Source: Verrucomicrobiales bacterium (GTDB taxonomy: Bacteria > Verrucomicrobiota > Verrucomicrobiia > Verrucomicrobiales > Verrucomicrobiaceae). From it: 55,939 bases of DNA. The DNA lies in NCBI GenBank assembly GCA_020439875.1, contig JAGRPD010000009.1, positions 1 through 55,939 on the forward strand, given 5' to 3'. The translations under genes and the position numbers were made by a program. Numbering within the stretch: the stretch's first letter is position 1; the number at the start of each line of letters is the position of its first letter. The notes beneath the pieces were generated by a model. It saw only the letters and a list, made by a program, of their open reading frames with translations. It made no database searches and was not told the origin of the DNA. Positions 1-55,939 of the stretch are shown here, in pieces.

Positions 1-35
1 CGGCGGCCACGGCCTTGCGCATCAACCCTCGTCGT

Positions 36-93
36 CTCAATCATCGTCCCACCCGAACCCGGGAGATATTGGACGACGAGTGAAACGACGATT
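36..93. repeat. Interspersed palindromic repeat, copy A (about 58 nt)
   Basis: CTCAATCaTCGTCCCAcccgaaCCCGGGAGATatTGGACGACGAgTGaaACGAcGATT aligns with copies at 6613-6671 and 50520-50574. Internal inverted repeat (cgtcgtctcaatcatcgtccca against the reverse complement of ttggacgacgagtgaaacgacg). Lies 3-prime of the sulfatase gene. Confidence 0.7.
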
Positions 94-335
94 CCGCTAG
101 TCCCGTAGCCACGTTTGTCAAAACGTGGTTCGTCAGCTCCCAATCGCACCCATCACGACCAACTCACATCGGAGACTACGACCACTCCAAGGCTTCCATC
201 GTAGGGTTCGGGAGCCCATCGCATCGTCATTCCAAAAGTGGCGCACCAACTTCCCGGATGAACCCATTCTTCCACTCAGGATCGCAGGCCCATCCGCAGC
301 ATTCCGCGTGATTTATCCGCTGCGCCCGCACCGCC

Positions 336-1730
336 TCACTCCCCACCCCGCAGCCGAGGTTCAGCCAGCCACTGCTGCAATCCCTCGCGCATGGAAGCCG
401 CCAGCTCGGCATGCTCGGCCAAAAGATTGCGAGTTTCGTACGGATCCGCATAGACATCGAACAATTCCACCGGCTCACCATCGAGCGTGAGCAGCTTCCA
501 CTGATCGCGACGCGTCACCTCCGTGGCATACGGTTTGGGTTTGGGATAGTGACGCTGGATCGATTTGTACAAATTGAGCTGCCAGTGCACATCACCCCGT
601 TGCTCCCAGGTCGGCGCTTCACCACCCAGCAAGTGCGCCAAAACACTGCGGCCATCCACCTGCGCTGCGGCAGGCACCTCGACGCCGGCCGCTTCGCAGA
701 AGGTGGGCAGCCAATCGTTGCTATGCAAAAAGGCCTCACTGGTCTGACCCGCCTTGATGTGACCTGGCCACCAGGCGAGCAACGGCACCCGGATGCCGCC
801 CTCATGCAAATCCGTTTTGCCGCCCTTCAACTCACCGATGTAACCCTCAAACGCCGCGCCGTTGTCGCTGGTGAAGATCACCAAGGTGTTGTCCGCGATG
901 CCCAGCTGCTCCAAGCGACGCATCAGATCCCCAATGCGCGCGTCCATGTGACGCACCATGGAGCGAAACCGATGCTGATCCTCGCTGATGTCGGGCGCAG
1001 CAGTCGCCTCCCAATGCGGACCGGGAGCCGGTTCATACGGCTTGTGCGGCACCAGCCACCAAACGTTGAGAAAGAAGGGGCGCTCATCCTTCGACAAACG
1101 CTCGATCATCTCCAAGGCAAAGTCGCCGTTCGCATCCGTGAAGTGTTTCGTGAAATACGGATCGCTCTCCGGCACACGCTGATCATTGCGCAACAGCACG
1201 GTGCCGCCCTGCCGAAACAGCGTCTTTTCCGAGCCCATCTTGCCCCGAATCGGCTGCTGTTCGATCTGAGTTTGGTAAAACTCAAAACCCTGTTCTCGAG
1301 GTCCAGGTTGATCCTTCAACCGCTGGCCCGACTCATCCACGTGCAGCCCTCCCAGGTGCCATTTGCCGACGTGCGCAGTGGCGTAGCCCGCGTCTCGCAG
1401 CAGCTCCGCCACGGTGACGGCCTCCACCGGCAGCCAGCGATCCACGTCGTTGAAATGCTGAGTCACATCGAAACGCAGCGGATACCGCCCAGTGAGCATC
1501 GAAGCACGAGTGGGCGAGCATACGGCGGAACCCGTGTAGTAGCGCGTGGCCTTCAACCCCTCCGCCGCCATCCGATCCAGATTCGGCGTCTGCACCGCCG
1601 GACTGCCAAAGCACCCGAGATCACCGTAACCCAGATCATCGGCCATCAGCACAATGATGTTCGGTCGAGTGTCCTTAGCGAGGGCCGCTTCAGCGACGCA
1701 GAGGGCGAGGAGGACGAGACGAATCCACAT
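336..1730 (-). CDS. Arylsulfatase-family sulfatase (Cys-type, secreted)
   Basis: 464-aa ORF. Signal peptide MWIRLVLLALCVAEAALA. Sulfatase signature PNIIVLMADDLGYGDLGCFG and CxPxR site CSPTRASMLTGR. ATG verified (cat at 1728-1730). Confidence 0.93.
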   Translation of the reverse strand: MWIRLVLLALCVAEAALAKDTRPNIIVLMADDLGYGDLGCFGSPAVQTPNLDRMAAEGLKATRYYTGSAVCSPTRASMLTGRYPLRFDVTQHFNDVDRWLPVEAVTVAELLRDAGYATAHVGKWHLGGLHVDESGQRLKDQPGPREQGFEFYQTQIEQQPIRGKMGSEKTLFRQGGTVLLRNDQRVPESDPYFTKHFTDANGDFALEMIERLSKDERPFFLNVWWLVPHKPYEPAPGPHWEATAAPDISEDQHRFRSMVRHMDARIGDLMRRLEQLGIADNTLVIFTSDNGAAFEGYIGELKGGKTDLHEGGIRVPLLAWWPGHIKAGQTSEAFLHSNDWLPTFCEAAGVEVPAAAQVDGRSVLAHLLGGEAPTWEQRGDVHWQLNLYKSIQRHYPKPKPYATEVTRRDQWKLLTLDGEPVELFDVYADPYETRNLLAEHAELAASMREGLQQWLAEPRLRGGE

Positions 1731-1757
1731 GACGGGGAAAAGCAGTCCGCAGCCGAA

Positions 1758-2615
1758 TCAGGCGCAGGCTTCGGCCACCTGACGCTGCTCGCCGAGACCA
1801 TCGATGCCCAGCTCCACCACATCTCCAGGCTGGAGGTAGATCGGTTCCGGTTTGATCCCGAGTCCGACGCCAGGAGGCGTGCCCGTGCTGATGATGTCTC
1901 CGGGTAGCAAGGACATGAATTGACTCAGGTAGCTGACGAGCTGGCGGATGTTGAAAATCATCTGCTCGGTGCTGCTGTCTTGCAGCGTCTTGCCGTTGAG
2001 CTTGAGCCAAAGCTTGAGATGGCCCGGATCGGGAATTTCATCCGCCGTGGCCATGAAGGGACCGAGCGGAGCAAAGGTGTCGCAACTCTTGCCTTTCACC
2101 CACTGGCCGCCGCGCTCGAGTTGAAATTCCCGCTCGCTGTAGTCGTTGTGCAGCAGGTATCCCGCCACATGATCCATGGCATCCGCCTCCGAGACGTAGG
2201 TGGCTTTTTTTCCGATCACAAAGGCGAGTTCCACCTCCCAATCCGTCTTCTTCGAATTGCGGGGAATCACCACCGCATCATTGGGTCCGACGATGGCGCT
2301 GGTGGATTTGAAAAAGATGATCGGTTCCTTCGGAATATCAGCCCCCGACTCCTTGGCGTGATCCGCGTAGTTGAGACCAATGCAAATGATCTTGCTCGGA
2401 CGAGCCACACAGGGACCGAGGCGGACCGAGGCATCCACGGTGGGTGCCGTGTCGGCATGGACGGCGGCCCAGGCTCTCAACCGCTCCAAACCGTCTCCCG
2501 CAAAAAAGGCCTCATTCCAATCTGACCCAAATTCGGAAGCATCAATGCGACGCCCGTCATCGAGTTGCAGGCCAGGTTTTTCTTGTCCGGGGTTGCCAAA
2601 GCGGAGGAGTTTCAT
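1758..2615 (-). CDS. Fumarylacetoacetate hydrolase (FAH) family protein (2-keto-acid hydrolase/hydratase type)
   Basis: Track ORF 1758-3002 trimmed to MKLLRFGNPG (cat at 2613-2615), giving 285 aa. FAH-family motifs KIICIGLNYADHA, DWEVELAFVIGK, GDIISTGTPPGVG. The upstream 129 aa of the ORF are Arg-rich junk overlapping the next gene. Confidence 0.88.
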   Translation of the reverse strand: MKLLRFGNPGQEKPGLQLDDGRRIDASEFGSDWNEAFFAGDGLERLRAWAAVHADTAPTVDASVRLGPCVARPSKIICIGLNYADHAKESGADIPKEPIIFFKSTSAIVGPNDAVVIPRNSKKTDWEVELAFVIGKKATYVSEADAMDHVAGYLLHNDYSEREFQLERGGQWVKGKSCDTFAPLGPFMATADEIPDPGHLKLWLKLNGKTLQDSSTEQMIFNIRQLVSYLSQFMSLLPGDIISTGTPPGVGLGIKPEPIYLQPGDVVELGIDGLGEQRQVAEACA

Positions 2616-2641
2616 AGTGGGAAAAGGGGAGAAAAAAAGAG

Positions 2642-3427
2642 TTAGACCTCGTCGCCTTCCATGTTGGGATAACGACCTATGATGGGGTATTGCTCGAGTT
2701 CCGCGACGGTGCCGGAGATGGGTTCGCTCTCGCGGCTCACCCAGTAAATCGCAGCGGCAGCCACTTCCTCTGGTTTGGTCAGCCGACCTGCAGGGGCAGC
2801 GTAGGCGGGGACATGCTCGGGCCAGTCGGCAGGCAGACCGTCGCCCATTTTGACCTGATATTCGTTTTCCGTGAGCGTCCAGCCGACGTTGAGCTGATTG
2901 AATCTCACCTGATGAATGCCCTGTGAATCCGCCAGATTGCGCGTCATGGTTTGCAGTGCGCCTTTGGACATGGAGTAGGCCACCAGATTGGCCTGACCGC
3001 AATGCGCCAGCACCGAGCCGATGTTCAACACGCAGCCGCGCGTCCGTTTCAGCTCGGACAAAAGCGCCCGAATCAACAGCATCGGAGCGCGAGTATTGAC
3101 GGCGATGATGCGATCAAAAAACGCGGCATCAGTCTCTTCAATCTTCGCCCGCGTGGTGAGCGCGGCGTTGTTCACCAGAGCGTCGATCCGACCAAAGGCG
3201 GCGAGCGCTTGCTCCGCCAGCTGCGCAGGGTAAGCGGCATCAGCGAGATCACCTTGACAAAAGGCCGCTCGCTCAGCACCCAGCTCCTGCCGCAGCGCCT
3301 CGCCCCGTTCGGCATTCCGCCCCTGCAGGATGACCCGCGCACCCTCTGCAACAAAGCGACGCGCCATGTGCTCGCCAATGCCCGTGGTGCTTCCCGTGAT
3401 GAGAATGACTTGATCTTGCAATCGCAT
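2642..3427 (-). CDS. Short-chain dehydrogenase/reductase (SDR) family oxidoreductase
   Basis: Track ORF 2642-4015 trimmed to MRLQDQVILITGSTTGIGEH (cat at 3425-3427), giving 261 aa. TGxxxGIG cofactor motif, NNAA motif, catalytic YSMSK. A 26-nt gap to the FAH gene suggests an operon. Confidence 0.9.
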   Translation of the reverse strand: MRLQDQVILITGSTTGIGEHMARRFVAEGARVILQGRNAERGEALRQELGAERAAFCQGDLADAAYPAQLAEQALAAFGRIDALVNNAALTTRAKIEETDAAFFDRIIAVNTRAPMLLIRALLSELKRTRGCVLNIGSVLAHCGQANLVAYSMSKGALQTMTRNLADSQGIHQVRFNQLNVGWTLTENEYQVKMGDGLPADWPEHVPAYAAPAGRLTKPEEVAAAAIYWVSRESEPISGTVAELEQYPIIGRYPNMEGDEV

Positions 3428-3601
3428 AATTTCGCGATCACCAAGCCGAGTTCCCCCGCCCACGCAACAAGGAATCCGTCCCGCCAAGGGGGTCGCGCTT
3501 CGCCCGAACACGCCCGTTGGATCCGAGACGGAAGCCTTTGTCCGTTGCGCTGCCTCGGCTCCCGCCGCACCTTGCTCCGCACTCACTTTATCGCTTCTGT
3601 C

Positions 3602-4231
3602 ATGACTGAACCCTGGATGCTCGGCTTTCTCACCTCGCTCTTCTCCATGATGAACCCTCTGGGCAATGTGGGCATCTTTGCCAGCCTGACCTCCGAGCAG
3701 AATGCGGCCGAGACACGCGCCATCGCCATCAAGTCCGCCTTTTCCATCTTCATCATCTTGCTCATCTCGACCTGGCTCGGCTCTCACGCCCTGGCGGCTT
3801 TGGGCATCACCGTCGATGAACTCCGCACCGGCGGTGGCATCATCATCTTGATCATTGGCCTGCGCATGCTTTTCAACAACGTCTCCCACGCTCATACCCA
3901 AGATGAAGCCGACGACGCTGGCAATCGCGCCTCCATCGCCACCGTGCCCATCGCCATCCCTCTCGTCGCCGGACCGGGAACCATTTCGGTGGTCGTCGCC
4001 GCAGCAGGCACCCACGACTCACTGGGAGATCACACCGCGATCACCATCATCGTCCTGATCCTCGCCGCCCTCACCGGTCTGCTTTTTTCTCAAGCACAAC
4101 GCATCTCCAAAGCGCTCGGCGTGAGCGGCATGGCGGTGGTGACTCGGCTCATGGGCATGGTCCTCGTCGCCATGGCCGTCGGCATGGTGGCAAAGGGTGC
4201 CCAAGCGCTGATCCCAGCCCTCGGACATTGA
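3602..4231 (+). CDS. MarC family (UPF0056/NAAT) integral membrane protein
   Basis: Track ORF 2951-4231 trimmed to MTEPWMLGFLTSLFSMMNPLGNVGIF (atg at 3602), giving 209 aa. Multiple hydrophobic helices and the MNPxGN motif typical of MarC-family proteins. Confidence 0.8.
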   Translation: MTEPWMLGFLTSLFSMMNPLGNVGIFASLTSEQNAAETRAIAIKSAFSIFIILLISTWLGSHALAALGITVDELRTGGGIIILIIGLRMLFNNVSHAHTQDEADDAGNRASIATVPIAIPLVAGPGTISVVVAAAGTHDSLGDHTAITIIVLILAALTGLLFSQAQRISKALGVSGMAVVTRLMGMVLVAMAVGMVAKGAQALIPALGH

Positions 4232-4252
4232 CTCCTCCAAGAGCGCTTCGTT

Positions 4253-6478
4253 TTATAATCCCGCTGGCATCCAGGGCTCCAGACTCGCCACTTCAGCTCG
4301 CGCTGCCGCACTGACGGGGATGCCCCAAGCTTCAAAAAACGGACCCAAATTCCGGTTCGTGATGCGGGAGTAGCGGGTCAAAAACTGATCCCGCGCTTCA
4401 TCGTCACTGGCTGGCACCGCTCCAAAGTCGGTGTCATCAAACGAGTGCAAATACGCCCGCCAACTGTCCCATCCAAAAGCCTGAATGAGCTGAATGTAGG
4501 TGGTCAACGCCACAAACGGGCTGCTCTTCCACAGTTGCCATTTGTCGGTGGCTTTTTGAATCGCCTGCACATGCTCCCGCCGCGCTTCCTCCGAGATGGC
4601 GCTGTGACCGATGAGCCAGTCTTTCCCCATCGCCGCCTCATACACGTACATGGCCAGCACGTTGTTGGTGACCTCACCAGTGCCGTCAAAGGTGAACCAC
4701 GGCTTCTGATGATTGTGGCCCACTTCGTGGTGAAATCCCCAACCGGGAAACTTGAGCCGATTGTAAGTGACCATTTCCTCCGAGGCACTGACCGGCACCA
4801 TAATGGGATAGCCACTGTGCATGTAGCCCGCGCTGATTTGCACGTCGGCCACGATCCGTTCCGGACGCTCGCGATCTCGGGCCTGATTGGAAATCTCATC
4901 CTGAACCGTGATCGCTTTATCCCAAAACTCCATCAGCGCCGTCGGGCTCTTCACCTGACGCGCCACCTCCGTCGGCAGCGTCAGGATGACGTGATCGCAG
5001 GCAAGTTCCGCCCAGGGTGCGGGCCGATTTTTGATGCTGGAGTTCCATGCTTCATCAGTGGTCTGACCGAGCACAAAAAGGGGGGCCTCCACCGCGCCTG
5101 AGAGCGCAACGGTGAAGGCCGCGCCCGCTGCACGGCGGGGCACTTCCAGGTAAATCAGCCCTCCGAAGGCAGAGCTGACGCGAGTCTCTGCGGCGCTCAG
5201 CTGCTCGGACTTCGTGACATCGGGCGCGCGCAGCCACTTGTCCAAATGATACAGCGTGTCGGAGTGGCAGCCGATGCGCAGCGCGTAGCCACTGCCGACT
5301 TGATCGGCAGGCAACGTAACGGTGATGACCTCTCCCGCCGCCGCATACAGCCCGGTGCTATGCCAGCCCGGCACCGTGGGATCGATGGAGATTTCCCGCC
5401 CCACGCGTGGGGCCTCGGCTGGCGGCTGCCCAGGAAACGTGGCCGCTGCGGGATGCGCCGCAATGTCAGGCCCCGTGGTGAGCCGCAGCGTGCGTGTCTC
5501 CATGCTGAGGCGCATGCGAGCCGAGCCGTGCTGATCCTGCGTGAGCGGTGCATCGGGCGCGGGGATCACCGCTGTGGCGGAGGGACTGCCCAGCGCTGAG
5601 GCCACCGCGTTGCGGAGATTGCCCCGATCAGGCGGTTGTGCGGCCAGGGCGACTTGGATGGCATTGGATCCCTGCCGGACCTCCTCCGGCGTCAGTTCCG
5701 CCCCGCCTTCTCGTTGTTTTTTGATGGCCGTGATCGCCTCGGAGGCATTCATGTAGCGTGGCAATTCCGGTCGCGCGTCAAAGGCCGTGAGATTGGCAAA
5801 GGCCGACAGCTCGGTGAAACCCACCCCGGCGGGTAGCAAGGCGCGATTCAACGCGTGCGTGGTGGTCAGTTCCTTGCCGCCGCTGGTCTGGCCGTAGGCC
5901 CACCCCGTCATGCCCGCAATGAGACCGCCGCCCTTCTGCACCCATTCGATGATGGCCGTGGCCTCCGCTTCATCCGTGAGTCCTTGCGCATTCAAGACCA
6001 GCACGTCCACCCCCTGCAACGCGCCAGCATCGATCGGCCCTTTGAGTTCCTCCGCACTAAAGCCCTTCGCTTGATAAAAGCCGCTCTGCCGCACTCCCGC
6101 GACAGCGATCCGAGGTTTGGCTTTATTCCCGACCCAACGCACGACGTTTTCCATCAACCGAGGCAAGTCCCCGCCCGCGTTGCCACTGAGGTATCCATTT
6201 TGCCCAAACAAAATCACCCGGCCCTGACCAAAACCCGCCGCCGCAGCCAGCGCCAGTTCATTGCCTTCTCGACCATCCGCCGCAGCGAGGATGGGAAACG
6301 CCAAAGTCCCCCAAATGCCGACCGGTCCCGGAGCGCCGACTCGCGGCACAGATTTCACACCTTCCAAAATCTTCGAGCGCTCAGCGGTCACCAGTTCCGG
6401 TGGAATCTGCGCTTGAGAAAAACCGATCCCCATCCCGAAGGAGAGGCACCAAAGTGAGAGAAACGAAACACGGGGCAT
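4253..6478 (-). CDS. Secreted M60-like (enhancin/TCAF-like) zinc metallopeptidase with N-terminal accessory domain
   Basis: HExxH zinc site in GWGFHHEVGHNHQ. The C-terminal half resembles the peptidase M60 domain. Start placed at MPRVSFLSLWCLSFGMGIGFSQAQ (signal peptide, cat at 6476-6478). The ORF is open to 6550, which is an alternative start. Confidence 0.78.
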   Translation of the reverse strand: MPRVSFLSLWCLSFGMGIGFSQAQIPPELVTAERSKILEGVKSVPRVGAPGPVGIWGTLAFPILAAADGREGNELALAAAAGFGQGRVILFGQNGYLSGNAGGDLPRLMENVVRWVGNKAKPRIAVAGVRQSGFYQAKGFSAEELKGPIDAGALQGVDVLVLNAQGLTDEAEATAIIEWVQKGGGLIAGMTGWAYGQTSGGKELTTTHALNRALLPAGVGFTELSAFANLTAFDARPELPRYMNASEAITAIKKQREGGAELTPEEVRQGSNAIQVALAAQPPDRGNLRNAVASALGSPSATAVIPAPDAPLTQDQHGSARMRLSMETRTLRLTTGPDIAAHPAAATFPGQPPAEAPRVGREISIDPTVPGWHSTGLYAAAGEVITVTLPADQVGSGYALRIGCHSDTLYHLDKWLRAPDVTKSEQLSAAETRVSSAFGGLIYLEVPRRAAGAAFTVALSGAVEAPLFVLGQTTDEAWNSSIKNRPAPWAELACDHVILTLPTEVARQVKSPTALMEFWDKAITVQDEISNQARDRERPERIVADVQISAGYMHSGYPIMVPVSASEEMVTYNRLKFPGWGFHHEVGHNHQKPWFTFDGTGEVTNNVLAMYVYEAAMGKDWLIGHSAISEEARREHVQAIQKATDKWQLWKSSPFVALTTYIQLIQAFGWDSWRAYLHSFDDTDFGAVPASDDEARDQFLTRYSRITNRNLGPFFEAWGIPVSAAARAEVASLEPWMPAGL

Positions 6479-6612
6479 GGGAGTGGAGTCTAACGGATGA
6501 GATTCCATCTTATTAGCGTCCATTCCACACCGCGCAACGGCTGGGCTCACGCATCAAAACGAGGGGGAGAATATGAAGCCCTGAGGCATGACCACCAACT
6601 CATCAGCGGCAT

Positions 6613-6671
6613 CTCAATCCTCGTCCCACTCCATCCCGGGAGATTTTGGACGACGAGTGAGACGAGGATTG
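6613..6671. repeat. Interspersed palindromic repeat, copy B (best preserved)
   Basis: CTCAATCCTCGTCCCActccatCCCGGGAGATttTGGACGACGAgTGagACGAGGATTG. Perfect 11-bp arms CAATCCTCGTC (6615-6625) and GACGAGGATTG (6661-6671). Sits in the divergent intergenic region between the M60 peptidase and FAD oxidoreductase genes. Confidence 0.75.
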
Positions 6672-6747
6672 CACCTCGCTTCGTCGGCTTGAGGTTGCAA
6701 ACCGGGAGCAGCGGGAGCTTACTTCGGCTCTACACAACGCTGGTTTC

Positions 6748-7824
6748 ATGTTGAGCGATCTTCCCATTCTCATCGTCGGGCAGGGTCTGGCGGGCACCGC
6801 GCTGGCCTGGCGGCTGTGGCAACGAGGAGCCTGCTTTCAGGTGGTGGATCCCGCAGAGGCCTCGACCTGCTCCCGCGTCGCCGCAGGTCTCATCACACCC
6901 GTCACCGGCATGCGCCTCAACGAGAGCTGGCGTTACCCCGAGTTGTTCACGGAGGCAGAGACGTTTTATCGGGATCGCGAGCGGGACCTGGGGGCGCATT
7001 TTTATCATCCTCTGCGCGCCGTTCGTTTGTTTCGGGATGAAGCGATGCGCCGCCTTTGGAATGAGCAACGGGTGGCGCACCTGGATCGATATTTGAGCCA
7101 TCCTCAGCCTCAACCGCTGGTGGATCCCTCCGTATTTTCCAATCCTTGGGACGGCTTTGAGCAGGCTCCTGCGGCTTGGCTGGACACGATTCCTTGGCTG
7201 GACCTGAGCCACGCTTTTTTTCAAAAGTGCGGCTGCTGGCAGACCGCACGCGTGCTCCCCAATGAACTCAGGTTTCCCGCCGAAGGCGGAGTCGTCTGGA
7301 GAGATCAACACTACCGATTCGCCGTCTTCTGCACAGGCTGGCAGGGTGCCCAAATGCCCTGGTTTGATTGGGTGAGATTTTCCTCCGTGCAAGGAACCAT
7401 TCTCAATGCACGCGTCGATCTCGCCGGAGAAACGCGCTTCATCACGGGAGCAGGGGTTTGGGTGCGACCCAGCGCAGCGGGTCAAGTGCGCGTCGGAGCC
7501 AGCTACGATCGCCAATTCTCCGCCGCCGCACCGTCCGTACCGAGACCCGCGCTGGTGGAGCGGCTGCGAGCCCAGACCAGCCAGCTGCTGCAAGTACCGT
7601 GGCAGGAATTGAGCGCCGACACTGGCGTGCGGCCCGTGATCGTCGGCGCGCCCGTACTTTTGGGTCGGCATCCAGGTCGTCCCGTTTTGGCCTTCTTCAA
7701 CGGTCTCGGTTCCAAAGGAGCGCTGCGCGCGCCCTGGGCAGCGCGACATCTGACCGACCACCTTCTGGACGGCATCGCTTTGGAAGAAGAAGTGGATTTG
7801 CATCACCACCGCCCATCGGACTGA
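6748..7824 (+). CDS. FAD-dependent oxidoreductase (DAO/glycine-oxidase-like family)
   Basis: 358 aa. N-terminal dinucleotide-binding fold ILIVGQGLAGTALAWRL (GxGxxG). Length and layout match DAO-family flavoproteins. ATG at 6748 verified. Confidence 0.72.
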   Translation: MLSDLPILIVGQGLAGTALAWRLWQRGACFQVVDPAEASTCSRVAAGLITPVTGMRLNESWRYPELFTEAETFYRDRERDLGAHFYHPLRAVRLFRDEAMRRLWNEQRVAHLDRYLSHPQPQPLVDPSVFSNPWDGFEQAPAAWLDTIPWLDLSHAFFQKCGCWQTARVLPNELRFPAEGGVVWRDQHYRFAVFCTGWQGAQMPWFDWVRFSSVQGTILNARVDLAGETRFITGAGVWVRPSAAGQVRVGASYDRQFSAAAPSVPRPALVERLRAQTSQLLQVPWQELSADTGVRPVIVGAPVLLGRHPGRPVLAFFNGLGSKGALRAPWAARHLTDHLLDGIALEEEVDLHHHRPSD

Positions 7825-7869
7825 CTTCCCAGAGCGGGAGAATTCCATGCGCCTCCCATCCAACTCAGA

Positions 7870-7944
<75 letters not shown>

Positions 7945-8114
7945 AAAACCGCTGGTCGAGATCGAGATCTCTTCCGAAACGGGCCGCTAAACTAGCCCCA
8001 CTCCCCCGCCTGTCAAGCCCACCTCGATCACCTTTTCCACGGTTCCGAACGCGCCGCACACCCACCCTCAAGCTCCACCTTGCACCAGCAGCCAGCCTGC
8101 TCAAGGTGGGCTGC

Positions 8115-8966
8115 ATGATCCGTCCTGAACCGATTGGCAACCGCGTCTCTCTTTGGGGAGAAGGCCCGCTCTGGCACCAAAACCATCTTCTCTACGTCGA
8201 TATCGAAGCTCACTGTCTCGTCCGCTTTGATCCCGCCTCGGGCGATGAAACGTCCTGGGACGTCGGACAACGCGTCGGCACCGTCGTACCACGCGCCTGC
8301 GGAGGTTGGGTCTGGGCTGGAGATCACGGCCTGTTTTTTTTCGATCCCGGTACAGGCGAGAGCACCGCCATCACCGATCCCGAACCTCATCTCCCCGACA
8401 ATCGATTCAACGATGGCAAGTGCGATCCAAACGGGCGCTTCTGGGCCGGAACCATCTGCCTCAAAAAGCGCCCCGAGGCCGCTCTCTATTGCCTGGATAC
8501 CGATCTCCGCATTGAGCGAAAATTTGCCCCCGTCACCAACTCCAACGGCCTCGCCTGGAATCGCGCAGCCGACACCTTTTTCTACATCGATACTCCCAGC
8601 AAAAAAGTGCGTGCCTTCGACTTCGATCCAGCCTCGGGTGCCATCGAAAACGAACGTGTCATCTGGGACACGAGCGCCGATCCCAGCTCCCCCGATGGCA
8701 TGACCATCGACAGCGAGGACCGACTCTGGATCGCCTTTTGCCACGGCGGCAAAGTGGTCTGCTTCGACCCCCGCACGCAGCGGGTCGAAGAACAAATCGA
8801 ATTCCCCTGCATCGAGACCACCGCTTGCGCCTTTGGCGGCAGCGATCTGGGGGATCTCTACATCACCACCGGCATCAAACCTGGTTTGCAAGAGAAGGAA
8901 GCCGGTCGTCTCTTCGTCTGCCGCCCAGGAGCCACCGGCGTGGCGGCCAACTGTTTCGCCGGCTGA
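8115..8966 (+). CDS. SMP-30/gluconolactonase/LRE-like (regucalcin family) lactonase
   Basis: 283 aa from ATG 8115 (GTG 8106 is an alternative). Motifs [56 protein letters not shown] typical of six-bladed SMP-30 lactonases. Confidence 0.85.
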
Positions 8967-8984
8967 GCCGAATACCCGCCCTGC

Positions 8985-9593
8985 TTACGCCAGCGAGCGC
9001 CGCTCCGGGGCTCGCTGCAGGAAAAAATGCCAATCTTCCACCTCGTGCGGATTGCGGATCAGCAGCGTCACCGGCACCTCACGCGGTGCAAACGGCTTGC
9101 GCAGAAGTTGCAGACCCGCCTCCTCGGGCAGCTTGTTGCCCTTGCGACTGTTCACCCGCCGATCTGCCAGCACACAATTCTCCCAACTGCTCACTCCTCC
9201 CCGAGAAATCGGCACCACATGATCGATGTTTCCTTCCTCGGGCCGCAGCTTCTTGCCCGTGTATTGGCAAACACCACCGTCCCGCTCCCAAATGGCTTTG
9301 GCACAAAATTTGGGTCGCCGCTTCGGCACCCGATCAAAGCGCGCGAGCACCAGCACCGTCGGCACCCGAATGCGTCCGTGAACCGTGCCGATCGAGCAAT
9401 CTTGCTCCCGCACCGGCAGCTCTTGCCAAGCCTCCCAGGTCACCGGCACCAAGCGCTGCTCCCCATCCATGTCCAGCGCAGTCGCATTGCCCGCAGCCAT
9501 CATGCCAAAAGCATCCATCGGTGTCTTCACATCAATGGCCTGCCAATGCCGATTCAGCACCAGCACGATCACCTTTTCCAAAACGTTACTCAT
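8985..9593 (-). CDS. HNH endonuclease family protein
   Basis: Track ORF trimmed to MSNVLEKVIVL (cat at 9591-9593), giving 202 aa. HNH core CQYTGKKL...NIDHVVPISRGG...WENCVLADRRVNSRKGN preceded by an uncharacterised N-terminal domain of about 100 aa. Confidence 0.85.
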   Translation of the reverse strand: MSNVLEKVIVLVLNRHWQAIDVKTPMDAFGMMAAGNATALDMDGEQRLVPVTWEAWQELPVREQDCSIGTVHGRIRVPTVLVLARFDRVPKRRPKFCAKAIWERDGGVCQYTGKKLRPEEGNIDHVVPISRGGVSSWENCVLADRRVNSRKGNKLPEEAGLQLLRKPFAPREVPVTLLIRNPHEVEDWHFFLQRAPERRSLA

Positions 9594-9763
9594 GGCGCGG
9601 GTCGTCGGTAGAGTCCTGTCCTGACCTGACCACCACGCACGAGAGCGCGACAGCAGCCACATCGTTACGGATCGCCATCATGCATGAATCCCGCAGCCTG
9701 CCAAGCCTTATATCGTCAAAAACATGACACAAACCCCCTCCTCCAATATTCGGCCTCGCCGGA

Positions 9764-12700
9764 CTACGGAGACCACGGCAGCGGCACCAGATGACTCGAT
9801 CCCTGGTGACTCTGCATGAAGCACGCGCGTCCCAGAGGCAGCAGGACATCCGTGGAGCGGTCCGTGAACGAGGCATCACCTTCGTCCACCCACATCGCCT
9901 CAGCCCCAGCGGCTTGATAGAAGAACAAACCGCGATATCCACTGGCCCCCTCAACCGCATCTCCCAACCAAAGCTTGATGCGATCCGCCAGAGACGCCTG
10001 ACTCGCCGCCACCATGTCATGCGCGGAATCCAGCGCCATCCTCTGCGGACTCTGATCCAGCGGATAGCCACCCCCACGCAACACCGCCGAACCCAGGCGC
10101 AAACGGAATGCATGCTCCCGCACCTCACCCGTCCAAACCAACGTGGCCGCCCTCTGCCGAAGATGCAGCAGCAGTCCCTCATCCGTCAGCAGCCTCACCG
10201 GCAACGACTCTCCCTCAGGCCCAATCCATTTCCCATCCGACACACGCAACCAGTAGCTGACAAAAGCCCTGGTCGTTTCATTGTAGAACAGTGCTCCGTC
10301 CGCTGCGGTCGAATCCGCACCCGCCGACAAGGCCGATGCAGGCAGCAAGCTGGCCAACGTCCAGTGAGGTCGAATCGCGATGGATGCACCCGCCAGCCCA
10401 TCCATTCCACCGTTGGTTGTGCCTCCAACGTCGTTCAAATCCACCTTCAGGGTGTCACCCGAACATTGAGCTTCATCAAGCTCCCAACGATGTCCCACCG
10501 CCGATCCGGATGTCACCTCGATATAACAGGGACCTAACGCCAGTGCATCCCGCAGCGCGTCACCTCCTCCATGGGAAAGAATCAACGAATCCGAAGCCGC
10601 CGAGAGCACCACACCTGAATAAAGACTCGGACGCAACAGAGGCATCGTCAGAGTGCTCTGGCCCACGCCAAAGCGCCGCCGCATCCATCCTTGAACCCGA
10701 GAGACCGCTGTCGCTTCCGCAAGGCCATCGCCATCCCGATCCAGTTGAACCCGAAGCCGAATGAACCCGTGGTCACTCGCAAAGACCGAGTCAATCCCCT
10801 CATATCGCCGCATCTCCGATCCATCCGCAGTCACACTCACCGTCGGCGACAAAGGCAACGCCGACCAACCCGCCGGAGAGTCCGCAAGATCCGCAAGCAT
10901 TTCAACCTGCCACCGAACATCCTGACGACCCGCCACAGGACGACGCAGCACAGCAGTCACCGATCCCGTTGCATCATCGCTCTCCAAGCTCAGCGCCGGT
11001 TGCGTCAAACCGCTGAGAGGATTGAGATCCAAGGCATACTCCAGCAAATTGGATAGCCCATCGTGGTCCGCATCATCATCAGGCAAAGTGTCATCTCCCA
11101 GATCATAACGTTGCAGCCACAAGGCATACGTCGCCGGAGCGGCCGGAGTAAGCGGGATGTTATTGAGCGCCACCACCGGCTGACCGCTCACCCACATCAC
11201 ACGCACATACCACGGATTGGCCACTGCCGAGGCATCTTCCATCACAGAGCCGTTCTCCGCGTTTAGGCCCGAGCCCACCCGCACAATTTCTCCATCACCA
11301 CTCGGGACAAAGGCCTCCGACAGCGGAGCACGGCTCGGATCCAAAACGTAACCCTCTGGAGGTGTGATCGTCAGCACGTACTCGCCATCTTCATTCGCAG
11401 AGAAGCAGTAGCTGCCAGACTGACCATCCAACAACAGCGTCACTTCTCCAGGACCCTCAATGGCCACGTGACCACCAGGAATGATGGCACCCGTCAAGGT
11501 GTCATAAAACCAACCTGTCGGAGTGAAACACTGCAAGAAGTCCACCCCAGAAACAGCCTGCCCGGTCATGGTCACACAGGTGCATTGGCAGTCTCCTCCA
11601 TCGCTATCAAAGGTGGCCTCCGCACCGGCGGCCAAGGTCTGCACCACGAGATAACTTCCCGGCTCCACCGCCTCAAACTCATAACTCCCATCGCTGGCCG
11701 TCGTGGTCGTCGCAATCGGATCGGCATCGGCTTGATCCATCATCCCGTCAGAATCCGCGTCCACAAAAAGCTCGATCATCATTCCCTCCAGAGGAGGATC
11801 GTTGGAGGCAGGATCGCCATCACCATTCACGTCATTGCTCACCTCTCCCAAAAGCGGTGCCGCAGCAGGAGGCGTCAGCACAAAACCCAGGTCAATGGTG
11901 AGATCGGCATTTGCATCATCGTCATCATCGGAATCCGCTGCAAATCCCGTTTCACTGCCGCCTGACGCGCTCGAGACAGGCTCCGAATCGTAGGCCAAAT
12001 CAAAGGTGATGGAATAAATCCCGGTCGTCGCGGGGTCGCTGGCGTCAAAACCATCTTCTCCGGCATCGTCATCGCTGCCGTCATCATTGCCAAAGCCCAA
12101 GGACGAACTTGCGCCTTCCAAGGGCGCACCAGTTTGGAACACGGAGGCCGGAACGTGAAGGAAGTACTGCCCCGCCGAATGGGTCGTCAGAGTGTAGGTC
12201 CCGTCAGCACCCGTCAACGTCTCCGCCCTCGGCGGATCGTTCACCGGATCATCACCCGTCGCAAACAAACGAACCAGCACTCCACTCACCCCGGAATCTC
12301 CCGCGCTCGGATCAAAGACACCATCGGCATCCAGGTCCAGGAACACCAGATTTCCCACGGAAAGCGGCCGAGGCGCAAAACCCAAATCCACGGTGAGATC
12401 CACATTCGAATCCTCCCCATCATCCGAGCTAGCATCCGTGCCGGTTTCGGTATCCGCCGCCGTGGGCATCGAACCCGCAGCCAGAGTGAACGATGCCGAA
12501 GTCACGCCATCCACGAGAGGATTCCCGCCATCCACACCATCTTCCCCGACATCATCATCTCCCAAGGTGCCCGGGGGGACAACACCACCGCCAGTCGATG
12601 ATACATACTGGTAAAGCGGTGCATAGAGATCGAACTGTGATGCTGGGATATGTATCACATAACTTCCAGAGCTGGTGCTGAAGGAATAGAGCCCATCCGC

Positions 12701-15700
12701 ATCTGTGTAGGTTTCCGTCACTGGAACACCCGGTGCGTTAGCGTCATGCAACTGAACCAAAACATTCGGCACCCCCGTTTCCGTACCAGCCTCAAAGATG
12801 CCGTTGTTGTTGGAATCAAAGAACACCAAATTTCCGACACCCACCGGCGAGGAAAATCCAAAGTCGATGGTGAGATCCACGCTGGCATCATTGGCGTCAT
12901 CCGACGTACCGAAGAGTCCACCTTCCGCAGCACCCGTGGGAGCACTGCCCGCCGCGAGATAGAAGATGGAAGACGTCACGCCAAACCATTCCGGTTGCGC
13001 CTGATCGACTCCATCTTCATTGACATCGTCATCGCCCACTCCGTTCCCCGTCAAATTCACTTTGCCCTCCAACACGGCATTGGGCGCAAAGTTCGCCATG
13101 GGCAGGTGCACTTGATAGGACCCCGGCGTGAGACCGCTGAACTCGTACACTCCATCACTGTTGGTCGAAGTCGTGGCCATCGGTGAGTCCCACCCGGGGA
13201 TCGAGTAGCCATCGTAAAGTTCGACGGTGACATTCGCCACGCCCTCTCCCGCATCGGCCACCCCATCACCGTCCGCATCAAGGAACACCAAATTCCCCAC
13301 CGCCACCGTTTGATGGAATCCAAAGTCCACGGTGAGATCAACGTTCGAATCCGCAAAAGCGTCCATCGCCGGTGCCTTTCCAAATTCGCTATCGAAATCG
13401 GTCGGCTCCGTTCCGAGCGCGAGATGAATCACATCGGAAGCAATTCCGCTCGAAGAAGGAACGGCCGCATCCACGCCATTCTCATCCAGTCCGTCGTCAC
13501 TGCCAGTATCTCCTCCCGATCCCGGCAAAGAAAACCAACCTGACAGCGGACCGCCTGCTTGGAAATTCACGGGAGGCAAGAAAACAAAATAATCTCCCTC
13601 GCCGAGCCCATAGATGAGGTAGCAGCCTGAGGAATCCGTGAGCACATGGGTGATGGGATTCCCCTGAGAGTTGACGCCAAAGGCGATGGGAGGATCCACC
13701 AACGGATCATCTCCGGAATGAAAGACCTGCACCATCACGTTCGCGATGCCTTCACCTGGATCATACACCCCATCCCCGTCCGCGTCACCATACACCAGGT
13801 TCCCAACACCCGTCTGGTTCGCCGCAGGTGCCACGAATCCCAGATCAATGGTCAAGTCATGATTGTCGTCGTCCACCGCATCCAGCGTGTTCGCCGAACC
13901 CGTCTCGATGCCTGAATCCACCGGCTCAGTGTCGGCGTTCAACGCAACCGTGAGCGTCGTGACTCCGTTTATCTCTGGATTGGTTTCCGGTTGAGCATTT
14001 TGTCCCACATCGTCATCCCCTGGAGTCGATTCCAAAGGCAGCGGCAGGGCTCCAAAGAGCGGTTGGCCCGTGCCAAACTCTTGGGGAGGAATGTGAACCT
14101 TGTAAGTTCCTGTTGGCAAGAAATTGAAGAAGAAGTGGCCTTGAGCATCTGTGAACTGGGTAAAAAGAGGCAAGCTGTTGGTCGGATCCTGCAATCCTCC
14201 ATACAATTCCACCCGCACTCCCTCGACACCTTCACCCGCATCGGCATGGCCATTTCCATTCTGATCAGTGAAGACCAGGTTCCCGATGCCGACCGGGCTT
14301 TGGAAACCAAAGTCGATGGTGAGATCCACACTGGCATCATTGGCATTATCCAGGGTACCGAAAAGGCCCGTCTCTCCCGTGTCATCCGTCGGCGCGATCC
14401 CCGGATACAAGGCCACCAAACCAGAGCTAACACCCGTAGTTGTTGGGTCTGCGGTATTGAGGCCATTTTCTCCCACGTCATCATCACCTTCCACGCCCTC
14501 CTGGATGCTCACCTTCTGATGCAGTGGCGCTCCCGATGCAAACATCGTTGCAGGGATATGAAAGAAGTAAGTGCCCGGAATGAGATTGCCAAAGAAGTAT
14601 CGACCCCCGCCCGTCGTGACTCGAGTTTCCAACGGCGAATCGACGCCTGGAACCTGACCAAAACTGTAGGCCTCCACAACGACTCCATCCACGCCTTCTC
14701 CTACATCGGCATGTCCGTTCTCGTTGAGATCCATGAAGACCAAATCTCCCCCTCCCACCGGACGATAGAGACCAAAGTCCACAGTGAGATCCACATTGGA
14801 ATCCGATGCATCATCAGAGCTGGCATCATATCCCGTCTCGTAGCTGCTCTGCGTGGGCGCGTTGCCGCTGGAAAGAGTAACGATCCGACTGCTGATGCCC
14901 GTCAGGTTGGGTTCGCTGGCATCGACCCCATCATCACCCACCGCCGCATCATCGTCACCCGCTCCCAGGCCGGGCAAACTTACTTTTCCTTGAAGCGATC
15001 CACTTGCAAACTCGGCGGCGGGCAGATGCAGGAAGTAGTCTCCCGCCCACAAGCCACCAAAGAAGAAGCCTCCACTAGCGTCAGTGACGCGGGTTGCCAA
15101 AGGCGGATCACTGCCAGGAATCGCCCCGGCGTGATACAATTCCACGGTCACACCATCTTCACCCTCACCCGCATCCGCCTTCTGATTGCCATTGGCATCG
15201 GTGTAAACGAGGTTTCCGATCCCCAACGTTCCGGGTTCGACAAACCCAAAATCCACCGTCATATCGCCATCCGCATCCGTCACGAAATCATCGAGATCTC
15301 CGCCGAGGTGATTTTCCGCGCCCGCAAGAGCGTCCCCCATTGGCTCGGTTCCGACCGAGAGTTGGATCATTGGGCTTACCACCTCCGTGAAGGGACCCCC
15401 AAGCTGCAGACCATTGTCGTCGCCATCTTGTCCATTGTCCGACGGATCGGTGACGGGCGAGCTGGAGCCATTGACGCCGAGAGGCATGCCTGACACGAAG
15501 TTAGATGCCGGGATCTTCAACTGGTAAGCCCCGGATTCCTGTCCCGAGAAATAGAAGTGACCATTGGCATCGGTGAAGGTCCAACCCAGCTGCAACTCGG
15601 CACCATTGCCAGGCAAGCCGTCGGCGTCTTTCCACAACTCCACGCGGACACCAGGGATGCCTGGCTCGCCTACGTCTTGAATGCCATCCGCATCCACATC

Positions 15701-18700
15701 CTGCCAGACCGTGCTTCCCAAGGCCGTGTGAGGCAGGCAGGGAATCGTTGCCGAGCCAAACATGAACTGTCTCACCCCAGGCCAAACCTCATTGTTCGGA
15801 CCCGGCGGTGTGGGAATCGGCAGCTCGATGAATTGCACCACGCCACTCTGGGTGACGCGAATCAGCGAACTGCTGAGGAAACTCCCACCTTGGATCGGCT
15901 TGCCCCAATCGTATCCCGCGATGTATAGATGTCCTGTCGTGGGATCCACCTCCAGATCTCCCGTCAGCACTTGACCGGAGCTCGCACCATCCAAATCAGC
16001 GACCAAGACAGGCGCACCAGGAATGCTGGGATCGGTTAGATCGATTTTGAAAACCTCTGCTTCACTGCGATTGTTACCGAACAGTGTGGATCCATGGATA
16101 TCAATCCCACTGACCAAGGCAATGCCACCTCCTCCCGGAACGAGCTGTACCAAGTCAGCATCATCAGCGATCACGTTGATCATCGACTTCGTCGTGGTGG
16201 ACCAACGCTGAATCTCACGCATGCCACTCTGATCCACCACCAAATAGAGATTGCCGTCTGGACCAAAATTCAAATCTTTGACTCCGTTCACCGTCGCCCA
16301 CACAGGCTCCACAGGCTGTCCGCTCTGCGCATGCAGCGGACCATAGAACCGAACAATCTTTCCTCCCACCGGATCATTGGCATAAATCATGCCCTCGGGA
16401 CCGAAGACAAAATCGTCCACCGCAGTCAATGCACCCGCCTGCAGAATCGGACCCAAATCGACACCCGCAGGCGAGACGCGGCGGATATTCCCCGAACCAA
16501 AATGAGCGACGTACCAATTTCCATCTGGCCCTAATTCAATGGAGTGCGGCACATCGCCTGAATCCCCATTGCCTTGGCTATGGCCGACTCCGAAGGGGTG
16601 CAAAAAGGGCCCGCAATAGCTACCAGACGCCTGATCGGCAATGTAAACGCCATCATCATAAGTCGCTGAAACAAACGCACGCACCGCGACAGGCTGGAGC
16701 CCGAAGTCAATGGTGCCTTCCAAAGATGTGCCTCCACCCGTGCCCGGCTCTCCTCCGGGAGTGAGAAGAACCACCGGACTGTAGATCGACCCCGCAGCAA
16801 GTTGATGGCCATTGTCATCGAAGTCCACCCCATCGTCGTTCATCGATGTGATCGAACTCGACAACGGATGAGAGGTCGGTGGCACCGGAATGCGCACGTA
16901 AACCAGTCCAGGCGGGTTATGCTCCGAGAGATAAGAGCCATCCGCCGCACTCGTCACCGAATCCAGCAGAACGTCATCGATCCCGCCGATGACGCCGTCC
17001 GAGCCCACGCTCCAGACTTCCAACGTCACATTGGCCACTCCGGGCTCACCCGCATCATCGAGCCCGTTGTCATTGACATCGGACCACACACGATTGCCAA
17101 GGCTCAGTCCCGCCGTCAGCGCCAGGTCCAAAGTGAGATCCGTATCCGCATCTCCGTCCTCCGTCACGGGCTCACCGCCGGGTGCCAGCGTGAAGACTGC
17201 GCTATAGACGGGATTGGACTTCCCGCCAGGCTGCGTTAGAGCGTTGTTATCATTGTCCACGCCGTTGTCCGCTGCAGCCACCGGATTTCCACCGAGCAAC
17301 GGATGCGAAGCGGGAGGAACGGCTTTCAAATAAAACACCCCGGCAGGCTGGTCTGCTAACAACCACGAGCCATCGGGCGCAGTTGTCGTTGCCGAGACCA
17401 AGCTGTCAGCATCGGCCCCCGACCCACCGATGGCAGCATCAGCGCCCGCGTTCCATAGCTCAACCGCCACCGAGCCAATGCCCGCCTCACCCGCATCTCG
17501 CACGCCATCGTTGTCGATGTCGTCCCACACCAGATTTCCCACATGCACGCCGCGGATCTGAAGACTGGTGGCCAGCGTCCCCGTGCAGCCGTATGAATCC
17601 GTGGTGCGAACCGTGAAATTGTAGGAGCCCACGGCGCTGGCCATGCCACTAATCTGCCCAGCAGCACTCAGACTCATGCCTGGCGGCAACGCGCCCGAGA
17701 TCAGCGTGTAGGTGTAAGGTGCCCCAAAGGTGCCACTGGAGCGAGTGGTGCTCAGCTGGTTGGAATAGGCGACGCCCAAGTAACCCATCGGTTGGGGATC
17801 AGGACTCAGCGTGAGGGTCGGGCAGGTGGGTGTCACCGTATAAGTGCGCTCACCAAAACAACCATTCGCGTCCGTGACCCGCACGGTGAAGGTCGCGCTG
17901 GCGGTCGAATTCGGCACTCCTGTAATGCGGCCCGTCGAGGTATTCAAAGCGGCCCAACTCGGCAGCGCGCCACTGGTAATGCTCCAGGTGTAGGGACTGG
18001 CCGAGGTCCCGGCACGAGACAACAAGCGATTGTAGCTGGTCCCCAAAACAGGCGTCGGCAACGCGGCCGGACCCACCGTGATCACGGGACAAATCAGCAG
18101 ACTGTAGTTTCGCGTCGCCGCGCAGCCATTGGCATCCTCGACCGCCACGTCCACAGGGAAGATCCCGGCCGCGCTCGGCGTGCCTTCCAGTTTCAAGGTC
18201 GCCCCATTCAGCGCCAGTCCACTCGGCAATCCCGAAGCAGCCCAATTCTGATACGGCACTGCACCTCCCGATGCCGAGAAGGCGGTTCCCTGAACATAAG
18301 CATCTCCCATTTTTCCGGAAGGCAACGCAGCAGGAAGCACGGTGATGACCGGACAGCCCACTCCGATCGTATAACTCTGCGCTCCAACACAGCCCACGGC
18401 ATCCGTGGCCTCAACGGTGAAGCTAACACTCGCACTCGCCGTCGCTGGCGTTCCTGAAAGTTGCCCCGTAGCCGCATCAATGCTCAACCAGGCAGGCGCA
18501 CCTGCCGCCAAGCTGTAGCTGTAGGGGGCCTGACCTGAAGCCGCCGTGGCCACAGTTCCTGGCAGACTCTCATAGGGCTGACCCACCTCGGCATTGGGCA
18601 TGGACGCGGGGAAGGTCAACACGGGACAGACGCGCCACGACCCATTCCAACTCCCGGCACAGCCAGGATAAGACACCGACTGAGCCGTCACGGTGAAAGG

Positions 18701-21700
18701 ATAGAGTCCCGGTGCCGAAGCCGAGTCAGCGGTAACACTTCCCGTCGAGGCATCCAACGTGATCGAGGCTGGCAAACCCGATTGACTCCATGTGAACGTC
18801 CCCGGAAGACCGCTGGCTGAAAAAGGAACCACTTGGGTATAGGCGGTGCCCGCAGTGCTCATCAATAGCTGTCCTGGCGTCACCGCAATCGCGGGACAAT
18901 TCACCACTGCGATATAGTCCTCCACCTCTCCTCGATTGAAATCGATCCCGACTGGCGAAAGCGCCACCGGCCCTTCCACCACACGCACTCGGAGCGGTTT
19001 GTTCCCCGCCGCCGTGCCAGATGGCGGCGTCAAAGTGAAGCTCAAGACACCCGTCGCCGTCAGTGACTGCGGCACCAAAAACTCGCCCACATCCACCACG
19101 TCACCGTCATCATTCCAGTCCACCCACATCCCGACCCGCGCCTCAACGACTCCACTTCCCAGCGTCACAGGAACGTTGATGATCGAGCTCGAACCCGCAG
19201 TTAGAACCGGAATCACCAAATCTTCGTCATCCACTCCCACCGTGTCATCACCCGTCGCCGTTGCATTGGCTCCCGCGCCATTTTCCAAATCCGTCGCCGC
19301 CGTTCCCATGAACAAATCCGCACTGGCCACCTGCGCGGCGGACCCCCAACCCGAGTAGTCTCCATAATCCAACTCTGCCCCCGTGATCGCCACCACGTAA
19401 TCCTCAATCTCACCCGCGCCACTTCCCCCAGTCGGTCCCGTGCCTGCGAGCGTGGTCAAACGGAAACGCGCCCCACGTCCGCCACCGAGCGCTGCTCCCG
19501 ACGGCACCTGAAAAGTGATGAAGACCTGCCCATCAGTCCCATCAGGGATCACCCGAGCAGGCTCCAACCGCTCCCCACCTGACGTCACCAAGGCATTGTT
19601 GAAGGATCCGTCCCCGTCAAAATCAATCCACGAATGAAGGTAGGTGTTGGCTCCTCGATTGTTGAAAACTTGCACCGAAATGGTCACCCACGCGGCTTGG
19701 GCGATGCTCACGGGCATCGTCACTCCGTCTTCGTCATCACTACCATCCGCATCATCAGCTGATGCGTCAGCGTTTCCATGAATCACAGCTTCATAGTCCA
19801 CCGTGGCACCCAAGCGCACATTGACGTTGCGCACGCTATAAGTTAGATCGGAACTCGCTCCCGCTGCTCCCCAATCTCCATAGTCGCGGTTCGGCGCGGT
19901 GATGTTCAACCGGTGATCTTCCACCTCGCCGATTTCAGCTGCGGCAAACGCATTGCCTACACCCGGATCGGCGGAGGCACTCAGCCGCGCACGGATCGGC
20001 AGGAAACCGCTGGCCACCGTCTCCGGCACCGGCGAGAGGTTCAGCACGGTGTTGGTCGCCACCGTGCCGTTCGCCACCAAGATGTTCGCACCAATCTGCT
20101 CGCCCGCCGTCAAGATATCATCGCGATTCCAGTCCGCCCACACATTCAAAAAGGCATCCGATCCACTGGTGTTGGTGACATTGACGTTGACCACGCCGTT
20201 TTGATTGGCTCGAAGCGTCCCCTGCGTGATGCCGTTTTCGTCATCCGTCCCTGTGGTGTCATCGGCAGTGGATACGCTGTTGCCCAGCAAGGCCGCTTCC
20301 ATGTCCGTCGCCGTCGTGCCGATCTGCAAAGCGCTACCAGCAATCGCGATGGCCGTTGGGAACCCCGCGTAGTCTCCGTAGTCCACGTCGGAAACCGGCG
20401 TCAGAGTGTAGGTTAGCTCTTCGGAACAACCGTTGGCGTCGGTTGCTCGCACCGTGAAGCTGGTCCCGGCAACCGCCGTCGGTATGCCGCTCAAAACTCC
20501 CGCCGCACTCAGAGATAGACCCGTTGGCAGACTGCCGCTGGCCAAACTCCAACTCACCGGTGCAGCTCCCCCACTCACCGTCAGGTTTTCACTGTAGCCA
20601 CGCTGCCAAACTGGCGTCGCCAGAACCGCTGGACTGATATTCATCACGGGACAGACTCTCAGATTGTAACCGCGAGATCCCACACAACCATTAACATCCT
20701 GCGCGCTCACCGTCAGCGCGTAGATACCAGCGGCAGTCGGAGTTCCCTCAAGGGTTTGGGTCGCCCCGTCGAGACTCAAACCGCTTGGCGCACCAATCAC
20801 CGACCAACCGCTGTAGGGAGCCGTGCCTCCCGATGCAGAAAAGGCCACTCCTTGATTGTAAGCTTGCCCCACCTTTCCATCCGGCAGGGAGGGTGGATCA
20901 ATATTGATCGGCGGACAGCCAACCCCAATTGTGTAAACCCGCGATCCGACGCAGCCGTTGCTGTCCGTCGCACTCAACGTAAAGGTCACACTGCCGTCCA
21001 CCGTGGGCGTTCCACTGATGACGCCGGTTCCCGCATTGACATTCAGTCCAACCGGCAGAGCCCCTACACTCACGGCATAACTGTAGGGCGCATTTCCTCC
21101 ACTGGCCGTGATCGTGGTGTTATAAGCCGAACCCACCGTCGCGCCAGGCAGTGATGCCGGTGCCAGGGCGATGCCGGGGCACTGCACCGTGATGGGATAA
21201 TCCTCCACTTCACCCCGACTCGTTTGCGTCCCACTGAAAGCCGGTGCCGCAGATCCTTCCGTCAACCGCACCCTGAGATACTTCACTCCAGGAGCGGTGC
21301 TCAAAGGAGGCGTCATCAGAAAGCTGTAGGAACCCGAGGCGTTCACCGCCACCGCAGTCAGGGATTCTGCCGCATCCGCCACATCACCGTCACCGTTCCA
21401 ATCCACGAACACCCCGAGCCGCGCCGTATTGTTGACGAGCACTGCTGGGTTTAAGGTCACAGGAATGGAAAGCGCCGTGCCGATCCCCGGCGTCACCACC
21501 GGCATGGTTAGATCTTCATCGTCTGTCCCCGCTAAGTCGTCCGCCTCTGCACCCGCAGTCGATGGATCCGATGCCTCCGCGTCGGTCGCTGCAGCGCCCA
21601 TCCAGATGTCCGCACTGACCGCCTGCGATGCTGAGCTGCTGGCACTGAAAAAATGATCTCCAAAATCCAAAGACGGCGGAGCCGATCCGATCACCACCGT

Positions 21701-24700
21701 GTAAGAGCGCATGCCCACACACCCCACCGCATCCGTAGCGATGATCGTGAACGTGCTGCTCTGCTCGGTCAGAGGAATGCCCGAGATCTCACCCGTCACC
21801 GGAGACAAATTCAAGCCGTCTGGCAAACTCCCTGCGAACGAGAACGCATACGGCGCGCTACCTCCCACTGCGGTCATGCTCTGCGAGTAAGCAATCGCGA
21901 CTTGTCCATTGGCCAACGTCGGCGGTCCCACCGTGATCGCCCCGCAGGTAAGAAATCCAAAATCGATGGTCGATTCGACGTTGCCTGAACCAGCGGTCCC
22001 AGGCTCCGCATTGGGTGTGAGAGTAAATGCAAACGAGGTGGACGGTGAACCCGCACCACCCGATTGAGTGCCGTCATTGTTATTCTCCGTGCCATCATCG
22101 ATCCCCACCACCGTGGAAGCCATATCGGGCTGCCCCATCGATGGTAGCGCACGCAGTTTGTAGCTGCCGCCATCGTAAACTCGGAAACCGTAAGCTCCGG
22201 CTCCATCCGTCGTCGTGGTAGCCAGCACGGCCTCTGTCGATCCATCCAATAACTGCACGGTCACACTGGAGATTCCAGTCTCCAACGAGACATCGTACAC
22301 CCCATTGTTGTTCGAATCTTCGAAGACCAAATCTCCCACAATGATTCCGCTAAACAATCCAAAGTCGATGCTGAGATCGGTATTGGGACTGGAATCACCG
22401 TCATCCGTCGGCTCCGCCCCCGGGTTGAGATGAACCACGGGGCTGAAGAGCGCCGTGCCCACCCCACCAGGTTGCAGGCCGTTGTTATCTTGGTTCTGCT
22501 GATTGTCCTCAGGATCCGGTTGGCCGCTCGTCTTCCAAATTGCCCCACCTGGTGTGACCTTGACCACATAGAGTCCCGCTGGCAGATCATCAAAACGATA
22601 CGTGCCATTGGCATCGGTCGTGGTCGTCGTCCCACCCGCATAGGGCATGTCGTCAGCGTTCCCCGGTGTGTCATCGACGGAAGTGTAAAGCTCGACGGTC
22701 AAATTCGACAATCCAGACTCCCCAGCGTCGCGCATGCCATCGTTATCCAGGTCATTCCACACCAGATCACCCAGAGAGAGACCCTGGATCGTGAGGTTCA
22801 AATTGAAAACACCCACGCAATGATTGGCGTCAATGCTGGTGATTTGGAAATTGAAAACTCCGAGCGCCGTGGGATTACCAGACAACACACCGCTGGATGT
22901 ATCGAGCGTCAGACCCGGCGGCAGCGAACCCGATGTGAGATGATAGGTATAAGGTGCCACACCTCCGGTTCCCTGAATGCGTTGACCATAGTTTCCGCCG
23001 AGGAATCCCGTTGGCAGGACTCCGGTGAGCGGAGTCGGAGGCGGGCAGGAGGGATTGAGGATGCTCAACAGCCGGGGATGGTCCGAATAGCATCCCACGG
23101 CATCCGTGACGCGCAGGGTGAGGGCAAACATTCCGGATTGCATCGGCGTTCCCGTGACGTCGCCCATGGCATCTAAGGTGAGCCCCATCGGCAACGCACC
23201 TCCCACCACCGAGAAACTGTACGGAGAGAGACCTCCACCGCCCGCAAGGGTGGCCAGGTAGGGCTGATTCAACGTGCCGTTTGGAAGGGAAGACGGACTC
23301 AGCGTGAGAGGTGAGCAAACCGCGGGATCGATGATCAGGCTGTAGGACCTGGAGCCCGAGCATCCGTTGGCATCGACCGCGTAGATCGCCACATTGAAGG
23401 TGCCGTTTTGCAGAGGCGTGCCCTCCAGTTTTTGTGTCCCCGTGTTCAACGTGAGACCATTCGGCAAACCGGCTGCGGTGTAGCTGTAGGGCGCTGTTCC
23501 ACCGCTGGTCGAGAAGGCAGTCGGCTGCACATAGGGCACGCCTTGATCTCCCGATGGCAAACTGGCGGGACTCAAGGTGAGTGCACCGCAAGACACGGGA
23601 TTGATCGTGATCGGATAAGACGCCGAAACCAAACATCCATTGGCGTCTTGAGCCGAAATCAACACATTGAAAGCCCCATTCACGCTGGGTGTGCCAGTGA
23701 TCTTCAAGGTGCCCGTATTCAAAGAAAGACCCGTCGGCAGACCCGCCGCACTCCAACCCGAATAGGGAGTGCTCCCGCCCGAAATTGAGAAAGGTGTCGG
23801 CTGGCTGTAGGCTACCCCTTGAGTCCCACCTGGAAGCGAACCCGGAGCCAGTGTCATCACGGGACATTGCACCAGCAAGGGATAGGATCGACTGCCCACA
23901 CAACCCGATGCATCCGACGCTGTGATCACCACATTGAAGGAACCCGAAGTGGTCGGTGTACCCACCAGCTTCTTCGTACCTGAATCCAGGCTCATCCCAG
24001 CGGGCAACCCACTCGCCGTCCAAGTATAAGTTCCGCTTCCCCCGCTCGCCGAAAACGCTGTACCTTGAATATAACTCACCCCCTGCTGAGCATCAGCCAG
24101 ACTGCTGGGCGAAACCGAAATCGTGCCGCATGCAATGCTCAATGCATAGACCCGACTGCCACTGCAACCATTGGCATCCGTCACGTTCACGGTGACACTG
24201 AAGCTGCCTGACTGCATCGGAGTTCCCGACAGCTTTTGGGTGCTGCTATTCATCGACATGCCGGTAGGCAAACCACTGGCAGACCACGAAAACGGAGCCG
24301 TTCCCGCCGAGGCCGTAAACGCCACCGGCTGATTGTAGGTCACCCCCTGCTGCCCAGCGGGCACCGATGCTGGATCAATGCTGATCGATGGACAGGCAAT
24401 GACCAAAGTGTAAGTTTTGGTGCCGACACAACCCCATGCATCGGTCGCGCTGATGGAGATCGGGAAACTCCCTGATGCAGTCGGGATTCCTTGAAGACGC
24501 AAGGTGGATGTGTTGAGACTCAAGCCCGAGGGCAGACCTGATGCCGCCCAGCTCAAGGAGCCAGATCCCCCCGATGCCGAAAACGCCACGCCTTGACTGT
24601 AGGCCTGCCCCTGCGTTCCAGAGGGCAGCGAGGCGGGAGTGATCGAAATCGCAGCGCAGGCGATGGTCACATCGTAGGCTCGATATCCCACACAACCGTT

Positions 24701-27700
24701 GGTATCGGTCGCCTCCAAAGTCATTGAAAAGACGCCGGGTTGAGTTGGGGTGCCTGTTAGCTTTAAGGTGGAAGTATTGAGCGCCAGTCCGGGAGGCGCA
24801 TTATAGGCCACCCACGAGTAGGGTGCCGCACCGCCACTCACGCTGAACGCCGTGCTCTGCGTATAGGCTACTCCCATGGTGCCAGGATCGATCGAACTCG
24901 GAGCCAAGGTGAGGCTGGGGCAAGACGGTGGGTTCACGGTTAGACTGTAAACTCGTGACACCGAGCAACCCACGGCATCCGTCGCTTGAACAGTGACCGC
25001 AAACGTGCCCGTCCCACTTGGCGCTCCTTGCAGCTTCAATGTCGCCCCATTCAAACTCATGCCAGCAGGCAACCCCGACGCACTCCAACTGTAGGGAGTG
25101 GTGCCGCCGGATGCCGAAAACGCCACGGGCTGACTGTAGCTCACGCCTTGGGTTGCGGCAGGAAGGGTCGCTGGGGCCACCGTCATCGATGGGCAGGCAA
25201 TCGTCACCGGATAGACACGCGATCCCGGGCAGCCATAGGCATCCATCACGTTGACCGTCACGGAGAACGAGCCGGAGCTGGTAGGCGTGCCCTGCAACCG
25301 CTGAGTCGCCGCATTGAATGTCAAACCCGGGGGCAAACCCACCGCAGACCAGCTCCACGGTGCCGTGCCACCGGAAACGGAAAAGGCTGTCGGCTGAGTG
25401 TACGCGACACCTTGCTGGCCATTGGGGATTGAACTCGGTGACAGAGTGAAAACGGGGCAATTGACGTCGAGGGCATAGGAGGCCGAACTCTCACAGCCAT
25501 TCGCATCCGTCACGCTCAACGTAAGGGTGTAAGATCCCGCCACCGTGGCAGTGCCAACCAGCATCCTTGTCGAAGAGTTGAAACCCAAGCCCGGGGGCAA
25601 ACCCGAGGCCGAATACGAGTAAGGCGTTGATCCCCCGCTGGCACTGAATGCCGTGCCTTGCGTGTAGGCAGTGCCAACGATCGCGGCGGGCAGGTTGCTG
25701 GGGGCTATTGATAGCGTCGGACAAGCGACCGTCAAATCCACCGTCGTGGTTTCATAACATCCATTCGCATCCACCACATCCACATAAATGGTGAAAGTCC
25801 CCGACTGGGTCGGCGTCCCCACCAGCTTTCGAGTGCCGCTGTTGAAACTCATGCCCGATGGCATCCCCGTCGCACTCCAGGTGTGCGGTGTCGTGCCGCC
25901 TGAAACACTGAAAGCCGTTCCCTGTGAATAGGCCACGCCTTGGGTGGCCGTCGGCACGGATGACGGACTGATGGTCATGTTCGGACAGGCGATCAGCAGC
26001 GTGTAGGAGCGAGAACCGGTGCAGCCGTTGGCATCCACCACATCCATCGTCACCGAAAACGTGCCCGAGCTGGTGGGCGCACCTTGAAGCTTCTTCGTGA
26101 TCGCATTGAGCGACATGCCAGGAGGCAGCCCCGTGGCAGTGAAAACATAGCCACCGCCGCCACCGGACGCACTGAAGGCCGTGGGCTGACTGTAGCTGAC
26201 TCCTTGAGTTCCAGATGGCAAACTGGTCGGACTCAAACTCAAAACCGGGCAGTTGACATTCAACGAGAGATTGAAGGATCCCGAACAACCATTGGTGTCG
26301 GTCACTCCAATCGACACGGTGTAGTTACCCGCCGCCGTTGGCACACCCGTGAGTTTTCGAGTGCTTGAGTTGAAGGACATGCCGGGCGGCAAACCGGATG
26401 CATTGTAGCTGTAGGGGCTACTGCCGCCACTTGCGGAAAAGGCGGTCGGTTGCGAGTAGCTCACGCCTTGCACACCGTCAGGCAGAGAGGTTGGAGCCAG
26501 AGACAGCGTGGGACAATTGACCAAAAAGGCTATGCTCACATTTCCCACGCAACCGTTGAGATCCGCGGCCATCACATCCACCGTATAACTTCCCGCTGCA
26601 GTTGGGATGCCTGTTAGTTTCCGCGTGCTCGAGTTAAAACTCATGCCTGGCGGCACGCCCGAAGCGCTGTAGGTGTAGGGACTGGTTCCTCCCGTCGCGG
26701 CAAAGGCAACCGCCTGATTGTAGCTCACACCCTGCATGGCAGGTGCCAGACTGCTGGGACTCACACTCACCGCAGGGCAGTTGACCGTCAGTGGATAGGT
26801 CTTGCTGCCTGGACATCCGTTGGCATCCGTCACATCCACCACCACGGCATAGGTTCCGGGTGTCGTCGGAGTTCCAGTGAGCTTTCGAGTGCTACTATTG
26901 TATGACAAACCCGGCGGCAGACCCGTCACGGTATAGCTGTAGGGACTTGTACCCCCAGCTGCTGTAAAGGCCGTCGCCTGAACGTAGCTCACCCCCTGCT
27001 GGCCCGCAGCGAGACTACTCGGGCTGATGGAAATGCTATTGCACGGATTGGTGACCGTGATGGTGTAAGTCTTGCTCCCGTCACAGCTTGGGGAGTTGGA
27101 ATCCTGCGCTTCCGCTGTGAACGTGAAACTGCCGCTGCCGGTGGGCGTTCCAGAAATCACCCCACCTGAAGACAGTGTCAATCCAGGCGGCAGGCTGCCC
27201 GATGTCACCGACCACGAATACGGAGCCAATCCCCAAGCAGCTTGCAGAGACGTGGCCGGATAGGCCTGGTTTTGAATTCCCGCAGGCAGCGTGTTGGGAG
27301 TGATAACGAGGGGAAAGCAAGAGTATCCAAAATCCTCGCCCTCATCCCACATGCCGATGTTTCCAGACGGATTTACGGTCCAAGAATTGCCAGACAGCGT
27401 CGCTGCACCATCCGCGAAAGCCCGCAGCCAAGCCCCCATGCGGTAGGGCGTCCAGCCATTGCCTGCCACATTGCCCTGCGCATCCAGCGGGAAGCCGGTC
27501 CCCTTCCAGTTGGAACCGCCCCAGCCATTGATGACATTCACATTCAACGTGAAGGAAAAAGTCTTCTCCGTTCCTGAGGTGGAGACGCCGTAACCCGTCG
27601 TTGCAATCACCGGACCAATCGCGTGCGATGACAACGGATCGTTGTTGTAGGGCGTCACTTTGACGAGGCCGTTCGCCACATAAATCGCAGCATAGTCCGC

Positions 27701-28033
27701 ATCGGAGCTATACGGCACCGGCCCATTGGTAATGGACATCCAGAGCGCTTCGGTATTGTACGTCGTCGTATCCAACGTGACACTCACAGACAAGGTCCCC
27801 GCCGCGACGTTCTCCGTCATGGTCACGGACTTCCACTCGCCCCCATCATTGCTCCCATTCACCCAGCTTGGAGGGCTCGACCAGCTGAAATTCCATACAC
27901 TCGGCGGAGCCTGGCCGCGCAAGGTTGCAGCTCCTGCCAAGCAGCCTACAAGAATCAGCCATACCGCAAACATGCGGCCGTGCATCCACCTCCATCGTGG
28001 TGCTCGTGTTGGGCTGTTATTTGCAGGCTGCAT
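9764..28033 (-). CDS. Giant secreted repeat protein (about 6089 aa): about 26 He_PIG-type Ig-like repeats, 13 SdrD-B-like repeats, 4 GEVED modules, a beta-propeller insert, and a unique C-terminal region
   Basis: Uninterrupted 18.3-kb ORF. The first ATG is at 28033 (MQPANN...[29 protein letters not shown] is signal-like), while the track start at 28060 is a TTG. Stop TAG at 9764-9766 verified. One GEVED motif location was checked at DNA level (GGTGAAGTGGAGGATTAT = reverse complement of 21197-21214). Layout in ORF-track aa numbering: Ig array 249-1758, SdrD-B 1759-2036 and 3503-3790, GEVED 2130-2292 and 2557-3053, propeller 3791-4105, SdrD-B array 4106-5500, unique C-terminal region 5501-6098. 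Confidence 0.9.
   Translation of the reverse strand: [6089 protein letters not shown]
9767..11560 (-). other. Non-repetitive C-terminal region of the 6089-aa protein (about 600 aa), carrying an acidic [21 protein letters not shown] motif
   Basis: aa 5501-6098 do not match the upstream repeat types. Contains a Cys cluster (DCQCTC), a thrombospondin-type-3/dockerin-like acidic motif, and a C-terminal segment of about 330 aa ending LVPLPWSP. Confidence 0.6.
11561..15745 (-). repeat. Array of 9 SdrD-B-like repeats of about 155 aa each (protein-level tandem repeat)
   Basis: Recurrent G(N/D)LV(F/Y)xDxNGNGxxDxGE(G)VxGVxVELY ... TDxxGxYxFxxLxPGxYxVHIP ... GDDDVGxDGVD ... NVDLT(V/I)DFGF. Counted in the translation at aa 4106-5500. 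Confidence 0.75.
15746..16690 (-). other. Beta-propeller-like insert (NHL/SBBP-like blades) inside the giant protein
   Basis: aa about 3791-4105. Blade-like motifs [79 protein letters not shown]. Confidence 0.55.
18902..20392 (-). repeat. Three consecutive GEVED-motif modules in the 6089-aa protein
   Basis: Modules end in [33 protein letters not shown]. Each starts with D(Y)GD(Y/W) and has an acidic GDD..G.DDEDGV cluster. A fourth module lies at 21185-21673 ([11 protein letters not shown]). Confidence 0.75.
22787..27316 (-). repeat. Array of 17 consecutive He_PIG / dystroglycan-cadherin-like Ig repeats of about 88 aa each
   Basis: Consensus CPxxS(I/L)[80 protein letters not shown](V/I)x. 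1510 aa / 17 = 88.8 aa per unit. Confidence 0.8.
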
Positions 28034-28073
28034 GAAGATACGTTTTCGATTCTTGATCAAGTGGGTTCCATTC

Positions 28074-31000
28074 TCACGGTTCGGGTATCACCGTGAATCC
28101 GATGCTGGGACAACAATCATCAATGGTTAGGGTATAACTGCGCTCTCCCGTGCAGCCTTGATTGTCCGTGACTCCCACCGTAAATCCATACACTCCGCCT
28201 GTCGTCGGAGTGCCCGACAACACCCCTCCCGGACTCAACGTCACACCTGGAGGCAGCGATCCCAGCGTCTTGGCGAAAAAATAGGGGCCGCTGCCATTCA
28301 CCGCAGAAAGAGAAACGGAATACGCCGTGGTGACCGACCCATTGGGCAACGTCAGGGGTGCCACTGCGATGGCCCCACAGCCAACCGTCATCGTATAACC
28401 CCGAATCTTCGCACAACCCACCGCGTCCACCACCTCAATCTCAAAACTCGACGAACCCAATACCGTCGGCACCCCGGTCACAGCTCCACTCACGGCATCG
28501 AGGTTCAACCCGCTCGGTAGTGACCCGCTTGCAAGGCTGTAAACATAACCTCCCGCTCCACCGCTCGCCGCAACACTGCCGCTGTAGGCCTGACCAACCA
28601 CAGCTTGCCCGAGATTCCCCAACGCAATCACAGGGCAGACCCGCATGGTGTAGTCACGGAATCCCGCACATCCATACGGATCGGTTCCCGTCACTCGGAA
28701 GTTTGCGAGCCCCACCGAAGTCGGCGTTCCCGACACGAGTCCCGACCCGCCCGTTAAGGCGAGACCGGTCGGCAGCGCGCCCGACGTCACCGCGTACACA
28801 AACGGTCCGGCGGATCCGGTTCCCGACATCTGAGCAGTGTAAGGCACTCCGACCTCCGCGTTGGGAATGGTAGCTGGCTGGATCGCAATCGAAGGGCAAG
28901 TACCGGTGGTCAACAAGTCTTCCACTTCTCCCACTCCAACCAAACCCGTCGAACCGGGAGACATCACACTCGTCAGTCTCACTCGCACACCGATCGCCCC
29001 CGAGCTAACCTGCAGAGGTGCTGTGAAGGAGATCACGCGATTCGCCGCCGAGGTGCCTGGATTCACCATCTCGTCGGTCGCAATCTGTTCCGCAGTAGTT
29101 AGATCGCCATCTTGGTCAAAATCGATCCACGCGTTCAAATAGGCTGAACCTGCGGTTGCGTTGGTCACGTTAACGGTCAGAGAATTTGCTTGGCCAGGAA
29201 CGATTGATGCAGGCACCGTGACACCATCTTCATCGTCGATGCCGTCAGCGTCGTCCCCCTCGGCGGTTGCATTGGCCAAACTTGAATTCGGCTCCACATC
29301 CACCTGAGCACCCATGCGCAACGCGGTGTTCACCGTGCTCGCCGCCGCCACAAAGTTTGAGTAATCCCCATAGTCAGCACCAGACTGGATCGAGACCATG
29401 TAATCCTCCACCTCACCACTGCTGGCCTCTCCAATACTGGTCAGGCCTTTCGAGCGGCTCAGGCGGAAGCGCACCCCGACAGGTCCGTCAGTTCGAGCGG
29501 CAGCGGGCACCCACACCGGCAGTGCATGTTCCTCATAGGAGTAGGGGAGCACCTCCCAATCAGCCACCACCTGCTCTCCCACTTCTTCAAAGTTGCCATT
29601 CCGATTGTAGTCGATCCAGACGTTCAGAAACGCTGACGTTGCATCGAGGTTGCCAGCTAACACCATGATTTCCGTGGCAGATCCCGCCTGAAGATCCAGC
29701 GCAGTGACGAGCCCATCTTCATCGGCCACATTGTCAGCGTCATCCGCCGTTGCGTCGGCGTTTTGCAGGGTGCCGACATCGCCATCCACGCGTTTTCCGA
29801 GCAGCAAGTCGGGGGTTAGCGCGTGGCGCGGGCCGTTGTCAGCGAGCCGCGTACGATAGTTCCCGAGCGAGGTGCCTGCTGAGGCGTCGGCGAGGTCACC
29901 ATAGTCATAACTGGCAGCCCCCACTCGCAAGATATAGTCTTCCACTTCTCCAGGTCCACCCGCACCGACCGCCCCTGGAGACGCCACCTGGGTCAACCGC
30001 GCCCTCACACCAATGAGACCGGACGTCGTGTAATCTGGTACCGTCACAGAATAGTCTCGCGCCTCATTTTCAATACCCGGCAGAACCTCATCATTACTGA
30101 CCACTTGGTCTCCGGCGGAGAGTGTTCCATCACCATCGAAGTCCATCCAGACATTGAGGTAGGCCGGACCCACATCCTTGTTGGTGACCACCACGCGCAG
30201 GCTCGCCAAAGCGCCGGGCGTGATCGAGGCCGGCAGATAGACACCATCCTCATCATCCGGCACGCCGTCTTCGTCGTCTCGAGATGCGTTCACATCGGAA
30301 GCACCCACCTCAGCATCTACGCCACTGCCCATAAAAATCAGCTTGCTCCAGCCGTTGGCCGCATCGGCGAATCCGGAGTAGTCCCCATGATCCATCGGCG
30401 TGTCATCGGGATTGATGACCTCGGTCAAAAAGTCCTCCACCTCACCCAGATTCCCCAAAGCAACTCCGCTGGGCAGCTGCCCGGCCGTCCCGGAATTGAG
30501 GCGCAGACGCACTGCAACTGGACCCGTGGTCATTCCAGCAGGAACGTCCACGCCAAATTGCACCTCCGAAAACTCCAGCGTGTTATCCAAATCGAGATCG
30601 ACCAGCACCTGCTCTCCCGCATCGTCAAAGGAGCCGTTCCGATTCCAGTCCACCCAGGCGTTGAGGAAATTCTGCGCTGCGGGACTGCCGACCGTTGACA
30701 CCATCACCCGCACTTTCAGCAACTCCCCCGATATCATGTTGCCCCAGGAAATCACGCCGTCCTCGTCATCCAGACCATCGAGATCATCTCCCGTAGCCCC
30801 CGCATTGGCGAGTCCGGAGCCCTCCGCATCCACTTGTCTGCCCAGCAACAAGCCCGCCGTCGGAGCTGCCCAGGCCGTCAGGGTGCCGTCGCCCAGATAG
30901 TCACCATAATCGAAGCTGCCGCTCGCCGCCTGGATCGTGACCCAGTAGTCTTCCACTTCGCCGTCCGACGCCTCCCCGAGTGCGGTCAAACCACCATCGG

Positions 31001-34000
31001 TCGAGAGTCGCAACCGCAGCCCCGTGCCTCCCACTGCTGCGGACATGGGCACAGTACCTGAGACGGGAACGATCAAACTGGTGCTCGCTGGAGCGATCAC
31101 CGGCGTTGCCAAAACCTCGCCTGCGTCGTCGAAATCACCATCTGCATTCCAATCCAAAAAGGCATACAGCGTTGGAGCCACACCAGCGGTTTTTTCGATC
31201 GCGACCGAGAAGGAAAAGGGCTCTCCTTGCACCAACGATGTTAGATTGGACAAGCCATCTTCATCCGCTCCATCACCCGTAGCCGTAACACTCGGTTGAC
31301 CGTCCACCTCCGCATCCACTGCAGATCCCAGCACCAACGAGGTCGGCGAGATGGTATGGCGCGCCCCATTTTTGCTCAGCGTCGTGCCGTAAACCTGACC
31401 GCCAATCTCCGGCAGGTCTCCAAAGTCCAAGCTCGGACGAATCACCAGCAGAATCGAAGTCTGAAACTCGCAGTGCCCGCCTGCCGACACCGCCGTCACA
31501 TCGAGAGGATAATTCCCCACCGCCGTCGGAGTGCCGCTGATCAACCCCGTGGCGCTATCAAGGCTCAAACCCGGGGGTAGTGCGCCGGTTACGCTGTAAG
31601 TGAAGATCAGGCTGCCTCCTCCAGAAACTGCCACAGAGCCTGAATAGCTCGTCGCCAAGCGGCCTTCAGGCGGCACCGCCGTGAGGCTAAGCACCGGGCA
31701 CTTCACATTCACTTCATAGTCCTCCACCTCACCCTGCCCCGTCGATGCCCCGGAGAAGGCCGGTGTGCTGCTGCCCTCCGCCACCCGCAGCCGCAGAAAA
31801 CGAGATCCTGGAGCCACGGAGGCAGGCACTGTGAAGGTCACATTTTTTCCGCCACTGCTGCTCACCGTCACCACGTTGGACATCTCGTTCGCGTCCGCGC
31901 CATCTCCATCTCCATTCCAATCGACATAACCTACCAAGCGCGCCGTCCCACCACTCAGAGACGCCGGTGTCACCGTCACCGGAACAACGAGGGCAGTGAC
32001 CTGCCCGATGACGAAATCCGGCATCGTCAAATCTTCATCATCCGTTCCCGCTGCGTCGTCTGCTGTGGCCAATCCCGTCGTTGGTGAGTTGGCCTCCGCA
32101 TCGGTGGGATTGGTCCCCATGCGAAGGGCGGTGCTGATCACCTGACTGGCGCTTGAAAAGGCTGGATAGTCTCCAAAATCCACTTGGCTCGCCGAGGGAT
32201 TGACGGTCAAACTCAACGCCTTTGAGCCAAGGCAGCCGGTCGCATCCACCGCTTGCACCGTGAAAGAGGAAGAACCCGCACTCGTGGGTGAGCCACTGAT
32301 CACGCCTCCTGAACTAAGGCTCAGTCCAGCTGGCAAAGTCCCACCCACTACCGACCAAACCACGGCTCCCTGCGCCCCACTCACGCTCAGCGTCTGACTG
32401 TACGCACTGCCTACAGTGCCAGTCGGCAGACTGCTCGGACTGATGGCCAAGACCGGGCAATCAACAGAGACCAGATAGTCTTCCACCTCCCCACTGGTCG
32501 AGGCACCGATCGACGTCAGACCGGTCTGCAAACTCAGCCGCAATCGCAATCCGATCCTCCCGATCGCAGCCGTCGCAGGCACCGTGCCACTGAGCGTCAC
32601 ACTAGCTAGGCCGCCGTTGGAGGCCACGGTTTGAACGGGGAAGGCCTCCGACGCATCCGCGAAGTCACCATCTGCATTCCAGTCAGCAAAACCATACAGA
32701 CGCGCCGTACTCCCCGTTCCATTGACCACCTGGACGGGGAAGGAGTATGCCGATCCACGGACAAAACTCGGCACGCCATCGAGTCCATCCTCATCACTTC
32801 CATCGCCCGTAGCTCCGTCATTGGGCTGTCCGTCCGCCTCCGCATCCACCTTTTCTCCGAGGGTTAGTTTGTCAGTCAAGGTGTGGCGAGGCCCACCGTC
32901 GGCAGCCAGCGTCTGGTAGTCTCCGTTGCTCGTTCCCACCACCTTGTCGGGCAGATCGCCCCAGTCATCCGTCCCTTTGGATCCGGGTGTAAACTCAATC
33001 GGGCAGCATGAATCAACAACCAATCCTTTCACCGTCAATCCTGTCCAGGTATAGACCCCGGCCGTCGTCACCGTGTAGTCCGTATCCGTGGCACCTGGAA
33101 TCGGATTTCCATCTAACAACCAGACCACCGACGTCACCCCCGTTGGAACCTGCAAAACATAGACATCTCCCGACTCCAAAACGATGGGGGCAGGACAGGC
33201 CCCAAATGTCAGCGTCAACTCGAAGGCAGTCTCGCAGCCATTCGAGTCCACCACCACGATGGTCAATGGATCCGTCCCTTCTTTGACAGGCACACCGTAG
33301 AGCAATCCGGTTTTTTCATCCAACGTCAGCCCCTCCGGAAGCGTCTTTTGATCCGCCACAAAGTAATACGGAGCCTCGCCGCCACTGGCACTCAGTGCCA
33401 CTTCGTAATACTGACCCACCGTCATCGAGGGGAGCGGCAAAGGCGACAGCGCCAACACGGGACAGCCTAAGCTGAGCGTGTACGCTCGAGTGCCGCTGCA
33501 CTGGGTGGTGGGATTCGTTGCCCGAATCGTGAAATCGTAGGTTCCAACTCCATTCGGTGTGCCAGACAACACACCGGTGGAACTGTTGAGCGTCAACCCC
33601 GGAGGCAAAACTCCCGACACCACTTGGTAGGTGTAGCTGGAACCCCCACCCGAAGCGGTAATCGTCTGGCTGTACGGTGTTCCAGCCTGCGGGTCGGGAA
33701 GGGCTGCGGGGCTCAACGAGATGCTCGGACAGGTGATGCTGATCATGTAGTTTTGACCCGCCACGCAGTTGTTAGCATCCCGAGCTGTCACTCCAAACAT
33801 GTAGTTTGCAGACGTGGTCGGCGTCCCGGAGATGACTCCACTGCTGGTATTCAGCGTCAGGCCCGGCGGCAGAGTGCCTGTCGAAATCGAAAACGTGTAG
33901 GGAGTCGCCCCACCGCTAGCACTCACCGTCGCGCTGTAGCTCAGTCCCGCGCTCCCCGAAGGCAGCGTGGCGGGTGTTAGACTGATCGCCGGGCAGCCTC

Positions 34001-37000
34001 CTCCTCCCGTGACGGCAACGGTGTAGGTACGAGATCCTCCACACAATTTCGAGTCCTTGGCCATGATGGTGAAGGAGCGGGTCTGCTCGGTCGTCGGCAC
34101 ACCCGACAAAGTCCCCGTGAACGGATCAAAGAACAACCCACTTGGGATACTGCCACTCGCCACACTGAACGTGTAGCTTCCCTGCCCACCACTGGCCGTA
34201 AAGGTCTGCGAGTAATATTGGCCCACCACCGCATTGGGAATGCTCAAAGGTGCCACCAAAATCGTGGGACAGGTTCCGATGGTGATCGTGTAGTCCCGGC
34301 TCGCCATGCACACCAGCCGATCCGTCACCGAGATGGTGAAAGCAAAAACTCCGTCTGTGCTAGGGACGCCCTGGATCACACCCGTCGCATTGTCCAGAGC
34401 GAGTCCCGGCGGAAGTGAGCCCGTCACCAATTGATAGAGGTAAGGAGCGGAGCCGCCTGTCGCTTGGACTTGAGCTTGATACACCGCGCCTTTGGTTCCA
34501 TCCGGCAGCGTGGCTGGCCCCACCGCCAAGCCACCGCAGGCAACGGTCAACGTCGTCGAGCCTGAACAGGTCTGGCCACCGTCTCCTGTCGTTGCCGTGA
34601 TCGTCGCGGTGCCGCCGACCGCCGGTGTGCCGGAGATCGCACCCGTCGCCGGATTGATCACCAATCCCTGGGGCAGGTTCGTCGCCGTCCAAGTGTAGAA
34701 TCCCGCAGGTGAAGCAGACGGTGTCTGATTGTAGGGCACACCGATTGCCCCAGGGGGCATGGGCTGCGGAGTAACTGTCACCGACGAACACCCGCCTGGG
34801 TTGATGGTGATCGCGCGTGTCGCCTGTCCCGTGCAAGCCGCAGCGTCTGTCAGTCCCACTGTAAAACTGTAGGTGCCACTCGTCGTTGGATTTCCAGCCA
34901 ACAAGCCGTTTGAACTCAACGACAAACCGGGAGGTAAGCTGCCACTGAGAAGCGTGAAGGTGTAGGGTGCCGTGCCGCCCGTGCCACTCAAGGTTTGGCT
35001 GTAGGCCGTGCTAACGGTGCCATTCGGCAACGAGGCCGGATTCATATTCAAAGCAGGACATCCCGACCCCGGGTTCAGCACGAAGCTGTGTGAGCCTTTG
35101 CATCCATTCGCATCCTCCGCCTGGATCACGAAACTCGTCGCCGCACCGGAATTGGTCGTGCCGCTGATCACTCCACCGGATGAAAGCGTCAATCCAGCAG
35201 GAAGACTGCCGCTCACCATAGAATAGATGTAGGGACTCTGCCCACCTGCAGCCGTCAACGTTTGATTGTAGGGGACACCCAGAGAAGGATTGGGCAGGGT
35301 CGTCGGTGAAATCGTAATGGACGGGCAAGACACAACCAACGGGATCGACACAAAGCACGTCGTACCACTGATCATCGTACTCGCCTGAATCGTGGCTGTG
35401 CCGAAGGTCTGGGGAGTGCCGCTCACCACCCCTGTGCTCGCCTGAATGGTGAGACCAGCCGGTAGGTTGGTGGCGGTCCAAGTGTAGGTTCCGGGGGGCG
35501 TGCAATTGAAATCCACCGAGTAAGCAGACCCCACCGTTGCATTAGGCGCAGGGTTTGGCGTGATCTGCATCGATGGACAACTGGCGGGAGTGATTATCAC
35601 AGCCACCGTGAATGTGCCCGTACATCCCGCCGCATCCGTCACTTCAATATCCGCGTACCACGTTCCCGCATTGTCGGGCGTACCATTGATCTCACCGGAC
35701 GGATCCAAAAACAGTCCCGACGGCAGCGACGATCCCCACTCACTGTAGAGATAGGGCGGTGTGCCGCCCGACGCTGCGAGTGTCATTTCGTACCACTGCC
35801 CCACCGTTCCCTGCGGCATCCCCCAAAAGTTTGGCTGCATGTCCAGCGGCGGGCAGCCATTGATGATGATTTGGCGTGTGGTGTTGGTATCACAGCCGTA
35901 GGCATTGGTCACCGTCACCGTGAAGCTGAAGGTCCCTGCCGCTGTGGGCGTTCCCGAAATATCTCCGTTGTTCGCGTCGAGGCTCAGCCCATCTGGCAGC
36001 GCACCACCCGTCACGCTGTAGGTCACCGATCCATATCCACTATTCACATAACCATTGACCGAATAAGGCGTACCCACCGATCCGGGTGGCATGTAACTGG
36101 GGAAATAGGTGATCGTTGGACAGTCGGGCGTCCAAACCTCCGACATGGTTCCGGTGCAGCCCATCGAATCCGTCGCCGTGATCGTGAATGCATAGGTGGC
36201 TCCATCCGTTGCGACTCCCGATATCTGACCCGTCGTTGAATTCAACGTGAGGCCATTGGGCAATTGACCCGAGGTCACCGCAAAGGTGTAGGGAGGCACG
36301 CCACCGGTCGGACTCAGAGTGCGATTGTAAGATTGACCAATGTGCGGATCCGGTGGAGCCGGAGCCAAAACGGTGATCACCGGGCAGCCCGGCGCATCGC
36401 ACAGCCCCATGTTGATGTCATTCAGTGACCCACCATTGACGATCTCCAGCGTGACCGTCTCTCCCGGGCTCGTCGTCGGCCCCGTCACCACATAACTCAT
36501 CGTTGCCGAGGTCGATCCGTAGGCCGCATAGTCCGTGAATTCAAATCCCGACGGGAGTGGCATGCTCACTGTGTACTGACCGTTGGCCAAACCATAAAAG
36601 TTGTAGTACCCGGTACCAGATGTCACGTCAGTGGCGATCACCGTTCCCCCTGAATCGTGGAGGCTGACGGTCACGCCTGACATTCCAGGCTCGGAGTTAG
36701 AACGAATGCCATCGCAATTCGAATCAATCCAAACCCGACCTCCAATCGAACCATCGGAGGACTCTTCCACCGGCAAGGTGTAGGTTCGATCATACTCGCA
36801 GGTGCCCGAGCTATTGGTCACTTGGAAATGAAGCGTGTAGGTCGTCAAGGGATAGTTGGGAGTACCCGAAATCTCGACCTGATCTCCCACTTGCGTCCAG
36901 GTCATGCCTGGCGGCAGGCTGCCTGAAATCAGATCCCAAGTCAGCGGCGGGTTTACACTGCTCACTGAGATGAATTCGTTGTACTGCTGGCCAGGATGCG

Positions 37001-37430
37001 CGGCAAACAAGGTCGTGAGAAACGGATACCAAGTGGCCGCTGGGCAGTTCAAAGCTGTGGTCGTGACGTAGTTCGACTCGAGCGTGTCAAAGCCGGGCAC
37101 GTAGGCGCAGCGCTGGATCTGCATCCCTACCTGAAAGATCGGCTGAAGTGTCACCCATGGCAGGTTAGGATCCAGATCATCGGCCACGTTCGGCACTGGA
37201 TCCCATCCACCGCCCGTCGAATACATCCAAATGTAATGCACCGGGTTTTGGGAAGACTGAGGCAGCGTGACGTTTTCGACGGATCCTGTGTTCGCGTTCC
37301 ACGAGATCGTCCCCGCATTCGTCACAGGGTTCGCCCACACCTGTGCCAGGCCTGCTCCCCACCACACCGCTGCCACCAGGCTGCAAAGCAGCCAGCGGCT
37401 CGCGCGGGGAATGGTGGAGGGGTGAGTCAT
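28074..37430 (-). CDS. Giant secreted repeat protein (about 3118 aa): about 18 He_PIG-type Ig repeats, 1 SdrD-B/Cna-B-like domain, 7 GEVED modules
   Basis: Track ORF 28074-37544 trimmed to MTHPSTIPRASRWLLCSLVAAVWWGAGLAQVWA (signal peptide, cat at 37428-37430). Stop TGA at 28074-28076 verified. Only 13 nt separate the start from the stop of the upstream 727-aa gene. The protein ends ...DDCCPSIGFTVIPEP. Confidence 0.9.
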   Translation of the reverse strand: MTHPSTIPRASRWLLCSLVAAVWWGAGLAQVWANPVTNAGTISWNANTGSVENVTLPQSSQNPVHYIWMYSTGGGWDPVPNVADDLDPNLPWVTLQPIFQVGMQIQRCAYVPGFDTLESNYVTTTALNCPAATWYPFLTTLFAAHPGQQYNEFISVSSVNPPLTWDLISGSLPPGMTWTQVGDQVEISGTPNYPLTTYTLHFQVTNSSGTCEYDRTYTLPVEESSDGSIGGRVWIDSNCDGIRSNSEPGMSGVTVSLHDSGGTVIATDVTSGTGYYNFYGLANGQYTVSMPLPSGFEFTDYAAYGSTSATMSYVVTGPTTSPGETVTLEIVNGGSLNDINMGLCDAPGCPVITVLAPAPPDPHIGQSYNRTLSPTGGVPPYTFAVTSGQLPNGLTLNSTTGQISGVATDGATYAFTITATDSMGCTGTMSEVWTPDCPTITYFPSYMPPGSVGTPYSVNGYVNSGYGSVTYSVTGGALPDGLSLDANNGDISGTPTAAGTFSFTVTVTNAYGCDTNTTRQIIINGCPPLDMQPNFWGMPQGTVGQWYEMTLAASGGTPPYLYSEWGSSLPSGLFLDPSGEINGTPDNAGTWYADIEVTDAAGCTGTFTVAVIITPASCPSMQITPNPAPNATVGSAYSVDFNCTPPGTYTWTATNLPAGLTIQASTGVVSGTPQTFGTATIQASTMISGTTCFVSIPLVVSCPSITISPTTLPNPSLGVPYNQTLTAAGGQSPYIYSMVSGSLPAGLTLSSGGVISGTTNSGAATSFVIQAEDANGCKGSHSFVLNPGSGCPALNMNPASLPNGTVSTAYSQTLSGTGGTAPYTFTLLSGSLPPGLSLSSNGLLAGNPTTSGTYSFTVGLTDAAACTGQATRAITINPGGCSSVTVTPQPMPPGAIGVPYNQTPSASPAGFYTWTATNLPQGLVINPATGAISGTPAVGGTATITATTGDGGQTCSGSTTLTVACGGLAVGPATLPDGTKGAVYQAQVQATGGSAPYLYQLVTGSLPPGLALDNATGVIQGVPSTDGVFAFTISVTDRLVCMASRDYTITIGTCPTILVAPLSIPNAVVGQYYSQTFTASGGQGSYTFSVASGSIPSGLFFDPFTGTLSGVPTTEQTRSFTIMAKDSKLCGGSRTYTVAVTGGGGCPAISLTPATLPSGSAGLSYSATVSASGGATPYTFSISTGTLPPGLTLNTSSGVISGTPTTSANYMFGVTARDANNCVAGQNYMISITCPSISLSPAALPDPQAGTPYSQTITASGGGSSYTYQVVSGVLPPGLTLNSSTGVLSGTPNGVGTYDFTIRATNPTTQCSGTRAYTLSLGCPVLALSPLPLPSMTVGQYYEVALSASGGEAPYYFVADQKTLPEGLTLDEKTGLLYGVPVKEGTDPLTIVVVDSNGCETAFELTLTFGACPAPIVLESGDVYVLQVPTGVTSVVWLLDGNPIPGATDTDYTVTTAGVYTWTGLTVKGLVVDSCCPIEFTPGSKGTDDWGDLPDKVVGTSNGDYQTLAADGGPRHTLTDKLTLGEKVDAEADGQPNDGATGDGSDEDGLDGVPSFVRGSAYSFPVQVVNGTGSTARLYGFADWNADGDFADASEAFPVQTVASNGGLASVTLSGTVPATAAIGRIGLRLRLSLQTGLTSIGASTSGEVEDYLVSVDCPVLAISPSSLPTGTVGSAYSQTLSVSGAQGAVVWSVVGGTLPAGLSLSSGGVISGSPTSAGSSSFTVQAVDATGCLGSKALSLTVNPSASQVDFGDYPAFSSASQVISTALRMGTNPTDAEANSPTTGLATADDAAGTDDEDLTMPDFVIGQVTALVVPVTVTPASLSGGTARLVGYVDWNGDGDGADANEMSNVVTVSSSGGKNVTFTVPASVAPGSRFLRLRVAEGSSTPAFSGASTGQGEVEDYEVNVKCPVLSLTAVPPEGRLATSYSGSVAVSGGGSLIFTYSVTGALPPGLSLDSATGLISGTPTAVGNYPLDVTAVSAGGHCEFQTSILLVIRPSLDFGDLPEIGGQVYGTTLSKNGARHTISPTSLVLGSAVDAEVDGQPSVTATGDGADEDGLSNLTSLVQGEPFSFSVAIEKTAGVAPTLYAFLDWNADGDFDDAGEVLATPVIAPASTSLIVPVSGTVPMSAAVGGTGLRLRLSTDGGLTALGEASDGEVEDYWVTIQAASGSFDYGDYLGDGTLTAWAAPTAGLLLGRQVDAEGSGLANAGATGDDLDGLDDEDGVISWGNMISGELLKVRVMVSTVGSPAAQNFLNAWVDWNRNGSFDDAGEQVLVDLDLDNTLEFSEVQFGVDVPAGMTTGPVAVRLRLNSGTAGQLPSGVALGNLGEVEDFLTEVINPDDTPMDHGDYSGFADAANGWSKLIFMGSGVDAEVGASDVNASRDDEDGVPDDEDGVYLPASITPGALASLRVVVTNKDVGPAYLNVWMDFDGDGTLSAGDQVVSNDEVLPGIENEARDYSVTVPDYTTSGLIGVRARLTQVASPGAVGAGGPGEVEDYILRVGAASYDYGDLADASAGTSLGNYRTRLADNGPRHALTPDLLLGKRVDGDVGTLQNADATADDADNVADEDGLVTALDLQAGSATEIMVLAGNLDATSAFLNVWIDYNRNGNFEEVGEQVVADWEVLPYSYEEHALPVWVPAAARTDGPVGVRFRLSRSKGLTSIGEASSGEVEDYMVSIQSGADYGDYSNFVAAASTVNTALRMGAQVDVEPNSSLANATAEGDDADGIDDEDGVTVPASIVPGQANSLTVNVTNATAGSAYLNAWIDFDQDGDLTTAEQIATDEMVNPGTSAANRVISFTAPLQVSSGAIGVRVRLTSVMSPGSTGLVGVGEVEDLLTTGTCPSIAIQPATIPNAEVGVPYTAQMSGTGSAGPFVYAVTSGALPTGLALTGGSGLVSGTPTSVGLANFRVTGTDPYGCAGFRDYTMRVCPVIALGNLGQAVVGQAYSGSVAASGGAGGYVYSLASGSLPSGLNLDAVSGAVTGVPTVLGSSSFEIEVVDAVGCAKIRGYTMTVGCGAIAVAPLTLPNGSVTTAYSVSLSAVNGSGPYFFAKTLGSLPPGVTLSPGGVLSGTPTTGGVYGFTVGVTDNQGCTGERSYTLTIDDCCPSIGFTVIPEP
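28899..32984 (-). repeat. GEVED-module region of the 3118-aa protein (7 modules, interrupted by 2 Ig repeats)
   Basis: Motifs SGEVEDYLVSV, QGEVEDYEVNV, DGEVEDYWVTI, LGEVEDFLTEV, PGEVEDYILRV, SGEVEDYMVSI, VGEVEDLLTTG at ORF aa 1521-2882. Confidence 0.75.
33201..36389 (-). repeat. Array of 12 He_PIG-type Ig repeats in the 3118-aa protein
   Basis: ORF aa 386-1448. Each unit starts with CP/CS/CG (CPVITVLAP, CPTITYFPS, CPPLDMQPN, CPSMQITPN, CPSITISPT, CPALNMNPA, CSSVTVTPQ, CGGLAVGPA, CPTILVAPL, CPAISLTPA, CPSISLSPA, CPVLALSPL). About 88.6 aa per unit. Confidence 0.78.
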
Positions 37431-37443
37431 CGCCACGTTCGAT

Positions 37444-39627
37444 TTATTTCGGAATGACCAACGTGTTTCCACAGGCCCCCAAGGGACCCGCCACCGACAC
37501 GAGGAGATCCTCGACTTCTCCTCGACCCACAGCTCCCGTCGCATTCGGAGACGCGGTGTTTGTCAATCGCACTCGCATGGCTGTGGCACCCGCCAGGGCA
37601 CCACTTGGCGTGGTGAACGAAAGCGTGTGCACCACATCCGCCTCGCCATCGGTCACCAAGTGATCCACCACGACGTGCTCGTTCGCGTCAGTGAGTTTGC
37701 CGTTCTGATCAAAGTCCACCCACACATTCACAAAGGCATTGCCTCCGCTGCCATTGCTCACCGTCACCGAGAAGGACCTCGAGACGCCCTGATTCAGCGT
37801 GCCACTCAGCGTCACTCCGTCTTCGTCATCCACGCCATCTGCATCATCCCCCGTCGCACTGGAATTCGTCACCGCAGACGGCTCAGTATCCACCGCCGCA
37901 CCAAGCAGCAGCTTCGAATCCACCACACTGCTCGCATTAGAAAAGCCCGAATAGTCTCCAAAATCGGTCACCGCTGGCCCGATCAACACCAGAGTATCTT
38001 CCACTTCCCCGTTCCCATCCTGACCATCAACACCCGGGGTGGACACACTGGTCAATCGCACCCTTACTGCCACGGATGCCTGCGGTGCCGTAGCGGGCGT
38101 GGTGAAATTGATCGTTCGATTGGCTGCCACCGAACCATTCGCCACCACCGTGTTGCTCGCCACCTGCTCACCCGCGTCGTTGACATCTCCATCACCGTTG
38201 AAATCAATCCACGCGTTCAGGAACGCACTGGATCCCGAGGTATTGGTTACATTTACCACGATCGATCCTGAGGCCCCTATGGCCAGACTCGCCGGGACGG
38301 TCACTCCGTCTTCATCGTCGGCTCCCGTCGTATCGTCCCCGGTAGCTGCCGCATTGGTTGTCTCTACAACGTCAATGTCGGTCGTGGCCCCGAGCTTGAG
38401 CGTGTTCACCACGGTGGAACTGGCACTGGGCAGCGAAGCATTGTCACCAAAATCAAGGGTCGGAGCGAGAACATTCACCAGCGTATCTTCCACCTCGCCC
38501 AAACCATCCACCCCGTCAGGCCCTGGACTACTCACACTGGTGAGCCGCACCCGCACCCCCACCATACCGGGAGAAGCCCCCACAGGCGGCATGAAGTTAA
38601 CCGTCCGATTCGAGGAGGAGGTGCCGTTGGCAACAATCGTATTGCTCGCCACCTGCTCACCCGCATCGGTTAGATTGCCATTCCCATAAAAATCAATCCA
38701 GGCATTCAGAAAGGCGGACGCTCCACTGGTGTTCGTCACATTGACCGTCATTGAAGCCGCAATGCCAGGTGTTAGATCTGCTGGCAGAGTCACCCCATCT
38801 TCGTCGTCAGTGCCATTGCTGTCGTCTCCAGTCGCCAGGCTGTTGGTGTTGGCCGAAGGCTCCGCATCGGTGCTGGCCCCGATCTTGAGGGAGTTCACTT
38901 TCCCTGAGCTTGCCAAAGGGAATGAAGCGTAATCACCAAAGTCGTGCGTGATGGGAATGTTGGGTATCGCATCCAAATCAAGAGCGACCGCCACGCCTGG
39001 ATCTCCGTCCACCCGATCCACAATCAAGGTAATCGATTCGACGTCATCAAACGTCACCAATCCGTTCCCATAGACCTCATCCGCCTCATAGTCCTGCCCG
39101 ATGAAACGGTCGCCACTCACCAATGGCCCCACTGGATCAACGCTATCCGTCAAATTGCAATCCTCCCCGCCTGCGGTGGCCAACGAAAAGCTCCCACCCT
39201 TGCTGCTGACTACCACATACTCCTGATCACCGGTGATCCCGATCGAACCAATCACCAACCGTCCGGAACTTGGATGGCTAAATGTCAGGGTCACCACCCC
39301 TTGGGTGACCCTCAAATCGCCATCGTAGTTGGGCACGCAGGTGAACTCATTGCCCGTCCCCTTGACCGAGTAAATATCAGGCGCATCATCGGGCATCACC
39401 ACAGGTTCGGTATCCACCTGGACGGTGCCACCCGTGCTGCCGATCGGCAAAATGGTGCCACTGACGAAGGGATCTCCCGGGTTTCCCCACACCACTTGAT
39501 CCGCCACCAGGTTTCCCGCTGCACTCAACACGCCGACAGCGACGAGTCCCCACGCCTGGCCTCGCCATCTCCGGCAAGCAGCCCCGAAAATGGCATTCCG
39601 CAGCAGTCCATTGGTCATCTCTCCCAT
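37444..39627 (-). CDS. Secreted/anchored protein (727 aa) with a unique N-terminal domain and three tandem GEVED modules
   Basis: N-terminal hydrophobic segment WGLVAVGVLSAAGNLVA. Modules at aa 228-385, 390-548 and 553-711 end in LGEVEDTLVNV, NGEVEDTLVLI, RGEVEDLLVSV. ATG at 39627 verified (cat at 39625-39627). A 3-nt gap to the upstream gene. Confidence 0.88.
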   Translation of the reverse strand: MGEMTNGLLRNAIFGAACRRWRGQAWGLVAVGVLSAAGNLVADQVVWGNPGDPFVSGTILPIGSTGGTVQVDTEPVVMPDDAPDIYSVKGTGNEFTCVPNYDGDLRVTQGVVTLTFSHPSSGRLVIGSIGITGDQEYVVVSSKGGSFSLATAGGEDCNLTDSVDPVGPLVSGDRFIGQDYEADEVYGNGLVTFDDVESITLIVDRVDGDPGVAVALDLDAIPNIPITHDFGDYASFPLASSGKVNSLKIGASTDAEPSANTNSLATGDDSNGTDDEDGVTLPADLTPGIAASMTVNVTNTSGASAFLNAWIDFYGNGNLTDAGEQVASNTIVANGTSSSNRTVNFMPPVGASPGMVGVRVRLTSVSSPGPDGVDGLGEVEDTLVNVLAPTLDFGDNASLPSASSTVVNTLKLGATTDIDVVETTNAAATGDDTTGADDEDGVTVPASLAIGASGSIVVNVTNTSGSSAFLNAWIDFNGDGDVNDAGEQVASNTVVANGSVAANRTINFTTPATAPQASVAVRVRLTSVSTPGVDGQDGNGEVEDTLVLIGPAVTDFGDYSGFSNASSVVDSKLLLGAAVDTEPSAVTNSSATGDDADGVDDEDGVTLSGTLNQGVSRSFSVTVSNGSGGNAFVNVWVDFDQNGKLTDANEHVVVDHLVTDGEADVVHTLSFTTPSGALAGATAMRVRLTNTASPNATGAVGRGEVEDLLVSVAGPLGACGNTLVIPK

Positions 39628-39630
39628 GGC

Positions 39631-40287
39631 CTAGCCCTCTCCTCCTCCCTGCCGAAGCGATGCCTCACTCACTGCGCCGCCTTGGGGCATGGCTCGATCC
39701 AAACGGGCCCCCAAATCGCGAATCGCTGTATCTCCCGATTTCTCCGGATAACGCGCCAAGTGCTGCTGCGCCTCTGTTTTCCACTCGCTCAGCGGCAAAT
39801 GCCCCGCACTCACCTCCCGCGCCCGCATCACCAGCCGACTCCGACTCGCCCTCAATCTGACCCCCGCCGGCACATCAGGGTCCTCTGCCATCTTGGCGAG
39901 TTCCTCCTTGATCTCCCGCTCGGGTCGTCCCGCTTTCCCATCGATACCTGGGAGGGCCGACAGCCGCAGACGCAGCAGCGCCACCTCCGCTCTCCGCTCG
40001 TCTTTGCCAAACCGACGTTCAAACTCGGTGGCCAGCCTTTGCAGCGTGTCCGCTTGGGTGATCGCCATCCGCCGCAGTTCAGTCGCATCGAGGCTGCCAT
40101 CGGTGCTGACCACGCTCAGCCGCAGGATCGCTGCATGCAGCTCGTCAGCCGTCCGCTCCACCACTGCCGTCCCCTTTTTCTGCGAAGCTTCCGAGCCACC
40201 TCTCTGCCCTCCCCACCACGCCCACGCGGCCGCCGCAGAGAGCACCACAGCGGTCAGAGTCAGTCGGCGTTGGATCGTGGATTTCAT
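39631..40287 (-). CDS. Hypothetical membrane-anchored, predominantly helical protein (218 aa)
   Basis: Track ORF 39631-40506 trimmed to MKSTIQRRLTLTAVVLSAAAAWAWW (cat at 40285-40287). One N-terminal TM/signal-anchor followed by a charged Arg/Glu/Leu-rich region. No recognisable family. Stop TAG at 39631-39633. Confidence 0.65.
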   Translation of the reverse strand: MKSTIQRRLTLTAVVLSAAAAWAWWGGQRGGSEASQKKGTAVVERTADELHAAILRLSVVSTDGSLDATELRRMAITQADTLQRLATEFERRFGKDERRAEVALLRLRLSALPGIDGKAGRPEREIKEELAKMAEDPDVPAGVRLRASRSRLVMRAREVSAGHLPLSEWKTEAQQHLARYPEKSGDTAIRDLGARLDRAMPQGGAVSEASLRQGGGEG

Positions 40288-40324
40288 GATCGGGATTTCC
40301 CAAAAAAGAAGACGCTTTTCGGAT

Positions 40325-41086
40325 TCACCCACGGGCGGCCGACAGTCCCCTCCTGCGCAGCAACGCTGCCAAGCCAAGCGTGAGACCGACGAGCAAGGCA
40401 GAGCCTGGCTCAGGCACGGGCACCGCGACGCTGTGGGTTTGCAGACTGAAGACCACCGGATCCAGCGTGTATCCCCCCGGCCCCTGCAGGTCATTGCCGC
40501 CGCCATAGATCACCACGTCGAGATCCTCCAGATACCACTCCAAGCTGCCCGCGTCCGCATCGGGCACCACCCAGGCATCGGCCAGGTTGTCTGCCGTGAT
40601 CCCATCCGTCAGCAACGCCCACTCCCGCGGTGCGTCCAAGCTCTTCGAATCGTAAACCCAGAGGTAGGCCTGCGCCCCTCCGGGAAAGGCATAGAGCGGA
40701 TCTGCATCGGGCGAGCTGGAATAGCCTCCCGCCTCAATCTGATAGTAACCCACAAAAAACTGCTCGGGCACATTCCACCCCTCTGGATCGCCGTCGTTCG
40801 GATCCTCCGGCGTCGGGTCGTAGGCACGATCCAGCGTCCGCCAGTTCGACTCCCAGAGATCCACGTTGCTCGCTGTGGGGGTAAAACCCGGGAGAAAGAT
40901 GCCCACCTCAAATGAAAACTGGGTGTCCAACACCCCGCCGCCACTATCGAACAACCGATCCTGATACTGACTGCTCCAAGTCACCCCTGCCGCCTGGCTC
41001 TGGGCCACACAGGCAACGGCGCAAAATAGCCCCCCGAGGAGCCAGCTCTTGCAGCGAGTTCGTTGACTGGAAATTTTGGAAATCAT
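40325..41086 (-). CDS. PEP-CTERM sorting domain-containing secreted protein (253 aa)
   Basis: Signal peptide WLLGGLFCAVACVAQSQA. C-terminus VPVPEPGSALLVGLTLGLAALLRRRG has the PEP motif, a hydrophobic helix and an Arg cluster, which together form the PEP-CTERM/exosortase signal. ATG verified (cat at 41084-41086). Confidence 0.88.
   Translation of the reverse strand: MISKISSQRTRCKSWLLGGLFCAVACVAQSQAAGVTWSSQYQDRLFDSGGGVLDTQFSFEVGIFLPGFTPTASNVDLWESNWRTLDRAYDPTPEDPNDGDPEGWNVPEQFFVGYYQIEAGGYSSSPDADPLYAFPGGAQAYLWVYDSKSLDAPREWALLTDGITADNLADAWVVPDADAGSLEWYLEDLDVVIYGGGNDLQGPGGYTLDPVVFSLQTHSVAVPVPEPGSALLVGLTLGLAALLRRRGLSAARG
40328..40423 (-). other. PEP-CTERM sorting signal (last 32 aa of the 253-aa protein)
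   Basis: VPVPEPGSALLVGLTLGLAALLRRRGLSAARG. Confidence 0.85.
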
Positions 41087-41155
41087 GTCAAATCAGAGGC
41101 GCTAGTCCGCACACTATAGGTTAAAAAATCGAAAAAAGAAGGATTAAACTCATAA

Positions 41156-41184
41156 ACTATAAAAACTAGATCCCAAAAAGACAA
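41156..41184 (-). promoter_or_regulatory. Sigma-70-like promoter candidate for the giant-protein operon, inside a 130-nt AT-rich tract (about 41100-41230)
   Basis: The minus strand reads TTGTCT-17 nt-TATAGT (-35 at 41179-41184, -10 at 41156-41161), about 70 nt upstream of ATG 41086. The surrounding tract is far more AT-rich than the window. Confidence 0.35.
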
Positions 41185-41451
41185 GAACGATTATTATTTA
41201 ATTTCCATTAAATACGGCCCTCTGCGCGATCCTGTCCCAGAAGCGCAAAAGGGGGGGCCAAGCAGCGCACAGGGCGCATCTTCACCGCCCCATCCCATCA
41301 CCGGCGTAGGTGTACCAAACCCCGAATCCGGAGCCCACCTACGCCTCGCCACCGAGAAAAAGCGGAGTCCCTCTCTTCGGTCATCCCAGTCCTCCGAGGC
41401 CGCAGATCGAGCGAGCTTTCTCCCAAATCAGCAGCGAGACCCTGTGCCGCC

Positions 41452-41838
41452 TCAATCTCGCCGCTCCACGCCCGGCCCCACCGTTTTTTCCCCTGTCTCA
41501 CGCCGCTCCAGCTGATCGGCGATGCGGAAGACCGCCAGGATCAGCTCCACCGCTACCCGCGCACAGAGAACGTAAAACAAAAACGCCAACGGCCCCGTCA
41601 CCAGCGTGAAGATGCCCATCAAGAACCCCTCGCGGAATCCACTGAGCATCCACGCCAGGGCAGAGAGCAGCGCCGCCAGCAGGCTCAGGGTATAAAACAC
41701 CCGCACAATGCGCGGGGTCACCACCTGCTTGAAGGACAAATCGAGCACCAACGCCATCAGACCTCGCAACTCGGACCACGTCGCCTCCATCCAGCCCGTC
41801 GTCGGACCGTCCACCTGCTTCGCATCGCGTTCAGCCAT
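41452..41838 (-). CDS. DUF4282-like small membrane protein
   Basis: 128 aa. LDLSFKQVVTPRIVRVFYTLSLLAALL followed by a second helix and RVAVELILAVFRIADQLE, the layout I associate with DUF4282. Confidence 0.6.
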   Translation of the reverse strand: MAERDAKQVDGPTTGWMEATWSELRGLMALVLDLSFKQVVTPRIVRVFYTLSLLAALLSALAWMLSGFREGFLMGIFTLVTGPLAFLFYVLCARVAVELILAVFRIADQLERRETGEKTVGPGVERRD

Positions 41839-42019
41839 GGCCAGAGGAAAAAAGGAGAAACGCCAGCAGCGGGATTGCCCTGGCTCCGATCATCCTAACC
41901 GAGACAGCCGCCTCTTCAAGCCGCATTCCACCCCCCGCACCCGCGCTGCAATCCCAGCCTCTCATTCATCGTTCTAATGGGCTGTCACTCGCTGCCTCTT
42001 CATCTCAGTTTCTTTTCTC

Positions 42020-45000
42020 ATGGCCACTCTCCTCCGCCCCTTGCTCTGCTGCGCCGCCTTCGCCCAGATCTCAACCGCAGCAGAAAGCGCTGCCTGGCAG
42101 TCTCGCCAGTTGCTCGGCGAGTTTTTCGCCGAAGGCGCTGCCGTCGGCGACATCGATGGCGATGGCCACGCCGACATCGCCTATGGCCCCTTTTGGTTTG
42201 CCGGCCCTGACTTCGCTGAGCCGCGCCGCTTCACCACGGGAGAGGCCTTTTCTCCGCTCGTGTATTCGGACAATTTTTTCAGCTTCATCCAGGATCTCAC
42301 GGGAGACGGCCACGCCGACATCATGGTGTTTGGTTTTCCCGGAAAGGAAGTGCGCCTCTACGTCAACCCTGGCCCGGCCGATCTCGACAAGCCCTGGCCG
42401 ATGCACCTCCTCGCCGATCAGCTCTGCCACGAGGCCCCGACCTTGATCGATCTCATCCCCGGCGGTCAGCCGGAGATCGTCGGCTCCCGCGACGGAGCCT
42501 ACGGTTACTACGCCGCCGGTCAGGACCCCACCCAGCCCTGGAGCTGGCACGCCATCTCTCCTGTGGGGCGCGCCGCCAAACCCTTCGGCCACGGCATGGG
42601 CGTGGGCGATGTGAACGGCGACGGACGCCTCGACCTCATCGAGCGGCAAAACTGGTACGAACAGCCCGCCCAACCCGATGCCGCCTGGCCAGAGCATCGC
42701 TGGGCCGTGCTCTCCTACGGCGGTGGCGGCGCGCAAATCCTCGTCGATGACGTGGATGACGATGGCGACGCCGACCTCATCACCTCGCTCAATGCTCACG
42801 GTTACGGCATCGCCTGGTTTGAGCAGACTCAGCCGGGAAAATTCGCCCGCCACGACATTCTCGGAGAAAGCTCCATCCAAAACCCGCGAGGCGTCGCCTT
42901 CAGCCAACCTCACGGCCTCGCTCTCGCCGATCTCGATGGCGATGGCCGTCAGGACTTCGTCACCGGCAAGCGCTGGTTCGCCCACCGTGGTCGCGATCCC
43001 GGCTCCCTGCAGGAGCCCGTGCTGTATTGGTTTCGCAACGTCAAAACGGCGGACGGCATCGATTTCCAGCCCCACCTCATCCACGCCGACTCCGGCGTCG
43101 GCGTCGGTGTGCCCGTGGCCGATCTCAATGGCGATGGCGCGCTGGATGTCCTCACCGCGAGCAAGCGCGGCCTGACCATCCATTTGCAAAAAGCTCCCCT
43201 CACCACCGATGCCGCACCCCTTTGGAAGGTGCCCGGTGGCCGCCCGCAAGATGACTACGGCAGCGGCCTCTCCCCTCAGGAATCGCTCGCCCGCTTCGAG
43301 CTGCCCGCCGGTTTCGAGATGGATCTCATCGCCGCCGAGCCCGACCTCACCCAACCCATCGCCATGTGCTTCGATGCCCGCGGACGCATCTGGGTGGTGG
43401 AAGGCCACACCTACCCCCAACGCGCGCCGGAGGGTCAGGGCAAAGACCGCATCATCATCCTCGAAGACAGCGATGGAGACGGCTCCTTCGAGACGAAAAA
43501 AACCTTCGCAGAAAACATCAACCTCGCCAGCGGCATTGAGGTCGGCTTTGGCGGCGTCTTTGTCGGCGCTGCACCCTGGCTGCTGTTTTATCCCGACCGC
43601 GATGGCGATGACCACCCCGATGGCGAACCCGAAATCCTGCTCGACGGCTGGGCTTGGCAGGACACGCATGAGACGCTCAACGCCTTCACCTGGGGCCCCG
43701 ACGGCTGGCTGTACGGCTGCCACGGCGTCTTCACCCACTCCAACGTCGGAAAACCCGGCTGCAAAGATGAGGAACGCCAGCCCATCAACGCCGGCGTCTG
43801 GCGTTACCACCCCGTGAAGCGCCAGTTCGAAGTCTTCGCCGAAGGCAGCAGCAACCCCTGGGGCGTCGATTTTGACGAACACGGCGACTGGTTCATCACC
43901 GCCTGCGTCATCCCCCACCTCTACCACCTCAGCCAGGGCGGGCGCTACTTCCGCCAAGCCGGTCAGCACTTCAATCCCTACATTTTTGACGACATCAAAA
44001 CCATCGCCGATCACCTCCACTACGGCGATGGCACCTTCGCCTCCACCAATGCCCGCGGCGGCGTCGATCGCGCCCTCTCCGCCCGCCTCGCCAATGACAC
44101 CTCCGCCGTCGGAGGCGGCCACGCCCACTGTGGCCTCGCCATCTATCAAGCCGACACCTTCCCCCCCGACTGCCGCGGCACGCTCTTCTTTAGCAATCTC
44201 CACGGCCATCGCATCCTGCGCGAGCACGTCGAGCGGGACGGCTCCGGATTCATCGGCCGTCACCTGCCTGACTTCGCCCTCTCCCACGACCACGAATTCA
44301 TCGGCGTCGGCGTCATGCAGGGTCCCGATGGAGCCCTCTACGTGTCCGATTGGCATGACAAACAAACCTGCCACCACCGCGACGTCGAAATCTGGGATCG
44401 CAGCAATGGCCGCCTTTACCGCATCCGCCACGGTCAGGCCCACACCACCACGCTCGACCTCCCGGATCGTAGCGACGCCGATCTCGTCGCCACCCTGGCC
44501 GATCCCAACGCCTTCCAAGCCCGCCAAGCCCAACGCCTGCTGCAAGAACGCACCGCCACCGGCAGCGCCGACACCCCCGCGCTCGCCGCCGCCCTGCGCG
44601 CCTTCGAAGCCGCCCACGCCACCTCCGTCCCGCTCCGCCTCCGCGCCTTTTGGACCCGCCATACCTGCGGCCTCCTCACCCCCGCAGACTGCGCCACCGC
44701 CCTCGATGATCCCAGCCCCTACCTCCGAGGCTGGGCCCTGCAATTCCTCGGAGAAGATCGCCAACCGCTTCCCGCCAGCCTCCTCTCCCGCGTCGAAAAA
44801 CTCGCCGCCGAAGATCCCTCCGCCATCACTCGACGCTACGCCGCCAGCCTCCTGCAACGCCTTCCCCTCGAGCAACGCTGGGGCATCGCCAGCAGCCTCA
44901 CCCTTCACCCCACCGATCAATTTGATCGCAACCTCCCCCTGCTCTGCTGGTACGGCATCGAGCCCCTCGTCGAAGCCGACAGCGCCCGCGCCCTCGCTCT

Positions 45001-46672
45001 CGCCGCCGCCACCCCCTGGCCCATGTTGCGCGAGTTCATCGCCCGCCGAGCTGCCATCACCGCCGAAGGCCGCGCCGGTCTGATGGCCAGCCTCGCCGCC
45101 ACCACCCAGCCTGAACTCTACCACCAGCGCGCCCAGCAGCTGCTCCTCGCCCTCTCCCAGCTGCCGCCTGTCGATCAACCTCCCGGTTGGGAGGAAGCCC
45201 GCGCCACCGGTGAAAAACTCGCCGCCAATCGCCCCGCCCTCACCGACGTGCTCCGCCGCCTCGGCGTCCGCTTTGGCGATGCCCAGGACTTCCCGCACTG
45301 GCGCGCCCGCGCTCGCGACACAAAGCTTCCCACCGAGGCACGGCAAGAAGCCATTCAGCTTCTGCAAGCCGGGCATGATCCGGAACTCGGCCCCCTCGCC
45401 CGCTCTCTGATGGATCAGCGCCCCCTGCTACCCACCCTCATCGCCGCCCTGCGTCAAGACCCCGGCCCCGCCACCGCCTCGGCCCTCGTCAGCCGTCTGG
45501 CCGATCTCCCCCTCAAACTCCGTACCGACGCCGTCAACCTCCTCGCCACCCGCCCCGACATGGCGCGCATCCTGCTCGAAGCGGTCGATCAAAAACAGCT
45601 CCAGCCCGGCCTCATCTCCCCCGTCTTGCTCGATCAATTCGAACGCTTCAACGATCCCGCCATCACTCGCCTCATCGAGAAAAACTGGACCCGCGGCTCC
45701 GGCGATGTCGATCTCGCCCAACTCCGCCCCGCCATCGAGCAATGGAAAAACCGCCTCAATGAGAAAGTCCTCGCCCAAGCCAGCGCCGCCCGAGGCCGCC
45801 AAACCTTCGCCCTCACCTGCGGCACCTGCCACACCCTCTTTGGTCAAGGCGTCGCCCTCGGTCCCGACCTCACCGGCTCCAATCGGGCCGATTTGAACTA
45901 CCTCCTGGAAAACGTCCTCGCCCCCAGTGCCGTGGTCGGCAAAGACTACCTCCTCCAGTCCGTCACCCTCAACGATGGATCCGTCGTCAGCGGCCTCCTC
46001 CGGGCTGAAAATCCCGATTTTCTCACCCTCGCCCTCCCCGGTGGAGCCACCGTGGAAGTCAAAAAAGCCGACATCCAAAAACGGCAGGAACTCCCTCAAT
46101 CCCTCATGCCGCCAGGACTCTTCGAGGCCCTGCCCTTCGACCAAGTCGCCGATCTCGTCGCCTACCTCGCCAGCCCGGTCCAAGTCCCGCTTCCCGGCAC
46201 CGGCGGTGCCTCCCCCCAGAGCACCGTTCCCCCACCTGCACCCGGCGACCAACGGCTCGAAGCCGAAACCCTCCCCAAGCAGCAAGCCCTCGTCAGCGGA
46301 GGAACCCTGCGCCCCCAACCCATGACCCATTTCGGCAGCGGTTGGTCAGGAGGCAGTCAGCTTTGGTGGACGGGAGCCAAACCGGGCGACACCCTCACTC
46401 TCACTCTGCCGCAGGTCCAACCTGGCACGCACGACATCACCCTCCACGCCACCACCGCCAAAGACTACGCCCGCGCCAAAATCACCCTCAACGGCGAGAT
46501 CCAGGAGGCCGACTTCTTCACCCCCCAGGTGCTGCCCGCCCCACCGATCCAATTCCGCGCCGTCCCCGTCTCCCCCACCGAGCCCCTCAAAATCACCATC
46601 GAGATCACCGGTGCTAACCCCGACGCCAAACCCAGCCACATGATCGGTATCGACCGAATCGAGATCCACTGA
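42020..46672 (+). CDS. PVC-type heme-binding (CxxCH) protein, 1550 aa: N-terminal FG-GAP/VCBS repeats, membrane-bound-dehydrogenase-like beta-propeller, HEAT-like repeats, cytochrome c domain, C-terminal beta-sandwich
   Basis: Signal peptide MATLLRPLLCCAAFAQISTA. FG-GAP-like GDIDGDGHADI, GDVNGDGRLDL, DVDDDGDADL, ADLDGDGRQD, DLNGDGALDV. Heme site LTCGTCH (tgc ggc acc tgc cac at 45818-45832) in the context FALTCGTCHTLFGQGVALGPDLTG typical of Pirellula/Verrucomicrobium-type heme-binding domains. Confidence 0.85.
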   Translation: MATLLRPLLCCAAFAQISTAAESAAWQSRQLLGEFFAEGAAVGDIDGDGHADIAYGPFWFAGPDFAEPRRFTTGEAFSPLVYSDNFFSFIQDLTGDGHADIMVFGFPGKEVRLYVNPGPADLDKPWPMHLLADQLCHEAPTLIDLIPGGQPEIVGSRDGAYGYYAAGQDPTQPWSWHAISPVGRAAKPFGHGMGVGDVNGDGRLDLIERQNWYEQPAQPDAAWPEHRWAVLSYGGGGAQILVDDVDDDGDADLITSLNAHGYGIAWFEQTQPGKFARHDILGESSIQNPRGVAFSQPHGLALADLDGDGRQDFVTGKRWFAHRGRDPGSLQEPVLYWFRNVKTADGIDFQPHLIHADSGVGVGVPVADLNGDGALDVLTASKRGLTIHLQKAPLTTDAAPLWKVPGGRPQDDYGSGLSPQESLARFELPAGFEMDLIAAEPDLTQPIAMCFDARGRIWVVEGHTYPQRAPEGQGKDRIIILEDSDGDGSFETKKTFAENINLASGIEVGFGGVFVGAAPWLLFYPDRDGDDHPDGEPEILLDGWAWQDTHETLNAFTWGPDGWLYGCHGVFTHSNVGKPGCKDEERQPINAGVWRYHPVKRQFEVFAEGSSNPWGVDFDEHGDWFITACVIPHLYHLSQGGRYFRQAGQHFNPYIFDDIKTIADHLHYGDGTFASTNARGGVDRALSARLANDTSAVGGGHAHCGLAIYQADTFPPDCRGTLFFSNLHGHRILREHVERDGSGFIGRHLPDFALSHDHEFIGVGVMQGPDGALYVSDWHDKQTCHHRDVEIWDRSNGRLYRIRHGQAHTTTLDLPDRSDADLVATLADPNAFQARQAQRLLQERTATGSADTPALAAALRAFEAAHATSVPLRLRAFWTRHTCGLLTPADCATALDDPSPYLRGWALQFLGEDRQPLPASLLSRVEKLAAEDPSAITRRYAASLLQRLPLEQRWGIASSLTLHPTDQFDRNLPLLCWYGIEPLVEADSARALALAAATPWPMLREFIARRAAITAEGRAGLMASLAATTQPELYHQRAQQLLLALSQLPPVDQPPGWEEARATGEKLAANRPALTDVLRRLGVRFGDAQDFPHWRARARDTKLPTEARQEAIQLLQAGHDPELGPLARSLMDQRPLLPTLIAALRQDPGPATASALVSRLADLPLKLRTDAVNLLATRPDMARILLEAVDQKQLQPGLISPVLLDQFERFNDPAITRLIEKNWTRGSGDVDLAQLRPAIEQWKNRLNEKVLAQASAARGRQTFALTCGTCHTLFGQGVALGPDLTGSNRADLNYLLENVLAPSAVVGKDYLLQSVTLNDGSVVSGLLRAENPDFLTLALPGGATVEVKKADIQKRQELPQSLMPPGLFEALPFDQVADLVAYLASPVQVPLPGTGGASPQSTVPPPAPGDQRLEAETLPKQQALVSGGTLRPQPMTHFGSGWSGGSQLWWTGAKPGDTLTLTLPQVQPGTHDITLHATTAKDYARAKITLNGEIQEADFFTPQVLPAPPIQFRAVPVSPTEPLKITIEITGANPDAKPSHMIGIDRIEIH

Positions 46673-46704
46673 TCCTTTTTCCCCATGGCCCGCCAGCTCC
46701 CGAC

Positions 46705-47481
46705 ATGACGGCCTCAGCTCTCCACGGCATCGCCATCGCCGGTCTCCTCGGCATTCTCACGAACTGTCATCCTTCAACCCGCAGCGGCCGGACCCCCACC
46801 TGGACCAATGGTCTCGGCATGGACATGATCCGTGTGGAGACGGAGGATCACGCCCTTTGGGTCGCTCGACATGAAACCCGGGTGCGGGACTATCGGACCT
46901 TCGTTCGCGCAACCGGACGTCCCTGGCCGCGCCCGGCTTTCCGGCAAGGCAGCGATCACCCCGCCGTCATGGTGAGCTGGCATGACGCCACCGCCTTTTG
47001 CCAGTGGCTCAGTGAAAAGGAGCACCATCCCTACCGTCTCCCCACCGACGCCGAATGGTCGAGTCTCACCCAAAACAGCCCTTCATCCCTCCCGCGCTTT
47101 CCCTGGGGAGGCCGACAGCCCGCGCCTCCGCCGCGCGCTGGCAATTACTGCGACGCCGCCTTCGGTCGCCGCTTTGGTCGCGACTACGATGCCGCCTGGA
47201 TCCCCCAGTACGATGACGGCTGGGCAGCCACCGCACCCGTCGGACGCTTCATCCCGCTGCCCAACGGCCTTTGCGATCTAGCGGGCAATGTCTGGGAGTG
47301 GACCGACTCCTGGATCGATCCCTCCCACCCCCGCGAGCGCAGCGTGCGTGGAGGCTCCTGGCGCACCGGCAACGCAGATCGACTCCAAACTGCCTTTCGC
47401 GGACCTGACCCGCCCGATTTCCGGCTCGACAGCGTCGGCTTCCGCATCGTCAGCTCCCGCCCACCCACTCTGGAACGCTAG
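46705..47481 (+). CDS. SUMF1/FGE-sulfatase (formylglycine-generating enzyme-like) domain protein
   Basis: 258 aa. Motifs HPAVMVSWHDATAFCQWLS, YRLPTDAEW, GNVWEWTDSW, RGGSWR, VGFRIV. A 32-nt gap after the heme-binding protein gene. Confidence 0.85.
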   Translation: MTASALHGIAIAGLLGILTNCHPSTRSGRTPTWTNGLGMDMIRVETEDHALWVARHETRVRDYRTFVRATGRPWPRPAFRQGSDHPAVMVSWHDATAFCQWLSEKEHHPYRLPTDAEWSSLTQNSPSSLPRFPWGGRQPAPPPRAGNYCDAAFGRRFGRDYDAAWIPQYDDGWAATAPVGRFIPLPNGLCDLAGNVWEWTDSWIDPSHPRERSVRGGSWRTGNADRLQTAFRGPDPPDFRLDSVGFRIVSSRPPTLER

Positions 47482-48488
47482 AGAGTCGTCAAAGACAGAT
47501 TCGGATTGACCTCCGCATTCAACGGAGACGTCTGACCCACCCGAAAGCGCTGCACCGCAGCAAAAGCGATCATCCCCGCATTGTCGGTGCTCAAGCCAGG
47601 TTCAGCCAGCAGCAGTTCCAAGCCCTCCGCCGCACAGCGCTGCTCCAGCGCCGCCCGCAGGCCGCGATTGCAGACCACCCCACCGCTCACCGTGACGCAG
47701 GTTTCTCCCGCCCGCCGCGCCGCGCGCATCAGCTTTTCCACCAGCACCTCGACGATCGCCGCCTGCACCGAAGCGCACAGATCGGCCACCACCTGTTCAT
47801 CCTGCAGATTCACCTTCGGCAGCTCATAACGCACCGCTGTCTTCAGCCCACTGAAGCTGAATTCCAAACTGTCCCGCTCCAGAAAGCTGCGCGGAAAGGC
47901 AAACGCCTTCGGATCCCCCCGTGGAGCCAGCCGATCAATCTCGGGCCCACCGGGATAGGGCAGCCCCATCATTTTGGCCACCTTATCAAACGCCTCCCCC
48001 GCCGCATCATCTCGCGTCCCCCCCATCACCTCATACCGTCCCACGCCCGCCACCCGCACCAGCAGCGTGTGGCCGCCACTGACGATCAGAGCCACGCAGC
48101 GCCGCACCTCGTGGTCCCCCCGCATGAATGGGGAAAGCAAATGCCCCTCCATGTGATTCACACCCAGGTAGGGCCGACCCGAGGCCACCGCCAGCGCCTT
48201 CGCCATCGAAGTCCCCACCAGCAGGCTGCTCACCAAACCAGGTCCCTGAGTCGCTGCGAAGGCCACAATCTCCCGCAGGCTCACTCCCGCCTCCGCTAGC
48301 GATTGCTTCACCAATTGGCGCACATGCAAAATGTGACTCCGAGAGGCCACCTCAGGCACCACCCCTCCCGTGCGTCGGTGCAGGGGAATCTGAGTGGCCA
48401 CCTCGCTGGATCGCAACCGTCCATCCAGCCCGCACACCGCAGCCGCCGTCTCATCGCAGGAGGACTCTAAAGCTAAAACAAAAGACAC
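47478..48488 (-). CDS. tsaD: tRNA N6-adenosine threonylcarbamoyltransferase TsaD
   Basis: Motifs LALESSCDETAAAV, GGVVPEVASRSH, GVNHMEGHLLSPF (HxxxH metal site), GGVVCN. The track ORF (397 aa) has a non-homologous 61-aa extension. In-frame GTG at 48486-48488 gives MSFVLALESSCDE and a typical 336-aa length. Confidence 0.9.
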   Translation of the reverse strand: MSFVLALESSCDETAAAVCGLDGRLRSSEVATQIPLHRRTGGVVPEVASRSHILHVRQLVKQSLAEAGVSLREIVAFAATQGPGLVSSLLVGTSMAKALAVASGRPYLGVNHMEGHLLSPFMRGDHEVRRCVALIVSGGHTLLVRVAGVGRYEVMGGTRDDAAGEAFDKVAKMMGLPYPGGPEIDRLAPRGDPKAFAFPRSFLERDSLEFSFSGLKTAVRYELPKVNLQDEQVVADLCASVQAAIVEVLVEKLMRAARRAGETCVTVSGGVVCNRGLRAALEQRCAAEGLELLLAEPGLSTDNAGMIAFAAVQRFRVGQTSPLNAEVNPNLSLTTL

Positions 48489-48597
48489 AACAAAACTCAG
48501 ATCACTTGATCCCGACTCCACTTTACCATCAGCCTCCGCCTTCACAATCCCATCCTCCGAGCTTGCCAAGCGTCTCCCCCGCCCGCATCTTACCCTT

Positions 48598-49650
48598 GTG
48601 GGACTGAGAGCGGCCAACAGGTACAGCGTGCGGACACTCGCCTTGGGAGTGCTCTTCACGTTCGTCTCCACAGCGTCTCACGCCGTGGAGCCTGTGCGCA
48701 TCGGTGTCGTCGGCCTCGCCACAGATCGGGCGGAACTCATGGCCGCCCGCCTCAATGATCCCGCCAATCCCAATCACATCCCGGGCGGCCGCATCGTCAT
48801 GGCCCTCCCCGGTGGCAATTCCGAGGCCCACCTCCAACACGCCAGCGTCTTGCAAGACAAATTCGGCGTGCGCATCGTCGAAGCCACCACCGACTTCGCC
48901 AATGCGGTGGATGCCATCATGCTGCTCAATGGTGAGGAAACCCGCCAAATCAGCCTCGTGCTCGAGATCATGCCCCTCGGCAAACCTCTCTACATCGAGC
49001 CCCCCGTCGCCATCACCCTCGAAGGGGTCGTCAGCATCCTCGCCGCCGCCGAGAAAGTTCACATCCCTCTCTTCAGCGCCTGCAGCATCTCTCCCAGCAC
49101 CACCGATGGCTCCACCGCCGCCGATGCCGCCATCGTCACCGCTCCGATGGGCTCCCTGGAAGCTGCGCTCTTTTCCCCTTCGTCCCTCGCTGCCGTCGAG
49201 AGTTTGTTCGATGTCATGGGTCCCGATTGCGAGGTCGTTCAAGCGCTGCGAGCCGGCCCTTCCTCCACCCTCGTGGGTGGTTGGAGTGGAGATCGTCAGG
49301 GCACCCTCGTCGCCCTTCACGCGCTGCCTCCCGAGTCTGCCGTCCACGTCACCTCCAGCTCCGGAGCCACGATTGAAGACGTTCCCGCTCGAACCATCAC
49401 CGATCTCAGCCAGCTGCTGCGCGCGGTCATTGATTTCTTTGCGACAGGCACCCCGCCGGTCTCCGCCCGTCAGACCCTCGCCGTCCACGCTTTTCTTCAG
49501 GCCGCTTACGTCAGCGAGCAGACCGATGGCCGCCCCGTCAAACTCAGCGAAGTCTTAACCGCTGCGGGCTTTGTGCCACCTCCCGCAGAAGCCCCTGCGG
49601 TATCTGATCCCGCCCCCGGCGAAGCCACCGGCGCTTCCTCACCCCAGTAG
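48598..49650 (+). CDS. Secreted Gfo/Idh/MocA-like (Rossmann-like) hypothetical protein
   Basis: Protein-like composition on the + strand (VRIGVVGLATDRAELMAARL..., C-terminal RQTLAVHAFLQAAYVSEQTDGRPVKLSEVL). The start is uncertain: no ATG lies downstream of the tsaD start, and an in-frame GTG at 48598 precedes the signal-like GLRAANRYSVRTLALGVLFTFVSTASHA. The family call is weak. Confidence 0.5.
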   Translation: MGLRAANRYSVRTLALGVLFTFVSTASHAVEPVRIGVVGLATDRAELMAARLNDPANPNHIPGGRIVMALPGGNSEAHLQHASVLQDKFGVRIVEATTDFANAVDAIMLLNGEETRQISLVLEIMPLGKPLYIEPPVAITLEGVVSILAAAEKVHIPLFSACSISPSTTDGSTAADAAIVTAPMGSLEAALFSPSSLAAVESLFDVMGPDCEVVQALRAGPSSTLVGGWSGDRQGTLVALHALPPESAVHVTSSSGATIEDVPARTITDLSQLLRAVIDFFATGTPPVSARQTLAVHAFLQAAYVSEQTDGRPVKLSEVLTAAGFVPPPAEAPAVSDPAPGEATGASSPQ

Positions 49651-49816
49651 GTCGGTCGGCTCCATCGCCGACTCCAGAAACCTGAGCAGAAGGCGGGACT
49701 CCTCGCGAAGCAGCGGACGCTCCGAACACGCCGTCCATCAGATTCTTTGATTTTGCAGAAATCCCACCCGGCGCGATTTAGGTTTTTTCAAACCTTCGAC
49801 AATCATCCTTCTAAAC

Positions 49817-49847
49817 ATCGACATTTGAGACAAAAAATCGACATTTG
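49817..49847 (+). promoter_or_regulatory. Two perfect 11-nt direct repeats ATCGACATTTG spaced 20 bp apart (candidate regulator-binding site)
   Basis: Copies at 49817-49827 and 49837-49847, immediately upstream of the -35 of the ECF sigma gene promoter candidate. Confidence 0.4.
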
Positions 49848-49849
49848 CT

Positions 49850-49877
49850 TTGACGCCGCCTTTTTCCGCCCTATACA
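49850..49877 (+). promoter_or_regulatory. Sigma-70-like promoter candidate for the ECF sigma factor gene
   Basis: TTGACG (49850-49855), 16-nt spacer, TATACA (49872-49877), about 34 nt upstream of ATG 49911. Confidence 0.4.
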
Positions 49878-49910
49878 TCTTCCCAACTTAAGAACTTTAG
49901 GAACTTCATC

Positions 49911-50504
49911 ATGATTGAAAACATCCCTCAGGAACTTGAAGCGTCCGTCCAGGAAGACATGACTCTCCTCAAGCGGATCGCCGCCAAAGACAGCAGCAGC
50001 TTCCAGACCTTTTATCGCAAATACGGCGGTCTCATTTTCACCTCCATCTCCAACGTCCTCAACGATCACCACGACGCCGAGGACGTCATGCAGGAAGTCT
50101 TGGTTCAGATTTGGAACAAAGCCCACCTCTACGAACCCCGGAAAGGCAAGCCTCTCACCTGGGTCACCACCATGGCCCGCAACCGCGCCATCGACCGCAT
50201 CCGATCCAAGCAACGTCGGTCTCGCCTCAATGGCGACTTCGAAACGGAGAACCGCACGGAGCAATTCGAGTTTGAAGCCTCTAGCTCAGAGCTTCTGGAG
50301 GTCAAGGAACGCAGCAACGTGGTGCGCCATGCAGTGGATAAGCTGACGCCTGACCAACGCGAAGCCATCCAGCTCGCCTATTTTGACGGACTGACTCAGG
50401 CCGAAGTGGCGGAGCGTCTCAATGAGCCTCTCGGCACTGTGAAAGCTCGCATCCGCCGGGGCGTGACCCGCTTGGAAGGGCTGGTCAAACCCACTCTGAG
50501 CTAA
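49911..50504 (+). CDS. ECF-family RNA polymerase sigma-70 factor
   Basis: 197 aa. Region 2 DAEDVMQEVLVQIWNKA...LTWVTTMARNRAIDRIR. Region 4 LTPDQREAIQLAYFDGLTQAEVAERLNEPLGTVKARIRRG. Confidence 0.92.
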   Translation: MIENIPQELEASVQEDMTLLKRIAAKDSSSFQTFYRKYGGLIFTSISNVLNDHHDAEDVMQEVLVQIWNKAHLYEPRKGKPLTWVTTMARNRAIDRIRSKQRRSRLNGDFETENRTEQFEFEASSSELLEVKERSNVVRHAVDKLTPDQREAIQLAYFDGLTQAEVAERLNEPLGTVKARIRRGVTRLEGLVKPTLS

Positions 50505-50519
50505 AACCCAAGGCCTCGT

Positions 50520-50574
50520 CTCAATCCTCGTCCCCATCGATCCCGGGAGATTCCAGACGACGATTGGGACGACT
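50520..50574. repeat. Interspersed palindromic repeat, copy C (more degenerate)
   Basis: CTCAATCCTCGTCCCcatcgatCCCGGGAGATtccaGACGACGAtTGggACGAct, in the convergent gap between the sigma factor and Wza-like genes. The flanking tcgtcagTTCCCGGATGAACC also recurs near copy A (131-142 and 251-265). Confidence 0.65.
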
Positions 50575-50621
50575 GGGCTCGTCAGTTCCCGGATGAACCG
50601 GAGAACCTCCTCCTTCGAAAA

Positions 50622-51200
50622 TCACTCCGGCAAGATCACTTGATCGTCGGGCTGCAGGACCATATCAAGCGAGGGATCTTTGATGGCCTTGCTCAAATCC
50701 ACCGGGATGGATTGGCGGGTGCCGTCCTGTCGGCTGCGAATGATTTGCGCCTTCCGCATCGAAGCGTAGGGGTTGGGGCCGCCCCCCGCGTTCACAGCTT
50801 GGAGCGCCGTCAGACCCGGCTTGAAAGGTTTCGGCCCTGGCTGCATCACCCCAACCACGTACACCACACGGCTGGGTGCCCCCCCAAGTGCATCATCAAT
50901 CGAGATCGTGACGGTTGGATTGGTGTAGATTTCCTCCCGCCGATACGTGGCCTCCACGGCCCGTTGCAATTCGGAAGGTTTCAGTCCCGCTGCTTTGACT
51001 TCCTGAATGTGCAGTAGGCTGATGACTCCATTTTCCGCAATCGTATAGACCTTCGAGATTTGTTGAATCTCCTCGGGCGGCACCCCGCCAATGGTCAGCG
51101 TGATGCGGTCTCCGGGACGCAAAGGCAGTTCACTGGTCTGCGCCCGCGCCATCCAGGGAGCGGTGAGGGCGCAGAGGAAAAGAAGGAGGAGAGCTTTCAT
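50622..51200 (-). CDS. Polysaccharide export protein (Wza-like, short PEP-CTERM-locus type)
   Basis: 192 aa. Signal peptide MKALLLLFLCALTAPWMARA. Poly_export-like PGDRITLTI...ISKVYTIAENGVISL plus an SLBB-like VVYVVGVMQPG...LTALQAVNAGGG. Confidence 0.82.
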   Translation of the reverse strand: MKALLLLFLCALTAPWMARAQTSELPLRPGDRITLTIGGVPPEEIQQISKVYTIAENGVISLLHIQEVKAAGLKPSELQRAVEATYRREEIYTNPTVTISIDDALGGAPSRVVYVVGVMQPGPKPFKPGLTALQAVNAGGGPNPYASMRKAQIIRSRQDGTRQSIPVDLSKAIKDPSLDMVLQPDDQVILPE

Positions 51201-51234
51201 GGCGATGAATTTGGACTAACGTTGGAGGGGGAGA

Positions 51235-53457
51235 TCAAAACAGATCATCCGAAACATCCGAATCGGCTTTTGCTTGAGTCACCCGCTGCACCACGGAGGG
51301 AGTGCTGGCCGTCTCGGCGGAGGCTTTTCGAGATTTGGACTTCTTCTTCCGAGACTTCCCGGCGGGAGCAGCCGCGTTGGTTGGGGAGTAGTAGCTGTAG
51401 TAGCTGGTGTAGTATTGGTATTGGGAATCGCTGCGGGTATCGACGTTGTTGAGCACCACCCCGAGCACTTTGCCTCCCACATTTTCCACGGATTGCTTCA
51501 CCCGCAGCAGCATGTGACGAGGCAGCTTGCGGTGCTGCACCACGATGATGGTGAGGTCCGCCTCATTGACCAGCACGGAGGCGTCTGAGAGTCCGAGGAT
51601 CGGTGGAGAATCAATCAGCACCAGGTCGAACCGCGCCTTCACGTCCTCAATGAGTTCGGACATGCGCTGGGAGTTGAGGATCCCCGCGCTATCGGCCGGC
51701 AGCAGTCCACTGGGCAAAAAGTAGAGATTCTCCACCGGCGTCTGAACCACTACTTCCTCCAACGGCATGTTGGTGGTGAGGTAGCTGGAAAGGCCGGTGG
51801 TGTTGTCCACATCAAACAGCGTGTGCAACCGCGGGCGGCGCATGTCCCCATCAATGAGCAAGACGTTGTAACCGCCCTGCGCGCAGACGAAGGCCAAGTT
51901 GGTCAGGGTGGTGGACTTGCCTTCCCCCGCCCCGCCACTGACTACCGTGAGACAGTTGGCGTTGGGGTTTCGTCGATTGAACTCAATGTTGGTCCGCAGC
52001 ACGCGGTAGGCCTCCGCGTCGGGAGTGAATCCACTGTTGCGATGCAGCACGCCCACGTCCTTGGGAATCACCGCCAGCACCGGCACCCCGAGGGAGCGCT
52101 CCACGTCATCCAGGCTCTTCACCGTCGTATCCAGCGACTCAAGACCAAAGGCGAGGCCCACACCCAGCATCAATCCGAGAATGCCGCCCAGCGCCAAATT
52201 GATCGGCACGTTGGGTTTTGCCGGTGTCATCTCGGGCTCAGCGGGGGCCAGGATCGTGGCGGGAGATTTGACCAGCTCAATGTCTGCCCGCGCTTCGGAG
52301 GCGCGCTGCTTCAGTTTGTAGAGCGTCTCTTCGATGTTCTCCACCTCGCGACTGATGGTGAGGTAGTCTCCATGGGAGGCTTGTTTGTCGAGAGCTTCAT
52401 CCTTCGAATCCTTGTTGAAAGCCTCCATCTCTTTCAGCGATTCTTCGGTCGCCGCCATCTGCGCCCGCAGGCCGCTCCGGTGAGACTCCGCAGCCTGCAG
52501 GATCATGTTCCGCGTGGTATCAACCTGCGCCATGACTCCCTTCACCTTGGAATGCCGAGCCCCCAGACCAGAGTTGCGCAGCCCCTCAAGCTCGATTTGC
52601 AGCCGATTCAGCTCGGTCCGCAGGGCCACAATGTTGGTGTCATTCAACTGAAATCCTGACGCATTGGCAACGATCTGATCCGGGCTCAGCTTGTCCAACT
52701 GTTCCAGATTGGCCCTGATATCCTGCAGCTTCACTCGGAGTCGCAATTCCTCAGTCTCCCGAGCATTCACCATCGCTCCCTCTTCAGTCCCCACCTCCAT
52801 TCCCGGCAACCGCATCCCGTAAGGATTTCGTTCGGACAAAATGCCCGCTTCTTTTTGCGCTGCCAGTCGGCGATTCCGCGCATCACGCGCGAGCGATTCT
52901 TGCTCCGTAATCTGTTTGTCGAGCTTCGCCAGAGCCTCTGTCTTTTGATCCTTCTCCACCTCAACTCGGCGGTGCATGTAGCTCTCTGCTACCGCATTGG
53001 CAATCTCAGCGGCCCGATTGCGATCCTGATCGTAAAACTCGATCTTGACGATGTCTGATCGCAGCTCATTCTGCGTCTCCAGGTTGCTTTTGATCATCGC
53101 CAAGGCCACCTGTCGCGTGTCTGCCTTCCAAGCCTTCGTCAAACCGAGAGCATCAATCACCGGGTAGAGGGTCTCCGACTTGTTGATCGTACCCACCTCC
53201 GTCTTCATCCACTGCTCAGAGAGCACCTCACTGCGGCCCGGATCCCGATCCGAAAAAACCGGCAATTTGTCCGCAAATCGCTCGATCCGCATCTCCACCA
53301 CGCCGCGATACTTGCGCGGCATGATGTAGGTGATCAAAACCGCGATCGCGAAAATCAGGATCGTGCTGGTGATGATCAGGCCGAGCCGATTGCGCAGGAT
53401 TTGCCAGGTATCCAGAGCCTGCCGTTGAAAATCGTTACCGCTTTCCTCGTGATTCAT
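51235..53457 (-). CDS. Polysaccharide co-polymerase / tyrosine autokinase (Wzc-like chain-length determinant fused to a BY-kinase)
   Basis: 740 aa. N-terminal Wzz-like TM and coiled-coil. Walker A GGAGEGKSTT, A-prime VLLIDGDMRRP, Walker B DLVLIDSPP. C-terminal tyrosine cluster SQYQYYTSYYSYYSP. Confidence 0.9.
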   Translation of the reverse strand: MNHEESGNDFQRQALDTWQILRNRLGLIITSTILIFAIAVLITYIMPRKYRGVVEMRIERFADKLPVFSDRDPGRSEVLSEQWMKTEVGTINKSETLYPVIDALGLTKAWKADTRQVALAMIKSNLETQNELRSDIVKIEFYDQDRNRAAEIANAVAESYMHRRVEVEKDQKTEALAKLDKQITEQESLARDARNRRLAAQKEAGILSERNPYGMRLPGMEVGTEEGAMVNARETEELRLRVKLQDIRANLEQLDKLSPDQIVANASGFQLNDTNIVALRTELNRLQIELEGLRNSGLGARHSKVKGVMAQVDTTRNMILQAAESHRSGLRAQMAATEESLKEMEAFNKDSKDEALDKQASHGDYLTISREVENIEETLYKLKQRASEARADIELVKSPATILAPAEPEMTPAKPNVPINLALGGILGLMLGVGLAFGLESLDTTVKSLDDVERSLGVPVLAVIPKDVGVLHRNSGFTPDAEAYRVLRTNIEFNRRNPNANCLTVVSGGAGEGKSTTLTNLAFVCAQGGYNVLLIDGDMRRPRLHTLFDVDNTTGLSSYLTTNMPLEEVVVQTPVENLYFLPSGLLPADSAGILNSQRMSELIEDVKARFDLVLIDSPPILGLSDASVLVNEADLTIIVVQHRKLPRHMLLRVKQSVENVGGKVLGVVLNNVDTRSDSQYQYYTSYYSYYSPTNAAAPAGKSRKKKSKSRKASAETASTPSVVQRVTQAKADSDVSDDLF

Positions 53458-53637
53458 AATTGATAATTACTAATATTTCAACAATATCAAATATTTGTCA
53501 CGAAAGCAAGTCAGCTCCTCGACAAAATTCCTTTGCCCAGGAGCTGATGAAAAAAAGATGTCCAACCTGACTCGTCCCTGGTCCCGCGATGGAAGAAGTC
53601 TCCTCCTCGCCGCCGCGATCTGGACGCAGCGGTTTCA

Positions 53638-54837
53638 TCAGAAGGTAGCGCTCATGCCCACCGTGACGCGGTTCCGGTCAAACTCCCGGAGTTCGTTGGA
53701 GGATTTCAAGATCGTGTAACCGTAACCGGCGTTCACGCTGAAATTTTCCCACAGCAGGTAGTTCACCCCGGCGGAGACCATCACGCTGTTTTCCGTGACT
53801 TCATCCACCAGCGCATTGCCACCAAACTTGCTGTACACATAGGAGAGACCTCCGTTTAATGTCAGGCGGCGATCCACCGCGTGCTGCGCATTGATCCCCG
53901 TGCGGAAGGAGTAGCGGTCGCTGTAGCTCTGCAACTCCGTGCCGTCGTAGCCCAGCATGCTGAACCATGACACCGTGGTCTTGCGGTCGGCTTGGTAATT
54001 GAGCGCGAATTCGGCGTAGGGTGACACTTTGCTGGTGCGGCCCGACTTGTAAAACTCAGCTCCAGCCCGTGCTGAAGACGTGGTGCGCTGGCTCCAGGCG
54101 TGGTTGATGCCCGCCAGCACGAAGTGGGAGTGAGAATCCACATCATTGCGGTGCATGTAGTCCACCGCACGGTAGCGATACTCAGCCACCAGCGCCGTCT
54201 TCTGGTTCATCTGATAGGCAAACTGCTGCGCGATGAGGTGCGACAGTCGATCCTCCGATGCCGACACGAAATCCTGCTGGTAGCGAATCGTATCGACCGT
54301 GTAAGAGGTTGTGCTGGAGAAGCGCCGCGACCAAGCGTAGCTCAGATTGAAATTATTGTAACCATAGAAATACTGACCATTCCACAGTGTCGTCGAAGCA
54401 CCCATGGCGTAGTTGGGCTCCGCCTCATAGGTTCCATAAAAGTTGTTGCTGAATTTCAACCGCTCCGACACCTGGTGGGCGATGTTGAATGCCACCCGAG
54501 CACTGTAATAAGTGTCCCGAGCCCGCGGTGCCTCGTCCAGGTAGTTCAACACCCCGCCATTCACCGCCAAGCTCCAGGGCGTGACGCGGTCGTTGTCCGA
54601 GTAGGTCGCCCCGATGCCGCCCTGAATGAAGTAGGAATCGATGTTCGGATAGGCGGGGTTTTCCAGGTTGTAGTTCAGCGAGTCATAGCCCCCGCTGACA
54701 CCGATCGTCCAATTCAACGGCTCATCCCGGTCGAAGTGGGCCGATTGCTGCATCGCCAGCAATCCCTGACCCATCGCCGGAACCGCCCCCAACGCGAGGG
54801 TCAATGCCGCGTAAAGTAATGTTGACTTCGAACTCAT
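53638..54837 (-). CDS. Outer-membrane beta-barrel protein of the EPS locus
   Basis: Track ORF trimmed to MSSKSTLLYAALTLALGAVPAMGQ (cat at 54835-54837), giving 399 aa. Alternating-hydrophobicity strands rich in Y/G/N and a terminal ...VTVGMSATF (C-terminal Phe). Confidence 0.75.
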   Translation of the reverse strand: MSSKSTLLYAALTLALGAVPAMGQGLLAMQQSAHFDRDEPLNWTIGVSGGYDSLNYNLENPAYPNIDSYFIQGGIGATYSDNDRVTPWSLAVNGGVLNYLDEAPRARDTYYSARVAFNIAHQVSERLKFSNNFYGTYEAEPNYAMGASTTLWNGQYFYGYNNFNLSYAWSRRFSSTTSYTVDTIRYQQDFVSASEDRLSHLIAQQFAYQMNQKTALVAEYRYRAVDYMHRNDVDSHSHFVLAGINHAWSQRTTSSARAGAEFYKSGRTSKVSPYAEFALNYQADRKTTVSWFSMLGYDGTELQSYSDRYSFRTGINAQHAVDRRLTLNGGLSYVYSKFGGNALVDEVTENSVMVSAGVNYLLWENFSVNAGYGYTILKSSNELREFDRNRVTVGMSATF

Positions 54838-54920
54838 GCGTGGTGGAACCGTAAAAGGTGGATTGGATCTAGGGCGACCAAGCCGTGGCAGCGACCGGTT
54901 CAAAAAACTGAACGCTCAAC

Positions 54921-55520
54921 TCAATGGGCTGCGTAGGAGGGGGAGACGGGATGACGCTTGCGGCGCTTGTGCTCGGGCTTGTCCTCTTTCTCCTCGGTAG
55001 GCACCTGCTGGGTGATGTAACCCACCCCACCGGGTGCCATCAAATAGACGCCGCGAATGTTCGACGGGATGGCGTACTCGGAACTCGTGTCTGACTTCTT
55101 CTGCGGCGGCAAGACCTCAGCAGGAGCCTTCATGGGCACCACGGACTTGCCATCTTTGCCGGACTTGCCCGAGGCCACGACGGCTTTGGGAATGCCATTT
55201 TGATCCATGCCCGCACACTCCGTGATCACAGGAGCCATCTTCGGAGCCACCGCGATCGCCGTCTGCACGATTTGCTGCACCAGGGTCTCATCGGCATCGG
55301 CAGCCTGGATGGCCGCGCGCACGATGTCGCAGGCGCAGGACTCATTCACCACCAAGGCATCCTCGACGATCATGAGGGTCTTGGACTTGTCTTTGGCGAT
55401 GGCAGCTTGGACGTCCGCCGCAAGTTCATCGCAGCGGGGCGCGGCCTGCGCTGAAGACGTAGCCATCAGGGCCGCAAGAGCGGTCGCAGCCACGGAGGAA
55501 GGAAGGTTCAGAGAGCGCAT
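54921..55520 (-). CDS. Hypothetical secreted protein (199 aa), first gene of the EPS-export cluster
   Basis: Trimmed to MRSLNLPSSVAATALAALMATSSAQA (cat at 55518-55520), because the track extension runs into tRNA-Gly. Helical Ala-rich N-terminal half with 4 Cys and a basic tail KPEHKRRKRH. No family recognised. Confidence 0.6.
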   Translation of the reverse strand: MRSLNLPSSVAATALAALMATSSAQAAPRCDELAADVQAAIAKDKSKTLMIVEDALVVNESCACDIVRAAIQAADADETLVQQIVQTAIAVAPKMAPVITECAGMDQNGIPKAVVASGKSGKDGKSVVPMKAPAEVLPPQKKSDTSSEYAIPSNIRGVYLMAPGGVGYITQQVPTEEKEDKPEHKRRKRHPVSPSYAAH

Positions 55521-55521
55521 G

Positions 55522-55649
55522 TTCAGGAATTTTGTTTGTGTTCTGGAGCGGGTAGTGGGAATCGAACCCACGTAGCCAACTTGGAAGGATGGAGCTTTAC
55601 CACTAAGCTATACCCGCTTACACAAACAATATCAACAAAAATTCCTGAA
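55522..55649. repeat. Inverted repeat bracketing tRNA-Gly
   Basis: Left arm TTCAGGAATTTTGTTTGTG (55522-55540). The right arm, reverse-complemented (55621-55649), reads TTCAGGAATTTTtgttgatattGTTTGTG. That gives 12 + 7 perfectly matching nt with a 10-nt insertion. Confidence 0.7.
55544..55617 (-). tRNA. tRNA-Gly (anticodon UCC)
   Basis: Reverse complement: GCGGGTA TA GCTT AGTGGTA AAGC T CCATC CTTCCAA GTTGG CTAC GTGGG TTCGATT CCCAC TACCCGC TCCA (74 nt, CCA encoded, U73 discriminator). One T-T mismatch in the anticodon stem. Confidence 0.9.
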
Positions 55650-55655
55650 TGACAA
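55626..55655 (-). promoter_or_regulatory. Sigma-70-like promoter candidate for tRNA-Gly (and possibly the downstream EPS cluster)
   Basis: The minus strand reads TTGTCA (55650-55655), 18-nt spacer, TATTGT (55626-55631), 8 nt before the mature tRNA 5-prime end. AT-rich context. Confidence 0.35.
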
Positions 55656-55873
55656 GATATTTTTTATATTTGGAAGAATTATTCTAAAAACCAGAAAATC
55701 AACTCGGGTCGATGTTTCGCAGTCAAGAAGCACTCTCCGTAGCAGACTTCCCCTATAGAGTGAACCTCCGCCTTTCGCAAGTCTCAGATGCGATTCCAAA
55801 CAAAGTTTTCTCGACGGATGGCTCAAAATGAGCCGCTGACACGGCCCTGACACCCCGAGTCGGGTACCACCCC

Positions 55874-55939
55874 TCACCTCGCCTCCGCCATCGTCCTCAT
55901 CGCGATGCCGCGTCCCGCCAAATACTGCTTCACATCATC
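55874..55939 (-). CDS. 3-prime end of an unidentified gene running off the window
   Basis: The minus-strand frame reads ...DDVKQYLAGRGIAMRTMAEAR then TGA (tca at 55874-55876). Only 21 codons are visible, so the product cannot be assigned. Confidence 0.3.
   Translation of the reverse strand, partial: DDVKQYLAGRGIAMRTMAEAR

Follow-up and report, generated by a model that had tools for sequence, protein, structure and literature searches.

To our knowledge, the surface retention of adhesins of several thousand residues in diderms other than Proteobacteria and Bacteroidota is a largely open question, and so is the function of exosortase substrates after cleavage. A gene cluster of a Verrucomicrobiales bacterium, in which a small PEP-CTERM protein is encoded beside three giant repeat proteins, touches on both. 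It raises the question of which genes form a conserved system and how the giants could be tied to the cell. The window analyzed here is the whole 55,939-nucleotide stretch of contig JAGRPD010000009.1 (assembly GCA_020439875.1).

Layout of the locus and the giant repeat proteins

Five genes on the minus strand, g1 to g5, encode proteins of 253, 218, 727, 3118, and 6089 aa and cover 56% of the window. They are located at 40325-41086 (g1), 39631-40287 (g2, counted from the ATG directly before its hydrophobic segment; longest ORF start, 40506), 37444-39627 (g3), 28074-37430 (g4; longest ORF start, 37544), and 9764-28033 (g5; 6098 aa if the TTG at 28060 is used). The intergenic gaps are 37, 3, 13, and 40 nt, the last being 13 nt with the TTG start of g5. 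An N-terminal hydrophobic segment was found in all five proteins (Kyte-Doolittle 19-residue maxima, 1.3-1.9), their signal peptides being judged by hydropathy scan and inspection rather than by a dedicated predictor. A previous reading of this DNA, made from the letters and their translations (hereafter, the sequence-only reading), had reported five closely spaced ORFs on one strand, filling 56% of the window and all carrying N-terminal signal or anchor sequences; the re-derived coordinates and gaps and the hydropathy scan agree with it.

The AT-rich promoter-like tract that it had placed before g1 was also recovered, at about 41090-41235 on the minus strand (62-76% A+T vs 32-40% farther upstream). 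Inside this tract, a putative promoter resembling -35/-10 elements, TTGTCT-17-TATAGT, was detected at 41184-41156 by pattern match only. Some PEP-CTERM genes are reported to have sigma-54 promoters. Scanning loosely for such a motif yielded a sole candidate, TGGGAGAAAGCTCGC, which lies not within the AT-rich tract but approximately 340 nt upstream of the start of g1, with no motif nearer g1, and the candidate was rejected. Internal terminators had been named beforehand as evidence that would speak against joint transcription; a hairpin scan detected no terminator-like hairpin at any of the g1-g5 junctions, and such hairpins were not enriched over shuffled sequence (14 vs 11.1 expected; 11 vs 16.8). 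We infer that the locus is a single transcription unit.

Family searches of the flanking ORFs gave no match to exosortase, sortase, T1SS, T5SS, or T9SS families, as the sequence-only reading had stated, and no ABC or MFP genes were present in the window. Its remark on a nearby EPS locus held in part. Export genes are indeed located at 50622-55571, but the models specific to XrtA/PEP-CTERM systems failed: the export protein scored 73.7 bits against TIGR03027 (cut-off 180), the tyrosine kinase 121.4 bits against TIGR03018 (cut-off 230.65), and the chain-length determinant 54.7 bits against TIGR03007 (cut-off 278.85). The generic tyrosine autokinase model TIGR01007 alone was passed (177 bits vs 108). 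The EPS locus therefore adds no specific support for a PEP-CTERM link.

The domains of the giants were mapped with HMMs built from the window's own repeats, which gave in total 44 He_PIG repeats of 88-89 aa, 14 GEVED modules, and approximately 16 SdrD_B repeats. All three giants are predicted to be secreted. G3 contains three GEVED modules behind a unique N-terminal domain (approximately residues 45-225) with no Pfam match; g4 contains 18 He_PIG, one SdrD_B, and seven GEVED modules; and g5 contains 26 He_PIG, four to five GEVED, and approximately 15 SdrD_B modules and ends in a C-terminal domain, designated G5C, which g3 and g4 lack. Pfam searches supported these assignments well above the cut-offs. 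GEVED (PF20009; cut-off 24.4 bits) was matched in g3 (E = 3e-32, 111.7 bits), g4 (E = 1e-88, 292.6 bits), and g5 (E = 2e-41, 141.1 + 42 bits), and the GEVED sequence motif itself is present in the repeat consensus. He_PIG (PF05345; cut-off 24 bits) was matched in g4 (E = 6e-183, 594 bits) and in the two halves of g5 (E = 4e-234 and 1e-49; 758 + 167 bits), and SdrD_B (PF17210; cut-off 29.7 bits) in g4 (E = 6e-20, 71.9 bits) and g5 (E = 3e-27 and 2e-111; 95.5 + 366.6 bits). The GEVED, Ig-like, and SdrD-B-like modules previously noted in the large proteins are thus confirmed by the HMM searches, and the description of Ig-like repeats of about 88 aa bracketed by cysteines proved exact, as two Cys columns are invariant in 44/44 He_PIG repeats. 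The possibility of DNA-level tandem repeats or assembly collapse was rejected, since TRF found none at a score of ≥100 and the repeats are only 21-63% identical to one another at the protein level.

When compared with each other and with g1, the unique N-terminal domains of the three giants gave nothing significant, nor did they match Pfam. An LPXTG tail was absent from every C-terminus, and neither g3 nor g4 carries a sorting signal. The full-length MSCRAMM SdrC/SdrD models NF000535 and NF012181 reached 40-44 bits against cut-offs of 1700-2500. The giants also differ from type I RTX/LapA-like adhesins in having N-terminal signal-like segments, no RTX family match in Pfam, and no ABC/MFP genes nearby. 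A type V assignment likewise found no support, as Autotransporter (PF03797) gave no match in g3, g4, g5, and eight other G5C sequences. The combination of GEVED and stalk domains follows the grammar of fibrillar adhesins (PMC10952558). The tight packing of the genes and their repeat domains support the earlier proposal of a dedicated surface-fibre or adhesin locus.

Two families at the ends of the system

G1 consists of a signal peptide, in which an N-terminal hydrophobic segment is followed by SQA|AG (inspection and hydropathy scan), a Trp-rich beta-sandwich of approximately 190 aa, and a PEP-CTERM sorting signal. The tripartite signal (residues 223-253; 40325-40420, minus strand) is visible as VPEP, the hydrophobic helix GSALLVGLTLGLAALL, and RRRG. 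Residues 223-246 scored 20.1 bits against TIGR02595 (cut-off 16), and g1 scored 19.3 bits against Pfam PF07589, just below the cut-off of 20.7. No such signal was found at the C-terminus of g3, g4, or g5, in line with the previous statement that only the small first protein carries one. The protein has 54 homologues with 35-52% identity, all from Verrucomicrobiota, and P225, E226, and P227 show no or almost no variation across 51 homologues. This new family of ~240-aa PEP-CTERM proteins, named G1fam here, has five invariant tryptophans (W78, W82, W104, W143, and W156 in alignment A1) and a conserved acidic loop.

The AF2 model of g1 is a confidently predicted beta-sandwich (pLDDT 89.1, pTM 0.78). 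Attempts to assign it a known fold came back empty: Foldseek gave no match in PDB (best E = 0.056, TM < 0.26) or BFVD (best E = 0.044), and profile searches of PDB sequences with alignments A1 and A5 returned nothing. The family has a weak NCBIfam match to floc_PepA (E = 0.003; 17 bits vs a cut-off of 80), the alignment of which extends into the C-terminal signal.

G5C, the proposed docking partner of g1, was overlooked in the sequence-only reading. It occupies 9767-11056 (minus strand), i.e., approximately residues 5660-6089 of g5, begins with the motif D-x-D-G-L-S-N-L-L-E-Y-A-L, and ends with PWSP at the last residue of g5. It had no Pfam family and is a new C-terminal domain of ~430 aa that ends giant repeat proteins. 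An exhaustive HMM search identified at least 428 cluster representatives (50% identity) carrying it at E ≤ 1e-30; an earlier word-indexed search had been swamped by repeat words and returned one match, and a metagenome pattern scan for relatives gave one irrelevant locus only. The domain nearly always terminates at the last residue of its host proteins, which range from 450 to 8,000 aa, and was C-terminal in 12/12 giants retrieved. This strict position fits an anchoring or sorting domain, for which the C-terminus is the usual place. G5C is beta-rich, and its low-confidence model, built from a two-sequence alignment, had a pLDDT of 41.6. No strongly hydrophobic stretch occurs in the last 80 residues of the domain, and its end is P-W-x-P rather than a terminal aromatic residue. 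Homology between G1fam and G5C was considered and rejected (hhalign probability 0.2%).

Linkage of G1fam to G5C across Verrucomicrobiota

When a single genome of each GTDB species was scanned with the G1fam alignment, 50 loci were obtained, all in Verrucomicrobiota (Prosthecobacter, Brevifollis, Haloferula, and MAGs labelled Verrucomicrobiaceae, Akkermansiaceae, and Akkermansia). At 40 loci, a giant ORF with abundant GEVED, He_PIG, and SdrD_B came after G1fam, and at four more a giant terminating in G5C came before it, so that G1fam abuts a giant in 44 of 48 assessable loci; five further look-ups agreed. The four loci with no giant nearby were L015, L023, L024, and L060. The gap between the two genes was most commonly ~9 nt and 7-33 nt in most loci, with a start/stop overlap (gap -4 nt) at four loci; five loci have an ORF or spacer in between and a gap of 300-1,000 nt. 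Two full-length relatives (P0131 and P0163), the N-termini of which are 77-81% identical to those of giants following G1fam, both end in G5C.

The linkage was also tested from the G5C side, independently of G1fam. Four of the five giants found only via G5C had a G1fam neighbor: in L063 (Luteolibacter flavescens), L064, and L065, it lay 23-82 nt downstream of the giant, and in L066, it lay 94 nt upstream of a 6384-aa giant ending in G5C. The fifth (L067) had no G1fam within 4 kb. Gene order is thus variable, G1fam coming before or after the giant, which fits a partnership and gives no indication of which protein acts first.

Two kinds of locus separated the repeats from the end domain. Three loci (L048, L050, and L055) encode proteins of 534-552 aa that consist of a signal peptide and G5C only, each with its own G1fam paralogue directly after, and the L063 giant contains no GEVED and no He_PIG and still has its G1fam partner. 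These cases indicate that G1fam is linked to G5C and not to the repeats. The numbers of G1fam and G5C-type genes per locus were approximately 1:1, the window having exactly one of each. Pairwise distances of adjacent G5C and G1fam sequences were correlated (r = 0.84, Mantel p = 2e-4, n = 11), and the correlation fell to r = 0.51 when a non-adjacent G1fam paralogue was substituted; among the five two-copy loci, it was 0.95 for adjacent and 0.32 for non-adjacent pairs. Such co-variation of adjacent genes can also result from co-inheritance or joint duplication, without contact between the proteins.

Relatives usually have a PEP-CTERM gene, ~9 nt, and then one giant gene of 4,400-8,500 aa, the number of giants varying from one to three among all loci, which indicates that the split into three genes and their escalating size are lineage-specific; the size escalation that the sequence-only reading had noted does not extend to the relatives. 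In g2, a hydrophobic anchor at the N-terminus precedes a charged region, and the GC3 of 0.70 is compatible with coding. The protein matched no Pfam or NCBIfam family, found only itself among 5.8 billion protein clusters, gave no tblastn match in 61 related loci, and showed no similarity to a TM-anchored protein upstream of the Luteolibacter giant; at its position, L012 and L017 have an unrelated multi-pass membrane ORF. The candidate role of g2 as a conserved accessory was therefore rejected. By these comparisons, g2 is a lineage-specific insertion outside the conserved module, and the conserved system appears to run without it. Of the arrangement suggested for neighborhood comparison, G1fam beside a GEVED-type giant is kept in dozens of Verrucomicrobiota genomes, but g2 was detected in none of the 61 related loci.

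Proposed mechanism and comparison with known systems

The conserved core of the locus is a two-part module of G1fam and G5C, the genes of which are linked. Beyond this, we infer exosortase processing, docking of G1fam to G5C, and a surface location. In the best model, an exosortase-sorted G1fam docks G5C and tethers the fibre to the cell; we consider it about an even bet (probability roughly 0.5). The giants g3, g4, and g5 would be exported by their Sec signal peptides; they are built like fibrillar adhesins, combining GEVED modules with long stalks of He_PIG and SdrD_B repeats bracketed by disulfides. An exosortase encoded elsewhere in the genome would cleave the PEP-CTERM signal of g1 and fix g1 at the cell surface, where its ectodomain would bind the G5C end of g5. 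The C-terminus would then hold the fibre on the cell and the N-terminal GEVED end would point outward, which amounts in function to the C-terminal anchor of Gram-positive fibrillar adhesins in "split" form. As g3 and g4 lack G5C, the model is silent on whether and how the cell retains them; they may take part in the same assembly or be released as matrix material. Several points count against the tether: the model offers no route for giant Sec substrates across the outer membrane, one G5C giant (L067) and four G1fam genes stand without the other partner nearby, and the window contains no exosortase gene. Every PEP-CTERM species possesses an exosortase (PMC3237569).

A broader version of the tether model may also be entertained, tentatively and with more doubt than belief, in which G1fam and G5C form a general "split sorting signal" of Verrucomicrobiota that serves hundreds of Sec-exported adhesins, each with its own receptor and paralogue-specific recognition. 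In its boldest form, the exosortase would join G1fam covalently to G5C, and the giant would be the long-sought acceptor of exosortase transpeptidation.

Other readings explain parts of the same evidence. G1fam could be a transient export or assembly accessory that chaperones or pilots the G5C end in the periplasm or at the outer membrane and on which the giant depends for its secretion or folding, much in the manner of SprF. The tight conserved linkage, the 1:1 numbers, and the co-variation fit this role equally well, and the start/stop overlap at four loci suggests coupled synthesis of the two proteins. However, the near-invariant PEP-CTERM marks cell-surface proteins rather than periplasmic chaperones, and the compact beta-sandwich predicted for G1fam is neither a beta-barrel nor a TPR-type chaperone, so that we regard an accessory role as unlikely. 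It is less probable still that the two genes are co-regulated but act independently, with G1fam as a lectin-like PEP-CTERM matrix protein that binds exopolysaccharide, the giants being held or released otherwise, and a shared aggregation or attachment programme keeping the genes together. A Trp-rich fold with a conserved acidic loop is common in carbohydrate-binding modules, and PEP-CTERM proteins are required for floc formation in other bacteria (PMC9850573), to which the weak floc_PepA matches could be added. These matches are far under the cut-off and run into the C-terminal signal, however, and co-regulation predicts neither a linkage specific to G5C, which includes the G5C-only proteins, nor the 1:1 numbers and paralogue-specific co-variation.

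The anchor could instead be G5C itself, embedded in the outer membrane or acting like an autotransporter, with an unrelated or regulatory role for G1fam. Its strictly C-terminal position, beta-rich composition, and size of ~430 aa do resemble those of type V translocators. Nevertheless, g3-g5 match neither Pfam Autotransporter nor any other outer-membrane barrel family, and the P-W-x-P end and weak terminal hydrophobicity of G5C are at odds with such a role, which we hold to be very improbable. The five-component machine of the sequence-only reading, in which g1, g2, and three growing giants are all obligatory and assembled in order, draws on the close packing of all five genes on one strand. 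It is hardly credible now that g2 has proved an orphan absent from all related loci, with an unrelated membrane ORF in its place at two of them, and relatives manage with one or two giants; with one to three giants per locus, the proposed five-part assembly logic and the membrane accessory within it are not retained. The link between G1fam and the giants is undescribed in the libraries and literature searched; no paper was found that mentions both PEP-CTERM and GEVED, and none that mentions TIGR02597.

The tether model thus yields a testable hypothesis of adhesin anchoring for Verrucomicrobiota, accessible in the culturable Prosthecobacter and Luteolibacter. Approximately 60 related loci define two new families that are genetically coupled nearly 1:1, one carrying an exosortase signal and the other forming an adhesin cap, and G1fam and G5C offer a defined pair of proteins on which binding and structure can be studied. 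Since both families are definable by HMMs, they could also improve the annotation of hundreds of giants now labelled "hypothetical" or "putative Ig domain".

PEP-CTERM/exosortase protein sorting (TIGR02595, PF07589) was reportedly described by Haft et al. in 2006, and Verrucomicrobiota are known to use exosortases. G1 conforms to it in its N-terminal signal peptide and tripartite signal of VPEP, helix, and Arg cluster. The usual case is one of many unrelated cargos with their own signals, whereas here a small dedicated protein carries the signal and the giants have none, and the window lacks an exosortase and XrtA-type EPS markers. PepA of Zoogloea and Aquincola is likewise a small secreted PEP-CTERM protein implicated in aggregation, but differs from G1fam in sequence, the 17-bit match extending into the C-terminal signal; we know of no giant partner described for PepA. 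For G5C, the nearest model was TIGR02597, an NCBIfam "paralog" model with no functional annotation. The two g5 C-terminal fragments scanned scored 20.7 and 22.9 bits against it (cut-off 50), and its first half was weakly matched by G5C of five of the eight sequences tested, g5 included (21.7-34.7 bits); with all scores below 50 bits, the relationship is remote at best.

Closer parallels lie in the arrangement of the parts. Gram-positive fibrillar adhesins, such as CshA with GEVED and the MSCRAMM SdrD with B repeats, share the signal peptide, GEVED, Ig-like/SdrD_B stalks, and a C-terminal end module, but they are anchored by LPXTG and sortase, whereas this organism is a diderm with no LPXTG, no sortase, and a G5C end. 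In the Bacteroidota T9SS, SprF is needed for SprB in Flavobacterium, so that a giant repeat adhesin (~6,500 aa) stands beside a small partner required for its surface display; the proteins are unrelated to those described here, and the T9SS C-terminal domain and PorP-like barrel are absent from this locus. The cohesin-dockerin pair of the cellulosome has no sequence or fold relationship to G1fam and G5C, whose binding is proposed from the genes, but it follows the same proposed logic: a small scaffoldin on the wall holds on to the C-terminal module of a large, unanchored scaffoldin, as the small, covalently sorted G1fam would do with the G5C end of a very large secreted giant.

Operon Structure and Flanking Genes

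Five consecutive ORFs of 253, 218, 727, 3118, and 6089 aa (g1 to g5 in transcription order) occupy positions 9764-41086 on the minus strand. When start codons immediately before the hydrophobic N-termini were taken, the intergenic gaps were 37, 3, 13, and 40 nt. ORF calling and Pfam scores confirmed the run of same-strand genes with short gaps described in the sequence-only reading. The g4 and g5 frames are true coding genes, because open frames of 3,000 and 6,000 codons are impossible by chance and because Pfam returned He_PIG at E = 6e-183 for g4 and at E = 4e-234 for the N-terminal half of g5. The best E-values in the operon proteins were 1e-88 for GEVED and 2e-111 for SdrD_B. Counting with HMMs made from the repeats of the window itself gave 44 He_PIG (88–89 aa each), 14 GEVED, and approximately 16 SdrD_B units. 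Two invariant cysteines were present in every He_PIG unit (44/44), as expected from the Cys-bracketed Ig-like repeats noted earlier. The repeats are mutually 21–63% identical at the protein level, and no DNA-level tandem repeats were detectable; the repeats are thus old, and assembly artefacts are no concern.

The promoter-like AT-rich tract reported 5′ of g1 was also recovered, with 62–76% A + T and a −35/−10-like match. Terminator-like hairpins were not enriched over shuffled sequence, and no gene junction has one. It had been noted that the PEP-CTERM signal is confined to g1, and this proved correct: g1 scored above the NCBIfam cut-off and slightly below the Pfam cut-off. The giants, as we call the very long GEVED/He_PIG/SdrD_B repeat proteins, possess Sec signals and no sorting signal of their own. 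Similar short tails end g3 (NTLVIPK before the stop, 37444-37480) and g4 (FTVIPEP before the stop, 28074-28120); the latter stops exactly at the PEP-like motif, and the helix after the motif is absent.

On either side of the operon (336-8966 and 42020-47481) are genes for a sulfatase, an M60-like (enhancin) peptidase, an FGE-sulfatase-like protein, and an FG-GAP/DUF7133/cytochrome-c protein of 1550 aa. This gene set is typical of PVC glycan degradation and is consistent with a verrucomicrobial origin. TsaD is also encoded among the flanking genes. EPS export genes (49911-55571) comprise a Wza-like protein, a Wzc-like tyrosine autokinase, a BBP2_2 outer-membrane barrel, and a 216-aa ORF of unknown function, with a divergent ECF sigma factor gene in the same interval. 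In NCBIfam, the EPS genes matched the generic EPS model and none of the XrtA/PEP-CTERM-specific equivalogs. No exosortase, sortase, T1SS, T5SS, or T9SS component was found among the flanking genes of the window, in line with the initial reading. A 128-aa DUF4282 membrane protein (41452-41838, minus, the operon strand; 70.9 bits) is encoded approximately 365 nt upstream of g1; on its other side is the divergent DUF7133/cytochrome-c gene. The g5 stop codon is followed after 101 nt by an HNH endonuclease gene (8985-9662, minus; 225 aa).

Conserved Pairing of Small PEP-CTERM Proteins and Giants

Homologues of g1 (n = 54) showed 35–52% identity, and their named sources were all Verrucomicrobiaceae, Prosthecobacter, or Akkermansiaceae. 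In all five neighbourhoods of g1 homologues, one or two giant GEVED/He_PIG/SdrD_B genes directly followed the small gene, either singly (4445, 6310, 6785, and 7504 aa) or as a pair of 1605 and 8480 aa. An equivalent of g2 was absent from all five. The protein-cluster search with g2 returned only the cluster holding the window's own protein, and tblastn with g2 gave no match in any related locus. Between the g1 homologue and the giant, at the position of g2, two related loci carry an unrelated multi-pass membrane ORF (L012, 10738-11502, 254 aa; L017, 10716-11519, 267 aa), and these two ORFs are 83% identical to each other.

The alignment of the g1 family (G1fam, PEP-CTERM proteins of approximately 240 aa) was then scanned against one genome per GTDB species, which yielded 50 loci, all of them in Verrucomicrobiota. 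A giant was encoded downstream of the G1fam gene in 40 of the 50. The gap between the two genes was most commonly about 9 nt and mostly 7–33 nt; stop and start codons overlapped in four loci, and five had gaps of 300–1,000 nt with an intervening ORF or spacer. Relatives without g2 and with one or two giants indicate that the five-part layout is specific to the window's lineage. The proposed assembly logic of a small substrate, a membrane accessory, and three escalating giants was therefore not upheld. The sequence-only interpretation was partly supported: what relatives share is a small PEP-CTERM gene paired with a giant, and not the five-part layout.

An AlphaFold2 model of g1 based on 51 sequences (pLDDT 89.1, pTM 0.78) consisted of a signal helix, a beta-sandwich of approximately 190 residues, and a C-terminal PEP-CTERM helix. 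Seven tryptophans are invariant or nearly so in the G1fam alignment. The same alignment contains an acidic loop, TPxDPNDGDPE (g1 residues ~91–102), that most members have and that a minority lack through a clean deletion; the loop is possibly an insertion that binds a metal or ligand. Foldseek found no relative of the g1 model in PDB or BFVD. Second, longer G1fam-domain proteins follow the first G1fam gene in L063 (22147-23043, 298 aa) and L057 (10297-11565, 422 aa); the 298-aa protein has no PEP-CTERM tail at its C-terminus. In several relatives, a G1fam gene takes the position 3′ of the giant that HNH holds in the window, and no DUF4282 counterpart was found next to G1fam in five neighbourhoods with called genes.

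Linkage of G1fam to the End Domain of the Giants

The last 430 residues of g5 (G5C) correspond to no Pfam family and have only a sub-threshold match to TIGR02597 in NCBIfam; g3 and g4 lack this domain. Structure prediction of G5C from a two-sequence alignment gave a pLDDT of 41.6. When 1.84 billion representative proteins were searched exhaustively by HMM, 1,658 matches to G5C were obtained, of which 428 reached E ≤ 1e-30. In the best 150 of the 1,658, from proteins of 450–8,000 aa, G5C nearly always reached the last residue. All 12 giants fetched from this search combined GEVED, He_PIG, or SdrD_B repeats with a terminal G5C, and two of them (P0131 and P0163) had N-termini 77–81% identical to those of giants located after G1fam genes. 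Such proteins go by generic public names ("putative Ig domain-containing protein," "SdrD B-like domain-containing protein," and "uncharacterized repeat protein").

Giants with a visible C-terminus in the fetched loci (L016 and L053) also end in G5C. Nine loci have a gene ending in G5C directly upstream of a G1fam gene. In L048, L050, and L055 (intervals 6189-8497, 347-2706, and 6308-8577, respectively), the upstream gene encodes a signal peptide plus G5C alone, of 534–552 aa, and its own G1fam paralogue comes next; further along are another G1fam gene and then a giant.

The reverse test examined the neighbourhoods of five giants known through G5C only. In L063 (Luteolibacter flavescens), L064 (a Verrucomicrobiaceae MAG), and L065, a G1fam PEP-CTERM gene was found 23–82 nt downstream of the giant. 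L066, with a G1fam gene 94 nt upstream of a 6384-aa giant ending in G5C, reproduced the gene arrangement of the window, visible end to end. The sole exception was L067, where no G1fam gene was present within 4 kb on either side of a 6474-aa giant that ends in G5C (P0064). The Luteolibacter giant contains no GEVED or He_PIG domains; what G1fam is linked to is therefore G5C rather than the type of repeat. In total, 44 of 48 assessable loci and four of the five independent ones have G1fam next to a giant or a G5C gene. The ratio of G1fam to G5C-type genes is approximately 1:1 per locus, with exactly one of each in the window.

Mirror-tree analysis gave r = 0.84 between the distances of adjacent G5C and G1fam (Mantel p = 2e-4, n = 11), compared to r = 0.51 with the non-adjacent paralogue swapped in. 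For the five two-copy loci, r was 0.95 for adjacent versus 0.32 for non-adjacent pairs. The G1fam tree also contained a separate "post-G5C" paralogue clade; the usual P-W-x-P terminus is missing from the G5C partners of this clade, among them the G5C-only proteins of L048, L050, and L055. The pattern fits co-evolving pairs, but neighbours inherited together would show a similar signal. No homology between G1fam and G5C was detectable by profile comparison.

A Proposed Two-Component Anchoring Module and Known Systems

Fibrillar adhesins are built of GEVED and stalk repeats, classically with a C-terminal anchor (PMC10952558). An exosortase is present in every PEP-CTERM species, and a PEP-CTERM protein of Verrucomicrobium spinosum has an exosortase as its cognate sorting enzyme (PMC3237569). 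The giants studied here lack a sorting signal, the signal is found on the small neighbour, and G5C co-occurs and co-varies with that neighbour. The best-supported reading, drawn purely from gene linkage, is thus that g1 and G5C form a two-component anchoring module. An exosortase would put G1fam on the cell surface, where it would dock G5C, so that the fibre would be held by its C-terminus.

The close linkage could also reflect a dedicated export or assembly accessory, but the near-invariant PEP-CTERM signal of G1fam argues against an accessory in the periplasm. G1fam could instead be an independent lectin-like matrix protein; mere co-regulation with the giants, however, does not account for a linkage that is specific to G5C and to particular paralogues. 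It is also conceivable that G5C, placed at the very end of the giants, could itself be a membrane anchor. The lack of a barrel family match and of a terminal aromatic residue speaks against this, albeit weakly. Anchoring of G5C by G1fam is accordingly preferred.

The kinds of components are already known, as the proteins contain PEP-CTERM sorting signals and GEVED, He_PIG, and SdrD_B adhesin domains. No membership was found in MSCRAMM SdrC/SdrD, TIGR02597, XrtA-type EPS proteins, autotransporters, or T1SS adhesins. No Pfam or NCBIfam model and no solved structure exists for G1fam or G5C, neither is named in the literature searched, and profile searches against PDB sequences were empty. The known components would here make up a putative surface adhesin system, linked to exosortase, whose sorting signal and fibre reside on separate, specifically paired proteins. 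The G1fam/G5C module is widespread, well defined, and open to direct testing in culturable bacteria. In function, its closest analogies are the T9SS pair SprB/SprF and the cohesin–dockerin system by which cellulosomes are anchored; neither is related in sequence.
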